Source of the DNA: Candidatus Methylomirabilis oxygeniifera
GTDB taxonomy: Bacteria > Methylomirabilota > Methylomirabilia > Methylomirabilales > Methylomirabilaceae
DNA: 32,000 nt
Assembly: GCA_000091165.1 (NCBI GenBank)
Contig: FP565575.1
Span: 270,001 to 302,000 of the forward strand
Direction: 5' to 3'
Part shown: positions 1 to 32,000 of the stretch, one piece after another
How the letters are laid out: each line of letters begins with the position of its first letter
Position numbering within the stretch: the first letter of the stretch is position 1
Translations under genes and position numbers: made by a program
The notes under the pieces: model-generated
The model's database searches: none
What the model was told of the DNA's origin: nothing
What the model saw: the letters and a program-made list of their open reading frames with translations, nothing else

Positions 1-759
1 GAGCGGATCGCGCAGTTCGACGCCGCGTTCGAGCCGCGGACCTATGAGGTTCCGCTTGCAGAGGCGATCCTGCGCCAGGCGCGACAGGTCATCCAGAATG
101 CCGGTTCTCTCCTGCTCCCGGATGGTTCAGGTCGTGATCGGGGTGCCCTGGTCAGGAACGGACAGCAGAGCTTTGAAGAGAACCACGGCCAGTACGATCG
201 GACGGAGGAGGTCTTTGCGCTGTGTGGGGCTGCGGTCCTCCTGCGGCGGACGATGCTGGACGACGTCGGGCTGCTTGATGACGAGTTCTTCATGTACTAT
301 GAGGACACCGATCTGGCATGGCGAGCCCGGCTCAGGGGGTGGAAGATTATGTATGCCCCGGGTGCGGTGGTGCGCCACGTCCATTGTGGGTCCAGCATCG
401 AATGGTCGCCCCTCTTTACCTTCCACGTGCTCCGCAATCGACTGGCCATGCTGCTGAAAGACGCCCCTGCCGGGATGGCGGCGAGGGAATGGAGACAATT
501 TCTGCTTTCCCTTCTGATACAGGGAATGAAGCTCTCCGCGCATTGCGCTCGGGGCGGCGGTCGCCGGGTGACCCCCCTGTGGCAGGACGTCGGCGTGAGA
601 GCCCGGGTCGCGCGATCGCTTATGATGTCCCTGCCAGGCCTCTACCGGAAACGCAGGACGATTCGTGGGGCGGCGCGGGTCGGGGACGAGGCGATCATGC
701 GATGGATATGCGATCCGGACAGGACCGTATATCCATCGAGAAGTAAAAAAATCACTTGA
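1..759 (+). CDS. glycosyltransferase family 2, C-terminal portion (5' end outside window)
   Basis: Frame 1 is open from base 1 to TGA 757-759; track ORF 253..759 is the same frame. The translation ...TEEVFALCGAAVLLRRTMLDDVGLLDDEFFMYYEDTDLAWRARLRGWKIMYAPGAVVRHVH... is the characteristic C-terminal half of GT2 (rhamnosyl/galactosyl-transferase-like) enzymes. Confidence 0.8.
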   Translation, partial: ERIAQFDAAFEPRTYEVPLAEAILRQARQVIQNAGSLLLPDGSGRDRGALVRNGQQSFEENHGQYDRTEEVFALCGAAVLLRRTMLDDVGLLDDEFFMYYEDTDLAWRARLRGWKIMYAPGAVVRHVHCGSSIEWSPLFTFHVLRNRLAMLLKDAPAGMAAREWRQFLLSLLIQGMKLSAHCARGGGRRVTPLWQDVGVRARVARSLMMSLPGLYRKRRTIRGAARVGDEAIMRWICDPDRTVYPSRSKKIT

Positions 760-784
760 CAGGTGTGAAATGCCATGATAGGAA
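756..784 (+). promoter_or_regulatory. candidate sigma70-type promoter (TTGACA-17-TAGGAA)
   Basis: Perfect -35 TTGACA at 756-761, a 17-nt spacer, and a weak -10 TAGGAA at 779-784. It lies in the gap upstream of the 892 gene. Confidence 0.25.
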
Positions 785-891
785 AACGCTACTAAGAAAG
801 TGGCGTGCAGGCTGCTGTAGGGCACTGAGACGGTATGTGCATTGGCGATGCTGCATGAGAGGCTATGGCTGCCGGGGAGAGGAGGACGAGT

Positions 892-1791
892 ATGATCCGT
901 TATAAGGGCGCGAAACGGTGGTTCCTACAAGGGTGCCTTACAGCGTCTTTGCTCCTCACGGTCATGGTGCGACCGGGTACGGCGGTGATGCAGTCGGATA
1001 TCCACATCTCGGACAATGGAACCGTGTATTGGGCGCAGCGCAACGACGGTTCTTCCGGGAAGGTGCGGGTGACCACCGTCGGTCTTGGGGCCAGCACCGG
1101 CGCGATCAATACGAGCGCAGCGCTGGCGCAGGATGGGACGCTGACCGCCAGCGGAACGGTGAATCCGTTGTTTGCGCTTGGCAATGTGCGGCGGACCGGA
1201 ATCTTTGCGTGCACCATTCCGGGAACGTTCGATCCGTCCGCTAATTCAGGGAATGGATCGTGGAATGTGGGTGGATCTGTGATCAACGGCTTTAGTGATG
1301 TGCCAAACCTGACCGATCTCTCCAACAACTTGGGTGGGGTTCCATCCGCTCAAACCGGAGTGAATCAGTTCGGATTCAACACTGCCACCCCAACGACCTC
1401 TATCGCAAAGGGTGCCCCAACCCCTTCTGACGGGTTTACGCTGAACACCGGTGAATGCGTGATCTACGTCCTCAATAGTGCATCTTTGCTCACCCCGGGG
1501 ACCACGCTGACCGGTGCAGGCGCGTCTGCCGGATTCATGGATAACTTCATTACCGGGACCGTGCAGTTGACGACCGGGAAGACGGATACTGTGGCGAAGT
1601 TCCTTCCCACCACCACCACGACGACGACTACGACGACGACGACTACGACGACGACCACCACGACCACCACGACGACGACAATCCCCCCGCCGACGATTCC
1701 AACGACTGGAGAGTGGGGGATGATGATTTTCGGGGCGGCGCTGCTCGGATTTATGGCCTGGATGACCCAAGCCAGGCGGTCGATTAAGTAG
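892..1791 (+). CDS. secreted protein with 24xThr linker and IPTLxxWG / IPTL-CTERM-type C-terminal sorting signal
   Basis: ATG 892 follows a strong SD, GGAGAGGAGGA (876-886); the track ORF starts at in-frame ATG 865. The N-terminus has a signal-like segment, KRWFLQGCLTASLLLTVMV. The C-terminus IPTTGEWGMMIFGAALLGFMAWMTQARRSIK is a motif, a hydrophobic helix and a basic tail. A strong terminator follows. Confidence 0.85.
   Translation: MIRYKGAKRWFLQGCLTASLLLTVMVRPGTAVMQSDIHISDNGTVYWAQRNDGSSGKVRVTTVGLGASTGAINTSAALAQDGTLTASGTVNPLFALGNVRRTGIFACTIPGTFDPSANSGNGSWNVGGSVINGFSDVPNLTDLSNNLGGVPSAQTGVNQFGFNTATPTTSIAKGAPTPSDGFTLNTGECVIYVLNSASLLTPGTTLTGAGASAGFMDNFITGTVQLTTGKTDTVAKFLPTTTTTTTTTTTTTTTTTTTTTTTTIPPPTIPTTGEWGMMIFGAALLGFMAWMTQARRSIK
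1609..1680 (+). repeat. imperfect ACS trinucleotide run encoding 24 consecutive Thr
   Basis: There are 24 Thr codons (acc/acg/act/aca mix) from 1609 to 1680, directly followed by IPPPTIPTTGEWG. Confidence 0.95.
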
Positions 1792-1820
1792 CCATCGCAA
1801 CGGACTATTCGATCGGTATG

Positions 1821-1853
1821 AAAAAGCGGGGCGATACGCCCCGCTTTTTCTTT
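1821..1853 (+). terminator. Rho-independent terminator (A-tract/T-tract flanked, possibly bidirectional)
   Basis: aaaaaGCGGGGCG-ata-CGCCCCGCtttttcttt: an 8-bp GC stem (1826-1833 / 1837-1844), a 3-nt loop, then a T-run. Confidence 0.85.
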
Positions 1854-1890
1854 GTCAACCGTTCTTGATCTCCACAGTCCCATTCCGCCT

Positions 1891-4023
1891 ATGGTAGCGT
1901 CAACCGATGAACCGGAGATGGACACACGCCGTGGACGGATCGAGGTTATCAGTACCGCTGTTGTCCTCGCCCTGATCTACGGAGTACTCCTTTGGCAGTT
2001 CCCGCCCTCGCTTCTCCTGCTGCCGACGATCACAGCCGGCGGCGACACACTCTTTCACTATGTGACGGCTGCCTACCTCAGGGATCATCTGTTGGCGCAT
2101 GGCCGGATTGTGGGCTGGATGCCCGGTAATCTGGCCGGTTTTCCGCTGTTCCTCTTTTACTTTCCGCTGGCCTTCCTCGCCGTTTGCGGGCTGAGCCTTA
2201 TCGCTCCATTCCCGGTTGCGTTTAAACTGGGGACCGTTGCCGGGACCTTCGCGCTTCCGTTGGCTTCGTACGTGGCCCTCCGCTGGATCGGTCTGGCTTA
2301 CCCGACGCCTGCTATCGGAGCGCTATTCACGCTCTGTTTCCTCTTCATCGAGAGCAACACCATGTGGGGCGGCAATATCCCCAGCACACTGGCGGGAGAG
2401 TTCGCTTACAGCTTCTCCCTTCCCCTGCTGGTCCTCTTCCTCGGCGCCCTGTACCGGGGCGTGGAGAAGCGGCGGCACGCATGGTTGGGCGCGGGACTGC
2501 TCGCGCTGGTGGGTTTCAGCCACGGTTACACCCTGGTCATGGCGGCGGGGGCGGGGCTGTTCTTCCTCGTGTTCAATCGCGATATGTGGGCGACGCTCTG
2601 GTACCTCTTGCGGGTCTATGGGATCGGGGGGCTGCTGCTGGGTTTCTGGATCCTGCCGCTGGTCATGTCTTTGCCCTACACCTCCGGATGGCCCATCAGT
2701 TGGCAATTTACCTCGTTGCTTGAGCCGCTCCCGATCATCCTTTGGCCGATCGTCGCCGCCGCGATTGTCACGATCGCCGCCGCGTTCCGGCGACCGAAGC
2801 GTCCCGCGTCGAACCAGGGCCAGGAATGGATGAGCAAGGTCCATTACCTGAGCTTTCCGGTCGCGCTTGGGATCCTGCTGTTTTCGTTGGCCGCCCGCCT
2901 CAATCTGGTAGACATCCGATTCCTTTCGATCGCCCAGTTCTTCATCACGCTGGTCGCGGCCGCCGGATTCGGAAAAGCCTGGCCGCGTCTCGCGCCCCGT
3001 CTCCGGGCGATCGCCCTGGTAGTCCTCGCCCTCATCACTATCCTGTGGGCGCTCTCTCAGCAATCCTACAGCCGTGACTGGATTGTCTCAAACTATCGCG
3101 GGATGGAGTCGGCTCCGCTGTGGAAGCAATACCGGGTTCTGAACGAGGTGCTGAAGGGAGGGCCCCAGGATCCGCGGATCATGTATGAGCATTCCGGGAA
3201 GCACGAAGGCGCCGGTACCGTCCGCGCCTTCGAGGCCCTCCCGCTGTTTTCCGGCCGGTCCACGCTCGAAGGGGCGTACATGCAGTCCTCGCTGAGCGCG
3301 CCGTTCATCTTTGATCTCCAGTCAGAGCTGACGCCGACGCCATCGTGCCCCTTTCCGCAGTATCGGTGCAGCCGTTTCGATCCCGATCGGGCTGTTCGCC
3401 ATCTGGTCCTCTTCAACGTGAAGGGGTTCATCGCCGTCTCGTCGGAGGTCAAGGCGGCCCTGGATGCCCATCCGGCCTTCCGGCGGGCATTGAATGTTGA
3501 GCCGTACGCGATCTATGAGGTTCTTCCAGGTAATGGGCGGTATGTCGTCCCGCTCTCGTTCCAGCCGACCGTCTCCGGTGCGAAGGACTGGAAACGTCTG
3601 GCCTATGACTGGTTCCAGCGACCGGAATGGGCGGAAGTTCCACTGATTTTCCCACAAGGCGATGAGCCGCCACCCACGGATGCGGTTGCCTTCCATGGGC
3701 TGGAGCAGGGACCGGTCAAAGTCCCGTTGGCCGATGCCTGCCATGTTGAGGAGACGGTCCTTGAGCAGGAGATTCGCTTCCAGACCGATTGCCCGGGCCG
3801 GCCGCATCTGGTCAAGGTGTCCTATCATCCCAAGTGGAGGGCGGAGGGCGCCGATCGGATTTACCTGACGTCGCCGGCCTTTATGGTGGTCTATCCTGCG
3901 GACAAGCAGGTCAGGCTGGCGTTCGGCGACCGTTGGCCCGATACGCTTGGTTGGATTGCGACGGCGTTGGGTCTGCTGTGGCTGCTCGCAGAGGCAAGGA
4001 CGGCAGCCCCGCGACGCCGCTGA
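1891..4023 (+). CDS. large polytopic membrane protein, YfhO-like / GT-C-fold glycosyltransferase-like
   Basis: About 12 hydrophobic segments over some 420 aa are followed by a soluble domain of about 290 aa and a terminal TM. The C-terminal signature ...LVKVSYHPKWRAEGADRIYLTSPAFMVVYPADKQVRLAFG...LGWIATALGLLWLL matches the YfhO-type end. I prefer ATG 1891, because the track TTG 1852 lies inside the upstream terminator. Confidence 0.6.
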   Translation: MVASTDEPEMDTRRGRIEVISTAVVLALIYGVLLWQFPPSLLLLPTITAGGDTLFHYVTAAYLRDHLLAHGRIVGWMPGNLAGFPLFLFYFPLAFLAVCGLSLIAPFPVAFKLGTVAGTFALPLASYVALRWIGLAYPTPAIGALFTLCFLFIESNTMWGGNIPSTLAGEFAYSFSLPLLVLFLGALYRGVEKRRHAWLGAGLLALVGFSHGYTLVMAAGAGLFFLVFNRDMWATLWYLLRVYGIGGLLLGFWILPLVMSLPYTSGWPISWQFTSLLEPLPIILWPIVAAAIVTIAAAFRRPKRPASNQGQEWMSKVHYLSFPVALGILLFSLAARLNLVDIRFLSIAQFFITLVAAAGFGKAWPRLAPRLRAIALVVLALITILWALSQQSYSRDWIVSNYRGMESAPLWKQYRVLNEVLKGGPQDPRIMYEHSGKHEGAGTVRAFEALPLFSGRSTLEGAYMQSSLSAPFIFDLQSELTPTPSCPFPQYRCSRFDPDRAVRHLVLFNVKGFIAVSSEVKAALDAHPAFRRALNVEPYAIYEVLPGNGRYVVPLSFQPTVSGAKDWKRLAYDWFQRPEWAEVPLIFPQGDEPPPTDAVAFHGLEQGPVKVPLADACHVEETVLEQEIRFQTDCPGRPHLVKVSYHPKWRAEGADRIYLTSPAFMVVYPADKQVRLAFGDRWPDTLGWIATALGLLWLLAEARTAAPRRR

Positions 4024-4131
4024 ATCCAGTCAGGGGTTAGCCGGACATGTGGTCCCCCCCTTCGCTAAATAGGGAGACGAAAGCGGCACATGCGTGTCGT
4101 CCCCCTGGCTTGCTCAAGGGGGGAGGGGAGA

Positions 4132-4166
4132 GAAAACCCCCTTGTATCCCCCTTTACGAAAGGGGG
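4132..4166 (+). repeat. G/C-run palindromic repeat family, copy 1 (+ orientation)
   Basis: GAAAACCCCC-ttgtat-CCCCCTTT-acg-AAAGGGGG: an 8-bp stem with a 3-nt loop. The same architecture occurs at 9842-9874, 9932-9965 and 31032-31081, and inverted at 4282-4317. Confidence 0.85.
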
Positions 4167-4263
4167 AGGAGAAGAGGTGGCCTTTGCCAAAGTGGGAGAA
4201 GGTGTGGAGGTAGCTTTTGCCAAAGAGGGAGAAGGTGTGGAGGTAGCTTTTGCCAAAGAGGGA
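4165..4263 (+). repeat. 33-bp tandem repeat, about 3 copies
   Basis: 4198-4230 and 4231-4263 are identical (gaaggtgtggaggtagcttttgccaaagaggga). 4165-4197 is a diverged copy, about 25/33 by eye. Each unit carries a degenerate CTTTTGCCAAAGAG palindrome. Confidence 0.9.
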
Positions 4264-4281
4264 GGAGATCCAGCGTATGGT

Positions 4282-4317
4282 CCCCCCCTTTGGAAAAGGG
4301 GGGCTAGGGGGGTTTTC
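4282..4317 (-). repeat. G/C-run palindromic repeat family, copy 2 (inverted orientation)
   Basis: The reverse complement reads GAAAACCCCCC-tag-CCCCCCTTTT-cc-AAAGGGGGGG. With copy 1 it forms an inverted pair flanking the 33-bp tandem array. Confidence 0.8.
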
Positions 4318-4427
4318 CCTTCGGCAACGCAGGAGAAAGAGTGTGCATATCTGTCGCAGACAGGTTCAGCCGCGCTAATTCCGGAAGAACCACGTCATCT
4401 CGTCTCTTTCCTATTCCCCTATTTCTC

Positions 4428-4455
4428 TTGACACCGGAAGATGGACTGTGATATT
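4428..4455 (+). promoter_or_regulatory. candidate sigma70 promoter with extended -10 (TTGACA-16-TGtGATATT)
   Basis: -35 TTGACA at 4428-4433, a 16-nt spacer, TG at 4447-4448, and -10 GATATT at 4450-4455. This implies a leader of about 190 nt before ATG 4646. Confidence 0.4.
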
Positions 4456-4645
4456 GACTGTTGAATTGTAGATTGTCGATTCGCGTTCTGCCGCACATTG
4501 GCAGCGTCGCGGTTACGGTGAAGATGTTCTCATGATCAGGATCTTTATCTTTGGCTGACAGATTGTAGACGCAGCGTCACGGCCCCCGGTTGTGGCCGCC
4601 CTCAGGAAGGGGCTGCCGACCCGTGGGCAGAAGGGAGGGGCTTGT

Positions 4646-5683
4646 ATGCGCGCACGATACCGGGGCATGGTCCTCGCCGGCCTACTCGCGACGGCCGTTC
4701 TGATCCTGCCCACACCCGGCCTGGCAGCCGATACCTGCAGTCTCTCCGGCGTGTATCCCTTCAGCACCTTCGCCGATCCCGGGAGCGCGACCCAGGCCCT
4801 CGGGACGATGACCTTTACCACGGGCAGCTCGTGCAGCGTTCCGGGCACAGTGGCGATCGTGGGGTCCTACAAATCGGTCGGCGGGGTGGAGACCCTCTTC
4901 AGCGTCAGCGGCACGTACTCGGTGGACAGCACCGGACGCATGACGACGACGATTGCGGGGGATATCAACATCTGGGGGCAAGTCGCCCTGCAGGGGAGCC
5001 CCCCGGCCCGCAGCTTCCCATTCGTAGGCGCCTTCACCGGTAACCTGATCCTAGCCGGGGTGGCGGTAAGAGAGAACCTGGAACTCGCGACCGGACCGGC
5101 AGGCGCGGCAGGCGCGACAGGACCGGCAGGCGCAACGGGCGCTGCGGGAACGGCAGGCGCGGCGGGGGCGAGAGGCGCGACCGGACCGACAGGACCGGGA
5201 GGAGGCGCGACCGGCCCGACAGGACCGGCAGGCGCAACGGGCGCTGCGGGAACGGCAGGTGCGGCAGGCGCGACCGGGCCGACCGGCGCGACCGGCGCGG
5301 CAGGGCCGGTCAGGTCGAGCGTCCTGACCGGCGGGAACGCTGGGCTTGCCAATTTTCTTGCTCTGTCGTATATGGGTCCGAGAAATGGGACAGATAGTGC
5401 GACACGTGCGAACGTCGAGGTTCCTATGCCTCTGGGCTCGGCAAGCGGCTTCAGTGTGAATCTAAAAACTCCCCCTGGTGCCGGGACGTCGCGTAAGTTC
5501 ACCGTTTTGAGGAGTGCGACTCCTACACTCACCTGTACGATCGCTGGTACCGGCACGACATGTTCGGCCGCAGGGTCTCAGGCGTTCAGCTCTGATGATA
5601 TGCTGGCAGTAGAGCACTCAGCCTCCACCAGTGCTCCTGCCCCGTCACCAGGATCCTGGTCCCTGCTGTATGCGGTGCCATAA
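4646..5683 (+). CDS. secreted collagen-like (Gly-X-Y) repeat protein, paralog 1
   Basis: ATG 4646 follows GGGAGGGG, and the paralog shares the same MRARYRGM start. The signal peptide is [28 protein letters not shown]. After an N-terminal domain of about 120 aa comes a 73-aa Gly-X-Y tract (5093-5311), then a C-terminal domain of about 120 aa. A terminator follows. Confidence 0.9.
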
Positions 5684-5701
5684 ATATCTCTACACGTTCA
5701 A

Positions 5702-5734
5702 CCCCCTGGTCGTCGGACCAGGCGGGGTCTTTTT
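5702..5734 (+). terminator. Rho-independent terminator
   Basis: CCCCCTGGTC-gtcg-GACCAGG(c)GGGG followed by tcttttt. Confidence 0.8.
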
Positions 5735-5831
5735 GGCTGATAGATCGAAGGCGTAGTTTCACGGTCCTCGGTTGTTGCCGCCCTCGCGAAGAAAGGGTCG
5801 CCAAACCGTGGGACGACAAGGAGGATCGAGT

Positions 5832-6866
5832 ATGCGCGCACGATACCGAGGCATGGGCCTTGCCGGTCTGCTCACCGCGGCCGTTCTGATCCTGCCCACA
5901 CCCGGCCGGGCAGCCGATACCTGCAGTCTCTCCGGCGTGTATCCCTTCAGCACCTTCGCCGATCCCGGGAGCGCGACCCAGGCCCTCGGGACGATGACCT
6001 TTACCACGGGCAGCTCGTGCAGCGTTCCGGGCACAGTGGCGATCGTGGGGTCCTACAAATCGGTCGGCGGGGTGGAGACCCTCTTCAGCGTCAGCGGCAC
6101 GTACTCGGTGGACAGCACCGGACGCATGACGACGACGATTGCAGGAGATATCAACATTTGGGGGCAAGTCGCCCTGCAGGGGAGCCCGGCCCGTCTCCTG
6201 CCATTCGTTGGGGCCTTCACCGGTGACCTGATCCTGGCCGGGGTGGCGGTGAGCGAGAATCTGAACCTCGCTGCCGGACCGACCGGTCCGACCGGACCGA
6301 CCGGACCCGCCGGCGCGACCGGACCCGCCGGCGCGGCAGGCGCGACCGGGGCGACCGGCGCGACCGGGGCATCAGGAGGCGCGACAGGTCCGACCGGACC
6401 GGCAGGCTCGGCAGGCGCGACCGGCGCGACAGGCGCGGCGGGTCCGACCGGAGCGACCGGCGCGACAGGTGCGGCAGGGCCGAGCGTGGCGAGTGTCCTG
6501 ACCGGCGGATCGGCTGGAGAGGATCTTGCCATTCCTGGTGCTAAGTCATATATGGGTCCGGGAAACGGGCGAGATAATGCGACACTGACTAATGTTGAGG
6601 TCCCTATGCCTGCGGGCACTGCAAGCGCCTTACGTGTCAAGCTGAAAACTGCCCCTGGGGCCGGGAATTCGCGTAAGTTCACCGTCTTGCGTAGTGGGAA
6701 TACCAGTGCGCTCACCTGTACGATCGCTGATACTGGAACTGACTGTTCGATTCTCGCAGGGTCTCAGGCCTTTACTAGTTTGGAGAGGCTGGCGGTAGAG
6801 CACTCAGCCTTTGGGGCCGCCCTGTCACCAGGATCATGGTCTCTGCTGTATACGGTGACGCCGTAG
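5832..6866 (+). CDS. secreted collagen-like (Gly-X-Y) repeat protein, paralog 2
   Basis: ATG 5832 follows AAGGAGGA. The architecture matches paralog 1. The Gly-X-Y tract is 70 aa (6276-6485). A terminator follows. Confidence 0.9.
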
Positions 6867-6890
6867 CTATAACCATCTCTACACACACAA

Positions 6891-6922
6891 CCCCCCTGGT
6901 CGCCTGACCAGGGGGGTTTTTT
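6891..6922 (+). terminator. Rho-independent terminator
   Basis: CCCCCCTGGTC-gcct-GACCAGGGGGG (a perfect 11-bp stem) followed by tttttt. Confidence 0.9.
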
Positions 6923-6930
6923 GTCCGCCT

Positions 6931-8889
6931 GTGTCTGATCGTCTGTTGTCATTCCGATCGCACCCGGTGGCGGTCTGTCTGGCGATCGTGGGGCTGGCCG
7001 GACTTCTGTACGCCGGTTCGCTGCTCAACGGCTTTGCCTTCGACGACCATCTCCTGGTCGAGACCAATCTCCAGTTTCGCTCGATCGAGGGGCTTACGCA
7101 GTTATTCAGGTCCGGCGGGTGGCTGACGTATCGCCCAATCCGCACCGCCTCGTACGCGATCGACTATGCCCTGTTCGGGCTCAATCCCTCCGGTTTCCGG
7201 GCGTTCAACATCCTCTACCACGCCCTGAACGGGGTCCTGGTCTTCACCGTGCTGCGGACGATCCTGGGGGTGACCCGCCCCGCCTTTCTCACGGCGCTGC
7301 TCTTCATCGTCCATCCTGTCCAGACCGAGTCGGTCGCCTACATATCCGGCCGGCGGGACATCCTGTTCACCCTGTTCTATCTGACAGGGTTCTATGGATT
7401 CGTCCGATACCGGGCGACCGGCAGGGGACGGTGGCTGTACCTGACGGGGATCTCGTACTATCTCGGCCTTCTTTCGAAGGAGATGGCGATTACCCTCCCG
7501 CTCCTCTGTCTTGCGTACGATCTGGTCCGTTCGATGCCCGAGGGCGGGGAGGGAGACCGGCGATCGTGGCGGGCCCTCAGGGAGGCGGGGCTGCGGCTCT
7601 GGCGGGATCATCGTCGTCTGTACCTGGTCATCGGGGCGATCTTTTCCGCGACGGCCTATTACTTTGTGGCGCTCTTTCGCGTCACGCAACGGTTTGATCT
7701 GTGGGGCGACGGACTGTGGCCGACCGTGCTGACCAGCGTCACGATCATGGGCCACTATCTGACACTGCTGCTCTGGCCCGTGACCCTGAACGTGGATTAC
7801 TCGTTCAACGCCTTTCCGGTGCCGGAGACCCTCCTGGACGGCCGGGTCCTGATGGCGATTGCCGCGGTGGGCGGGAGCTGGTGGGCGATCTGGAGGGGCC
7901 TGGCGAACCATCGGTGGGCGGCATTCGGGGGTCTCTGGTTCTTTACGACACTGCTGCCGGTCGCCCAGATCATCCCCCATGATGAGATCGTGGCCGAGCA
8001 CTATCTGTACCTGCCGTCGATCGGCGTCTGTCTGGCAGCCGCCATGCTGGCGGAGGGGCTGCCAGAGCGTATCCGGCAGCGCCGGGCTGTCACGGCAGTC
8101 TTCGGGCTCGTGGTGGTTCTGCTCGGATTCAGGACGGTCATCCGCACCCGCGATTGGAAGGACGACCTGACACTTTGGACCAGGACGGTCGAGACCGCCC
8201 CGGCATCCGCGAGGGCGCGCCGAAACCTGGGTCGGCTGTATATGATTCGGGGGCGTCATCAGGAGGCCGCCCAGGAGTTCCGGGAGGCCCTCCGGATCGC
8301 GCCGAACGATGCGCCGACCTGGAACAACCTGGGCGCGATGCTGCTTGAGCTGGGGAACCTCGACGGGGCGGAACAGGCCTTCACCGGAGCGCTTCGCCTG
8401 AACACCCTGCCGCTTGATGTCAGGATCAACCTGGGAATCGTCTCCCTCAGGCGCGGGCGGACGGCGCAGGCCGAGGCGTACTTTCTCGCGGCCCTGGCGT
8501 CGTCGCAACTGCCGCCGTCGCAGCGGGCGCAGGCGCTGAACAACCTGGGCATGGTGCGCGCCACGCAGGGGCGGTCGGCTGAGGCCGAGCAGGCCTTCAA
8601 AGAGGCGGTCGCGCTTGCGCCCGGCGATGCCGATGCCAGGCGAAACCTGGGATTGGCCTATCTCGAGAAAGGGCAGATGCAAGCGGGGATTGCGGAGCTG
8701 GAGGAGGCCGTCCGGTATAAGGCCGCAGACCCGACGCTTCATCACCTGCTTGGGGAGGTCTATCATATGCAGGGGCAGCAGGATCGGGCCGTGGCCTCTC
8801 TGAGAAAGGCGCTGAGCCTGAAGGGCGACCTGGCGGAGGCGCGAGAGTTGCTGGATTCGATTCTCCGCTCTTCCCCAACGACTCCATGA
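6931..8889 (+). CDS. PMT/TMTC-like GT-C membrane glycosyltransferase fused to C-terminal TPR repeats
   Basis: The N-terminal 420 aa or so are polytopic, with loop-1 motif GFAFDDHLLVETN followed by YRPIRTASYAIDYALFGLNPSGFRAFNILYHALNG. The C-terminal 230 aa or so carry several TPR units (...ARRNLGRLYMIRGRHQEAAQEFREALRIAPND...). The start is GTG 6931, with no clear SD. Confidence 0.75.
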   Translation: MSDRLLSFRSHPVAVCLAIVGLAGLLYAGSLLNGFAFDDHLLVETNLQFRSIEGLTQLFRSGGWLTYRPIRTASYAIDYALFGLNPSGFRAFNILYHALNGVLVFTVLRTILGVTRPAFLTALLFIVHPVQTESVAYISGRRDILFTLFYLTGFYGFVRYRATGRGRWLYLTGISYYLGLLSKEMAITLPLLCLAYDLVRSMPEGGEGDRRSWRALREAGLRLWRDHRRLYLVIGAIFSATAYYFVALFRVTQRFDLWGDGLWPTVLTSVTIMGHYLTLLLWPVTLNVDYSFNAFPVPETLLDGRVLMAIAAVGGSWWAIWRGLANHRWAAFGGLWFFTTLLPVAQIIPHDEIVAEHYLYLPSIGVCLAAAMLAEGLPERIRQRRAVTAVFGLVVVLLGFRTVIRTRDWKDDLTLWTRTVETAPASARARRNLGRLYMIRGRHQEAAQEFREALRIAPNDAPTWNNLGAMLLELGNLDGAEQAFTGALRLNTLPLDVRINLGIVSLRRGRTAQAEAYFLAALASSQLPPSQRAQALNNLGMVRATQGRSAEAEQAFKEAVALAPGDADARRNLGLAYLEKGQMQAGIAELEEAVRYKAADPTLHHLLGEVYHMQGQQDRAVASLRKALSLKGDLAEARELLDSILRSSPTTP

Positions 8890-8903
8890 CATCGACTTTG
8901 CTG

Positions 8904-8933
8904 TTGACAGTCTGATAGAGGTCGTGGTATCTG
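8904..8933 (+). promoter_or_regulatory. candidate sigma70 promoter (TTGACA-18-TATCTG with upstream TG)
   Basis: Perfect -35 at 8904-8909, and tgGTATCTG at 8925-8933, upstream of the TPR gene. Confidence 0.25.
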
Positions 8934-9059
8934 CCGATCCGAGATGCGTGGCGACCGGCGGTGTTGCGCGCAGGCCGTCAGGCTGCGAACACCGTTCGGT
9001 ACGGTGAAAGTCTTCCGGCGGTCAGCACCGGCGGCTCGTATATCATGGAGACGGTGTAG

Positions 9060-9815
9060 ATGACGGACGGTAACAAGCTTCCATCCTGGAGTCAGATTCT
9101 GCTCGCGGGTGTCCTGGTTGCCCTGGTCGGAGGGGCCTTCTGGCTGAAGAGCAGGCCGACGATGCCGATCGGCGCGACCGCAGGCCTTGAATCGGTCTCA
9201 TCCATTCTTGAGCAGGGCATTCAGGCCCACAATGCCCGGCAGTACGAGCAGGCAGTGGAGTGGTACCATCGCGTGCTGGCGCAGGACCCCGGACACCCTG
9301 TCGCCCATTACAACCTGGGACAGATCTATACCGTCCAGGGACAGCCGGCCAAGGCCCAGTGGGAATACGAGGCGGTGCTGAGGGCCGATCCGCGCCATCT
9401 GGATGCATGGATCAATCTCGGGGTTGCGCTCTATCGGCAGCGCAAGTTTCAAGAGGCGGCGGAGGCATCCCGCCAAGCCCTGACACTCTCACCCCGTCAC
9501 CCGATGGCGCTCTTCAACTTGGGGGTGACGCTACTCGAAATGGACCGGCCGGATCAGGCGATTACGTGGCTGACAGCCGCATTGCAGGAAGACCAGAAGC
9601 GCGCCGATACCCACTACTATCTGGGACACGCCTACCTGAAGCAGCAACGTGTCGCCGAGGCCAGGCGATCACTGGAGAAGGCGATAGCGCTGAATCCGGA
9701 TCTGCAGATGGCCCATCTCACCCTCGCCAAGCTGGCTCGCCAACAGGGCGACTCAAAGGGCGTCCAGGAGGCGCTGAAAGGCGTGACGGGCCTCCTCCCC
9801 GGTCAGAAGCGGTAG
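9060..9815 (+). CDS. membrane-anchored TPR repeat protein
   Basis: N-terminal TM segment WSQILLAGVLVALVGGAFWL, then repeated TPR units (YEQAVEWYHRVLAQDPGHPVAHYNLGQIY..., AKAQWEYEAVLRADPRHLDAWINLGVALY...). Confidence 0.85.
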   Translation: MTDGNKLPSWSQILLAGVLVALVGGAFWLKSRPTMPIGATAGLESVSSILEQGIQAHNARQYEQAVEWYHRVLAQDPGHPVAHYNLGQIYTVQGQPAKAQWEYEAVLRADPRHLDAWINLGVALYRQRKFQEAAEASRQALTLSPRHPMALFNLGVTLLEMDRPDQAITWLTAALQEDQKRADTHYYLGHAYLKQQRVAEARRSLEKAIALNPDLQMAHLTLAKLARQQGDSKGVQEALKGVTGLLPGQKR

Positions 9816-9841
9816 GAAATCACTGCTGTCAAAACCCTGTC

Positions 9842-9926
9842 AAAACCCCCTTCATCCCCCTTTCTCAAAGGGGGAAATATGGTGAATACCCCTCTTTGGA
9901 AAAGAGGGGCGAGGGGAGATTTGAAT
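9842..9926 (+). repeat. G/C-run palindromic repeat family, copy 3 (two hairpin modules plus GGGGAGATTTGAA end)
   Basis: AAAACCCCC-ttcat-CCCCCTTT-ctc-AAAGGGGG at 9842-9874. A second perfect 9-bp hairpin, CCCCTCTTT-gga-AAAGAGGGG, is at 9889-9909. The end cgaGGGGAGATTTGAA matches the end of the ispA copy. Confidence 0.8.
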
Positions 9927-9931
9927 GATCT

Positions 9932-9965
9932 GAAAACCCCCTCAATCCCCCTTTTTCAAAGGGGG
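9932..9965 (+). repeat. G/C-run palindromic repeat family, copy 4
   Basis: GAAAACCCCC-tcaat-CCCCCTTT-ttc-AAAGGGGG. Confidence 0.85.
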
Positions 9966-10050
9966 AGGTTGCTTGAGATGTTATGCAAGAGTGCCATCTA
10001 TTGAGTGCTCCCCTTAATATGTCGGACACGTATGAGGAAGGGTTGGATCG

Positions 10051-11019
10051 CTACCGATGGGTATCGGTCTGGAGGGGTCGTGTGGGCGCCTGTTGCACAT
10101 CCAGGACCAGGGCCTGCAGCAGGAGTTGGAAGCCGATAATCAGCGGCAGCACCGATAGCATGACCGTGCCGGTCGGCGTGAGGGCCCCCTCCATGGCGCT
10201 CCTGATCCAGTGGTAGGCGCCGAACGCGATGCCGAAGGTCGTGAGCGGAACGCCGCAGAGCAGGAAGAGCGAGACCGCATTGAAATCCGCAATGAAGTAG
10301 CGCCACAGTACCCGTCGGACGCCGTCGCGCAGACACAGCCACGGGAAGACCAGCAAGGTGTGGCCGATGCTCAGATGGCTCCGCTCGCTGCCGTAACGCG
10401 CGGGGATGGCGATATCCCCGACAACCGCCCCGAGGGCGCCCAGCATGATCAGGATCGAGCTCTCGAAGAAGTAGCGCGGGTGAAGCCGCTTCAGATCGAG
10501 CATCTCCAGGACGGCGCGGTGGATCGCGGTGTAACCGTTGGTGGGATCGAAGATGTGCCACTGACCGCTGGCCGCCTTGATCAGGAAGGAGAGCCCGGCA
10601 TTGCCGACCTTTCGCAGGAACGGCATCCGCCGAAGCGCCGTCGCGTCGTGGAAGCGGTTGCCTTTGACATAGTCGGCCCGCCGCTCCAGGAGCGGCCGGA
10701 TCAGGTCGGTGAGATACGCCGGGTCCATCTGGTCGTCGGCGTCCATCTTGACGCAAATGTCGATCCCATGTCGGAGCGCCTCACTGTATCCCGTCACCAT
10801 CGCCGCGCCGACGCCCCGATTCACCGGATGGCTCAGGAGCGCAACCCGCGGGTCGCGGCGTGCCTGGACCAGGGCCGACGTCCCGTCGCCGCTGCCGTCG
10901 TCCACGACGTAGACGGCATCAACCCACTCCGGGATGCCGTTCAACACCTGCTCGATGGTGTCGCGGGCATGGTAGGCGGGGATGATGACGGCGACCCGCA
11001 GCCCTTCAGTTGTTGCCAC
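10051..11019 (-). CDS. GT2 polyprenyl-phosphate sugar synthase-like glycosyltransferase with two C-terminal TM helices (GtrB/CsbB/Dpm1-like)
   Basis: LRVAVIIPAYHARDTIEQVL...VYVVDDGSGDGT...NRGVGAAMVTGY...KMDADDQMDP, plus a C-terminal TM pair ending ...LPLIIGFQLLLQALVLDV. I prefer GTG 11019, 5 nt after the upstream TAA. The track start 11151 would overlap the upstream gene by 127 nt. Confidence 0.8.
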   Translation of the reverse strand: MATTEGLRVAVIIPAYHARDTIEQVLNGIPEWVDAVYVVDDGSGDGTSALVQARRDPRVALLSHPVNRGVGAAMVTGYSEALRHGIDICVKMDADDQMDPAYLTDLIRPLLERRADYVKGNRFHDATALRRMPFLRKVGNAGLSFLIKAASGQWHIFDPTNGYTAIHRAVLEMLDLKRLHPRYFFESSILIMLGALGAVVGDIAIPARYGSERSHLSIGHTLLVFPWLCLRDGVRRVLWRYFIADFNAVSLFLLCGVPLTTFGIAFGAYHWIRSAMEGALTPTGTVMLSVLPLIIGFQLLLQALVLDVQQAPTRPLQTDTHR

Positions 11020-11024
11020 GCGCG

Positions 11025-13241
11025 TTACCCCTGACCGGCAGACCTGGACGGGCCGGCCATGCGCGCGTCCAGTCCGGCGAATCGAGATCCGACAAGAACG
11101 GTCAGCAGCAAGGTCACCGCTCCCAGCCAGAGCAGTCCGGTCTTGTACCATGGCGGTCGGTAGATTGCCGTGAGGCGATGCGGACCTGCCGACACCTCGA
11201 CCCCGATGAAGCTCGGTGACACCATGAACGGGCGCGCGTCGCGTCCATCAATGGTGACGTGCCAGTTCGGATGGTAGGTCGTCTTGATGGCGATGGTCGC
11301 GGCGTGGGCGCACTCCACCTGCAGATCGAGCCTGCCGGGCAGGATCTGCTCCTCTGTGATTCTCCCGCCGTCCGGGCATCCCGGGCCGGACGCGTCGAAG
11401 TATCCCTCGTCTGGTGAGGGGTACTCGTATCGAATGAACCGCCCGGCCGCAGGATCAGGGCCCTCGAGCCACCGGCGATTCTCGTCGAGCAGGGTCGCCT
11501 GAGAATCGGTGCGAATCCCCCTGACGATATTGACAAACCCGGCGTATCCATCGGTCTTTGCCTCGTAGAGCGTGTAACGGCCGGTCCTTTCCAGCGGTCG
11601 CAGGAACTCCGGCATGGCGAGACCGGCCGGTGCGACCACGTAGCGCGCATTAAAGACATTGTAGTGGGCCGGATCGCGATCGTCAAAATGCCAGATCATG
11701 TCGGAGTTGAGGGAGAAACCCGAATACGGGGGCGATACCGCGGGGATCCGGTAAAAGGTCAGCAGGTCGTAGAAGTGCAGGTCTCCAAACTGTACCGTCT
11801 TCCCCCAGTTGGCCCGCAGGCCGACATAGGTTCGTCCTGGCGGCAGATCTTTGAGCGCCGCTAAGATCGTTCTGGCGTCGGCGTCGGCGTCGACGGCACG
11901 CTGTGTACGTTCCATCCACTGTGCATTCAGCGCGTAAAAGTGTCGTCTCTCTGCTAACGGCGGGATCAACAGAACGACAACGGCACATACGCCGACGGCC
12001 CCGCGCCAACGGGTGACGGCAGGGCTGAGCAGATGCCACAACCACTCTCCTCCCAGTCCGATCAGCATGATCGCCCCGATATTCACGCCGCCGATGAAGC
12101 GATGATACAGCATGCCTTTATGCATGGGGATGAGGTCGGCCAGCGCTCCCCACGTGACCCGTCCAAAAAACAGCAACAGCCACATCCCGAAGATCGACAG
12201 GCCGAGCGCTCCGTGCCGGCCTCGACGCGCGACGGCGGAGGCGATTCCAAGCGCCAGGAGCGCCGTCAGGACCGGAAGGCGGTCGAAATCCAGCAGGTCC
12301 CCGTTGATCAACCAGCCCAGAATGGCGTGAGCCCCGAAGGAGTCGTACTTCCAACGCTGAAGGTACGGGCTGAAACCCAGGAACGGATTGAACAGTACGA
12401 AGGGGAGCCAGAAGTACGACGTGATGACGGCCGAGACTCCCGCGACGATCAGTAATCGCATGATGCGCAATCGGACGTTGTCCCGCCGTATGCCGACCAG
12501 AAGGGAGGCGACCATCGTCAGCCCCATGATAAAGCTATACAGCAGATGCGATAGAACCAGTGTGGATGCGGCAACGATCGCACCGAGGTAGCCTTGACCC
12601 GTTCTCATAACATGGATCAGACAACCGAGGCTCAGAAACGACAGATGCATCGCCCACAGTTGACTGTACATCCCGAAGCCGCGCCAGATGTAGCTGTCAT
12701 ATTCGAACCCGTAATGATGATCGGCTGAGATCAATGTGGCGCTTGCTGCGGCGACCCCTGCTGCGATCGACGAGAATCCGATCCGACGCATCGACCAGTA
12801 GACGGACAGCGGAAACCCGACCAGGAGCAGATATCGGATGAGATTGAAAAGAGTCAGCAGTTCGAATTGCCCCAGGAGGATGCGGTGCAGCAGCACGACG
12901 GTCAGATGCGGCAGATGCTGATAGGTGCTGGCAATCGGGAACCCAAGCTCAAGCTCAGGGTTCCAGTGATCGATGAGATTGTCCCCCGTCGCCCACGCCC
13001 GGCTGATACCTTGAATGAGCAGAAAATGCACGGCATTATCGTTCAGGCTGGGGATTGGGCGCGAGAGCTCAGGCAGCAGTGTCACGGCATTGAAGAGGAT
13101 TGGGATCAGCAGAAGAAGGACCACGACGCAAGAGCTGTTGTAGGTGACAGCATCGTTGGAAACACGACAGTCAATCCGGTCCGATATAAAAGCGCGGCGT
13201 ATGCTCATTGTCATATACAAAGAATCAGGTCTTGCATTCAC
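11025..13241 (-). CDS. large polytopic membrane protein, YfhO-like / GT-C-fold glycosyltransferase-like (second copy of this architecture)
   Basis: About 450 aa of TM segments are followed by a soluble domain and a terminal TM. The C-terminal signature ...IAIKTTYHPNWHVTIDGRDARPFMVSPSFIGVEVSAGPHRLTAIYRPPWYKTGLLWLGAVTLLL is strongly YfhO-like. The start may be GTG 13241, ATG 13214 or ATG 13208. Confidence 0.65.
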   Translation of the reverse strand: MNARPDSLYMTMSIRRAFISDRIDCRVSNDAVTYNSSCVVVLLLLIPILFNAVTLLPELSRPIPSLNDNAVHFLLIQGISRAWATGDNLIDHWNPELELGFPIASTYQHLPHLTVVLLHRILLGQFELLTLFNLIRYLLLVGFPLSVYWSMRRIGFSSIAAGVAAASATLISADHHYGFEYDSYIWRGFGMYSQLWAMHLSFLSLGCLIHVMRTGQGYLGAIVAASTLVLSHLLYSFIMGLTMVASLLVGIRRDNVRLRIMRLLIVAGVSAVITSYFWLPFVLFNPFLGFSPYLQRWKYDSFGAHAILGWLINGDLLDFDRLPVLTALLALGIASAVARRGRHGALGLSIFGMWLLLFFGRVTWGALADLIPMHKGMLYHRFIGGVNIGAIMLIGLGGEWLWHLLSPAVTRWRGAVGVCAVVVLLIPPLAERRHFYALNAQWMERTQRAVDADADARTILAALKDLPPGRTYVGLRANWGKTVQFGDLHFYDLLTFYRIPAVSPPYSGFSLNSDMIWHFDDRDPAHYNVFNARYVVAPAGLAMPEFLRPLERTGRYTLYEAKTDGYAGFVNIVRGIRTDSQATLLDENRRWLEGPDPAAGRFIRYEYPSPDEGYFDASGPGCPDGGRITEEQILPGRLDLQVECAHAATIAIKTTYHPNWHVTIDGRDARPFMVSPSFIGVEVSAGPHRLTAIYRPPWYKTGLLWLGAVTLLLTVLVGSRFAGLDARMAGPSRSAGQG

Positions 13242-13514
13242 ACATAGTCCCGACTAGATTATTGTATACGAACCTGTCCTGTAAACTCTTATTTACGCTT
13301 TGACAGGCTCAGGGTGAACGATATGGGTATCGAACGCAGGAATATCGGTCCGTTCGCGCCGGGTCCGCTGAAGCCGTTGTGAGTAAGGGCGAACCGCACG
13401 AGCAGGGGTGTGCAGGACAGGCGCATAGGTTTCGCCCATTGCGTATCGAAGCTTATGTCCGGGGTATGCGCCACCTCAATGGAGTCTCTAGCCGTGTGGG
13501 CTCCGACAAATCGC

Positions 13515-13543
13515 TTGACAAGGTTTTTGATCGTGCCTACAGT
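13515..13543 (+). promoter_or_regulatory. candidate sigma70 promoter (TTGACA-17-TACAGT)
   Basis: Perfect -35 at 13515-13520, a 17-nt spacer, and -10 TACAGT at 13538-13543. It lies about 80 nt upstream of ATG 13626. Confidence 0.45.
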
Positions 13544-13625
13544 ACGAGGGATTTCGCAGCATTCGCGGAACCAGGGTGTCTGTTAACCGCGTGACACGCC
13601 CTACATGATAGGGGAGGAGGTGGCT

Positions 13626-14576
13626 ATGAGATCGACCGTCCGAACTGTTCTGATCTGTTTGGTGGTGAGCCTTGGCGTCATCGTGAGCGCCGAGAAGAGC
13701 TGGGCCGGATTTGTGTCCGGGGGGTCCCGACTCATCTATTACTACAGTCAGCGTTCCCTCGTGAACCCGGGGGCCGGGAGCGGCACGGGTGCTACGATCC
13801 TGGCCGTGAAGAACAATTCGAGCGATGCAACCAAGGTGCAGATGAAGATCTTCAACGGCTCGACCTGCGCCGGCTTTGGTCCGGTGACCTTCGATCTGCC
13901 CGGAAATCAGAGCCTTCGGATCAATGTCTCGGATCATGTCTCGGCGACCCCGTTCCCGGAAGGGTGGGTGGATCTGTATGCGGTCAATTCGGGAGGCACG
14001 CCGATCCGATGGGATTACCTGACCGGGAAGTTCACGGTACTCGATTTTGGAGGGTCCTCCACGACTGTGGCGATCTCTCAGGCGGCCGCCATGTTCTCCG
14101 ACGCGAATCGGTCGAGCGACCCTCAGGGCGGGGTCATCGCCGATAACACCGACGCGCGGACGTGGGCGCCGCACCTTCAATCCGTCGACTTTTGGGCCAC
14201 AGGGGGGCCGTTTAACATCAGCGATCGTCTGGTGGTGGTTCCGGTCTCCAGTGTGCCTGGGACGGCCCCGGTCGCCTCTACCAGCGGGATCGGTCTCTCC
14301 TTCAAGACCTTGGCGGGTGCGGAGACACTGAATACGAGCGCCACCACTTCCTGCATGCTGGCCTCGTCTCTCCCGAGCCTTCACCCGGGTTTCTCCGCCT
14401 CCTACCCGAATGGCGCCACCGTGACGGATGGGGGCACTCTCAATCTCGTCGCTGACTCCTCCGGCACCAATAAAGGCAATGCCGGGTGGCTGTTCGAGAT
14501 GGCGACGTCCCCGCTGCTTCTGGGTGTGCATCCGATACAAGCATGGGCGGAGTTGGCGGTGGACGGTCACGAGTAG
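13626..14576 (+). CDS. secreted protein of unknown function (orphan), immediately upstream of the exosortase-family gene
   Basis: ATG 13626 follows GGGGAGGAGG (13611-13620). The signal peptide is MRSTVRTVLICLVVSLGVIVSAEKSWA. Third-position GC is high in this frame. I recognise no family and see no C-terminal TM sorting tail. Confidence 0.8.
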   Translation: MRSTVRTVLICLVVSLGVIVSAEKSWAGFVSGGSRLIYYYSQRSLVNPGAGSGTGATILAVKNNSSDATKVQMKIFNGSTCAGFGPVTFDLPGNQSLRINVSDHVSATPFPEGWVDLYAVNSGGTPIRWDYLTGKFTVLDFGGSSTTVAISQAAAMFSDANRSSDPQGGVIADNTDARTWAPHLQSVDFWATGGPFNISDRLVVVPVSSVPGTAPVASTSGIGLSFKTLAGAETLNTSATTSCMLASSLPSLHPGFSASYPNGATVTDGGTLNLVADSSGTNKGNAGWLFEMATSPLLLGVHPIQAWAELAVDGHE

Positions 14577-14631
14577 TCGTATCGGGCGCTCCGGATTGTC
14601 CGCTCGTCCTCACACACCTGCAACTCGCGAA

Positions 14632-14670
14632 CGCCTTCCCAATGGGCTGTGGAAGCCCATTGGGAAGGCG
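14632..14670 (+). other. perfect 17-bp inverted repeat (hairpin, 5-nt loop) between the orphan secreted-protein gene and the exosortase gene
   Basis: CGCCTTCCCAATGGGCT-gtgga-AGCCCATTGGGAAGGCG. There is no clean T-run after it. The right arm contains the SD-like GGGAAGG just before TTG 14671. Confidence 0.9.
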
Positions 14671-15645
14671 TTGCTGTATGGGCTCGGGCTCATGTTGGTG
14701 CAATGGGGGCTCGAGCGGGGTACGTTTGTCGCCATCCTCACCGATCGCCTGGCGCAGGGCGTGCTGGTTGGTCTGCATCTGTTGGGTGTGCCGGCGAGGC
14801 TTGACGGGCTGGTGCTCCACGCCGGCGCGCTGAGTCAGCCGGTCTCGGCAAGCTGTCTGGGCCTGATCGCGGTGACCGGCTATCTCTCCGGCCTCCTCGC
14901 CGTACCGGCCGACTGGACGACGCGCTGGCGCGGGATCCGGCGCGACCTGCCGTTGCTGGTTCTTGGGAATGCGATTCGACTGTCGGCGCTCGGGATCCTC
15001 ATCACCGTATCTGTCTCAGCCTTTCAGTTTGCGCATGCGATTCTCATGGGGGCGGTTGCGCCGCTGGCCCTGATCGGGCTGTGGGGCTTCTGGTTCTACA
15101 AGGACCTGGGCGCGCTGTCGGCGTATCCCTGGCGCTTCGCCAGAGACGTGTCCCTCGCGCTGCCTCTGGCAATCGGGCTTTGGTGGCTGCTGCTTGACCC
15201 GTATGCGGTCGGGCTGTCGGTGGTGATCAAGGCGGCCCTGAGCGGCCTCGTCGGGATGCCGATTGTCGGGACCGGGGTGGTGGAGGACGGCTTCAAACGC
15301 CTCCTCGACTTTCAATTGCCGGACGGCGGTTTCCGCATCGAGATGGGCGGCCGCAGCCTGGCCCTCGCTCCGTTGATCGCCTTGATCGGCGCCTCGCCCA
15401 TCCCCTGGACGCGGCGGATTGGGCTGGGAGGTCTCGGTCTGACGATCCAGTTCGGGCTCCATGCCATGGAGGTGGTCGGACTGGTTCTCCTGGGTCGGAT
15501 CGCTCCTCCGGTGGTCCCGGCGGTCGAGGCGCTTTCGGATTACCTCGCCCTTGCCTCCGGTCCGTTCTTGTGGCTGCTGCTCGCGGCTCCGTCTTCAGCG
15601 TGGTGGGCGCTTGAGGGAGAGGGCCGTCGCGCGCGATCTGTCTGA
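14671..15645 (+). CDS. exosortase/archaeosortase-family transpeptidase-like membrane protein (candidate XrtH-type, IPTLxxWG-CTERM-specific), short N-terminus and long C-terminal polytopic extension
   Basis: The motif series matches exosortases. The pre-Cys segment is LAQGVLVGLHLLGVPARLDGLVLHAG...VSASCLGLIAV. The Arg in LGNAIRLSALGIL lies 41 residues after the Cys, the same spacing as ArtA C173/R214. This is followed by FAHAILMG. The start is uncertain: TTG 14671, ATG 14692 or TTG 14596. The track start 14428 overlaps the upstream gene and is not TM-like. Confidence 0.65.
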   Translation: MLYGLGLMLVQWGLERGTFVAILTDRLAQGVLVGLHLLGVPARLDGLVLHAGALSQPVSASCLGLIAVTGYLSGLLAVPADWTTRWRGIRRDLPLLVLGNAIRLSALGILITVSVSAFQFAHAILMGAVAPLALIGLWGFWFYKDLGALSAYPWRFARDVSLALPLAIGLWWLLLDPYAVGLSVVIKAALSGLVGMPIVGTGVVEDGFKRLLDFQLPDGGFRIEMGGRSLALAPLIALIGASPIPWTRRIGLGGLGLTIQFGLHAMEVVGLVLLGRIAPPVVPAVEALSDYLALASGPFLWLLLAAPSSAWWALEGEGRRARSV

Positions 15646-15700
15646 GTCTGTGTGGTGTCCCTCGCTATAAGAACGGACCCCGAGCTATTGGCGACACGGA

Positions 15701-15730
15701 TTGCCTTTTGCTCTACAAGAAGGGTATAGT
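15701..15730 (+). promoter_or_regulatory. candidate sigma70 promoter (TTGCCT-18-TATAGT)
   Basis: Lies in the 134-nt gap upstream of the radical SAM gene. The -10 TATAGT is at 15725-15730. Confidence 0.3.
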
Positions 15731-15779
15731 CTGAGCGACGGTGGTGTAGACGACTGCGTCAGCCGGGAGCTGGTACGCG

Positions 15780-17141
15780 ATGGCGGCAACGGTGACACGA
15801 AAGGTTCTGCTCGTCAATCCGAGCTGGGATGGGCTGGTAAGCCGAAAGGGACGCCGGTTTAATCGCACCTGGCCTCCCCTTGATCTCCTGAATTGCGCGG
15901 CGCTGCTGGAGCAGGACGGGCTGAGCGTCGGCCTCATCGATGCCCGCGCCGTGCCCACCACGCCGGAGACGATTCGAGACGCCGCAGCGCGACACGATCT
16001 GGTCTTCGTGACCTCGTCGCCGATCGACCGGTGGCAATGCCCCAACCTCGATCTGGGCCCATTCCTGGCCGTTACACACCTGGTGGAACCCGACAAGCTG
16101 TACGTAATGGGGACGCATGGGACCGTTGCGCCTGGAGAGCTGCTTCATATGACGCAGGCGCGAGCCATCGTCCGTGGCGAGCCTGAGCCGGCGGTCCGAG
16201 CGCTTTGTGAGGGCAAAGACCCTTCTGAGGTCCCGGGTGTGACCTATCTGCAAGAGGGCACAACTATCCATAATCCGGAAGGGAACCCCGTGGATCTGAC
16301 GACCCTGCCGATGCCCGCCTTTCATCTCCTCGACCTTCGCAACTACCGGTACGAAATTCTCGGCGGAAGATTTGCCCTGCTTGAGACGACGCGCGGCTGT
16401 CACCACCGGTGCCATTTCTGCCTTCTCAAGATGTACGGCAAAGGCTACCGCAAGAAAGACCCCGAGCAGGTTGTTCATGAGGTCACACATCTGGTTCGAG
16501 AAGCGGGAGCCAAGACAGGATACTTCATCGATCTGGAGTTCACCGCGGTCCGTGACGACGTCCGGGATCTGTGTGAGCGACTGGTGTCGGCCGGGTTGCC
16601 CTTCGAGTGGGCGTGCCAGACCAGGGCCGATTATGTGGACGGGCCGCTTCTGAAGCTGATGAAGCGCGCCGGCTGTCGGCTGATCCACTTTGGCGTTGAA
16701 AGCGGCTCGCCCCGTATCCTGGCTGCAACGAATAAGCGGATTACCCTTGAGCAGATCGAACGCGGAATTGCGGAGACGAAGCAGTCAGGGATCGATCAAC
16801 TGTGTTTCTTCATGTTCGGCTTCCCGGGTGAAACCGCCGGGGATATGGAGGCGACGATCGCGTTCGCCAAGCGGCTGAGCCCCACCTATGCGTCATTTCA
16901 TGCCGTGACCCCCTACATGGGCACGAAGCTGTATGAGATGAGCGGCTCCTCGGAGCTGTTCCCTGAAGTGCTGAGCAAGGAGCACGACCCCCTCATCCTT
17001 CAGGCGATCGCCAACCGGGCCTTTCGTGAGTTTTACCTGCGGCCGGCAATGCTCTGGTCCAGGGTGCGTAGGGTGGACGTTCGTCTTTGGCGCAGGCAGG
17101 CCGCACTGTTCTGGCACTACGTGCGACCAGCCTTGACCTAG
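15780..17141 (+). CDS. B12-binding-domain radical SAM enzyme (class B)
   Basis: N-terminal Rossmann-like B12-binding region (KVLLVNPSWD...GLIDARAVP...DLVFVTSSP). CX3CX2C motif in TTRGCHHRCHFCLL. Downstream GCRLIHFGVESGS and FMFGFPGET. Confidence 0.85.
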   Translation: MAATVTRKVLLVNPSWDGLVSRKGRRFNRTWPPLDLLNCAALLEQDGLSVGLIDARAVPTTPETIRDAAARHDLVFVTSSPIDRWQCPNLDLGPFLAVTHLVEPDKLYVMGTHGTVAPGELLHMTQARAIVRGEPEPAVRALCEGKDPSEVPGVTYLQEGTTIHNPEGNPVDLTTLPMPAFHLLDLRNYRYEILGGRFALLETTRGCHHRCHFCLLKMYGKGYRKKDPEQVVHEVTHLVREAGAKTGYFIDLEFTAVRDDVRDLCERLVSAGLPFEWACQTRADYVDGPLLKLMKRAGCRLIHFGVESGSPRILAATNKRITLEQIERGIAETKQSGIDQLCFFMFGFPGETAGDMEATIAFAKRLSPTYASFHAVTPYMGTKLYEMSGSSELFPEVLSKEHDPLILQAIANRAFREFYLRPAMLWSRVRRVDVRLWRRQAALFWHYVRPALT

Positions 17142-17153
17142 GCTCTTTCCGTC

Positions 17154-17906
17154 ATGCCCCAAGACCCGCTTGGCACTCGCCGGCCCCGGGTTCCACTGAC
17201 GTTCATTATCCCGGCCTATAACGAAGAAGCCATCGTTGCCGCCAACGTCGACCGGCTCAGGTGCTACCTGAAAGACCGGGAGATTACGACGTATGAAATG
17301 CTCCTGGTCAGCAACGGCTCGACCGACCGGACCGTCGAGATCGCCAGGGCAAGCGCAGCAGGCCGCGTGGACCTCACGGTCATTGAGTTGCCGCGGCGCG
17401 GCGTGGGCCGCGCATTCAAGGCCGGGATGGCGCGCGCGCATTATGACCGGGTAGTGTGCCTCGATCTGGATCTTACCATCGATCTCGACTTCATTACGGC
17501 TGCGGCGGAAGGACTCGACACGGCGGACATCGTCATCGGTTCCAAGCAGACCGGGGGGCAGCAGCGCTCGTGGATCCGACGGCTGGCAAGCGCGGCGTTT
17601 ATCGTCTGCACGCGCCGGTTACTTCACCTCACGTTTACGGACTACTCGATCGGCGCCAAGGCGTTTCGGACCGCCTCTATACGGCCATATCTCCCCCATC
17701 TTGCCGATCAGAGCGCCTATATCCTGCAACTGATCGCCTGGGGGCATCGCGACGGCGTCGCCATTGCTGAGATTCCGGTCTGGTGCGACGATCGGAGAAA
17801 GAGTCGTTTCAACCTCATCCACGAGGGCTTCTATCGCTTCGGCAGCCTGTTTGTGCTGTGGCTTCAGGAACGGCTGTGTTGGAGGAGAGGGATCGACGGG
17901 CGATGA
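17154..17906 (+). CDS. GT2 glycosyltransferase (Dpm1-like, soluble)
   Basis: PLTFIIPAYNEEAIVAANVDRL...MLLVSNGSTDRT...RGVGRAFKAGM...CLDLDLTID. It starts 12 nt after the radical SAM stop. Its TGA overlaps the next ATG (ATGA at 17903-17906). Confidence 0.85.
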   Translation: MPQDPLGTRRPRVPLTFIIPAYNEEAIVAANVDRLRCYLKDREITTYEMLLVSNGSTDRTVEIARASAAGRVDLTVIELPRRGVGRAFKAGMARAHYDRVVCLDLDLTIDLDFITAAAEGLDTADIVIGSKQTGGQQRSWIRRLASAAFIVCTRRLLHLTFTDYSIGAKAFRTASIRPYLPHLADQSAYILQLIAWGHRDGVAIAEIPVWCDDRRKSRFNLIHEGFYRFGSLFVLWLQERLCWRRGIDGR

Positions 17907-19690
17907 AGGCTCACCGGAGGCTGCGCGTGCGGTCAATATTCTCTTCTTTTCCGACACACGTCTTGCTTGAGAAGTGCATTGTATTGGGAGCATTGTTTGC
18001 GATTGCACTCTCTTGTTCGTTTCATGTGCTGCACTATTGGTTTCTTTACGATGATCCCGCTGCTATCGTCTATTCGACGAAATCCTTGAACGATATATTT
18101 TTCTCCAATGACGCATATGTATATGGGTTTTATGCGCCGTTGTTAGCGCTTATCTTTAAGCCTGACGTTCTCTTTTTTGGGATCCAACCATTACCGTACC
18201 GTATTCACAATCTCATGATTCTCGTCTCGATAGCTTTTGTGGTCTACCAGATACTCAGGCAGTATACGGATAAATTCTCATCTGCCGTCTCTGCGATGAT
18301 TGTTCTATGTGCAACCCCCTCGTTTATCTGTGTGATTTGGATAACGCTCAGGCAATATCTGTACCCCATGCTCTTTTCTTTAATCGCGATCTATCTCTAC
18401 ATAAAATACACACCCGATCCGAAACGCGACACGTACGTGTTCCTTACCATACTGGTTCTGAGTGAATTAAGCTTTATGGGCAAAGAACAATTTATGACTT
18501 TGCCTTTTGTCCTTTTGGTCCTCTCGAAAGAGAACTTTAAGAACAGATGTCTCAAGACATATCCTTACTTTCTCTTGCTTGCCCTGCATTTTTTGCTTCG
18601 ATGGTATGTGTTGGGAAGTATGGGGGGATATTTAGGAGTTACTTACAACCCTTTGGTTTACCTGAAAACGGTCTTTACATCCATCTTCACCACCTCAGAG
18701 ATTTTATTTGGATCTCAGTGGTTGGTAGCTGTTTTGTTGTTGCCGTTCTTGTTACAGCCCGACAAGTGTATGCGATTGGTTCTCTTGTGGGTAGCGACCC
18801 TCGCTGTGTCTTTTCTTGGTATGTCTGTATATCCTTCGGCAGACACCTATCGCTATTGGTTCATTGCCGCAGTTCTGTTTTCCTTTATGATGGGGTTTGG
18901 CTCGGCTGTCATCAAAAACCCTCTGCTTAGGGGATTGTACATCCTGGCGGCAGTCATTCCGTTCTTCATTCACAGCTCGAAAATAAACGAGGAAATCACG
19001 GTCTTGTTTCAACGTGAATCGTCTATAGCCTATAAGACGTCACAATCTATGCTTGATGAGAGATACCGCAACGCAGTGATGATGTTTCCGGACAGCCCGT
19101 ATACTCATTCCGGGTATATATATTCGATGCAAAACGCATATCAGAGGGTCCTGGGAGTCGAAGCCCTCCCTACGTTCTATCCCTTTGAACTGCTGGCATT
19201 TTATCCGGACATATTACAAGATTTCGATGGCGTGTATGAAATAACACCACACGAAATTATCGATATTACACAGTCTATAAAAAAGAGATCGGATCTTTTT
19301 TTGGCAGCGTTGACCGATCAGAAACCGGAATTCGGACTCTTGCAGAGCGGAGAAGAGTTAGCGGTAAGTCTCAAGTGCAGATCCGGCAGATCGGTCACCT
19401 CGTTTATCATAGAGCAAGAGCAGTTTGCCGATAAGCAGCGCGTGAGTAGAAACGTTCTTCCTTACCTTGAGAGATTGAACTTGAGCAACACCATAAAAAA
19501 GAGCGGGAACGCCAGACTGGTGCCGATAGAGGAGATTTCATATAAGAAGAAAACGTGGTATTTCGGACGAGAACGCATTCCGGATGCTACGCTATTGATA
19601 ACAAATTTGTGCAGTGATCTATCGGGAAACAATACGCGTTTATCGGATGTTTTGTATATTCCTTTGGCGAAGAGGTTTCACATAAGCTAA
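17903..19690 (+). CDS. low-GC polytopic membrane protein, PMT/TMTC-like GT-C glycosyltransferase without TPR
   Basis: ATG 17903 is in an ATGA overlap. About 400 aa of TM segments have the loop-1 motif WFLYDDPAAIVYS followed by FYAPLLALIF...FGIQPLPYRIHNLMILV, parallel to FAFDDHLLVETN...YRPIR...FGLNPSGFRAFNILY in the 6931 gene. The C-terminal domain is soluble, about 200 aa. Hand-counted lines inside give 35-45% G+C, against 67-70% in the flanks. Confidence 0.65.
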   Translation: MKAHRRLRVRSIFSSFPTHVLLEKCIVLGALFAIALSCSFHVLHYWFLYDDPAAIVYSTKSLNDIFFSNDAYVYGFYAPLLALIFKPDVLFFGIQPLPYRIHNLMILVSIAFVVYQILRQYTDKFSSAVSAMIVLCATPSFICVIWITLRQYLYPMLFSLIAIYLYIKYTPDPKRDTYVFLTILVLSELSFMGKEQFMTLPFVLLVLSKENFKNRCLKTYPYFLLLALHFLLRWYVLGSMGGYLGVTYNPLVYLKTVFTSIFTTSEILFGSQWLVAVLLLPFLLQPDKCMRLVLLWVATLAVSFLGMSVYPSADTYRYWFIAAVLFSFMMGFGSAVIKNPLLRGLYILAAVIPFFIHSSKINEEITVLFQRESSIAYKTSQSMLDERYRNAVMMFPDSPYTHSGYIYSMQNAYQRVLGVEALPTFYPFELLAFYPDILQDFDGVYEITPHEIIDITQSIKKRSDLFLAALTDQKPEFGLLQSGEELAVSLKCRSGRSVTSFIIEQEQFADKQRVSRNVLPYLERLNLSNTIKKSGNARLVPIEEISYKKKTWYFGRERIPDATLLITNLCSDLSGNNTRLSDVLYIPLAKRFHIS

Positions 19691-20457
19691 TGGTGTCCCT
19701 CTTGAGAGGCCGTTCTACCGACATGGATGATGAGCAGATTCAACTCAGCGTGGCGATTCCCACATACAATGAGGCGAACCGGATCGGCCCGTCGCTCCAC
19801 CGGGTGTGGGACTATTTGCGGTCCCGATACGGGGCGGGCGGATTCGAGATGATTGTGGTGGATGACGGATCGCGCGACAGCACGGTCGCCGTTGTGGAAC
19901 AATTCGGGATGCGCGCGCCGGAGTTGCGACTGGTCCGCTTCTCACGGAACCGAGGCAAGGGCGCCGCCGTTCGGGCCGGCATGATAGCGGCCACAGGGAA
20001 GGCCGTGCTGTTCTCGGATGCGGACCTCTCCACACCGATCGAGGATGTGGAGGGCGCGTTAAGGCTGCTGGCGGACGGCGGAGATGTCGTGATCGGCTCG
20101 CGCGCGCTGCCTGGATCGCTGATTCTGGTGCGTCAGCATCCGTTGCGCGAGTCGATGGGACGACTGTTCAATCGCCTTATCCGGGTCCTCCTTCGGATCC
20201 CGTTTCGAGATACGCAGTGCGGATTCAAGCTGTTTCGGCGCGAGGCGGCGCATGCGATCTTCCAGCGCGCACGTATCGACGGCTTTGCCTTCGACGTCGA
20301 GGTTATCCTCATCGCGATGCAGTTGGGATATACCGTACGCGAGATGCCGGTACACTGGAGCAATGATCCGGCGAGTAGGGTGACCCTGAGTCGCCACCCC
20401 GCACAGATGATCGCCGATCTCTGGCGGATCAGGACCGGGCGCATGAGCGGCCGATGA
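19690..20457 (+). CDS. GT2 glycosyltransferase, dolichyl/polyprenyl-phosphate beta-glucosyltransferase (Alg5)-like
   Basis: LSVAIPTYNEANRIGPSL...MIVVDDGSRDST...SRNRGKGAAVRAGM...FSDADLSTPIED...VIGSR. ATG 19690 overlaps the upstream TAA (TAATG). An alternative start is ATG 19723. Confidence 0.85.
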   Translation: MVSLLRGRSTDMDDEQIQLSVAIPTYNEANRIGPSLHRVWDYLRSRYGAGGFEMIVVDDGSRDSTVAVVEQFGMRAPELRLVRFSRNRGKGAAVRAGMIAATGKAVLFSDADLSTPIEDVEGALRLLADGGDVVIGSRALPGSLILVRQHPLRESMGRLFNRLIRVLLRIPFRDTQCGFKLFRREAAHAIFQRARIDGFAFDVEVILIAMQLGYTVREMPVHWSNDPASRVTLSRHPAQMIADLWRIRTGRMSGR

Positions 20458-20534
20458 CGTCTTACCGGGTCGATGCGGTTGAGGTGGGACGTGTCCTCCG
20501 CTTTCGTCGCGCTCCTGGTCTGGCCGGCCGGTCG

Positions 20535-21623
20535 CTAGGTTTTGATCCTGAGTACGGAGGCGAGACCGGCAGTGGTGAACAGGACGTTAGGCAGCCAGGC
20601 CGCGACCAGCGGGGGCAGGACGTCGCCCCGTCCCAGAGAAATACTGAAGGAGTTGAGGATCGAGTAGCAGACGGCTGCTACCACGCAGGCGCCCGTCCAG
20701 GCCATCACGCCTCGCTTACCGGTGCGAAGGGCGAAGGCGATCCCAATGAAGGCCATGACGAGATTCGTGAAGGCCGTAGAGCCCTTTGCGGCCAGGTCCA
20801 CCTGATACCGGACAGAGCTCACCCCGGCTTTGGCCAGTCTCTCAATATACTCCCGAAGCTCAGACGAGGTCATCTCTTCGGCCTCACGCACCACATGGGC
20901 GAGATCCTCGGGTTTTTCTTCGAGGTAGAGCGTGAGGTGTGTGAACGGATCAACCCGGAAGGTCCCATCAGGCTTGGTCCGGGATATTTCGCCGTTCTGA
21001 AGCCGCCACTGTCCGTCTTGCCATCTGGCCTCCTTTGCATCGATCCTTCTCGCCAGTCTGAAATCCGGTGAGAGTTCAAAGACGGTCAATCCTCGGATGC
21101 TGCCCGATGCCGCCTCCAGCAGCGAGATATGCAAAAACCGGTTACCTTTGGCCCGGTACCAGATATCGTTGTTTTTGGTGCGCTGGAAGGGGGAGACCTT
21201 CTGCACCTTCACCCGATAGGCATCCAGCGCACGCTCGTTCATTCGAGGAACAATCGACTCGCCGAGAATTAAGGCGGCAAAGCTGACGACGAGGCCAAGA
21301 ACCAATGGCGGAACAACGATGCGGAAGATGCTCAGATGACCCATTTTCATGGCAAGCAGTTCATTGTGCCTCGCCATTTTCCCAAGGCTGAACAGGGCGG
21401 CGAGGAGTACTGCCACCGGCATGACCTGGAACCCGAACCATGGCAGCCTGTAGATGTAATACTGGATCACCACCACGCCGGATACGTCAAGGAAGCGGGA
21501 GAGGCGATCGAATAGGTCTACGATGACGGAGAGCGCGAGGAAGATCACCAGTGAGAAGGCACAGATTCTGAGAAACTCTTTCGCAAGATACCGATCCAGG
21601 ATTCGCATGGGAACGGTCAGCAT
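20535..21623 (-). CDS. lptG: LPS export ABC transporter permease LptG (YjgP/YjgQ family)
   Basis: The N-terminus MRILDRYLAKEFLRICAFSLVIFLALSVIVDLFDRL, the central periplasmic beta-jellyroll region and the 6-TM layout fit the family. It lies directly downstream of the lptF-like paralog. Confidence 0.75.
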   Translation of the reverse strand: MLTVPMRILDRYLAKEFLRICAFSLVIFLALSVIVDLFDRLSRFLDVSGVVVIQYYIYRLPWFGFQVMPVAVLLAALFSLGKMARHNELLAMKMGHLSIFRIVVPPLVLGLVVSFAALILGESIVPRMNERALDAYRVKVQKVSPFQRTKNNDIWYRAKGNRFLHISLLEAASGSIRGLTVFELSPDFRLARRIDAKEARWQDGQWRLQNGEISRTKPDGTFRVDPFTHLTLYLEEKPEDLAHVVREAEEMTSSELREYIERLAKAGVSSVRYQVDLAAKGSTAFTNLVMAFIGIAFALRTGKRGVMAWTGACVVAAVCYSILNSFSISLGRGDVLPPLVAAWLPNVLFTTAGLASVLRIKT

Positions 21624-21630
21624 TCAGCGC

Positions 21631-22911
21631 TCAGCAAGACCTTTTCCTGCTGAAAGCTGATCGCCGGACGCTGATAGCTCTCCATATCAGCGATTGAAGC
21701 CTGGCCGGTAGAAAGGCCTCGCGGTCCTCCGTAAGAACTAAGCCGATTGCGATCATGCCCAGGGTGAGATTCGGGAACCATACACCGAGGGCAGGATCGA
21801 TTCGCCCGCGAGAACCGAGGCTCTCGCCGGTTGCGAGCAGGATATAGTAGAACACGGCAAAGGCCACGCTGAGGGCCAGGCTGACACCGCGGCCGGCTTT
21901 CTTGATGCGCATGGCAAGCGGCGCGCCTATCATGCTTAAGATGAGGCACGCAATCGGGAGTGAAAATTTTTTATGCAGTTCTACCTGCAGCGGCCACGCC
22001 TTACCTCCGTCTTTATTGAGTCGCGCAATCTCCGTCCGCAGCTCCCCGATATTCATCTCTTTACTCTGCCGGACCCGCGCCACCGTTTCAGCAACGGTGC
22101 CACCGGTCAGGATCTGAAGATCGTACGTTTCGAAATCGAGATTTCGATAGCGGTCCGGATGATCGCGAGAACTGATCTGGAGCGTTCCCCTTGATAATTG
22201 GAGTCCGATCGGCGCCTCCGTCTCATCATCCTTATTGAGCAGTTTACCTTCTTGAGCGATGATCAGGCGCTGATCGGCCTGGTTTCTTTGATCGATGACC
22301 AGGATGCCGTGAAGTGTCCCGTCCGTTTTTTCCGAGCGATCCACGTAGATCGCAAGTCCTGGGTATTCGGTGTTGAATATGCCGTTCTCGAGGGCCGTGA
22401 GCACGTGAGTGTGATAGAGCTGATGTGTCAACGTTTTGAAGGCCTTCGTGCTGCTGGGTTGCACCAGGGTACTGATCCACAGGGTGGCGAACGTGGCTAC
22501 GACGCCGAAGAGGACGCCTGGCGCCATGAGGCGGTACAAACTGAGGCCGCTTGTTTTGAGCACGATCGCCTCCCCCTCGGACGAGACTCGGCCATACGTC
22601 GCCAGGACGGCTAACAGCACGGACATCGGAATCGTCACCGTAAAAGAAAAGGGAAGAATGTACGAGATGAGACGGAGGACGACTCCAACGGGCGCTCCTT
22701 TATTGATGATCAGATCCATCAAGCGCATCATCTGGTCCATCAACAGTACGAAGGTAAAGGTCCCGAGTCCGAGCGCGAATGAGGCCGCCATCTCTCGCAG
22801 CAGATGTCGATCGATCAGACAGAAAGGACGCAGCCATCCGGTGAAAACGGTCGTCCCGTCGATAGGAGGGGTGGGGTGCGACGTGCGTGGTACGCGGTGC
22901 GAATGCTGCAT
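21631..22911 (-). CDS. lptF: LPS export ABC transporter permease LptF (YjgP/YjgQ family)
   Basis: IDRHLLREMAASFALGLGTFTFVLLMDQMMRLMDLIINKGAP... has the same fold layout as lptG. The N-terminal 30 aa from ATG 22911 may or may not be real. Confidence 0.7.
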   Translation of the reverse strand: MQHSHRVPRTSHPTPPIDGTTVFTGWLRPFCLIDRHLLREMAASFALGLGTFTFVLLMDQMMRLMDLIINKGAPVGVVLRLISYILPFSFTVTIPMSVLLAVLATYGRVSSEGEAIVLKTSGLSLYRLMAPGVLFGVVATFATLWISTLVQPSSTKAFKTLTHQLYHTHVLTALENGIFNTEYPGLAIYVDRSEKTDGTLHGILVIDQRNQADQRLIIAQEGKLLNKDDETEAPIGLQLSRGTLQISSRDHPDRYRNLDFETYDLQILTGGTVAETVARVRQSKEMNIGELRTEIARLNKDGGKAWPLQVELHKKFSLPIACLILSMIGAPLAMRIKKAGRGVSLALSVAFAVFYYILLATGESLGSRGRIDPALGVWFPNLTLGMIAIGLVLTEDREAFLPARLQSLIWRAISVRRSAFSRKRSC

Positions 22912-23027
22912 TTTGTAAATTGTAGTGAAGAGACCTCGCCAAGTAAATAGAATTCGCTTAATATGGCGTCGGCCGGGTTGTTATAAAGGCGCGTGTCGGA
23001 ACGTATTGAGGCTGCGGAGGTTCGTGA

Positions 23028-23993
23028 ATGGGGATTGTGGTGGTTATGATCGGCGCCGTCATGCTGGCGGTGACCTTTATTGCGGTGATGAAAAAATCTA
23101 CTCGAGAAGGCGTAGGCGCCTGGCTTGTGGAAAAGCCTCTCCGTATCTGGTGGCTTCCGTGTCTGCTGCTTATGCTTTACAGTATGGTCAGTGCGGCGGT
23201 CAGCCAGTGGAGCTTCAATGCCTTTACGCTGTTAGCGGTCTATTTTGGATTACCGACATTGCTGCTCTACTTGACCGGACCAAAATCCGGCACTGCACTG
23301 ACCGGGCGAGACCTGGCCATTAATTTTGCCGTGGTGTTGTGGATCTGGTTACTGATTGAGTTGAAGATTGTGAATACAAATTGGCTTCGCGTGCAGTTCG
23401 GCGGAGCCAAGTCGACTGCACTACCGTTGGGCGTCTATGCGGCTATCATTTATGCGCTTGTTGTTCTTTCCGGGTGGAGAAGATTTGATCTGAAGTGCGA
23501 TCTTTCCGTGAAAAGGTCCGACGTGCTCCCGACGGCGGCAACCTTCGGAATTTTAGCCATCACGCTGTTGTTGATTACGCTTTCTACCGGGCTGACCACG
23601 GTGGGAATCGCCAAGGTGGTGAGGCTGAATCCGCTTGGGGTTCCCCTGATTATCGCCGTGCCGGTCGCGGTATTCATCGCCGTTCCGATGATCTTTATGA
23701 GTATCGGAGTGGTTGAAGAAATACTGTTTCGCGACGCGATTCAGAATCTTCTTCGGCATCGTCTTGGGCCGATCTGTGCGCTGGTCGTTGCCTCTATCGT
23801 GTTTGGGCTGGCGCATGTGAATAAGAGAGCGCTAGGATTTGACGTGCCGAACTGGCCATACGCCGGGGTAGCCGCTATTGCCGGGTTAGGCTATGGATTT
23901 GTATTCTGGAAGACCAACTCTGTCATCGCATCTGCAACGGTCCACGCCATGGTAGACGCGATGTGGGTCCTCTTTCTGAGGGGCGGGAAATGA
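23028..23993 (+). CDS. CPBP-family (CAAX-protease-like) glutamic-type intramembrane protease
   Basis: The motifs are VVEEILFRDAI (EExxxR), FGLAHV (FxxxH) and ATVHAMVDAMW (HxxxD/N), in an 8-TM protein. The SD GCGGAGG precedes ATG 23028. Confidence 0.85.
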   Translation: MGIVVVMIGAVMLAVTFIAVMKKSTREGVGAWLVEKPLRIWWLPCLLLMLYSMVSAAVSQWSFNAFTLLAVYFGLPTLLLYLTGPKSGTALTGRDLAINFAVVLWIWLLIELKIVNTNWLRVQFGGAKSTALPLGVYAAIIYALVVLSGWRRFDLKCDLSVKRSDVLPTAATFGILAITLLLITLSTGLTTVGIAKVVRLNPLGVPLIIAVPVAVFIAVPMIFMSIGVVEEILFRDAIQNLLRHRLGPICALVVASIVFGLAHVNKRALGFDVPNWPYAGVAAIAGLGYGFVFWKTNSVIASATVHAMVDAMWVLFLRGGK

Positions 23994-24131
23994 GCGACCG
24001 GTGCTTGCAGGACGTGAGGCGGTTGCCGGGGGGAGGGTGATTCGCGAGGGAAGAAAAGGCGAGTGAGCGATGGTTCCCAATATTGTTCAGTGGCAGATCT
24101 GAACCTCGAAGAGGGAAAGGAGCCAGACATA

Positions 24132-25817
24132 ATGAATCGGCGAGGGATAGGGATCGTCGTTTTAATGGGTAGTCTCGTGATCCTGAGTGAGAAGGTTACA
24201 TGGGCCCAGGTTGCTCCGGAACGGTCGACAGCCATGAAGCAGACGGCGGAACGGGTTAAAGCCTTCGCAGAACGCATGCCCGAATCTGCGCGAAATATGC
24301 TCTCAAGTGGCGCTCTCAACCTGATTAATCTGGCGGAGCGGTGGGATCAGATTACACCGCACCTGCGACAAGCGCGACCGGCGTCTCGCCCCTCGGATCA
24401 ACCGACCGTGCCCCCCGACGTGGAAGAGGCTTTGGCGAATCGGATCCTGGCACCCAAACAGGTCTCGAACCCGGCTATAGACGTATCGTCCTCTCGCTTT
24501 ACCGGGTTTACCCAGAGTGAAACCTCGACCGCCTGGTGCGGGAACAATGTGGTAGTCGGTTTTAACGACTCTGGGAGTTATGTGGAGACATACTTTTCAT
24601 CCGGAGGATTGAGCTTTAATGGGGTTGCCCGCTCAACCAATAAGGGGGGGTCGTTTGCCGACTTGGGCCACCTGAACCCCGGGCCGGTGTTCACCGACTT
24701 TCTCGGGGGAGACCCGGTTATTGCGTGCAGCGATCCGAACACCTTCTACTACGCGTCGCTCTTCGCCAGGGCGGCAACCAGCGACATCTCAGTCTCAAAG
24801 TCGACTGACGGAGGGGCGACCTTTGGTAATCCGATCTCGGCGGTCAGTAAAAGTTCTCTCACACATTTTCCGGACAAACCGTGGATGGCTGTAGACCCCA
24901 CAAGTCCAAACCGACTCTTCGTCACCTATACAGACTTTGACTCCTCGGGCGCGATGTGCGGATTTGACGGCGGTGACCCCATCTTGAGAACCGCCATCGA
25001 ACTGGTCCGCTCGACAGATGGAGGGGTAAGCTGGGGCCCTCCCGTGGTGGTCCGTGAGGTCTGCGATCCTGACGGCGTTCAGGGCTCACAGGTAGCGGTC
25101 GGCCCCGCCGGCGAGGTCTATGTCGCCTGGGAAGCGTTCGCGGCCTCAGGGGCGAGCGAGATCGACATCCGGAAGTCCACGGATAATGGGTCGACGTTCG
25201 GGCCTTTGGTGAAGGTGAACGATGCGATCTGTGCGGGAAGTTGCGCGCGTCTCCAGGGTAACTTTCGCTCATCTGAATTCCCCACACTGGCCGTAGACCG
25301 ATCGGGTACCTCGACGAACGGCTACGTCTATATCGCCTGGAATGACGGTCGAAATCTGACGGTGCCGGATTTTTGGGTAGGGGCGTATGGGTATACTGAC
25401 ATCCTGTTCAGCCGCTCAACGGACGGCGGCGCGACCTGGTTGGCTCCTGTTCGGGTCAATAACAACCCCGAACCATTGTCGTCCGGTCTCGGAACCGACC
25501 AGTATCAGCCGGGGATCGCCGTGGACAAAGCGGGAAAGATCGGCGTCTGTTTCTATGATCGACGCCGGGACCCCAGTAATTTTCTGATCGACTGGGAATG
25601 CGCCTCCTCTAAGGATGCTGGGATCAGTTGGAAAAATAAGAAGATGACAAAGAAGAATTTTCCGGCGGTTCCGAGCCAGGATCTGTTGCTGAATTCCAGA
25701 TACATGGGGGACTACGACGGCCTGGCCAGTGATTTCACTAAAACGAACAGCGGTTTTATCGGCGCCTGGGGGGATAACTCCCTCGGTAACCCCGATATCA
25801 AGGCTGGGAAATTTTAG
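24132..25817 (+). CDS. secreted BNR/Asp-box repeat protein (sialidase-like beta-propeller fold)
   Basis: ATG 24132 follows GAAAGGAG. The signal peptide is MNRRGIGIVVLMGSLVILSEKVTWA. Four Asp-boxes are present: SKSTDGGATFG, RSTDGGVSWG, KSTDNGSTFG and SRSTDGGATWL. Confidence 0.8.
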   Translation: MNRRGIGIVVLMGSLVILSEKVTWAQVAPERSTAMKQTAERVKAFAERMPESARNMLSSGALNLINLAERWDQITPHLRQARPASRPSDQPTVPPDVEEALANRILAPKQVSNPAIDVSSSRFTGFTQSETSTAWCGNNVVVGFNDSGSYVETYFSSGGLSFNGVARSTNKGGSFADLGHLNPGPVFTDFLGGDPVIACSDPNTFYYASLFARAATSDISVSKSTDGGATFGNPISAVSKSSLTHFPDKPWMAVDPTSPNRLFVTYTDFDSSGAMCGFDGGDPILRTAIELVRSTDGGVSWGPPVVVREVCDPDGVQGSQVAVGPAGEVYVAWEAFAASGASEIDIRKSTDNGSTFGPLVKVNDAICAGSCARLQGNFRSSEFPTLAVDRSGTSTNGYVYIAWNDGRNLTVPDFWVGAYGYTDILFSRSTDGGATWLAPVRVNNNPEPLSSGLGTDQYQPGIAVDKAGKIGVCFYDRRRDPSNFLIDWECASSKDAGISWKNKKMTKKNFPAVPSQDLLLNSRYMGDYDGLASDFTKTNSGFIGAWGDNSLGNPDIKAGKF

Positions 25818-26254
25818 GGGTTCGCTCGACAGGAGGCGAGGACGGCCGCGAGGATACCGGCTTCATGGTGGCCGGTTGAGGCAAGCGGCCACCATGGCGA
25901 AGGCCGCATAAGGCGCAGATCGCTCTCGCCGTATCCAAGGATTCTGGCTGCAGCTCGAACCCGGGTTCCGCCTTGCTCGCCCGGGGAAAGGGCGATAGAA
26001 AGCTGGTAGATTCCCTTCGTCCACCGGATTGCCGCTCCCGCACGGTCGGTGACGGCGATCCGGTGGAGTGTTTCCAGATCGATCGGCCGTAACCCTGTCG
26101 TAATCATGCCCTGTTCTTCGTCAACACGGATGATCGATTCCCCTTGAGCGGTGACGACCGCCTGAACGCACCGAAAAGCAGACGGGAGGGGGCGATCCAG
26201 ATCGATTGTCAGCTCGGTCGAGGCTAATGTTACGAGGAGGAGAAGTCCTATCAT
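25814..26254 (-). CDS. hypothetical small exported protein
   Basis: This is the only long ORF in the 25818-26382 gap. It has a short hydrophobic N-terminus (MIGLLLLVTLAST) and acceptable codon bias. It overlaps the convergent BNR gene end by 4 nt. I recognise no family. Confidence 0.4.
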   Translation of the reverse strand: MIGLLLLVTLASTELTIDLDRPLPSAFRCVQAVVTAQGESIIRVDEEQGMITTGLRPIDLETLHRIAVTDRAGAAIRWTKGIYQLSIALSPGEQGGTRVRAAARILGYGESDLRLMRPSPWWPLASTGHHEAGILAAVLASCRANP

Positions 26255-26382
26255 TTTACATCACTCTACTCTTCGCTGTCGCAGTTGTGCGAATCCCTTT
26301 CCTTCCCCTAAGGCTAAAGTGTTTGGGTTGTGAAGTCAAATCCGCCGGGTCCGGACTTCCCGTCACTTGATCATCATGTCGT

Positions 26383-28956
26383 GTGCTAAGATACTGTTTC
26401 TCTCGCACATTTCTGCCGTTCTCGGAAGGAAAGACCAGGCTAAGGGGAAGCGTGGGTGAAACGGGACCGATCACCGCATTAGAGGCGCAAGACACCGAAC
26501 GGCGCCCGGAGATTGACGGCGTACGACGTCCGCTCGTACCGCTGGTCATTGCGTTTCTCCTGGGCATTGTGGCTACACACCTTCTGCAGCTTCCGGCTGT
26601 CGTCTGGCTGCTCGCCGGACTCGCAGCGGCCGGCCTCGCCCTGTTGAGCGCGGCGTATAGCCGACTTCTCGCTGCCGGCGCCTTTCTGCTGCTCGTATTC
26701 TTTTCCCTGGGCGCGGGTCGCCTCGGAGTCGAGTCCTCTCTCCTCCTCCCGCATCATATTGATCGTCTGCCCGAAGAGGTGTTAGAACAGCCGCTCCTGA
26801 TCGAAGGGGTTGTGGCCTCGTCAAGCGATCCCCCGGCGGTCGATATCGGGGGAGTCGAAAACGACGGGAAGCGAGTCCGGGTCCTTCTCGACCTGCGCAC
26901 CATATGGCCGGCCGGACGAGAGATCAGTGTCGCCGGGCGTGCGCGTCTCACCCTTCTGAACCCCGAGATTGTTCCTGCCTATGGGGAACGTCTTCGCGGG
27001 CAGTTCAAGCTTCGGCGGCCTCGAGGATACCGCAACCCCGGTGGGTTCGACTACCCGCTCTATCTCAGAAGTCAGGGCGTCGCACTTGAAGGATGGGCGG
27101 GTAAAGGCGATCCCATCGAGCGGCGAGGAACAGGCGAAGGGAGCAGGCCGCTTACCTTGGCCTATATGCTCCGCAATCGAATGATTCATGCTGTGCACAG
27201 CCTGCTTCCACCCGAGCAGGCCTCCCTGCTGGTCGCTATGACGCTCGGCGAGCGGTCCGGCATTCCGCGGCGGATCACCGAGGCGTTTACAACGTCCGGC
27301 ACCTATCACATTCTGGCCATTTCCGGTTTAAACGTCAGCCTCCTCGCCGGCGCACTGTTTTTTCTTCTGAGGGCCGTCCGTGTCCCGTTGCGCGTGAGCG
27401 CGCTGCTCTCAATGGGTCTCATCACCTTTTATGCAGTCCTTGCCGGCGGGAGCGCATCAGTGGTCAGGGCGGCCGTCATGGCCGACGTGTATCTGCTGGG
27501 ACTGGTCCTTGATCGGGAGGCCGATTCGCTCAATACCCTCGCCCTCTCAGCTCTCGGGCTTCTCCTCTGGCAACCTCTGTATCTGTTCGACGTCGGGTTT
27601 CAGCTTACCTTTGTGGCGACCGGAGCGATCGTGGTGGCGGTCAATCGGCTGCCGTCGGCTTCGCTGCCGGTGCCGTGGCGATGGGCTGTCACGCCGCTGG
27701 TATTGTCGATTGCAGCCTTCCTTGGGACCGCTCCGATCCTCGTCTCGACCTTCCATCGGCTCTCGCTTATCGGCATTCTGGCCAACCTCCCGATTGTGCC
27801 TTTGAGCGGTCTGTTGACAGGGGCAGGGATGCTGTTTGCCGTATTGGCGACGGTCGTTCCTCATTTCCTCGGGTGGTTTACAGTACTCATCGGATGGCTG
27901 ATCGATCTGCTGGTGGGCCTTGTCGGCTGGTTTGCGCGGCTGCCTTGTGCTTCGGTCCAGCTTTTTTCGCCGTCCATACCGATGGTGATCTGTTACTACG
28001 TGACCCTGGGAACGGCAATAGCGGCCATGGGACGCCGGTGGCTCCGCTATACCGCGCTCGCAGCCGCCGCGGCTTGTGTCGTCCTGATCGGCGTCCGCCT
28101 GTTGCCCATTTTTCAGAACGGCCCGCTACGGATGACCGTGCTCGATGTCGGACAAGGCGACGCAATTGTCCTGGAACTTCCCGGAAAGCGGACCATTCTC
28201 ATCGACGGCGGCGGCCTGTTCGATGATCGGTTTGATATCGGCGAGCAGGTGGTCGTTCCGTTCCTGCTATCCCGCTGGATCGGTCACCTGGATGCGGTGA
28301 TCCTGTCGCATCCGCATCCGGACCACCTGAACGGCCTGCAGGCCGTCCTGCGCCATATCCCGATCGGTCAGGTCTGGGATAGCGGCCAACGGACCGGTAT
28401 GCCGACCTATCTGTGGTTTGAAGAGGTGCTGCGCGACAAGCGGATCCCCCACAAGATCCTGCAGGACGGCTATCGGACGTCCGAGTTTGCGCCGGTGCAA
28501 ATCGCGGTACTGCATCCTTCGAGCCCGATGCTGCAAGGCTCTAAACGCGGCCGTTTCTCTGATGTGAACAGCAACTCGCTGGTCTTGAGCGTGAAGTACG
28601 GCAAGGTGACGCTGCTCTTGCCCGGCGACATTGAAGAAGAGGCAGAACGCCTGCTGCTTGAACAGGGAACGGATCTGCAGGCACAAGTCCTGAAGGTGCC
28701 GCACCACGGCGGACGAACCAGCAGCAGCGAGCCGTTCCTTGCCCGCGTCTATCCGAAGGTAGCGGTGGTCTCCGCCGGCTACCGCAACCGCTTCCGGCAC
28801 CCGCATCCGGAGACGCTGGATCGATACCGCGCAAATGGCATTCATCTGTACAGAACCGACCTGAACGGCGCAGTGACCGTATCGAGTGACGGCAACACTA
28901 TCGACGTGACGACCTTTCGGCAGTCCGGTCGGCGCTTCTGGCGGGATGGATGGTAG
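26383..28956 (+). CDS. comEC: DNA internalization-related competence protein ComEC/Rec2
   Basis: The central polytopic competence domain contains LLVAMTLGERSGIP...FTTSGTYHILAISGLNV. The C-terminal metallo-beta-lactamase domain contains LDVGQGDAIVLELPGKRTILIDGG and HPHPDHLNGL. The start is uncertain: GTG 26383 or GTG 26452. Confidence 0.9.
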   Translation: MLRYCFSRTFLPFSEGKTRLRGSVGETGPITALEAQDTERRPEIDGVRRPLVPLVIAFLLGIVATHLLQLPAVVWLLAGLAAAGLALLSAAYSRLLAAGAFLLLVFFSLGAGRLGVESSLLLPHHIDRLPEEVLEQPLLIEGVVASSSDPPAVDIGGVENDGKRVRVLLDLRTIWPAGREISVAGRARLTLLNPEIVPAYGERLRGQFKLRRPRGYRNPGGFDYPLYLRSQGVALEGWAGKGDPIERRGTGEGSRPLTLAYMLRNRMIHAVHSLLPPEQASLLVAMTLGERSGIPRRITEAFTTSGTYHILAISGLNVSLLAGALFFLLRAVRVPLRVSALLSMGLITFYAVLAGGSASVVRAAVMADVYLLGLVLDREADSLNTLALSALGLLLWQPLYLFDVGFQLTFVATGAIVVAVNRLPSASLPVPWRWAVTPLVLSIAAFLGTAPILVSTFHRLSLIGILANLPIVPLSGLLTGAGMLFAVLATVVPHFLGWFTVLIGWLIDLLVGLVGWFARLPCASVQLFSPSIPMVICYYVTLGTAIAAMGRRWLRYTALAAAAACVVLIGVRLLPIFQNGPLRMTVLDVGQGDAIVLELPGKRTILIDGGGLFDDRFDIGEQVVVPFLLSRWIGHLDAVILSHPHPDHLNGLQAVLRHIPIGQVWDSGQRTGMPTYLWFEEVLRDKRIPHKILQDGYRTSEFAPVQIAVLHPSSPMLQGSKRGRFSDVNSNSLVLSVKYGKVTLLLPGDIEEEAERLLLEQGTDLQAQVLKVPHHGGRTSSSEPFLARVYPKVAVVSAGYRNRFRHPHPETLDRYRANGIHLYRTDLNGAVTVSSDGNTIDVTTFRQSGRRFWRDGW

Positions 28957-29118
28957 TAATGCGCAATAAAGGTGCCTCTGTTGACGGCCCACCTTGGACC
29001 TATAGCCGAGCAGAAGCTTGTCGAATCGCTACTGAACGGGGAGATGACGCTGGAGCCGCTCACCTTTTTCGCGGGGAATGCGTTTGACAACAAGGTGGGC
29101 GTATGTTAAGAGACCCAC

Positions 29119-30360
29119 ATGGCTGCCCTTCAACCACCGAAGATCTACACCGTCAGCGACCTGACCACGGAGATTCGCGCGACCCTTGAAGGCTCGTTTG
29201 CCGGAATCTGGGTCGAGGGGGAGCTGTCCAATTTTCACCGGCACTCGTCGGGGCACATGTATTTCAGCCTTAAGGACGAGGGGAGCCAAATCCGGGTCGT
29301 GATGTTTCGGACGGCCAACCGGCAGCTCAGGTTCCAGCCGAAGGACGGACTGGTCCTGCTGGTGTACGGCGAGCTGAGCGTGTATGAGCGCCGTGGTGAA
29401 TATCAGCTTGTCGCAGAGTATATGGAACCGAAGGGCCTGGGGGCCCTGCAGCTCGCGTTTGAACAGCTCAAGCAGAGGCTGCAGGCGGAGGGGCTGTTTG
29501 ACGACGCCCGCAAGCGGCCGATCCCGTTGTTACCGAGGCGGATCGGAGTTGTGACGTCACCGACAGGGGCTGCCGTCCGCGATATCCTTCATGTGCTCCG
29601 ACGGCGTTTTGCCGGCGTCGATGTGTTGATTTGCCCCGTAGCGGTGCAGGGCGATCAGGCGGCCCCGGAGATCGTCGAGGCGCTCGGCGAATTGAATCGG
29701 CGGGGGGGACTGGACGTCGTGATTGTGGCCAGGGGGGGCGGTTCGATTGAGGACCTGCAGGCCTTTAATGAGGAGAGCGTCGCCAGAGCGATCGCGGCCT
29801 CCAGGATCCCGGTCATCTCGGCTATCGGCCATGAGATCGATTACACGATTGCTGATTTTGTAGCCGACCTTCGCGCTCCGACACCGTCTGCGGCCGCAGA
29901 GTTGGTCATTGCCCGGCAGGACGAGCTTCTGCAGCGGCTTGACGACCTGGGGTCACGGATGGCCGGCGTCATTCGGTCAAGGCTGCACGGTTTAGGGGTT
30001 CGGATAAGCGGGCTGGAACGGCACCTGCGACTGCTCAATCCGATTGAACAGATTCGAATGCAGCGGCGTTCCCTGACGGAGCGTTGGAAGGCCCTGACGG
30101 CTCTCGCCGATCGGCGATTGACGATGCTCCACGGCGAGCTGAAGGCAGCCGTCGGCAAGCTGGATGCGTTGAGCCCGCTGGCGATCCTCCATCGAGGCTA
30201 CAGTATCTGCCTTCGGCTTCCCGACCATGAGATTGTGAAAGACAGCTCGACGGTCGTTGCGGGTGATCTCGTTGAGGTTCGCCTCCATCGTGGCCGGTTG
30301 CGGTGCGACGTCCGTGAGGTCCAGGCCCCTACACCCTACACCCTACACCCTACACCCTAA
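29119..30360 (+). CDS. xseA: exodeoxyribonuclease VII large subunit
   Basis: N-terminal OB fold (YTVSDLTTEIRATLEGSFAGIWVEGELSNFHRHSSGHMYFSLKDE) and catalytic region (IGVVTSPTGAAVRDILHV...VARGGGSIEDLQAFN...GHEIDYTIADFVADLRAPTPSAAAE). xseB lies immediately downstream. Confidence 0.95.
   Translation: MAALQPPKIYTVSDLTTEIRATLEGSFAGIWVEGELSNFHRHSSGHMYFSLKDEGSQIRVVMFRTANRQLRFQPKDGLVLLVYGELSVYERRGEYQLVAEYMEPKGLGALQLAFEQLKQRLQAEGLFDDARKRPIPLLPRRIGVVTSPTGAAVRDILHVLRRRFAGVDVLICPVAVQGDQAAPEIVEALGELNRRGGLDVVIVARGGGSIEDLQAFNEESVARAIAASRIPVISAIGHEIDYTIADFVADLRAPTPSAAAELVIARQDELLQRLDDLGSRMAGVIRSRLHGLGVRISGLERHLRLLNPIEQIRMQRRSLTERWKALTALADRRLTMLHGELKAAVGKLDALSPLAILHRGYSICLRLPDHEIVKDSSTVVAGDLVEVRLHRGRLRCDVREVQAPTPYTLHPTP
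30327..30360 (+). repeat. heptanucleotide tandem repeat (CCCTACA) x4 plus partial copy ending in the xseA stop
   Basis: ccctaca occurs four times at 30327-30354, then ccctaa, where TAA 30358-30360 is the xseA stop. It encodes ...PTPYTLHPTP*. Confidence 0.95.
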
Positions 30361-30379
30361 CCTGTCGGTGGATGCAGAT

Positions 30380-30631
30380 ATGGCGGACGAGGTACCATTT
30401 GAAGAGGCTCTCAAGCAGCTCGATGCCATTGTCTCACGGCTCGAGGTCGGAGACCTTCCGCTTGAGGAGGCGTTATCGATCTTCGAGGAAGGGGTCCGGT
30501 TAACCAAGTTCTGCTCGGCCCGGCTGAGCGAAGCCGAGCAGCGGGTCAATATCCTGGTCCGCAGCGCCGAATCCTCCTCCAGCAGATTTGAAGAACAGCC
30601 GTTTGAGGAGGAGGGCGAGGAAGAGTTGTGA
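30380..30631 (+). CDS. xseB: exodeoxyribonuclease VII small subunit
   Basis: MADEVPFEEALKQLDAIVSRLEVGDLPLEEALSIFEEGVRLTKFCSARLSEAEQRVNILV is a classic XseB helical hairpin. It begins 19 nt after xseA. Confidence 0.9.
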   Translation: MADEVPFEEALKQLDAIVSRLEVGDLPLEEALSIFEEGVRLTKFCSARLSEAEQRVNILVRSAESSSSRFEEQPFEEEGEEEL

Positions 30632-30641
30632 GGAGGAATCC

Positions 30642-31580
30642 TTGACGCCGGAAGAGTTGAGACGATACCTGGACGAGCGGCGGCTGCTGGTCGACGAGGC
30701 TCTGGAGCAGTATCTTCCTCAGGCGAGCGACCCTCCGAAGGAGATCCATGAGGCGGTTCGCTATAGTGTCTTTGCAGGGGGTAAACGGCTGCGACCGATT
30801 CTGATCCTGGCGGCGACAGAGGCGGCGGGCGGACAGATGGAACAGGCGCTGGGTGCGGCGGCAGCCATCGAGATGATTCACACCTACTCCCTGATTCACG
30901 ACGACCTTCCGGCTATGGATGACGATGACTATCGCCGTGGGCGATTGACCTGTCATAAGGTCTACGGTGAGGCGATGGCCATTCTGGCGGGCGATGCGTT
31001 GCTGACGCAAGCGTTCATCCTTCTGTCGGCAGAAAACCCCCCGTGCCCCCCTTTAGCAAAGGGGGGGTGGGGGGATTTGAAGGGGGTGTATGATTCGGAG
31101 GCCCGCCTCATGGTGATCCGGGAAATCGCCGAGGCTGCGGGCAGCAAGGGGATGGTCGGCGGCCAAGTCGTGGATATGCTGCAAGAGGATCGGGAGATCG
31201 ATCTGCCGACGCTCACGTATCTGCACGAGCACAAGACCGGCGCCCTGATCCGGGTGTGCCTGCGCGTGGGAGGCATTCTTGCGTCGGCCGGATCGGAGCA
31301 GATGGAGGCCCTCACCCGCTATGGCGAGCGGATCGGACTCGCCTTTCAGATCGTAGACGATATCCTGGATCTGGAAGGGAGCCTGGAGGTCTTGGGCAAA
31401 CAGGCCGGAAGCGATCTCCGCAAGAAGAAGGCGACCTTTCCGGCGCTGCTTGGGATCGAGGAGTCGCGGCGATGGGCTCATCGATTGGTATCGGAAGCGC
31501 AGGAGGCCGTGGCCGTCTTTGGCGACCGCGGGGTGGCGCTGCAGGCGATTGCCGAGTTCGTTGTCATGCGCCGGGGGTGA
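30642..31580 (+). CDS. ispA: (2E,6E)-farnesyl/geranylgeranyl diphosphate synthase (trans-polyprenyl synthetase)
   Basis: FARM motif LIHDDLPAMDDDDYRRG, SARM motif FQIVDDILD, and KTGALI. The TTG 30642 start sits 5 nt after AGGAGG (30631-30636). The track start 30588 would overlap xseB. Confidence 0.9.
   Translation: MTPEELRRYLDERRLLVDEALEQYLPQASDPPKEIHEAVRYSVFAGGKRLRPILILAATEAAGGQMEQALGAAAAIEMIHTYSLIHDDLPAMDDDDYRRGRLTCHKVYGEAMAILAGDALLTQAFILLSAENPPCPPLAKGGWGDLKGVYDSEARLMVIREIAEAAGSKGMVGGQVVDMLQEDREIDLPTLTYLHEHKTGALIRVCLRVGGILASAGSEQMEALTRYGERIGLAFQIVDDILDLEGSLEVLGKQAGSDLRKKKATFPALLGIEESRRWAHRLVSEAQEAVAVFGDRGVALQAIAEFVVMRRG
31032..31081 (+). repeat. G/C-run palindromic repeat family, copy 5, embedded in-frame in ispA
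   Basis: GAAAACCCCCC-gtg-CCCCCCTTT-agc-AAAGGGGGG-gtg-GGGGGATTTGAA. Read in the ispA frame it gives ENPPCPPLAKGGWGDLK. Confidence 0.8.
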
Positions 31581-31628
31581 TGGAACATCACGAACCCTGT
31601 CCTCAGCATGGTCGAAGGATCGGTTCAG

Positions 31629-32000
31629 ATGGCCCCATCGGTTGTTGACTGCCCAGCAGGTAGAAGAGTCAAGCGGGTCCGACTGGACCTTGCCGTGCAG
31701 ACACAAGGTCTGACGGCAAGCCGCGAGCGGGCCAGGGCGCTTATTCTTGCCGGCCAGGTGCTGGTCGATGACCGCATGGTGGACAAGGCGGGGACCCTGG
31801 TAGCGGAAGACGCGCGGATTGCGCTCAAGACCCCCGAACATCCGTACGTGGGGCGCGGGGGCGTCAAGCTTCACGGCGCGCTGGAGCAGTTCGTCATCTC
31901 CGTAACCGGTCGCGTCTGCCTCGACCTGGGCGCATCGACGGGGGGATTTACCGACTGCCTGCTTCAGCATGGTGCCGCTCGCGTCTATGCCGTCGATGTC
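31629..32000 (+). CDS. tlyA: TlyA-family rRNA (cytidine-2'-O)-methyltransferase, N-terminal part (3' end outside window)
   Basis: This frame-3 ORF, open to the window end, is absent from the track. S4-like domain RVRLDLAVQTQGLTASRERARALILAGQVLVDDRMVDKAGTLV, then PYVGRGGVKLHGALEQF and the SAM motif CLDLGASTGGFTDCLLQHGAARVYAVDV. An alternative in-frame start is ATG 31608. Confidence 0.85.
   Translation, partial: MAPSVVDCPAGRRVKRVRLDLAVQTQGLTASRERARALILAGQVLVDDRMVDKAGTLVAEDARIALKTPEHPYVGRGGVKLHGALEQFVISVTGRVCLDLGASTGGFTDCLLQHGAARVYAVDV

Follow-up and report, generated by a model that had tools for sequence, protein, structure and literature searches.

The S-layer glycoprotein of Haloferax is processed by ArtA, and the Thr/Ser-rich regions found ahead of sorting signals have been interpreted as O-glycosylation sites (Haft preprint). 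In streptococci, the GtrB/PgtC2 and Pgf systems, each combining GT2 and GT-C enzymes, glycosylate Ser/Thr-rich regions (PMC12041528, PMC5856776). Closer to the organism considered here, mela_00855 has been identified as the S-layer protein of Methylomirabilis lanthanidiphila; it is 316 aa long, carries an IPTL-CTERM signal at residues 285-312 and has as its sole homologue CBE67388 of Ca. Methylomirabilis oxyfera (PMC8671808). The presence of glycosyltransferases next to the S-layer protein was already remarked on in 2021. The window analyzed here is a 32,000-nucleotide stretch of the genome of the methane-oxidizing bacterium Ca. M. oxyfera (phylum NC10), compared with loci designated by L-numbers (L007, L011, L014 and others). 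Its sequence agrees with M. oxyfera assemblies without a single mismatch. Its first 20 kb are proposed to belong to an S-layer locus in which the stalk of the S-layer protein would be glycosylated and its tail processed by an exosortase-type enzyme (probability about 0.6). The original prediction, which described this combination as not known, was partly right, considering the 2021 remark and the established streptococcal systems (PMC12041528, PMC5856776).

The poly-Thr protein and the conserved core

892-1791, forward strand: putative S-layer protein, 299 aa, with signal peptide, globular head, 24 Thr, PPPT and IPTL-CTERM
1828-1847, forward strand: terminator-like hairpin (consensus scan), inside the conserved ~100-nt spacer between S-layer and GT-C genes
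1891-4023, forward strand: PTPS_related (PF10131) GT-C enzyme, 710 aa (Pfam E 9e-34; AF2 pLDDT 93.1)

The product of 892-1791, with orthologues P0001-P0003, is homologous over 305 residues to the protein of L034, which fits published mela_00855 in its length (316 aa), its IPTL position (285-312) and its published neighbors; accession order is consistent with CBE67388 being the gene at 892-1791. These comparisons make the poly-Thr protein M. oxyfera's homologue of the S-layer protein identified by experiment in M. lanthanidiphila; its S-layer identity is well supported, with the role itself putative in M. oxyfera. The head evolves fast and the stalk is poly-Thr, the run of 24 Thr predicted earlier being located at residues 240-263 (nt 1609-1680). 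Exosortase-type sorting is likewise well supported by the signal at the C-terminus, composed of IPTTGEWG, a TM helix and ARRSIK at about nt 1696-1788 (TIGR04174, 29.7 bits vs cut-off 20.5). This IPTL-CTERM signal had been overlooked in the original prediction. Of the heavily O-glycosylated, anchored S-layer-like protein that was proposed, the S-layer identity and the sorting signal stand, and O-glycosylation is suggested by synteny.

This synteny extends over about 30 NC10 loci, in which a gene for an S-layer protein with variable head, Ser/Thr linker and IPTL tail is followed ~100 nt on by a PTPS_related GT-C gene, then often by genes for a B12-binding radical SAM enzyme, a Dpm1-like GT2 and a GT-C that varies. 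A Ser/Thr-rich linker is found in the products of almost all of the 31 tail-bearing genes. Where enough DNA lies downstream to judge the neighbor (27 loci), the PTPS_related gene comes next in 25, with a spacer of 77-112 nt; the radical SAM gene and that of the GT2 termed GT2_250 come next in many S-layer loci. Co-conservation had been anticipated for the gene set as a whole, which did not hold; it applies to the S-layer/PTPS_related core.

Sugar-transferring enzymes and their possible acceptors

1-759, forward strand: codes for the C-terminal half of a cytoplasmic GT2 of 486 aa (Glyco_tranf_2_3 by Pfam and NCBIfam), MftF/rhamnosyltransferase-like; full gene in L007
6967-8889, forward strand: PMT_2/PMT/TMTC-like GT-C with C-terminal TPR domain (Pfam); alternative GTG start at 6931
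10051-11019, reverse strand: GT2 of the GtrB/DPMS type, two TM helices at its C-terminus (Glycos_transf_2 E 1e-21), putative polyprenyl-phosphate sugar synthase
11025-13241, reverse strand: YfhO-like GT-C, 738 aa (Pfam YfhO 31.1 vs cut-off 28.5, C-terminus only), directly upstream of the 10051-11019 GT2
15780-17141, forward strand: B12-binding radical SAM enzyme (HpnJ/BchE/AprD4-like), between GT-C and GT2 in most NC10 S-layer loci
17154-17906, forward strand: Dpm1/ArnC/GtrB-like GT2 (GT2_250), 250 aa (Pfam, PDB relatives), partner of the PTPS_related GT-C across phyla
17903-19690, forward strand: GT-C, 595 aa, low GC (AF2 pLDDT 88.9), ORF overlapping the GT2 genes on both sides
19690-20457, forward strand: Dpm1/GtrB/PgfS-like GT2 (GT2_255), 255 aa (Glycos_transf_2 E 1e-30), last gene of the island

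Four GT2 genes had been predicted, three of them resembling lipid-phosphate sugar synthases, and this was borne out: Glycos_transf_2 matches range from E 1e-21 to 1e-30 for the enzymes starting at 10051, 17154 and 19690, whose nearest solved relatives are dolichol-P-mannose synthase (DPMS, 5mlz), GtrB (5ekp) and ArnC. For the 10051-11019 product, the best NCBIfam matches (PpgS and AglJ) are both below cut-off and the best PDB relative is DPMS 5mlz; for the 19690-20457 product, they are PgfS and DPMS, GtrB and ArnC, respectively. Homologues of the latter are found in L014, L034, L040 and L043 (72-82% identity), and those of the radical SAM enzyme, as predicted present and of the B12-binding type, in L011/L036, L014, L018, L033, L034, L039-L041 and L043 (73-84%).

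The four GT-C enzymes expected are also present, two recognized by predicted fold and two by Pfam. Structure models confirm the GT-C folds predicted for the 1891-4023 and 17903-19690 products, the 16 best Foldseek PDB matches of the former (AftD, STT3, ArnT, PglB, AglB, Pmt4) and the 21 best of the latter all being GT-C. The first had been called YfhO-like, which was right as to GT-C but not as to YfhO proper, PF10131 being matched instead. The same label given to the 11025-13241 product passes just over the Pfam cut-off, through the C-terminus; this protein has weak PgfM1 and PgfM2 matches, is a remote paralogue of the PTPS_related protein, and bears the source names 'YfhO family' and 'PTPS-related'. 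The 6967-8889 product (CBE67393, named 'RgtA/B/C/D-like' in UniRef) matches PMT_2 (36.1 vs cut-off 26.1), PMT (34.6 vs 22.7) and many TPR models, with TMTC_DUF1736 below its cut-off and a FAFDDH motif after TM1; among the loci compared, its gene is confined to M. oxyfera. The 17903-19690 product has no Pfam match of its own, but 4 of the 31 members of its family match PMT_2, and F47, D50 and D51 are invariant. Its gene has a GC content of 46% vs 60%, and two of its more distant homologues (44-50%) carry Nitrospirota source names; it was probably acquired from Nitrospirota.

The island starts ~6.4 kb upstream of the window, rather than at position 1 as thought earlier, and the GT2 at 1-759 is part of the gene for the 486-aa enzyme. 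The upstream part encodes cytoplasmic enzymes, in order a GT4 with coiled coil, a GT4, a radical SAM-SPASM-methyltransferase fusion and the 486-aa GT2 (full genes in L007). These GT4 and GT2 enzymes could belong to an ordinary exopolysaccharide or O-antigen cluster with initiation and export genes just beyond the window, and genes of that kind do accompany some relatives (in L014 Bac_transf with an epimerase gene, in L034 Wzy_C with a UDP-sugar dehydrogenase gene, in L011 a UDP-GlcNAc 2-epimerase gene). This explanation is largely refuted and now highly improbable. As predicted, Wzx, Wzy, Wza, Wzc, phosphoglycosyl transferase and nucleotide-sugar genes were not found in the window, nor in the 8 kb upstream that run as far as AdoHcyase; between this gene and LptFG, which border the island, no ABC exporter was found either, and the export genes that the original prediction had named as counterevidence did not appear. 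Polyprenyl-P-monosaccharide synthases and GT-C transferases dominate rather than a repeat-unit assembly line, and the conserved anchor gene encodes a protein. The island also contains no flippase of the GtrA or Wzx type, which, like the lack of nucleotide-sugar genes, counts against the reading proposed here.

What these enzymes modify is less straightforward. Caulobacter RsaA is docked on O-antigen, and ArnC/ArnT and Rgt enzymes act on lipid A and core. By analogy, the GT2/GT-C pairs might add sugars to an envelope glycan (LPS, O-antigen or another) that serves as S-layer dock; the Thr stalk would then be a mere spacer, and the tight linkage with the gene of the S-layer protein would reflect co-adaptation of lattice and docking glycan. 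The PMT_2 family takes in ArnT/Rgt-type lipid A/core glycosyltransferases, in line with the UniRef name of CBE67393, and the solved structures nearest to the GT2 enzymes include ArnC. LptF and LptG directly adjoin the island, but this adjacency is not kept in L011, L014, L018 and L021, and a Wzy_C O-antigen-ligase-like gene lies close to the S-layer gene of L034. PTPS_related and GT2_250 are also paired in Gemmatimonadota, the GT2_250 homologue lying within a few hundred bases downstream (L023-L026); no S-layer gene accompanies these pairs, and S-layer specificity is therefore not intrinsic to them. Shotgun proteomics of mela_00855 detected no glycans on the covered sequence, the hydrophilic, Thr-rich C-terminal tail alone being uncovered, and preliminary glycan staining by the same authors was negative (PMC8671808). 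On the immunoblot, the protein migrated at ~90 kDa vs 31.6 kDa expected, which is counted in favor of the proposed reading. Moreover, the heads are unrelated, yet the Ser/Thr linker recurs in almost all tail-bearing proteins, which fits a modified stalk; TPR domains, typically protein-binding, occur in many PTPS_related family members and in the TMTC-like enzyme; and protein O-glycosylation systems are among the proven relatives of YfhO-type enzymes. A docking glycan as the target is considered unlikely, and glycosylation of the stalk is preferred.

Accessory insert and exosortase

4024-4590, no strand: intergenic, junction on the left side of the accessory insert; contains a tandem repeat of 33 nt and three REP-like palindromes (CCCCCTTTnnnnAAAGGGGG)
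4646-5683, forward strand: collagen-like secreted protein 1 (Col1), with signal peptide, N-domain, two G-X-Y runs and C-domain
5832-6866, forward strand: collagen-like secreted protein 2 (Col2), tandem duplicate of Col1, N-domain 93% identical
6889-6918: strong terminator-like hairpin past Col2 (consensus scan)
9060-9815, forward strand: membrane-anchored periplasmic TPR protein, 251 aa (Pfam TPR families; N-terminal TM segment)
13626-14576, forward strand: 316-aa exported protein (CBE67399), conserved upstream partner of the exosortase
14692-15645, forward strand: exosortase-family protein, 317 aa (TIGR04178 27.9-28.5 bits for two gene forms, cut-off 23)

An accessory block of 11.7 kb interrupts the conserved core in M. 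oxyfera; it encodes two collagen-like proteins, the TMTC-like GT-C with TPR, the TPR protein, the GtrB-like GT2 and YfhO-like GT-C, and the exosortase with the 316-aa exported protein. Col1 matches Pfam Collagen (32.4 bits vs cut-off 27.2), and its G-X-Y runs are rich in GAT/GPT; Col1 and Col2 are the other predicted Thr-rich secreted proteins. Across the loci compared, the collagen-like, TMTC-TPR, GT2_322/YfhO and low-GC GT-C genes are accessory or strain-specific.

The predicted exosortase combines an N-terminal XrtX/XrtH-like catalytic domain with a conserved ~180-aa membrane extension, and its catalytic triad (C55, R96, H115) is invariant in 17 homologues. Its XrtX score, 37, is below cut-off, and hhalign aligns it with the XrtH of L034 at 93.6% probability. 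Assignment to XrtH itself was rejected (28-29 bits vs cut-off 86). The 316-aa partner has neither a Pfam or NCBIfam match nor a C-terminal sorting signal, and its family ends in His-Glu.

Such an assortment raises the question of whether the 20-kb island is a mosaic, its modules being independent of one another and together by chance in M. oxyfera. These would be the S-layer core, a module for collagen-like glycoproteins, and an exosortase that forms a self-contained system with its 316-aa partner and acts on a different substrate; the S-layer protein would then be processed by a separate XrtH whose gene lies elsewhere. The exosortase/316-aa pair is kept in L014, L015 and L017 (50-87% identity), and in L015 and L017 it is solitary among housekeeping genes, far from glycosyltransferase or S-layer genes; beyond M. 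oxyfera and its close relative L014, the 317-aa type was seen only in this pair, away from any glycosyltransferase. It is present in 0 of 27 metagenomic S-layer loci, and no exosortase was found in the S-layer loci L011, L018, L021 and L043, with 10 kb downstream covered. The S-layer loci of the M. lanthanidiphila clade (L033-L035) have XrtH proper: in L034/L035, a bona fide copy (87.7 bits vs cut-off 86) and an XrtH-associated-like protein are encoded 7-9 kb downstream of the gene for the S-layer protein, and L033 has a partial copy. Two clusters of REP-like palindromes, at 4024-4590 and in the gap past the TPR gene (9816-10050), lie within the insert or at its edge. Terminator-like hairpins (consensus scan) come after the genes for the S-layer protein, Col1, Col2 and the exosortase. 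In L043, the collagen/TPR/YfhO block flanks the S-layer gene on its opposite side, and GT2_250 adjoins GT2_255, the low-GC GT-C being absent.

However, neither the window nor any of the M. oxyfera-clade loci compared showed an XrtH, and the 317-aa enzyme, the nearest XrtX/XrtH relative, is the only exosortase seen in that clade. Homologues of the YfhO-like gene (55-59%) adjoin S-layer genes in L042-L044, as do those of Col1 (39%) and of the TPR protein (58%, with collagen-like and YfhO-like genes as its neighbors) in L043, so that the association of the accessory modules with S-layer genes is not random. A mosaic deserves tentative consideration, at less than even odds.

Proposed fate of the S-layer protein

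If the island does act on the poly-Thr protein, Sec would export the latter, and its C-terminal helix would keep it in the inner membrane, the Thr stalk lying beside the membrane. GT2 enzymes would charge polyprenyl phosphate with monosaccharides at the cytoplasmic face and, after flipping, GT-C enzymes at the periplasmic side, chiefly the PTPS_related one, would move the sugars onto the Ser/Thr stalk; the accessory enzymes may also use the GXT tracts of the collagen-like proteins as acceptors. An exosortase-family cysteine protease, either the 317-aa enzyme of the island or an XrtH from another part of the genome, would then cleave at IPTTGEWG, and the helix would probably be swapped for a membrane anchor, by analogy with ArtA, tethering the lattice to the outer membrane. 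Altogether, the membrane sugar-transferring enzymes and the protein-sorting enzyme around the S-layer gene suggest that the Thr-rich stalk is sugar-coated and the tail clipped and anchored, a fate that would resemble the sugar-coating and tail clipping or anchoring of archaeal S-layer proteins.

Gene content and extent of the island

The window was mapped by listing ORFs, following GC by codon position, and scanning with Pfam and NCBIfam. Exact-sequence look-ups identified its products as accessions CBE67393-CBE67403 of the reference genome, and Rfam and tRNA scans gave no matches. The genes of interest are as follows.

1-759, plus strand, C-terminal half of a 486-aa GT2
892-1791, plus strand, secreted protein with 24 consecutive Thr
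1891-4023, plus strand, PF10131 PTPS_related membrane protein
4646-5683 and 5832-6866, plus strand, tandem collagen-like paralogs
6967-8889, plus strand, PMT_2/PMT-like membrane protein with TPR repeats (TMTC-like)
9060-9815, plus strand, TPR protein
10051-11019, minus strand, GT2 with two C-terminal TM helices
11025-13241, minus strand, YfhO-like membrane protein
13626-14576, plus strand, exported protein, no family match
14692-15645, plus strand, exosortase-family protein
15780-17141, plus strand, B12-binding radical SAM enzyme
17154-17906, plus strand, GT2
17903-19690, plus strand, low-GC membrane protein, no Pfam family match
19690-20457, plus strand, GT2

After 20457 come LptG and LptF, encoded on the minus strand, and genes for a CPBP protease, a BNR protein, ComEC, XseA, and IspA. 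For the 8 kb that precede the window, the sequence of a separate locus, L007, was used. There the plus strand carries two GT4 genes, the first of which also encodes a coiled coil, a gene for a radical-SAM/SPASM-methyltransferase fusion, and the N-terminal GT2 half, with AdoHcyase on the opposite strand ahead of the GT4 genes. With these upstream genes the island is therefore about 27 kb long and bounded by housekeeping genes. No phosphoglycosyl transferase, Wzx, Wzy, Wza, Wzc, ABC exporter, or nucleotide-sugar gene was found among the window products or in the 8 kb upstream, and the same stretch lacks the set that makes up a Wzx/Wzy- or ABC-dependent cluster (initiating transferase, flippase, polymerase, export proteins). 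The lack of classical polysaccharide export genes, which had been noted for 1-20457, thus extends to the upstream flank, and the content of the flanks rules out an ordinary EPS cluster with genes lying just outside. The island is not one operon, because terminator-like hairpins follow the gene at 892-1791, both collagen genes, and the exosortase gene. Beyond it, a perfect 7-nt tandem repeat (CCCTACA x 4.7) occupies 30327-30359 at the 3' end of the xseA-like gene.

The probable S-layer gene and its neighborhood in NC10 loci

The product of 892-1791 ends in PPPT-IPTTGEWG-MMIFGAALLGFMAWM-TQARRSIK, with a motif, a TM helix, and a basic cluster in succession at the C-terminus. This tail passes the IPTL-CTERM model TIGR04174 (29.7 bits vs a cut-off of 20.5, residues 278-305 of the 308-aa form) and lies below the cut-off of the Pfam version PF18203 (15.7 vs 20.8). 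Exosortase-type sorting, as had been predicted for the island, is well supported for this protein. Because the IPTL tail has no Cys, a link between the S-layer protein and the CPBP protease is unlikely. That protease (23028-23993, Rce1-like, intramembrane) has a weak likeness to myxosortase-type MrtJ/MrtS (31 bits vs a cut-off of 75), and its gene adjoins one for a BNR/sialidase-like exported protein (24063-25817).

A homolog is known from experiment. [quoted passage not shown] 2021, PMC8671808). Its authors already remarked on neighboring glycosyltransferase and UDP-sugar dehydrogenase genes, and they did not tie the IPTL-CTERM signal to any exosortase (PMC8671808). Its position as the outermost cell lattice was established by immunogold labelling in M. 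lanthanidiphila only, and the lattice symmetry of M. oxyfera was reported as different (PMC8671808). In a locus of M. lanthanidiphila type, L034, one gene has a product that is likewise 316 aa long and whose IPTL-CTERM occupies the very same residues, 285-312; just upstream of it, matching the published neighbors, are a GT4 gene in antisense and one of the UDP-Glc/GDP-Man dehydrogenase family. Compared with the window by tblastn, this 316-aa protein shows 35% identity over residues 9-313 (E 1e-13). Accession order together with this homology suggests that CBE67388 is the product of 892-1791, and hence that the window contains the putative S-layer gene of M. oxyfera. The earlier wording "S-layer-like" was right and can now be made more precise, as homology to an experimentally identified S-layer protein. 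The exact 892-1791 protein is absent from a large protein collection, although L007 has a called gene at this position and all its neighbors are included; its low-complexity Thr run may be the reason for its filtering.

The two S-layer loci share a protein with a signal peptide, a head, a hydrophilic Thr-rich tail, and IPTL-CTERM, followed by PTPS_related, B12-binding radical SAM, and GT2 genes. M. oxyfera differs in an 11.7-kb insert and in having a 317-aa exosortase with a partner instead of XrtH, and its S-layer role is assigned by homology. Further related loci were collected by exact protein look-ups, a genome scan with the PTPS_related protein, and a metagenome scan with the tail alignment, and all window products were compared. 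The P[TA]xG[EN]WG tail was found in 31 genes; two variants of the tail are IPTTGEWGMM and IPT[VA]GNWGM. In nearly all of these genes the motif is preceded by a linker, poly-Thr or (Ser-Thr)n, that is roughly 10-45 residues long, and the heads belong to at least two unrelated families. Where enough downstream DNA was available, PTPS_related starts 77-112 nt past the S-layer stop codon (25 of 27 genes). The S-layer gene of the sister species is transcribed at a very high level, and the conserved spacer of about 100 nt, with its hairpin, predicts that read-through into the GT-C gene is attenuated. It is usually followed by the radical SAM gene and an ortholog of the GT2 at 17154-17906, sometimes by that GT2 alone or by a gene like the GT2 at 19690-20457. 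Three exceptions are further IPTL-tailed proteins from different settings. In L045, L049, and L054, proteins with this type of tail are not followed by PTPS_related, and genomes of NC10, the phylum of M. oxyfera, therefore contain more than one exosortase substrate.

In M. oxyfera this conserved core is split by the 11.7-kb accessory block. In L042-L044 a YfhO-like gene again lies upstream of the S-layer gene, and in L043 it is accompanied by a collagen-like gene and an ortholog of the TPR protein 9060-9815. The TMTC-like GT-C is restricted to M. oxyfera among the loci compared. The co-occurrence check thus does not support the unity of the whole gene set that the original prediction had assumed, since this enzyme is peculiar to M. 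oxyfera among these loci and the 595-aa gene at 17903-19690 is an insertion.

Both collagen-like paralogs pass Pfam Collagen (32-33 bits vs 27.2), with G-X-Y runs of 13+11 and 12+11 triplets. They stay at 30-38 bits against the SclB, Lcl, and SclA cut-offs of 325-500 and have no C-terminal anchor. Their G-X-Thr tracts resemble BclA, and the accessory GT-C and GT2 genes may serve them. The stretch 4646-6866 arose by tandem duplication, its period being about 1183-1186 nt; the N-domains are 93% identical, and the G-X-Y tracts and C-domains have drifted further apart, to 75-82% in DNA identity. Seven copies of a REP-like palindrome, CCCCC(C)TTTnnnnAAAGGGGG, are present (4055, 4147, 4283, 9855, 9889, 9946, 31046), giving 30 strand and offset matches against 0.17 expected. 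They are concentrated in two gaps, one ahead of the first collagen gene (4024-4590, the left junction of the block) and one behind the TPR gene (9816-10050, inside the block); one copy lies inside the IspA-like ORF and is translated as PPLAKGGWGDL.

Glycosyltransferases and their candidate acceptor

Three of the GT2 enzymes had been proposed to resemble lipid-phosphate sugar synthases, and the nearest solved relatives of the three short ones, dolichol-P-mannose synthase, GtrB, and ArnC (5mlz, 5ekp, 9hwj, 8vxh), bear this out. Their top NCBIfam matches are PpgS, AglJ, ArnC, PgfS, and Dol-P-hexose transferase. No named equivalog can be assigned, as scores of 25-83 bits for PgfS, ArnC, PpgS, and AglJ compare with cut-offs of 325-529 bits.

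Four GT-C candidates had also been proposed, of which two are supported by predicted fold and two by Pfam. Homologs from a representative-library search served for structure prediction. The AlphaFold model of the 595-aa protein (17903-19690) has a pLDDT of 88.9, and its best 21 PDB matches are all GT-C: ArnT, PglB, STT3, AglB, AftA, ALG9, DPY19, Emb, Pmt1/2, and ALG3. A PMT_2 match is found in 4 of the 31 members of its family, which has an invariant F..DD motif after TM1, D50 and D51 both being invariant. For the PTPS_related protein (1891-4023), the pLDDT is 93.1 and the best 16 PDB matches are likewise all GT-C (AftD, STT3, ArnT, PglB, AglB, Pmt4). TM-scores of these fold matches are modest (0.35-0.47), and no rival non-GT-C fold appeared. 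The TMTC-like protein (6967-8889) is above the cut-off for both PMT_2 (36.1 vs 26.1) and PMT (34.6 vs 22.7). The YfhO-like protein (11025-13241), a remote paralog of the PTPS_related protein, matches YfhO over its C-terminal 60 residues only (31.1 vs 28.5). In sequence-only PDB searches the membrane domains of the candidates had no match, and only the TPRs of the TMTC-like protein did. Putative catalytic acidic residues, read from the sequence in the first periplasmic loop (D50 and D51 in the 595-aa family, FAFDDH in the TMTC-like protein, GGDT as the PTPS_related family consensus), fit the description of the GT-C superfamily.

The PTPS_related family comprises 2,547 cluster representatives at E <= 1e-3, many with a C-terminal TPR or an N-terminal extension of about 280 aa. 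A GT2 domain fused as this extension, which would have linked both enzyme types, was considered and rejected: the extensions have no Pfam match, and the fusions found were C-terminal TPR only.

The GT-C slot after the GT2 at 17154-17906 varies by species. It holds the 595-aa protein in M. oxyfera and L014, a PMT_2 protein in L018, a PTPS_related paralog in L034, and in L011 an unrelated 550-aa membrane protein that is a candidate GT-C. In L043 the orthologs of the GT2 genes at 17154-17906 and 19690-20457 are adjacent, and the 595-aa gene is therefore an insertion. Its GC is 46%, compared with about 60% in its neighbors, and two of its more distant homologs, at 44-50% identity and from MAGs, carry Nitrospirota source names. 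Low GC, these homologs, and absence from L043 suggest that the gene was inserted horizontally, in a GT-C slot whose content is exchangeable. In the reference annotation, CBE67403 (306 aa) spans only part of the gene. This arrangement recalls the gtr serotype-conversion clusters (GtrA, GtrB, type-specific GtrC), in which a conserved GtrB-like GT2 likewise precedes an exchangeable GT-C of low GC and horizontal origin; here the slot is filled differently in each of L011, L018, L034, and M. oxyfera. Unlike those clusters, the island has no GtrA flippase and is chromosomal and S-layer-linked rather than phage-borne.

A protein acceptor has precedent in streptococci, where GtrB with PgtC2, and Pgf (PgfS, PgfM1, PgfE, PgfM2) acting on Cnm and WapA, O-glycosylate Ser/Thr-rich regions (PMC12041528, PMC5856776). 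Common to both systems are a polyprenyl-P-sugar GT2 and a YfhO-like GT-C, together with extracytoplasmic Ser/Thr-rich stretches on membrane- or sortase-anchored surface proteins. The best NCBIfam matches include PgfS, PgfM1, and PgfM2, and all are far under the equivalog cut-offs. M. oxyfera differs in being diderm, in its S-layer target, in an exosortase-type rather than LPXTG signal, and in the lack of an epimerase in the island, and glycosylation here is putative. The radical SAM enzyme (15780-17141) is HpnJ/BchE/AprD4-like and, speculatively, might tailor a sugar.

The heavy O-glycosylation of surface proteins that was originally suggested is a prediction, and some data from the sister S-layer protein run contrary to it. 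No glycans were detected on the covered sequence of mela_00855, whose C-terminal tail escaped observation, and its immunoblot band lies at about 90 kDa vs an expected 31.6 kDa (PMC8671808). In the main rival explanation, what the GT2/GT-C pairs modify is not a protein but LPS or some other docking glycan. It is favored by the negative proteomics on the sister protein, by the ArnT/Rgt relatives of PMT_2, and by the Gemmatimonadota, in which the pairing of PTPS_related with the GT2 of 17154-17906 is kept without an S-layer gene. The near-ubiquitous Ser/Thr stalk, the TPR fusions, and the strict adjacency of the genes favor a protein acceptor. In the M. lanthanidiphila-type clade a PglL-type en-bloc O-glycosylation route could also exist. 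Upstream of its S-layer gene, L034 encodes a Wzy_C protein (L034:239-1621, O-antigen ligase/PglL-like) and a CARDB-containing GH123 glycoside hydrolase (L034:4887-7097).

Exosortases and putative anchoring of the S-layer

The exosortase-family gene that had been recognized in the window was confirmed: the 317-aa product passes the family signature TIGR04178 (27.9-28.5 bits vs a cut-off of 23), as do 13 of 17 homologs, and C55, R96, and H115 are invariant among these 17 (48-94% identity), with several hydrophobic segments. It lies far below the cut-offs of the XrtH (28-29 vs 86) and XrtX (37 vs 170) subfamilies. A protein with a tripartite tail is present in the same island, the IPTL-CTERM protein encoded 13 kb upstream. 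The enzyme carries a conserved membrane extension of about 180 aa; the idea that this C-terminal part is a fused XrtH-associated membrane protein was dropped, as the comparison was not significant.

A 316-aa exported protein (Exp316, 13626-14576) always precedes this type of exosortase, also in L014, L015, and L017 (50-87% identity), and in L015 and L017 the pair stands alone amid housekeeping genes. Exp316 belongs to no detectable family, and all four copies end in His-Glu and have no tripartite signal. A classical exosortase substrate is ruled out, as there is no C-terminal TM helix and no basic cluster. A 288-aa protein of L011 was compared as a possible homolog and is not one.

The 317-aa type is absent from all 27 metagenomic S-layer loci. 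In L034 and L035, a 170-aa protein encoded 7-9 kb downstream of the S-layer gene (L034:18265-18777) passes the exosortase H model (87.7 bits vs 86), and after it comes a protein that weakly matches the XrtH-associated membrane protein. In L033 the beginning of this XrtH gene directly follows the ortholog of the GT2 of 17154-17906. The window catalytic domain aligns with the L034 XrtH at 93.6% probability (hhalign). In two clades, therefore, through the window enzyme and the XrtH of L034 and L035, S-layer genes with IPTL tails are linked to exosortase-family enzymes. The TIGRFAMs description has XrtH as specific for IPTL-CTERM, and the link seen here is one of co-location. Compared with the XrtH/IPTL-CTERM system (TIGR04177/TIGR04174, NF041730), the tail passes IPTL-CTERM, XrtH proper is found in the S-layer locus of the sister clade, and the window enzyme is homologous; it differs in falling under the XrtH and XrtX cut-offs, in its extension, and in its constant association with a protein lacking a C-terminal signal. 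The M. oxyfera S-layer protein could be processed by the 317-aa enzyme or by an XrtH encoded elsewhere in the genome. A second reading, compatible with modification of LPS or a docking glycan, is that the island is a mosaic and its exosortase acts on another substrate.

A close parallel is archaeal. ArtA and the Haloferax volcanii S-layer glycoprotein (PGF-CTERM) also combine a Thr-rich stalk directly before a tripartite C-terminal signal, an enzyme of the same exosortase/archaeosortase family with a Cys/Arg/His triad, and associated glycosylation genes; as a general observation, Thr/Ser-rich regions tend to precede sorting signals. M. oxyfera differs in its IPTL rather than PGF signal and in being diderm, so that the product must also cross or attach to the outer membrane, and both anchor and glycosylation are putative here. 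In the proposed mechanism, the S-layer protein would be exported by Sec and retained in the membrane by its C-terminal helix. Polyprenyl-P-sugars would be made on the cytoplasmic face by the Dpm1-like GT2 and then flipped, no flippase gene being encoded locally. On the periplasmic side, the dedicated PTPS_related GT-C would transfer these sugars, perhaps tailored by the radical SAM enzyme, onto the poly-Thr/Ser stalk. An exosortase would then cut the tail, exchanging the IPTL-CTERM helix for a membrane anchor, and the re-anchored protein would be displayed as the outer lattice. The 317-aa enzyme with its obligatory Exp316 would represent a new subtype that relies on an accessory subunit or acts on an unconventional substrate. 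Altogether, the NC10 S-layer would be a bacterial counterpart of the archaeal S-layer-glycoprotein pathway, and the joint proposal of stalk O-glycosylation, exosortase anchoring, and a new exosortase subtype is tentatively given little better than one chance in three.

The S-layer protein and its neighboring glycosyltransferases were published previously. No mention was found, in the literature searched, of an exosortase link, of S-layer, PTPS_related, and GT2 genes as a conserved module, or of a GT-C slot with exchangeable content, and searches on IPTL-CTERM, XrtH, and Methylomirabilis with exosortase returned nothing relevant beyond the 2021 S-layer paper. The polygonal cell shape of Methylomirabilis is unique and is attributed to rigid S-layer sheets of a 31-kDa protein. 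As to how this protein is modified and tethered to the outer membrane, the locus gives a testable answer: the tail is a poly-Thr stalk followed by an exosortase signal, a GT-C/GT2 pair accompanies the S-layer gene throughout the phylum, and these loci also contain exosortase genes. If this is confirmed, it would be the first bacterial S-layer shown to have exosortase-type anchoring, and an uncommon instance, in a diderm, of protein O-glycosylation of the lipid-phosphate-sugar/GT-C kind, outside the paradigm of Actinobacteria and Firmicutes. It would also provide a function for the large PTPS_related (PF10131) family, with more than 2,500 cluster representatives, and anchoring of this kind would explain how the rigid, SDS-resistant sheets behind the polygonal cell shape are tethered.

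Follow-up and report, generated by a model that had tools for sequence, protein, structure and literature searches.

A tandem pair of collagen-like genes in Methylomirabilis with evidence for gene conversion limited to the N-terminal domain

Methylomirabilis oxyfera is a methane-oxidising, polygon-shaped bacterium. In the 32,000-nucleotide stretch of its genome analysed here (hereafter the window), two adjacent genes encoding collagen-like proteins, g1 and g2, are nearly identical over one tract and clearly diverged on both sides of it. Does this mosaic reflect recombination, selection, a recent duplication or the assembly itself, and what kind of protein would combine a constant and a variable part? 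The overall explanation that we favour, and regard as highly probable, is an old tandem duplicate of a fibre gene undergoing gene conversion in its N-domain, which would provide a constant-base fibre with two heads.

Organisation and mosaic identity of the tandem pair

The pair and its immediate signals comprise the following features:

4428-4455, + strand: sigma-70-like promoter candidate (TTGACA-16-GATATT with TG; consensus match alone)
4549-4645, + strand: g1 leader (5' UTR), Shine-Dalgarno GGGAGGGG; 66-74% identity with gaps to the g2 leader
4646-5683, + strand: g1, predicted collagen-like fibre protein of 345 aa (CBE67391.1); signal peptide 4646-4726, lipocalin-like N-domain 4727-5086, Gly-X-Y stalk 5093-5311 (73 aa), TNF/C1q-like head 5312-5680
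4693-4956, + strand: gene-conversion tract, g1 copy; 263/264 identical to 5879-6142, with at least 94% identity to about 4993
5702-5734, + strand: intrinsic terminator of g1; a 10-bp stem carrying one bulge precedes UCUUUUU (-19.9 kcal/mol)
5735-5831, + strand: g2 leader, Shine-Dalgarno AAGGAGG
5832-6866, + strand: g2, predicted paralogous collagen-like fibre protein of 344 aa, presumably CBE67392; signal peptide 5832-5912, N-domain 5913-6269, Gly-X-Y stalk 6276-6485 (70 aa), TNF/C1q-like head 6486-6863
5879-6142, + strand: gene-conversion tract, g2 copy, supported by identity, trees and quartet sites
6889-6922, + strand: intrinsic terminator of g2; a perfect 13-bp stem precedes U6 (-28.3 kcal/mol)

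The units 4549-5734 and 5735-6922 are tandem copies with about 81% identity in a global alignment. As proposed in the first-pass annotation, the duplicated unit is a whole gene plus its terminator, since a hairpin and a U-run end both units. Judged from sequence, both copies are complete genes ready for transcription, with a Shine-Dalgarno and a terminator apiece, and each encodes a predicted secreted protein of the BclA/C1q type. The promoter candidate precedes g1 by about 190 nt and is not part of the duplicated unit; no equivalent match was found in the g2 leader. This leader is 95-98% conserved among g2 orthologues (loci L001, L007 and L008), above the adjacent coding sequence. An Rfam search of 3900-7100 gave no match; furthermore, the consensus fold of seven leaders is a stem-loop without compensatory changes and hence no leader RNA element is claimed. 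No paper naming CBE67391 or CBE67392 was found in the literature.

Direct comparison bears out the single difference reported between 4693-4956 and 5879-6142 (1/264 bases). This difference (T at 4722, G at 5908) corresponds to Leu or Arg immediately before the signal-peptide cleavage site. Divergence between the copies is not uniform: in 50-nt windows, identity is 0.94-1.00 over 4694-4993 but drops to 0.66-0.86 in the leader and signal peptide on one side and in the collagen tract, C-domain and 3' end on the other. High identity thus extends, as described before, to about 5000, where it fades. The leaders are indeed diverged and the Gly-X-Y tracts do measure 73 and 70 aa. The signal-peptide codons and the C-terminal domains are also diverged, with corrected values of 8 differences in 47 nt (instead of about 9) and 70% protein identity (86/123, instead of 60-65%). 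The longest exact run shared by g1 and g2 is 234 nt. When their 206 differences were permuted 10,000 times, the longest run averaged 30 nt and reached a maximum of 69, so that 0/10,000 permutations attained 234. The paralogue pair of locus L005 likewise carries a 93-nt exact run (0/10,000 permutations as long).

Such a pattern could in principle be produced by assembly, if one gene had been expanded to two or if a consensus of paralogues had collapsed into a false identical tract. Several comparison loci are short-read metagenome contigs, possibly chimeric in repeats, and short-read contigs do break here: L001, L002 and L014 start inside the upstream gene, while the contigs of L007 and L008 begin 11 nt ahead of g1 and are identical in the 5' half of g2. 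Moreover, L005 and L006 differ at only three positions, all in the g1 N-domain. Reading these as micro-conversions from g2 was abandoned, as only one of the three fits, and they may be assembly noise. However, the exact g1 protein is found both in the 2.75-Mb reference genome of 2010 (CBE67391.1) and in a 976-kb contig of a separate assembly, and the exact g2 protein in three independent assemblies, one of them a Logan assembly. Furthermore, six independent contigs carry the tandem pair, which recurs in L001, L005, L006, L007 and L008. An artefact is therefore extremely improbable, and the existence of two copies, which the first-pass annotation had made conditional on read evidence, is upheld. 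Two metagenome contig scans detected no further loci.

Gene conversion in the N-domain and divergence of the heads

Trees of the two ends of the proteins disagree. In the C-domain tree, g1 and g2 form separate orthologue clades, whereas the N-tract sequences group by genome. Quartet sites show the same switch: in the N-tract, 12-25 sites support grouping by genome vs 0-1 by orthology (e.g. 14, 20 and 25 vs 0), and in the C-domain, 27-61 sites support orthology vs 1-6 by genome (e.g. 27, 45 and 49 vs 4, 3 and 1). Moreover, dS between g1 and g2 is 0.014-0.017 in the tract vs 0.22-0.77 elsewhere; for the flanks compared with a tract value of 0.017, it is 0.34-0.50. The clean division of the head trees into g1 and g2 clades indicates that the duplication is old and predates the splits among the sampled Methylomirabilis-like lineages. 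Grouping of the N-tracts by genome, together with the collapse of dS, shows gene conversion that is confined to the N-domain and recurs across lineages. Homogenisation of the N-terminal domain by gene conversion, one of the two processes initially envisaged, is thus strongly supported by both the tract dS and the change in topology. Paralogue dS in the N core amounts to 0.017 in the window, 0.034 in L005 and 0.14-0.20 in L007 and L008, for 0.32-0.50 in the C-domain.

Strong purifying selection might instead keep the N-domains identical in the absence of any recombination. The N-domain is indeed the most conserved part among orthologues (dN/dS 0.21-0.32) and it is still the more similar part in the L007 and L008 paralogue pairs, which lack long identical runs. 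However, selection at the protein level cannot remove synonymous differences, and dS in the tract (0.017) is far below that of N core orthologues (0.15-0.41) for the same codons. In addition, paralogues have lineage-specific substitutions in common (14-25 sites by genome vs 0-1 by orthology). The dS values and the quartet sites already contradict purifying selection as the sole cause, which we consider very improbable.

The direction of the latest conversion left no signal, the window tract being equidistant from the g1 and g2 copies of L007 and L008. For this reason, an impression that the tract is 'g2-type', based on QALG/SYK residues, was dropped.

The heads, for their part, evolve fast at the protein level. 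Among orthologues, dN/dS of the C-domain is 0.49 for g1 and 0.82 for g2; it rises to about 1.0 in some pairs of g2 heads and clearly exceeds 1 in none, these values being pairwise Nei-Gojobori estimates, few in number and obtained from domains that are short and GC-rich. Diversifying selection on the distal head had been put forward as an alternative to conversion. Diversifying or relaxed selection is partly supported by these per-domain values and is no rival to conversion. The high head dN/dS would also suit a duplication as recent as the tract, followed by very fast divergence of the leader, collagen tract and head under diversifying selection. However, dS between paralogous heads is 0.32-0.50 and, therefore, their divergence is not only non-synonymous. 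Furthermore, four other genomes contain orthologues of both head types, in two clean clades, and the duplication therefore predates those splits. The C-domain tree thus already contradicts a recent duplication, which is most unlikely.

Partial gene conversion is a well-known mechanism, and it has been described with concerted evolution in bacterial paralogues such as the tandem lipoprotein cluster of S. aureus (PMC2568036) and RF1/RF2 (PMC4530459). In these cases, as for g1 and g2, one segment is homogenised non-reciprocally while others keep orthology, and the same logic of tree incongruence applies. By comparison, the g1/g2 tract coincides with a single structural domain out of the three in the fibre protein, and it recurs independently in several lineages of one genus. 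The pair is a clean bacterial case of domain-limited concerted evolution: one fibre module is homogenised repeatedly while the presumably exposed head is free to diverge, recombination and selection partitioning a surface protein between them.

Architecture of the proteins and comparison with known fibres

Both proteins consist of a Sec signal peptide, an N-domain, a Gly-X-Y stalk and a C-terminal head. Collagen (PF01391) is their only Pfam family match (32.5 and 33.3 bits vs a cut-off of 27.2). Outside the collagen region, Pfam and NCBIfam searches at E <= 1 returned nothing for either protein, C1q (PF00386) and TNF (PF00229) of Pfam included, and PDB sequence-profile searches with the N-domain and the C-domain gave no significant match. 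G, A, P and T make up nearly the whole of the stalks, which have 12-14 Thr each and almost no charged residues. The proteins end in ...SWSLLYAVP and ...LLYTVTP, without LPXTG.

Structures of both domains were modelled as single chains from 19-sequence alignments. The C-domain (about 120 aa) is predicted to be a jelly-roll of TNF/C1q type with two conserved Cys (pLDDT 88). In the PDB, Foldseek matches it to EDA-A1, C1q, C1QL, adiponectin, collagen X NC1 and Bd2734 (TM 0.45-0.59, probability 1.0). Viral models match it better, namely the C-termini of collagen-repeat proteins from Klosneuvirus, Solumvirus and Caudovirales (TM 0.8, 22-25% identity), with TM 0.78-0.84, rmsd 2-3 A and 17-25% identity when Fadolivirus is included; the modelled head is thus closest in structure to those of giant-virus and phage collagen-like fibres. 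The N-domain (about 120 aa) is predicted to form an 8-stranded up-and-down beta-barrel with two invariant Cys (pLDDT 84), similar to designed barrels and lipocalins (TM 0.45-0.60) and without a Pfam match.

In known proteins that combine collagen and C1q-type domains, the C-terminal head nucleates the trimer. The first-pass annotation had given the N-domain a probable role in trimerisation or anchoring; because of this role of the head, trimerisation is the less likely of the two, and a shared base, anchor or binding module is likelier. The N-domain also behaves as a module: it is fused to an FGE-sulfatase domain in one relative (P0156), and a distant paralogue pair (L012) has it in common while the heads do not align. 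With the N-domain alone as query, a word-indexed protein search gave no match, and distant relatives emerged in an exhaustive search. Neither domain has a Pfam family; both are found in dozens of collagen-like proteins from metagenomes, and the head in viral proteins as well. The signal peptide, collagen stalk and modelled TNF/C1q-like head are all consistent with a surface fibre, the surface location itself being presumed from these features.

Several known systems resemble this architecture. BclA/BclB of the Bacillus exosporium and BclA1-3 of Clostridioides difficile have the same predicted order of N-terminal targeting part, Gly-X-Thr-rich stalk and TNF/C1q-like head, and the fold matches of the g1/g2-type head include a viral 'BclB C-terminal domain' protein. 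BclA stalks are O-glycosylated on Thr and variable in length. However, BclA/BclB have no sequence match to g1/g2 outside Gly-X-Y and carry a short exosporium-targeting peptide where g1/g2 have a cleavable signal peptide of Sec type and a predicted beta-barrel N-domain. Moreover, their hosts form spores, whereas Ca. Methylomirabilis is a diderm, non-sporulating NC10 bacterium. Members of the C1q/TNF superfamily (C1q A/B/C, adiponectin, collagen X NC1, EDA-A1) likewise place a jelly-roll head after a collagen stalk, a likeness at the fold level only (8-16% identity, no Pfam C1q/TNF match). Streptococcal Scl1/Scl2 and Legionella Lcl are also secreted collagen-like proteins with a non-collagen globular domain. 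Their NCBIfam models match g1/g2 weakly through Gly-X-Y (30-38 bits vs cut-offs of 325-500), and they differ in domain order and, for g1/g2, in the lack of an LPXTG anchor. Scl helices are stabilised by charged residues, which the g1/g2 stalks lack.

Fibres of giant viruses (Klosneuvirus, Solumvirus, Fadolivirus) and uncultured Caudovirales have a similar head, also C-terminal to collagen repeats. The pair might hence be the remnant of a tail-fibre or fibril module from a phage or giant virus and not a cellular envelope component: viral collagen-repeat and tail-fibre proteins are the nearest structural matches of the head (TM about 0.8), and one distant homologue (P0034) adjoins RadC and a DnaG-like primase. 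However, the viral proteins are often much longer and lack the lipocalin-like N-domain, whereas g1 and g2 are chromosomal, syntenic and flanked by envelope genes. The window contains no phage genes; the neighbours encode glycosyltransferases, a putative S-layer protein, an exosortase and LptF/G. In addition, synteny is stable across lineages and both proteins have Sec signal peptides. A viral remnant is thus highly unlikely, and a prophage origin was rejected on gene context.

The C1q gene cluster consists of tandem paralogous chains and is reminiscent of g1/g2. As a refinement of our favoured explanation, g1 and g2 could be different chains of one C1q-like heterotrimer, with N-domains homogenised for packing. 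The tandem arrangement, the near-equal stalk lengths and the 70% identity of the heads point in this direction, as does a one-residue interruption of Gly-X-Y at the same relative position in 9/9 sequences; the weaker g1 terminator could also permit co-transcription. However, the stalks differ by one triplet, and among lineages g2 varies from 64 to 70 aa while g1 is constant at 73. Locus L002 may, furthermore, have a single-copy gene. We regard a heterotrimer as unlikely, though worth keeping in mind.

Genomic neighbourhood and a possible envelope fibre

Features of the surrounding region are:

892-1791, + strand: exported protein with signal peptide, 26-Thr run and IPTL-CTERM sorting domain
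1852-4023, + strand: polytopic membrane protein, Pfam PTPS_related (PF10131), which we take to be GT-C-like; directly upstream of the pair
6931-8889, + strand: PMT/PMT_2 (TMTC-like) membrane glycosyltransferase fused to TPR repeats (PMT-TPR; CBE67393.1)
10051-11019, - strand: GT2 resembling polyprenyl-phosphate sugar synthases
11025-13241, - strand: YfhO-family membrane protein
14692-15645, + strand: exosortase/archaeosortase-family membrane protein (CBE67400)

The S-layer protein of M. oxyfera has been described (PMC8671808), and the product of 892-1791, 2.9 kb upstream of the pair, is probably this protein. It matches IPTL-CTERM (TIGR04174) with 29.7 bits for a cut-off of 20.5, and mela_00855 is an example of an exosortase-sorted S-layer protein with this domain. 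Its correspondence to CBE67388 is deduced from accession order and domain features, the exact protein having no match in the protein collection searched. The S-layer homologue CBE67388 had also been sought in the 316-aa exported protein at 13626-14576; this is actually CBE67399, without IPTL-CTERM, and 892-1791 fits. CBE67400 is likely the processing enzyme for the IPTL-CTERM protein. TIGR04174 has no match in g1 or g2, which adjoin the S-layer candidate without being homologous to it.

The pair sits in what its genes mark as a cell-envelope glycosylation island, flanked by membrane enzymes of presumed GT-C type. Synteny of the IPTL-CTERM protein, PTPS_related, g1, g2, PMT-TPR, TPR, GT2 and YfhO genes is conserved. 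For PTPS_related and the pair, this holds in L005 and L006. In a distant family member (P0160), glycosyltransferase neighbours are lacking.

The mosaic thus has the following origin. Non-reciprocal homologous recombination repeatedly overwrites the N-domain in one copy from its counterpart in the other; in the window lineage, the most recent event covers at least 234-264 bp and fades by about 5000. Heads and leaders escape homogenisation, and the heads change fast at the protein level. In the fibre that we propose, three chains would form a triple helix of about 20 nm, nucleated by the C-terminal head, and the fibre would present a constant N-domain base module with one of two alternative distal heads. 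Conversion may keep the base compatible with a common partner, while selection and lost homology would keep the heads apart. More tentatively, the Thr-rich Gly-X-Thr stalk might be O-glycosylated outside the cytoplasm by the neighbouring polyprenyl-phosphate-sugar/GT-C machinery (GT2, PMT-TPR, PTPS_related, YfhO), and the fibre might belong to the S-layer-bearing cell envelope.

A bolder reading, to which we give little credence at present, is that g1 and g2 are the O-glycosylated chains of a fibre of about 20 nm, perhaps a C1q-style heterotrimer, forming a new component of the Methylomirabilis S-layer envelope, with PMT-TPR as a bacterial collagen O-glycosyltransferase. Such a fibre could, for instance, sit above the outer membrane and below the rigid, polygon-shaping S-layer sheets as their spacer or anchor, or form a nap atop these sheets. 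Gene conversion would then hold the envelope-docking barrel constant while the exposed heads diversify. The S-layer study of 2021 left open which further elements support the polygonal envelope and what the targets of the nearby glycosylation genes are (PMC8671808). Next to the putative S-layer gene lie the genes of a TMTC-like PMT-TPR glycosyltransferase and of two collagen-like proteins that are uncharacterised and probably secreted, and all three are concrete candidates for these questions.

A PMT-TPR-type gene lies directly 3' of a collagen-like gene in the window and in L001, L002, L005 and L006. L002, the only locus returned by a genome contig scan and already known, is a contig of a 'Methylovulum' MAG. 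Since its PMT-TPR protein is, by eye, closely like that of the window, this contig probably comes from a relative of Methylomirabilis.

Two tandem collagen-like genes with uneven identity

The window carries two collagen-like genes, each within a repeated unit that comprises a single ORF preceded by a strong Shine-Dalgarno sequence and followed by a terminator (hairpin plus U-run):

4646-5683, forward strand: g1, 345-aa product; unit 4549-5734; terminator stem with a bulge (-19.9 kcal/mol)
5832-6866, forward strand: g2, 344-aa product; unit 5735-6922; terminator with a perfect 13-bp stem (-28.3 kcal/mol)

As proposed in the first-pass annotation, a whole gene and its terminator were thus duplicated; no third copy of the unit was found elsewhere in the window. 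The head-to-tail units are 81% identical in a full-length alignment, and the mosaic identity previously reported is borne out: the tract 4693-4956 of g1 differs from its g2 copy (5879-6142) by one mismatch (T/G at 4722). Identity in 50-nt windows stays at or above 0.94 up to about 4993 and is 0.66-0.86 in the leader, signal-peptide codons, Gly-X-Y tract, C-terminal domain and 3' end. The signal-peptide codons are indeed diverged, with 8 differences in 47 nt rather than the 9 or so first counted. The longest exact run between the units is 234 nt; in 10,000 random rearrangements of the 206 differences, the longest run averaged 30 and never exceeded 69.

Breaks inside this repeated region are common in short-read contigs. 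The exact g1 protein is found in the 2.75-Mb reference genome of Ca. Methylomirabilis oxyfera (CBE67391.1) and, in a different assembly (ENA ERZ24907703), on a 976-kb contig; the exact g2 protein is found in three assemblies. Furthermore, tandem pairs of these two genes occur at comparison loci L005 (NCBI GCA_973355545.1), L006 (JGI), L007 and L008 (both ENA ERZ4201064) and L001 (JGI; g1 cut off by the contig end). An artefact is therefore excluded. L005 and L006 show only 3 differences over 6,731 aligned bases (L005 3370, 3506 and 3519), all in the g1 N-domain; one of the three equals the g2 base, and they could reflect ongoing exchange or consensus noise in the repeated region. In the metagenome yielding L007 and L008, the two g2 genes (1101-2259 and 1095-2253, respectively) are identical from leader through N-domain and differ by 11% in the head, owing either to recombination between co-occurring strains or to chimeric short-read assembly.

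Gene conversion in the N-terminal domain

The first-pass annotation explained the mosaic either by gene conversion or by diversifying selection on the C-terminal domain, two hypotheses that five paralogue pairs make separable. In the C-domain distance tree, g1 and g2 genes form two clades, each with one gene per genome; the duplication is therefore older than these lineages. By contrast, in the tree of the tract, the two copies of each genome group together (0.4% distant in the window, 4.5% in L005), the four L007/L008 genes forming one group. Site patterns in quartets of the window with L005, L007 and L008 agree: in the tract, 14, 20 and 25 sites group the genes by genome and none by orthology, versus 4, 3 and 1 by genome and 27, 45 and 49 by orthology in the C-domain. 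Synonymous divergence between paralogues is 0.017 (window), 0.034 (L005), 0.14 (L007) and 0.20 (L008) in the N core and 0.32-0.50 in the C-domain; between orthologues, N core codons reach 0.15-0.41. Constraint at the protein level is ruled out by the tract trees, quartet sites and synonymous divergence. The mosaic is the outcome of recurrent gene conversion confined to the N-domain, with lineages differing in the timing of the events. Such partial conversion in tandem paralogues is already known (PMC2568036, PMC4530459).

The leaders appear to have been exchanged too, the L005 g1 leader being g2-like and the L005 g2 leader resembling the g1 leader of the window. Across g2 orthologues (L001, L007 and L008), the g2 leader (5735-5831) shows 95-98% conservation, more than the neighbouring coding sequence; covariation gave no support for its predicted stem-loop among orthologous leaders. 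A motif GATTGTAGA recurs upstream of g1 at about 4468-4476 and 4561-4569.

A shared base and variable heads

Both proteins begin with a Sec-type signal peptide, the end of which reads PGLA/AD. Pfam Collagen is the sole sequence family found; hits to NCBIfam adhesin models are confined to the Gly-X-Y region and score far below the model cut-offs. The N-domain is modelled as an 8-stranded up-and-down barrel (pLDDT 84) matching designed beta-barrels and lipocalins. The C-domain model, from a 19-sequence alignment, is an all-beta sandwich (pLDDT 88). Foldseek matches it in the PDB to TNF/C1q jelly-rolls (EDA-A1, C1q, C1QL, adiponectin, collagen X NC1, Caprin-2 C1q, the Bdellovibrio Bd2734 fibre tip and Pgp3; TM 0.45-0.59) and, much more closely, to viral models (TM about 0.8, 22-25% identity), namely C-termini of collagen-repeat proteins from Klosneuvirus, Solumvirus and uncultured Caudovirales. 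Neither domain has sequence relatives in the PDB. An exhaustive search found both in dozens of metagenomic proteins that lack annotation, separated there by a collagen tract. Two invariant cysteines in the N-domain and two nearly invariant ones in the C-domain fit an extracytoplasmic protein. The predicted architecture (base, collagen stalk, jelly-roll head) is that of BclA and C1q, but g1 and g2 do not belong to these families at the sequence level. Bacterial collagen-like fibres bearing C1q/TNF-like heads are themselves a known kind, of which this pair is a new, uncharacterised member.

The stalks measure 73 aa (g1) and 70 aa (g2), as first reported, and consist almost entirely of G, A, P and T, with 12-14 Thr and at most one charged residue. 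Across genomes, g1 stalks have 73 aa (4/4) and g2 stalks 64-70 aa; a one-residue interruption (GGGAT or AGGAT) lies at the same relative place in all nine sequences examined. Given the rise of a collagen helix, about 0.29 nm for each residue, the stalk would reach a length of about 20 nm. An internal 102-bp duplication in the g1 tract (5101-5286; 1.8 copies, 88% identical), spanning the interruption, seems to lie behind the growth of the g1 stalk.

The heads evolve fast. Among orthologues, C-domain dN/dS is 0.49 for g1, 0.82 for g2 and near 1.0 for single pairs, versus 0.21-0.32 in the N-domain, these crude pairwise estimates falling short of proving positive selection. Head variability is concentrated in predicted loops, with 2.9 distinct residues per site versus 1.9 in strands. 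The diversifying selection initially suggested thus keeps part of its ground: these data fit an exposed head on which selection is either relaxed or diversifying.

Related proteins share this modularity. P0156, from a related organism (L010 5802-6941, beside CopC/CopD and an RND transporter), has the same signal peptide and an N-domain that is 77% identical, fused to an FGE-sulfatase-type domain with no intervening collagen; it is a third gene to carry the N-domain module and might be an additional partner in conversion. The distant P0034 (42% identical to g1) has a paralogue 5.5 kb away (L012 6207-7241 and 12784-13815, a YfhO gene in between) sharing its N-domain at 68%, and the paralogue head gave no BLASTP alignment to the P0034 head. 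A constant base with a variable head thus characterises the family as such. Upstream of the P0034 pair are genes resembling those of mobile elements (RadC, DnaG-type primase).

We infer that g1 and g2 would form head-nucleated trimeric fibres in which the base module is shared and the head is one of two alternatives. Conversion would preserve the fit of the base to a partner common to both; divergence of the heads would block recombination there and be favoured by selection. More tentatively, the g1 and g2 chains might co-assemble, by analogy with C1q.

Gene neighbourhood and a putative S-layer gene

The pair is set in a glycosylation island of the cell envelope that is rich in glycosyltransferase genes. 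The surrounding genes include:

892-1791, 2.9 kb upstream of g1: protein with signal peptide, 26-Thr run (ACG-codon repeat, 1618-1679) and IPTL-CTERM sorting domain
directly upstream of the pair: PTPS_related polytopic membrane protein
directly downstream: PMT/PMT_2 (TMTC-like) membrane glycosyltransferase fused to TPR repeats (PMT-TPR; CBE67393.1)
thereafter: TPR protein, GT2 resembling polyprenyl-phosphate sugar synthases, YfhO-family protein
from 13626: 316-aa exported protein (CBE67399), without family match, upstream of the next gene
14692-15645: exosortase/archaeosortase-family membrane protein (CBE67400)

A 43-nt inverted repeat (14630-14672) separates the last two. The gene order that places the pair near GT-C-type enzymes and the putative S-layer gene is conserved: a PMT-TPR-type gene lies immediately 3' of the collagen-like gene in the window, L001, L002, L005 and L006, and L005 also has an 892-1791-type gene ahead of its pair.

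Gambelli et al. (PMC8671808) described M. oxyfera CBE67388 as the sole homologue of the S-layer protein, which they found without glycans despite the surrounding glycosylation genes, and left further S-layer scaffolding elements as a question. The gene at 892-1791 is likely CBE67388, since g1 is CBE67391 and the PMT-TPR gene CBE67393, and the domain features agree. Its exact sequence was absent from the protein collection searched, perhaps because of differences in Thr-run length between assemblies. The fibre might be associated with the S-layer envelope and, by analogy with BclA, its stalk threonines might be O-glycosylated by the neighbouring polyprenyl-phosphate-sugar/GT-C machinery. Its position next to the putative S-layer gene of a methanotroph with polygonal cells makes the pair moderately interesting.

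The 600-bp gap upstream of g1 contains a called 84-aa ORF that is probably spurious. A hairpin motif of the form CCCCC(C)TTT-loop-AAAGGGGG(G) is dispersed over five intergenic sites (4148-4166, 4283-4303, 9856-9874, 9947-9965 and 31046-31066), with none expected in shuffles, and looks like a REP-like palindromic element. Between the two sites in the gap lies a 33-bp tandem repeat (2.8 copies, 4174-4264).

Follow-up and report, generated by a model that had tools for sequence, protein, structure and literature searches.

The window, a 32,000-nucleotide stretch of Candidatus Methylomirabilis DNA, contains on its forward strand an open reading frame deposited as CBE67400.1 (Ca. Methylomirabilis oxyfera) under the name "membrane protein of unknown function". 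On the basis of homology the encoded protein is composed of two modules, an N-terminal exosortase domain (module 1) and a C-terminal membrane domain (module 2). The gene for an exported protein, here called the upstream partner, precedes it, and the gene for a secreted protein with an IPTL-CTERM tail lies 12.8 kb 5' of it. The coordinates of these features are given in Table 1.

Two different starts have been assigned to the fusion gene in the databases. The start of CBE67400.1 is TTG 14671, giving a protein of 324 aa, and in the PGAP annotation, KAB2959765.1, ATG 14428 is used, giving 405 aa. A basic N-terminal tail, RERLP..LWKP.GKALL, was kept at the protein level in loci L001, L003, L005, L017 and L018, and because this tail is conserved as protein a start at or before 14596 is favoured. 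No canonical start codon was found between the upstream stop (14574–14576) and 14596, and the start with the best conservation support appears to be TTG 14596. Residues are numbered from this codon, in which scheme Cys87, Arg128 and His147 correspond to Cys55, Arg96 and His115 counted from ATG 14692. With this start two helices precede the Cys, where the initial annotation, made from the window's sequence, had counted at most one. The promoter-like site 5' of the upstream partner and the terminator-like hairpin 3' of the fusion gene, both of them consensus matches only, would bound a two-gene unit.

Table 1. Positions of the genes, domains and sites discussed, in window coordinates.
Feature	Position	Strand	Description
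Candidate substrate	892..1791	+	Secreted, poly-Thr stalk, IPTL-CTERM tail
Promoter-like site TTGACA-17-TACAGT	13515..13543	+	5' of partner gene; consensus match only
Partner gene CBE67399.1	13626..14576	+	"Exported protein of unknown function", 316 aa; signal peptide, no C-terminal membrane tail
Exosortase fusion ORF	14596..15645	+	349 aa counted from TTG 14596
Short-form exosortase domain (residues ~22–172)	14659..15111	+	TIGR04178, XrtX and XrtH model matches
Cys87 codon tgt	14854..14856	+	Predicted catalytic nucleophile, outer end of third helix; invariant
Arg128 codon cga (GNAIRL motif)	14977..14979	+	41 residues past Cys87; invariant
His147 codon cat (FAHAIL motif)	15034..15036	+	19 residues past Arg128; invariant
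C-terminal membrane domain (residues ~180–349)	15133..15645	+	Relative of exosortase-H-associated membrane proteins
Conserved loop LLDFQLPDGGFRIE (residues 237–249)	15304..15342	+	Part of three-stranded sheet
Terminator-like hairpin	15690..15705	+	3' of fusion gene; consensus match only, count not above shuffled controls

The exosortase domain

The family assignment of module 1 was examined using the NCBIfam models. The TIGR04178 signature was matched with 28.3 bits by the 349-aa form and with 31.9 bits by the N-domain alone, above the cut-off of 23, and was also matched by 16 of the 19 family members (E ≤ 0.01). The top-scoring subfamily model for the window protein was exosortase X (XrtX, NF046081), which was matched over model positions 22–159 of 168 and yet gave only 37.9 bits against a cut-off of 170. 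The XrtH model (TIGR04177) was matched over positions 26–151 of 158 with 28.8 bits, against a cut-off of 86. Both subfamily models were matched by all 19 family members, the highest XrtH score among them being the 52.7 bits of P0021. The signature match and the near full-length coverage of the subfamily models bear out the exosortase membership proposed in the initial annotation, and these profile matches identify module 1 as a minimal but complete exosortase of XrtH/XrtX type. Under NCBIfam's rule the window enzyme is not an XrtH. Because the XrtH and XrtX cut-offs are missed by far, the family assignment does not tell whether the enzyme is specific for IPTL-CTERM.

The motif strings LLGVPARLDGLVLHAG..VSASCLGL, GNAIRLSALG, FAHAILMG and GGFRIEMGGRSLALAPLIALIG were all located where they had been reported, and the reported spacings, 41 residues from Cys to Arg and 19 from Arg to His, were correct. 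The early position of the motifs, within the first ~120–150 residues, had been regarded as an oddity; it is normal for short forms, as the models for XrtH, XrtX, ArtB and XrtM are 158, 168, 156 and 150 aa long. Cys87, Asn125, Arg128 and His147 were invariant in 19 homologs with identity down to 34%, and Cys87, Asn125..Arg128 and His147 aligned with the C, N..R and H of the strongly scoring exosortase of locus L008, in which the His lies within FAHEY. Since the TIGR04178 cut-off is passed, the residues are invariant and they align with those of a strong exosortase, the motifs are judged not to be a chance occurrence. In archaeosortase A (ArtA) Cys173 and Arg214 are essential for activity and are separated by the same 41 residues as Cys87 and Arg128 (PMC9263693). 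By analogy, catalysis would be carried out by module 1.

The orientation of the protein was predicted from hydropathy and charge. The basic loops expected on the cytoplasmic side by the positive-inside rule are RWRGIRRD, RR273-274 and the C-terminal RRAR, a model that would put Cys87, His147 and the conserved loop of module 2 on the same side of the membrane, with Cys87, Arg128 and His147 placed toward the periplasmic face. A full-length AlphaFold2 model built from 16 sequences was poor (pLDDT 55), with low confidence in the N-half. A Pfam scan of the fusion protein gave no match, and searching PDB sequences with a profile of the family gave none even at E 10. In the literature searched, neither an experimental study of a minimal (XrtH-type) exosortase nor biochemical data on any XrtH-type enzyme was found.

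The C-terminal membrane domain

The region C-terminal to the exosortase core, which had been noted as an unusual extra segment, is real: an extension of ~170–180 aa was kept in every homolog found (311–380 aa). A search of 1.84 billion representatives with the C-domain profile gave only 14 matches, among them the stand-alone proteins P0025, P0027 and P0028. Comparison with the stand-alone family using hhalign gave a probability of 98.2% and an E-value of 2.8e-14, and a wider alignment gave an E-value of 6e-16, the probabilities spanning 98.2–98.6%. These stand-alone relatives are membrane proteins of ~190 aa whose genes lie directly 3' of XrtH-like exosortase genes, the neighbouring exosortases having XrtH as their best subfamily with 72.5 and 79.6 bits (cut-off 86). 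By this homology module 2 is a relative of exosortase-adjacent membrane proteins and, because its stand-alone homologs are encoded directly 3' of XrtH-like exosortases, the gene is a fusion of an exosortase and a partner membrane protein, as the initial annotation had suggested. The order of the domains in the fusion is the order of the genes in the stand-alone loci.

The stand-alone proteins of the P0025 family, found in the Hydrogenedentota loci L007 and L008, resemble the C-domain over ~160 columns and are likewise encoded directly 3' of an XrtH-like exosortase. Unlike the fusion, the two components are separate genes in these loci, the exosortase is 429–497 aa long with a long N-terminal extension, and a CBE67399-like partner is absent. 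The fusion family itself is rare. It comprises about 25 protein clusters, and its conservation across them shows that the fusion did not arise from a sequencing error. Those members that carry a name belong to Methylomirabilota, and the family seems restricted to Methylomirabilota-like lineages known from metagenomes; a scan of GTDB genomes returned a single 2.5-kb Methylomirabilota contig.

The sole NCBIfam family matched repeatedly by the C-domains and their stand-alone relatives was NF041730, "exosortase H-associated membrane protein". It was matched by 5 of 12 family C-domains (best E 8.3e-5) and by 10 of 11 stand-alone relatives (best score 23.8 bits, below the cut-off of 35). The C-domain of the window protein gave no direct match to NF041730 even at E ≤ 10, and its link to this family runs via homologs and profiles that are themselves below the 35-bit cut-off. 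The layout is nevertheless NF041730-like, with a ~170-aa polytopic domain fused to a short exosortase. Compared with the XrtH system (TIGR04177/TIGR04174/NF041730), the Methylomirabilis locus shares a core of ~160 aa with the Cys, Arg and His residues, a polytopic partner of ~185 aa and an IPTL-CTERM protein in the region. It differs in that the enzyme and partner form one polypeptide, in that neither half comes near its equivalog cut-off (28.8 of 86 bits for the first; best E 8e-5 and less than 35 bits for the second), and in the presence of an extra, invariant secreted partner gene in the fusion family.

Exosortases fused to other modules have precedents in XrtA with a C-terminal EpsI domain and in exosortase E/protease. 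In these, as here, the exosortase is joined to a protein that is usually encoded beside an exosortase. The fused modules, the EpsI periplasmic domain and a CPBP-type protease, differ from the one described here, and a search of the C-domain against NCBIfam gave no match to either. A natural fusion is direct evidence that an exosortase and its associated membrane protein act as one unit, and it would allow structural studies and heterologous experiments to be carried out on one polypeptide.

The AlphaFold2 model of the C-domain alone had a pLDDT of 83 and a pTM of 0.75. The ~170-aa domain contains four predicted long helices, arranged in the order of one long helix, a three-stranded sheet with strands at C-domain residues 55–79, and three further long helices. 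No counterpart of the domain was found in the PDB. Asp238, Gly244-Gly245, Arg247 and Glu249 of the conserved loop LLDFQLPDGGFRIE are invariant, and the positive-inside rule predicts that this loop is on the periplasmic side. A possible "shadow triad" of Ser254, Glu292 and Glu311, with spacing similar to that of the Cys, Arg and His, was considered and rejected, since these positions lack conservation across the wider family.

The two halves were compared with one another, as the initial annotation had raised a permuted or duplicated architecture and had described a Cys-less stretch in the C-half that echoes the segment before the Cys. The C-half could be a degenerate, Cys-less duplicate of the exosortase, which would make the fusion a covalent pseudo-dimer and XrtH-associated-like proteins in general inactive paralogues. 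A helix, a three-stranded sheet and three helices are predicted for both halves, and the echo recurs in the same hhalign register, which pairs a beta segment, a helix at the position of the Cys and the pattern (A/S)-P-x-(D/P)-W..R(R/W). The hhalign score increased with profile diversity from 15.8 to 21.3 and 25.1 (E 0.11, 0.014 and 0.0033), the last of which exceeded both the 13.0 of a reversed control and the highest score, 19.5, among 20 block-shuffled controls. Against this, the hhalign probability was only 0.5–9.6%, membrane proteins are prone to spurious matches, the model of the N-half is of low confidence, and Ser254 and Glu292 are not conserved in the wider family. The match between the halves is below accepted thresholds, at which a permuted or duplicated architecture is unsupported, and descent of module 2 from an exosortase is considered quite unlikely.

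The upstream partner and the candidate substrate

The upstream partner is a secreted protein of ~300 aa. In the window, and in each of the 13 further distinct loci for which enough upstream DNA was available, its gene immediately precedes the fusion gene in the same orientation. The two genes are separated by 4–130 nt or overlap by 14 nt. The protein is conserved down to 30% identity, and its gene is the only constant neighbour of the fusion gene across the loci. No match was obtained in Pfam or NCBIfam at E ≤ 10, and a search of the PDB with the partner profile gave noise only. The possibility that the partner corresponds to the N-terminal domain of the long Hydrogenedentota exosortases was rejected, hhalign against the L007 exosortase giving an E-value of 0.44. 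The conserved partner gene is the third component of the system.

The wider surroundings of the gene could suggest that no protein sorting takes place, and that the fusion instead serves, as a membrane protein, in the glycan or polysaccharide pathway encoded around it, with its exosortase-like motifs kept for other chemistry. The window is rich in glycosyltransferases, with a radical SAM enzyme, GT2 and GT-C-like enzymes around the gene, and in the closest relatives the same B12-radical SAM and GT2 genes come after the cassette of partner and fusion. The radical SAM and glycosyltransferase genes are however missing beside the cassette in L002–L004, L010 and L011, and the motifs that hold the Cys, Arg and His do not vary. 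Exosortase genes are typically found within EPS or glycosylation loci, as with XrtA/EpsH, which makes such surroundings usual for an exosortase, and we know of no member of the exosortase family with a role in a glycan pathway. A function of this kind is therefore regarded as very improbable.

The candidate substrate was identified by its tail, which reads IPTTGEWGMMIFGAALLGFMAWMTQARRSIK and is encoded at 1696–1788 as an IPTTGEWG motif, a TM helix and RRSIK. The IPTL-CTERM model (TIGR04174) matched residues 278–305 of the 308-residue protein with 29.7 bits, above the cut-off of 20.5. [quoted passage not shown] The linkage is repeated in locus L006, where the IPTL protein, a PF10131 membrane protein, the partner and the fusion occur together and the IPTL-CTERM gene is 5.4 kb 5' of the fusion. 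The last 29 residues of the tails of the window and L006 proteins are 97% identical, with the remainder unalignable, while the two enzymes are only 66% identical. By sequence comparison, then, the IPTL-CTERM tail is present and conserved.

That this protein is the substrate had been proposed in the initial annotation, and the proposal stands in part. It is consistent with the TIGR04174 match and with the recurrence of the linkage in one relative; against it, the XrtH score is far below the cut-off (28.8 against 86 bits), and the more distant members have no substrate gene nearby, since no IPTL-CTERM or other tail-bearing gene was detected within the 3–10 kb flanks of L002–L004, L010, L011 and L014–L021. 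An alternative is that the client is the upstream secreted protein of the CBE67399 family, processed via a non-canonical signal, or that this protein is the acceptor, in which case the proximity of the S-layer gene would be incidental. It is favoured by the constant placement of the partner, which at every locus of sufficient length lies directly 5' in the same orientation, even where identity drops to 30–34%, by the lack of any other constant gene and by the absence of IPTL-CTERM genes from the flanks of most family members. Yet in none of the lineages examined does the partner end in a hydrophobic helix or a basic cluster, and to our knowledge every described substrate of an exosortase or archaeosortase has both. 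Exosortase substrates are also commonly scattered in genomes, as in PEP-CTERM systems, and a role as accessory subunit would account for the tight pairing equally well. This alternative is considered unlikely.

In the reading that is preferred, and regarded as reasonably probable, the fusion protein is a two-module inner-membrane enzyme, an exosortase with a fused partner, whose most likely client is the IPTL-CTERM protein. Its mechanism can be proposed by analogy with sortases and archaeosortase A. The modules would be joined head to tail by a short cytoplasmic linker, fixing a 1:1 complex. The client would be exported by Sec and retained in the inner membrane through its C-terminal IPTL-CTERM helix, and the IPTTGEWG motif beside this helix would be recognised by the enzyme. 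Cys87 would then cut at the motif to form an acyl-enzyme, from which the client would be transferred to an acceptor (a lipid, glycan or protein), the helix being discarded. The periplasmic sheet and loop of module 2, LDF.LP.GG.R.E, would probably dock the tail of the client or the acceptor.

A study of the Methylomirabilis S-layer reported IPTL-CTERM on the S-layer protein and did not detect the C-terminal tail; it makes no mention of exosortases and leaves the processing and attachment of the layer unsettled (PMC8671808). In the literature searched on XrtH, IPTL-CTERM and Methylomirabilis with exosortase, IPTL-CTERM occurred only in this S-layer paper, and no link to an exosortase was found. 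For an enzyme that would trim the surface-layer protein of the cell and anchor it, the fusion is the best candidate, and it provides a concrete enzyme for the question left by the S-layer study.

The closest experimental comparison is ArtA of Haloferax volcanii, for which removal of the C-terminal helix from the S-layer protein and its lipid anchoring have been shown experimentally (PMC9263693). The two enzymes belong to the same superfamily and have an identical Cys-to-Arg spacing, and the candidate client, like the PGF-CTERM S-layer glycoprotein processed by ArtA, is a putative S-layer protein in which a Thr-rich stalk precedes the signal. ArtA differs in being longer, with several helices before the Cys, in recognising PGF rather than IPTL and in lacking a fused partner. 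Its host is an archaeon with a single membrane, whereas Methylomirabilis is a diderm (PMC8671808), so that here the product would need a further route to the outer surface.

A broader, speculative reading joins these elements, and as a whole it is thought improbable. The partner and fusion cassette would be a self-contained Methylomirabilota machine that anchors an IPTL-CTERM S-layer protein to a diderm envelope. An exosortase paralogue without the Cys would make up the "associated" module, so that minimal exosortases would work as pairs of enzyme and pseudo-enzyme that are here covalent, and the upstream partner would serve as acceptor or as an adaptor in the periplasm. If true, bacteria would have in this cassette an equivalent of the ArtA-dependent anchoring of archaeal S-layers.

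The initial annotation had not mentioned the invariant gene of the upstream partner. A conserved three-part cassette can now be defined for annotation, and the reference entry CBE67400.1 can be improved in both its name and its start.

Start codon and N-terminal exosortase module

All of the sequence strings quoted in the initial annotation were found in the frame of 14428-15645 (+), at the positions and spacings described (Cys to Arg 41 residues, Arg to His 19 residues), which confirmed the observation made on 14596-15645. An exact-sequence look-up identified the target as CBE67400.1, deposited as "membrane protein of unknown function" with 324 aa from TTG 14671, while the only name carried by the MAG copy KAB2959765.1 (PGAP, 405 aa) is "exosortase/archaeosortase family protein". 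The 405-aa form begins at 14428 and shares 149 nt with the upstream gene. TTG 14596, giving 349 aa, is the best-supported start because the stretch from the upstream stop (14574-14576) to TTG 14596 contains no canonical start codon, and the basic tail RERLP..LWKP.GKALL (14596 to 14671) is conserved at the protein level in relatives of 81%, 66%, 50% and 38% identity. This N-terminal tail would supply the cytoplasmic anchor of helix 1, and the deposited 324-aa form, from which TTG 14671 cuts it off (region 14596-14692), is probably too short. In relatives the upstream gene runs past the start (M-x-x-S-N-R-I-G-R), and at that position the window has ACG.

The target belongs to the exosortase/archaeosortase superfamily. 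It passed the NCBIfam signature TIGR04178 with 28.3 bits for the full protein and 31.9 bits for the N-terminal domain (residues ~22-172) alone, against a cut-off of 23; a Pfam scan of the protein gave no match. The short subfamily models XrtX (37.9 bits, positions 22-159 of 168) and XrtH (28.8 bits, positions 26-151 of 158) aligned near end-to-end, with scores far under their cut-offs of 170 and 86, and under NCBIfam thresholds the target is neither XrtH nor XrtX. Cys87, Asn-x-x-Arg128 and His147 were invariant in an alignment of 19 homologs with identities down to 34%, and a pairwise alignment with an exosortase that scores strongly placed them on its C, N..R and H. The Cys-to-Arg spacing equals that of Cys173 and Arg214 in Haloferax ArtA, both required according to mutagenesis in Haloferax (PMC9263693). 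The placement of the motifs within the first ~120-150 residues, initially described as crowding, is thus no anomaly but the ordinary layout of a short-form exosortase.

Features of the exosortase fusion locus and surrounding genes
Feature	Position	Strand	Remarks
IPTL-CTERM protein	892-1791	+	candidate substrate
GT-C-like membrane protein	1852-4023	+	large, polytopic
Secreted protein	4592-5683	+	tandem paralog; common N-terminal domain, Gly-X-Y collagen-like repeats (PF01391)
Secreted protein	5772-6866	+	tandem paralog; as preceding
GT-C-like membrane protein	6931-8889	+	large, polytopic
GT-C-like membrane protein	11025-13241	-	large, polytopic
Secreted partner CBE67399.1	13626-14576	+	
Exosortase fusion CBE67400.1	14596-15645	+	
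Cys codon tgt	14854-14856	+	motif residue
Arg codon cga	14977-14979	+	motif residue
His codon cat	15034-15036	+	motif residue
B12-binding radical SAM enzyme	15780-17141	+	best partial matches HpnJ and BchE, far under cut-offs
GT2	17154-17906	+	after radical SAM gene
635-aa ORF	17783-19690	+	no Pfam or NCBIfam match
CPBP/Rce1-like intramembrane protease CBE67407.1	23028-23993	+	weak matches to MrtJ and MrtS

C-terminal membrane domain

When 1.84 billion representative proteins were searched with a profile of the C-terminal ~180 residues, only 14 sequences matched; they comprised members of the family, fragments, and three stand-alone proteins with lengths of 188-196 aa. The stand-alone family, from Hydrogenedentota, matched the C-domain profile with 98.2% probability (E 2.8e-14, 160 columns), and with an E-value of 6e-16 when the wider family alignment was used. 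An exosortase gene lay directly upstream of the stand-alone gene in both contigs examined, its best subfamily being XrtH (72.5 and 79.6 bits, cut-off 86). The domain order of the fusion matches the gene order of the stand-alone loci. The only NCBIfam family matched consistently by the C-domains and stand-alone proteins was NF041730, "exosortase H-associated membrane protein", to which 10 of the 11 stand-alone proteins gave hits (best E 1.3e-5), as did 5 of the 12 fusion-family C-domains (best E 8.3e-5), in all cases under the 35-bit cut-off; the window's own C-domain did not match it. The two modules are joined by a short charged linker, probably cytoplasmic, and all of the roughly 25 homolog clusters carry the fusion. 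These comparisons bear out the earlier proposal of a short-form exosortase fused to a partner membrane domain, with a complete minimal exosortase as N-half and a C-half homologous to exosortase-adjacent stand-alone proteins. The target is a fusion of the Rosetta-stone type, in which an XrtH-like enzyme is joined to the membrane protein associated with it. Such a fused form, of an XrtH-like enzyme and an XrtH-associated-like membrane protein, had not been described before. The family is rare, and its members with organism names are all Methylomirabilota.

The C-domain could alternatively be an internal duplicate of the exosortase core, as the echo between the halves noted initially might imply. 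Profile comparison of the N- and C-halves returned the register of that echo each time, and the last score of 25.1 was higher than that of a reversed control and of any of 20 block-shuffled controls, but the E-values of 0.11, 0.014 and 0.0033, with probabilities of at most 9.6%, are not significant by usual standards, leaving duplication improbable. Were it true, the exosortase-associated proteins would be Cys-less exosortase paralogues.

The C-domain of the fusion was modelled with AlphaFold2 from a 24-sequence alignment, giving a confident model (pLDDT 83, pTM 0.75) that consists of a 41-residue helix, a sheet of three strands, two short helices and three long ones. The domain's most highly conserved polar residues lie in the sheet, in the motif LDF.LP.GG.R.E, and a positive-inside reading would place the sheet on the periplasmic side, together with Cys87 and His147. 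Foldseek found no counterpart of the model in the PDB, and the family profile found no relative there by sequence.

Secreted partner and candidate substrate

The fusion has a dedicated secreted partner. The gene for this protein of ~300 aa, which belongs to no known family, immediately precedes the fusion gene, in the same orientation, in the window and in 13 of 13 other distinct loci with enough upstream DNA, at identities down to 30%; one lineage shows a 14-nt overlap of the two genes. The sequence of the partner shows a signal peptide, two conserved cysteines and the conserved motifs GGSRL.YY and PIR[WF]D. A C-terminal helix was never present among the loci compared, and the partner therefore does not resemble an exosortase substrate. 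The XrtH-like exosortases that precede the stand-alone genes in Hydrogenedentota (L007 4440-5933, L008 4432-5721) bear an N-terminal extension of ~300 aa, which was considered as kin of the Methylomirabilis partner and found to be unrelated. Promoter-like and terminator-like sites, as consensus matches only, flank the two-gene unit. The radical SAM and GT2 genes follow this cassette in the window and in its closest relatives (L001, L005) and are absent in more distant ones, and are not part of its core. Genes that are like the 635-aa ORF in position and size follow GT2 in L001 (587 aa) and L005 (476 aa).

The candidate substrate combines a signal peptide and a 24-residue poly-Thr stalk with a tail, IPTTGEWG-MMIFGAALLGFMAWMTQA-RRSIK, that passed the IPTL-CTERM model TIGR04174 with 29.7 bits (cut-off 20.5). 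By position, size and features it is very probably CBE67388, whose accession number precedes that of the target by twelve and which is the M. oxyfera homolog of the S-layer protein (PMC8671808). The C-terminal tail was the sole part of the S-layer protein missed by proteomics, in a study that nowhere mentions exosortases (PMC8671808). At L006, the locus of a relative whose enzyme is 66% identical, an IPTL-CTERM protein is encoded 5.4 kb ahead of the fusion, and the gene order is that of the window (IPTL protein, PF10131 membrane protein, ..., partner, fusion). The last 29 residues of the two IPTL-CTERM tails (window 1696-1791, L006 1991-2086) are 97% identical, compared with only 66% for the enzymes, and the passenger regions could not be aligned and had no detectable similarity. 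If a conserved enzyme read the tail as its signal, conservation this extreme and confined to the tail would be expected. The suggestion that the fusion processes the IPTTGEWG protein has in its favour the TIGR04174 tail and the linkage at L006, and against it the more distant family members, where no tail-bearing gene was seen within the available flanks of 3-10 kb. Most likely, we infer, the enzyme would strip the S-layer protein of its IPTL-CTERM helix and then hand the protein over to an acceptor.

Other genes of the region

The poly-Thr-stalked surface protein is surrounded by the three GT-C-like proteins, among which PF10131 PTPS_related, PMT_2 with TPR repeats, and a YfhO-like C-terminus were found, and by three GT2 genes; this setting suggests that the stalk may be O-glycosylated. 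The S-layer study reported no glycans on the peptides detectable there (PMC8671808). The N-terminal domain of the collagen-like pair recurs with 37% identity in a relative at L006 (4699-6090), which has the IPTL-CTERM gene on one side and the exosortase cassette on the other. The gene for the CPBP/Rce1-like protease lies 7 kb downstream of the exosortase; MrtJ and MrtS are proteases of other C-terminal sorting systems.

Follow-up and report, generated by a model that had tools for sequence, protein, structure and literature searches.

Four closely packed genes on the forward strand of a 32,000-nucleotide stretch of DNA from a member of the Methylomirabilota (hereafter the window) raise the question of how a radical SAM enzyme (rSAM), two GT2 glycosyltransferases (GT2a and GT2b), and a GT-C membrane glycosyltransferase might work together. 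The initial annotation inferred a single route in which the rSAM, as a class B enzyme, may C-methylate a sugar or lipid-linked intermediate that the neighboring GT-C then transfers. We instead favor, with moderate confidence, two periplasmic three-component-type glycosylation modules joined inside a Methylomirabilota surface-glycoprotein island. Module A would comprise the rSAM and GT2a, and Module B would comprise GT2b and the GT-C, a 595-aa protein related to TMTC and PMT_2 enzymes.

Organization of the four-gene cassette

The rSAM gene (15780..17141) ends in a TAG at 17139-17141 and is followed, as read directly from the sequence, by the ATG of GT2a at 17154, leaving a 12-nt gap. The strings ATGA (17903-17906, its ATG in frame with the long GT-C ORF) and TAATG (19688-19692) are also present and had been taken as stop-start overlaps between the next genes. 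They are probably not the starts used, because orthologs begin further downstream. Two close GT-C orthologs (P0121 and P0122; 93% and 86% identity) and the one at locus L008 have the N-terminus M/V-RSIF, which corresponds to GTG 17927 in the window, with a GGAGG 7 nt upstream, and the second GT2 in these same three begins at the equivalent of ATG 19723 (MDDEQIQLS). The GT-C therefore likely starts at GTG 17927 and GT2b at ATG 19723, which would make the cassette gaps 12, 20, and 32 nt. The tight coupling first described thus survives as close packing on one strand, with its overlaps depending on doubtful start codons.

The same four-gene order occurs in two further Methylomirabilota contigs (L008 and L021). 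A promoter-like site found by consensus scan only (TTGCCT-18-TATAGT, 15701..15730, + strand, 9 of 12 matches) lies within the 134 nt that precede the rSAM gene, weakly suggesting that the four genes are transcribed as a separate unit. Terminator-like sites inside the GT-C gene are weak consensus matches only, and such sites were no more common than in shuffled sequence.

The radical SAM enzyme

The rSAM (453 aa) combines an N-terminal Rossmann/B12-like domain with a Radical_SAM domain (PF04055, 89 bits in Pfam). Its CX3CX2C cysteines are C207/C211/C214, and its family keeps a DRWQCP motif with little or no variation. The term "B12-radical SAM" is an architectural label here, with cobalamin only presumed, because the B12-binding domain PF02310 scores 20.2 bits, below the cut-off of 32.1. 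Every NCBIfam match is far below its cut-off, and the search assigns the protein to no named family; the best match is HpnJ (165 versus a cut-off of 578, E = 3.6e-48, residues 14-390 aligned), and AprD4 reaches 99, its cut-off being 500. A Foldseek search with the AF2 model (pLDDT 92.3) returned AprD4 (TM 0.75) and MgmA (0.70/0.76), then TsrM and OxsB. Among solved structures, AprD4 (PDB 6FD2) is the top match in both sequence (hmmsearch E = 1.3e-39) and structure (TM 0.75 over the full length). The nearest relatives of the rSAM are thus mostly non-methylases, namely AprD4, BchE, and the ring-contraction enzyme HpnJ, although two methylases, MgmA and TsrM, match nearly as well. Membership in class B is consequently only a prior for methyl transfer, and with these best matches and the sub-threshold B12 domain, the C-methylation initially proposed gains no specific support.

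Like the rSAM, AprD4 has a Rossmann-like N-terminal domain, and it acts on a sugar ring. However, AprD4 is a sugar diol dehydratase (a radical SAM 1,2-diol dehydratase) that binds no cobalamin and works with a partner reductase, which is absent at the rSAM locus; identity in the structural alignment is just 22-23%. Its substrate is a soluble aminoglycoside, which speaks against the two-module arrangement, as does the purely predicted function of the rSAM family.

Conserved genomic partners of the radical SAM enzyme

GT2a (250 aa; 17154..17906, + strand; PF00535, 75 bits) is a Dpm1/ArnC/GtrB-like GT2 whose PDB sequence matches are ArnC, sll0501 (GtrB-like), and DPMS. GT2b (19690..20457, + strand; 255 aa, or 244 aa from the likely start; PF00535, 107 bits) is DPMS/GtrB/PgfS-like, matching DPMS, sll0501, and ArnC. 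The early description of both as Dpm1/Alg5-like holds, in that both are closest to polyprenyl-phosphate sugar synthases.

The rSAM family extends through Planctomycetota (anammox), Acidobacteriota, Desulfobacterota, Elusimicrobiota, Omnitrophota, WOR-1, Aenigmatarchaeota, and Altiarchaeales, and in many phyla a GT2a ortholog (38-46% identity) lies directly 3' of the rSAM gene. Such an ortholog is immediately downstream at 29 of the 66 loci with enough flank, and a GT2 is immediately up- or downstream at 39 of them. The gaps of the pair are mostly -90 to +12 nt, and in both bacterial and archaeal phyla the adjacency persists although the proteins are only 45-55% identical. With dozens of species-level loci in different phyla showing it, this arrangement is beyond chance, and since persistence at such identity usually reflects functional or physical coupling, the rSAM and GT2a are probably coupled in this way.

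The usual third partner is a PTPS_related (PF10131) membrane protein of the GT-C clan, which occurs directly upstream of the rSAM gene at 12 of 42 wide-flank loci (including L003, L011, and L005) and anywhere within 10 kb at 18 of 42. In C3F12 (L003), the order is surface protein (poly-T and IPTL-CTERM), PF10131, rSAM, GT2a, exosortase, and M. oxygeniifera (L011) has the same PF10131-rSAM-GT2a order. Many rSAM family members, such as the Bryobacterales subgroup, have no PF10131 gene nearby. HHpred relates PF10131 to the N-terminal GT-C region of TMTC, and the partner proteins often carry TPR/YfiO-like periplasmic domains. The gene preceding PF10131 in other phyla encodes a membrane-anchored CARDB-like protein that lacks a Thr-rich linker; this small protein is kept in the module at 21 loci. 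The glycosyltransferase synteny that was to be sought for the rSAM is therefore found far beyond this genome, and by NCBIfam scores the enzyme falls in no known family of unrelated function. In the window, the PF10131 gene (1852..4023, + strand; 117 bits) adjoins an IPTL-CTERM surface protein. It lies 11.7 kb upstream of the rSAM gene, a distance that counts against the two-module arrangement, as do the family members with no PF10131 nearby and the linker-free CARDB-like protein of other phyla.

Could the pair serve lipid or protein modification instead? The rSAM and GT2a might produce an altered glycolipid or lipid headgroup in place of a transferable donor, in parallel with HpnI/HpnJ (bacteriohopanetetrol cyclitol ether) or calditol synthase (Cds), or the rSAM might modify a protein before export, for example the adjacent secreted protein, the GT-C genes then being neighbors in an envelope island that belong to another pathway. 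HpnJ, the top NCBIfam match, acts after the glycosyltransferase HpnI on a lipid-linked sugar, as Cds does after its own, and the retention of the CARDB-like protein also agrees with this reading. The HpnJ score is nevertheless far below its cut-off, no hopanoid genes or HpnK-like deacetylase adjoin the pair, and GT2a is closer to polyprenyl-phosphate sugar synthases than to HpnI. The recurrent, directly adjoining PF10131 GT-C better fits donor transfer, and a Pfam search of the rSAM detected neither an RRE nor a SPASM domain, which are typical of peptide-modifying rSAMs. We consider this explanation unlikely.

The GT-C in a variable slot

The GT-C of the cassette (17903..19690, + strand) has no Pfam or NCBIfam match. 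The top 20 PDB matches of its AlphaFold (AF2) model (pLDDT 88.9) in Foldseek are all GT-C, with the fold being GT-C_A. Residues D50/D51 are invariant and K194-E195-Q196..T199 invariant or nearly so, corresponding to TMTC motifs M1 and M4, and hhalign assigns a probability of 94% to its match with the PMT_2/DUF1736/TPR (TMTC-like) protein encoded in the window, all of which bears out its original description as PMT-like. With TMTC and the bacterial PMT_2-TPR O-mannosyltransferases it shares the EL1 "DD" and "KE(Q/T)xxT" motifs and the fold. Unlike them, it matches no Pfam family, has a beta-rich C-terminal domain of ~200 aa in place of a TPR domain, and has homologs whose native context is Wzm/Wzt glycan loci.

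The gene has a GC content of 0.44 and a GC3 of 0.53, compared with 0.61 and 0.75 for its neighbors and 0.60-0.62 and 0.73-0.75 for other multi-TM genes in the window. It occupies its slot in the window, L008, and L021, whereas in M. limnetica a PA14-domain multi-TM protein of 871 aa takes this position and the slot is empty in C3F12; the GT-C is absent in both C3F12 and M. oxygeniifera (L011) while the rSAM-GT2a pair stays. Five loci with distant homologs all contain Wzm/Wzt, GT4, and PIG-L genes and none a B12-type rSAM, and at L010 a GT2b homolog (37% identity) lies ~2 kb from the GT-C homolog. Composition and distribution indicate that the gene was horizontally acquired into a variable slot. 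Contrary to the role initially assumed for it, this GT-C is not the conserved partner of the rSAM; the PF10131 GT-C is.

These observations weigh on the possibility that the four genes form one pathway, with the GT2 enzymes making lipid-P-sugar donors, a class B rSAM C-methylating one of them, and the 595-aa GT-C transferring the methylated sugar. Close packing on one strand and the order repeated in L008 and L021 agree with it, as do the sugar C-methylases GenK, GenD1, and MoeK5 among cobalamin rSAMs (reviewed in PMC12931638), the presence of MgmA and TsrM among the top structural matches, and a methylated HexNAc (methyl position not assigned) in the S-layer O-glycan of anammox bacteria, whose genomes contain the rSAM family. 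But the GT-C is foreign, exchanged or missing where the rSAM-GT2a pair is kept, and its homologs at the five distant loci never sit beside the rSAM family, and with the non-methylase matches and low B12-domain score noted above, a single pathway seems quite improbable. It is more doubtful still that the genes have no direct biochemical link, the rSAM acting on a nucleotide sugar or unrelated metabolite and being merely co-regulated with surface-glycan genes: AprD4 does use a soluble sugar, and some family members, such as those at Bryobacterales and CSSED10-310 loci, lack both GT2a orthologs and PF10131 and have epimerases, SAM methyltransferases, sulfatases, SPASM rSAMs, and Wzx-like genes around them, but the direct rSAM-GT2a neighborhood, in which the genes overlap or nearly touch, is conserved at great phylogenetic depth.

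Surface proteins and exosortase in the window

The secreted protein next to the PF10131 gene (865..1791, + strand) has a signal peptide, a variable domain, a 24-Thr run, and an IPTL-CTERM sorting signal (TIGR04174, 29.7 bits; cut-off 20.5), and the same architecture is found upstream of PTPS_related at L001 and L003. We regard it as a candidate for an S-layer protein and an O-glycosylation acceptor; orthology with mela_00855 could not be established, a point against the two-module arrangement. Glycosylation of the S-layer protein C-terminal tail is possible because that tail has never been detected by MS (PMC8671808).

Closer to the cassette, an exosortase/archaeosortase-family membrane protein (14428..15645, + strand; real start probably downstream of 14576) matches the TIGR04178 signature (27.9 bits; cut-off 23) and, below cut-off, XrtX (37 bits). 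Its ortholog in L008 is directly upstream of the rSAM gene, and exosortase EpsH genes flank the rSAM-GT2a pair at L001 and L003 as well. The preceding gene (13605..14576, + strand) encodes a secreted Ser/Thr/Gly-rich protein of 323 aa with a signal peptide, no Pfam or NCBIfam match, and no recognizable sorting signal; L008 has a 316-aa ortholog in the same position alongside the exosortase-like gene.

A proposed two-module mechanism

Under the two-module arrangement, GT2a would form a polyprenyl-phosphate-linked monosaccharide at the cytoplasmic face. Radical tailoring of this product, or of its immediate precursor, by the rSAM is plausible, with C-methylation, deoxygenation/dehydration, epimerization, and ring contraction as candidate chemistries. 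After flipping, a GT-C, normally the PF10131 protein, would move the sugar onto a surface acceptor, most likely the poly-Thr linker of the neighboring IPTL-CTERM (S-layer-like) protein. The acquired 595-aa GT-C probably decorates an outer-face glycan or protein, its variable slot resembling that of the serotype-specific GtrC of gtr clusters. We infer all substrates here, as well as the lipid-linked nature of what the rSAM acts on and the identity of the acceptor.

There are precedents for this scheme. Lipid-linked donors can be tailored by auxiliary enzymes before GT-C transfer, and the GT-C may bear a C-terminal CBM (PMC11127046); GtrB and a GT-C O-glycosylate Ser/Thr-rich disordered regions (PMC12041528); and gene knockouts implicate the rSAMs HpnJ and Cds in action on lipid-linked hexoses (PMC13459092). 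In the literature searched, we found no description of a radical SAM tailoring enzyme in three-component glycosylation systems. An rSAM-glycosyltransferase pair joined to an acquired membrane glycosyltransferase suggests an undescribed tailoring of a lipid-carried sugar before its attachment to cell-surface molecules.

Comparison with known systems

The HpnI-HpnK-HpnJ route to the hopanoid cyclitol ether and calditol synthase likewise have a glycosyltransferase followed by a radical SAM enzyme on a lipid-linked hexose, with the mechanisms of HpnJ and Cds being proposals themselves. Unlike them, the window has no hopanoid/GDGT context or deacetylase, and the partner GT2 resembles polyprenyl-phosphate synthases.

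In the streptococcal GtrB/PgtC2 and Pgf systems, a GT2 and a GT-C glycosylate extracytoplasmic Ser/Thr-rich linkers of membrane-anchored proteins (PMC12041528). The window is similar in that PgfS is the best NCBIfam match of GT2b (83 bits, below cut-off), a YfhO-like protein weakly matches PgfM2, and the candidate acceptor has its Thr run. All these scores are, however, far under equivalog cut-offs, the host belongs to the diderm NC10 bacteria, the acceptor bears an IPTL-CTERM signal of the exosortase type, and the rSAM has no streptococcal counterpart.

In three-component periplasmic glycosylation systems, the GT-C is the part that varies through horizontal exchange, and auxiliary enzymes such as ArnD and epimerases are able to tailor the lipid-linked sugar. 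The GtrA/GtrB/GtrC, ArnC/ArnT, and GT136 pentofuranose systems also pair a GT2 polyprenyl-phosphate sugar synthase with a GT-C, which in GT136 systems may carry a C-terminal carbohydrate-binding domain, comparable to the extra domain of the 595-aa GT-C (Kelly et al. 2024, PMC11127046). In contrast to these three-component systems, no flippase gene (GtrA, MATE, or Wzx-like) was recognized adjoining either module, which also counts against the two-module arrangement, the tailoring enzyme would be an rSAM, and the conserved GT-C belongs to the uncharacterized PF10131 family.

Organization and start codons of the cassette

The cassette lies on the plus strand and consists of a radical SAM gene (rSAM, 15780-17141), a GT2 glycosyltransferase gene (GT2a, 17154-17906), the gene of a 595-amino acid membrane protein (GT-C595, 17903-19690), and a second GT2 gene (GT2b, 19690-20457). 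These were initially annotated as an operon joined by one 12-nt gap and two overlaps. Reading the sequence from 15600 to 21200 confirms the gap, with the rSAM stop TAG at 17139-17141 and the next ATG at 17154. Both overlap strings are also present, ATGA at 17903-17906, with its ATG in the frame of the long ORF, and TAATG at 19688-19692, but neither appears to hold the start codon in use. Two close orthologs of GT-C595 (P0121 and P0122, 93% and 86% identity) and the ortholog in L008, another Methylomirabilota contig, begin with M/V-RSIF, which corresponds in the window to a GTG at 17927 with GGAGG at −7, and the GT2b ortholog in L008 starts at the equivalent of ATG 19723. With these starts, the most probable gaps are 12, 20, and 32 nt, and the cassette is a compact same-strand array in which the two overlaps probably fall away.

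An ATGA also joins the GT2b stop to a 205-aa plus-strand ORF (20454-21071) that is probably not a gene, having no Pfam or NCBIfam match and lying antisense to a strong lptG (20535-21623); ATGA junctions thus arise by chance in this GC-rich sequence. The convergent lptG and lptF abut the cassette downstream. Upstream of the rSAM, the 134-nt gap holds a weak promoter-like site (15701-15730), and the terminator-like matches inside the cassette are weak consensus ones only, such sites being no commoner than in shuffled sequence.

The rSAM and GT2a as a conserved unit

The rSAM family is large. Of the candidates scored, 1197 proteins belong to it at E ≤ 1e-10, and at least 184 loci at species level were confirmed in a collection of genomes. 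It is spread over anammox Planctomycetota, Acidobacteriota, Desulfobacterota, Elusimicrobiota, Omnitrophota, WOR-1, Magasanikbacteria, Aenigmatarchaeota, and Altiarchaeales. Neighbors were counted by tblastn and by unbiased clustering of the genes surrounding the rSAM in fetched loci. A GT2a ortholog (38-46% identity) lies directly downstream of the rSAM in 29 of the 66 loci with enough flanking sequence, and some GT2 is found directly up- or downstream in 39 of these 66, the gaps between the two genes falling mostly between −90 and +12 nt.

A further neighbor is a PF10131 (PTPS_related) membrane protein of the GT-C clan, encoded in the window at 1852-4023 on the plus strand. Of the 42 wide-flank loci, 18 encode such a protein within 10 kb of the rSAM, and 12 have it as the direct upstream neighbor. 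HHpred relates PF10131 to the GT-C region of TMTCs, the PF10131 proteins at rSAM loci frequently carry TPR/YfiO-like periplasmic parts, and in 21 loci a secreted CARDB-like protein of about 280 aa with a C-terminal membrane anchor is encoded upstream of PF10131. Many rSAM family members have no PF10131 nearby. The conserved unit is the rSAM with GT2a, usually accompanied by a GT-C other than GT-C595. Some genomes, those of Scalindua and an uncultured bacterium (loci such as L046 and L066), encode 4 to 5 rSAM-family paralogs within 18 kb, and in a Bryobacterales-type subgroup the rSAM is found with a SPASM radical SAM protein, a PEMT/ICMT-like methyltransferase, an epimerase, and a GT4 instead of PF10131.

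Gene orders within the Methylomirabilota show which parts of the cassette are stable. In C3F12 (L003), a surface protein is followed by PF10131, the rSAM, GT2a, and an exosortase, and the M. oxygeniifera locus L011 has PF10131, rSAM, and GT2a in the same order. M. limnetica (L001) has PF10131, an IS element, the rSAM, GT2a, a multi-TM protein of 871 aa that contains two PA14 domains, and GT2b, and the order rSAM, GT2a, GT-C595, GT2b is common to the window, L008, and L021, a further Methylomirabilota contig. Since the membrane proteins between GT2a and GT2b differ, this position is a variable slot beside a constant rSAM-GT2a pair. In the window, about 11.7 kb of surface-protein and glycosylation genes separates PF10131 from the rSAM, encoding two collagen-like proteins, a PMT_2/TPR GT-C, a TPR protein, a secreted protein, and an exosortase-family protein, together with a GT2 and a YfhO-like GT-C on the other strand.

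Identity and possible chemistry of the rSAM

The window derives from a relative of Candidatus Methylomirabilis (NC10), and its rSAM shares 86% identity with M. limnetica CLG94_09000 and 83% with a protein from an M. oxyfera MAG. It belongs to the radical SAM superfamily (PF04055, 89.1 bits versus a gathering score of 29.5), and its CX3CX2C motif (C207, C211, C214) is invariant in 52 homologs. The B12-binding domain PF02310 stays below its cut-off (20.2 bits versus 32.1), so that the sequence does not by itself place the protein in class B. The AlphaFold2 model (pLDDT 92.3) has the class B arrangement of a Rossmann-like domain, a TIM-barrel radical SAM core, and C-terminal helices, and Foldseek superposes it over its full length on AprD4 (TM 0.75), MgmA (0.70/0.76), TsrM, OxsB, CysS, and TokK; as modelled, the architecture is class-B-like. 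The best structural match, AprD4, is a non-cobalamin enzyme and also the best sequence match among solved structures (E 1.3e-39), ahead of MgmA and OxsB. AprD4 and ArsL have the class B fold without binding cobalamin (PMC12931638), and the fold alone therefore does not decide cobalamin use.

No named NCBIfam family claims the rSAM when scores are held against curated cut-offs. HpnJ (TIGR03471) gives the highest score, 164.6 bits against an equivalog cut-off of 577.6, and the genes around the rSAM are glycosylation and exosortase genes, not hpn genes. BchE (139 versus 481), AprD4 (NF033070; 99.1 versus 500), and the MgmA type (97 versus 360) also fall well short, as do the PhpK and ladderane families, and membership in all six is rejected because the scores lie far under the curated cut-offs. 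For HpnR, the score is 51 versus 650.

The initial annotation suggested that the rSAM may C-methylate the sugar or lipid-linked intermediate that the GT-C then transfers. Similarity does not favor C-methylation, which becomes one option among several, class B enzymes also catalyzing ring contractions, cyclizations, and thioether formation (PMC12931638). A precedent is set by HpnJ and calditol synthase, two radical SAM enzymes that gene knockouts implicate in modifying lipid-linked hexoses once a glycosyltransferase has acted (PMC13459092). Within the family, a DRWQCP motif in the Rossmann-like domain (window residues 83-88) has invariant W85, Q86, C87, and P88, and beyond CX3CX2C, cysteines C265, C299, and C342 are invariant and C279 nearly so. 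The motif and the four extra cysteines might form an auxiliary cluster or a substrate site.

A foreign, TMTC-like GT-C in the variable slot

Profile searches of Pfam, NCBIfam, and PDB with the 595-aa protein returned no match. A confident AlphaFold model could nevertheless be built from 31 homologs (pLDDT 88.9, pTM 0.89), and its top 20 Foldseek hits are all GT-Cs, including STT3, PglB, AglB, ArnT, AftA, DPY19, ALG9, and PMT, with E from 5e-5 and TM 0.3-0.44. In the family, D50-D51 is invariant just after TM1, as are K194 and Q196 in a "GKEQFMTLP" block in which E195 and T199 are nearly so. The multi-span structural match and the acidic motif in the first outer loop identify the protein as a GT-C. 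TMTC O-mannosyltransferases carry the motifs "DD" (M1) and "KET(Q)xxT" (M4) (PMC7801869), which D50-D51 and the GKEQFMTLP block match, and hhalign aligns GT-C595 with the window's PMT_2/DUF1736/TPR protein (6931-8889) at 94% probability over 385 columns, with both motifs in register. The earlier description as a PMT/TMTC-like GT-C thus holds as remote homology and not as family membership: Pfam gives no match, few homologs reach PMT_2 and these marginally, and in place of TPRs the protein has a C-terminal domain of about 200 residues that is beta-rich in the model. Its identity rests on fold, motifs, and hhalign, where direct family assignment failed. No similarity was detected by hhalign between the GT-C595 profile and the window PF10131 protein, and these two GT-Cs are therefore not close paralogs.

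The GT-C595 gene is compositionally foreign. Its GC content is 0.44 and GC3 0.53, versus 0.61-0.62 and 0.73-0.75 in the flanking genes, and a trough between 17900 and 19700 (0.41-0.48 in 200-nt windows versus 0.59-0.66 outside) has its edges at the ends of the gene. Membrane-protein composition does not account for this, as GC3 is low too, and it stays at 0.73-0.75 in the window's remaining multi-span genes. The L008 ortholog is likewise low in GC (0.495 versus 0.62-0.655), so the acquisition predates the split of the window and L008 lineages.

The full-length GT-C595 family is small, with 43 representatives at E ≤ 1e-30 among 1.84 billion, and behind it stands a large, mostly unmodelled GT-C superfamily (1081 at E ≤ 1e-10). 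Five distant loci encode homologs of 41-46% identity in a conserved context of Wzm/Wzt ABC transporter, GT4, PIG-L, and acetyltransferase genes; an SLH protein adjoins the homolog in 2 of the 5, and a B12-type rSAM is absent from all five. At one Wzm/Wzt locus with a GT-C595 homolog (L092, 10365-12941), the Wzt ATPase and a radical SAM/SPASM domain at its N terminus make up a single protein of 858 aa, a fusion that looks unusual.

GT2a and GT2b both match PF00535 (75 and 107 bits), and their DXD motifs read DLD and DAD, respectively. Their best PDB sequence matches are ArnC, sll0501, and DPMS (E 4e-9 to 1e-13), and all NCBIfam equivalog scores are far under cut-off. Compared with a three-component Gtr-type system, the cassette supplies the GT2 and GT-C; no GtrA, MATE, or Wzx-like flippase was recognized among the long ORFs scanned in the window, L001, L003, and L008.

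Surface proteins, sorting, and candidate acceptors

Upstream of PF10131, a secreted protein (865-1791) begins with a signal peptide and a variable domain, after which come 24 consecutive Thr and then "PPPTIPTTGEWGMMIFGAALLGFMAWMTQARR". It scores 29.7 bits with the IPTL-CTERM model TIGR04174 (cut-off 20.5), and the protein at 14428-15645 carries the exosortase/archaeosortase signature TIGR04178 (27.9 versus 23), giving the two parts expected of an IPTL-CTERM/exosortase system, a sorting signal in a candidate cargo and an exosortase-family protein nearby. The layout of the secreted protein recurs in its positional counterparts in L001 and L003 and in further relatives from the Methylomirabilota. 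The family is hypervariable, with only 9 relatives found among 5.8 billion proteins, most sharing only the C-terminal signal. The architecture matches that of the published Methylomirabilis lanthanidiphila S-layer protein, and the tentative link to the published S-layer protein mela_00855 / CBE67388 is one of shared architecture. GtrB with a GT-C O-glycosylates Ser/Thr-rich linkers (PMC12041528). In the Methylomirabilis S-layer protein, MS never detected the hydrophilic tail at the C terminus (PMC8671808), which leaves room for glycosylation there; no glycan was found on the covered part of this related protein, which counts against the pathway proposed below.

Four kinds of GT-C-type protein are encoded in the window, namely the PF10131, TMTC-like, and YfhO-like proteins and GT-C595, together with four or more GT2s. 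Directly upstream of the TMTC-like GT-C (6931-8889), two tandem secreted proteins with collagen-like G-x-y repeats (4592-5683 and 5772-6866) look like another acceptor-transferase pair with this PMT_2/DUF1736/TPR protein, and the pairing is also found in M. limnetica (L001, 19567-21359). A third GT2/GT-C pair occupies 10051-13241 on the minus strand, where the genes of a GT2 (best matches PpgS and AglJ) and of a YfhO-like GT-C of 738 aa, itself a weak match to PgfM2, overlap. At 23028-25817, an Rce1/CPBP-type intramembrane glutamic protease precedes a BNR-repeat protein, and the C3F12 island has a BNR protein as well. The protease weakly matches MrtJ and MrtS, which serve JDVT-CTERM and Synerg-CTERM sorting, and may represent a second C-terminal sorting system beside the exosortase.

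Proposed pathway and relation to known systems

The protein identities and folds, the motifs, the synteny counts, the variability of the slot, and the foreign composition of GT-C595 are observations; in the mechanism proposed here, all substrates and the order of the steps are inferred. GT2a would make a polyprenyl-P-sugar, the rSAM would tailor it, and a flippase whose gene was not recognized would carry the tailored lipid-linked sugar across the membrane. There, the PF10131 GT-C would attach the sugar to an acceptor at the cell surface, with the poly-Thr linker in the IPTL-CTERM protein as the probable target. A separate, swappable, Gtr-like second module would comprise GT2b with the acquired TMTC-like GT-C, and for this module the beta-rich C-terminal domain and the PA14 domains of the M. 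limnetica counterpart suggest a glycan acceptor. The lack of a recognized flippase gene, the distance of PF10131 from the rSAM in the window, and its absence near many rSAM family members argue against this mechanism. On the whole, the initial interpretation is partly supported.

More broadly, the rSAM-GT2a(-PF10131) triad could be a widespread, undescribed pathway in anaerobes, among them anammox and NC10 bacteria, Acidobacteriota, Desulfobacterota, candidate phyla, and DPANN-type archaea. A polyprenyl-P-sugar would be rewritten by the rSAM into a C-methyl, deoxy, or carbocyclic form and then joined to surface or S-layer proteins by a GT-C; we offer this tentatively, the balance leaning somewhat against it. 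Such a pathway would give a function to two large orphan families, the rSAM clade and PF10131, and could account for unidentified or methylated S-layer glycoprotein sugars in Methylomirabilis and anammox bacteria, and also for the fact that the C-terminal tail of the S-layer protein of Methylomirabilis escaped observation. The foreign, variable GT-C slot is a clear illustration, from an uncultured phylum, of how surface-glycan specificity is exchanged by swapping cassettes.

In described systems, auxiliary enzymes tailor lipid-linked donors before GT-C transfer, and some GT-Cs have C-terminal carbohydrate-binding domains (PMC11127046). Our searches of the accessible literature found no radical SAM enzyme closely and widely coupled to a GT2/GT-C pair, and nothing relevant on radical SAM enzymes with GT-Cs or polyprenyl-linked sugars. 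Periplasmic glycosylation by GT2/GT-C pairs is well established as a major source of surface diversity, as is the variability of GT-C genes itself, and to our knowledge the tailoring of their lipid-linked donors is limited to deformylation and epimerization. A radical SAM step would bring C-H functionalization to this form of glycosylation, and radical chemistry, if the proposal is correct, would add a new class to the tailoring steps known from extracytoplasmic glycosylation.
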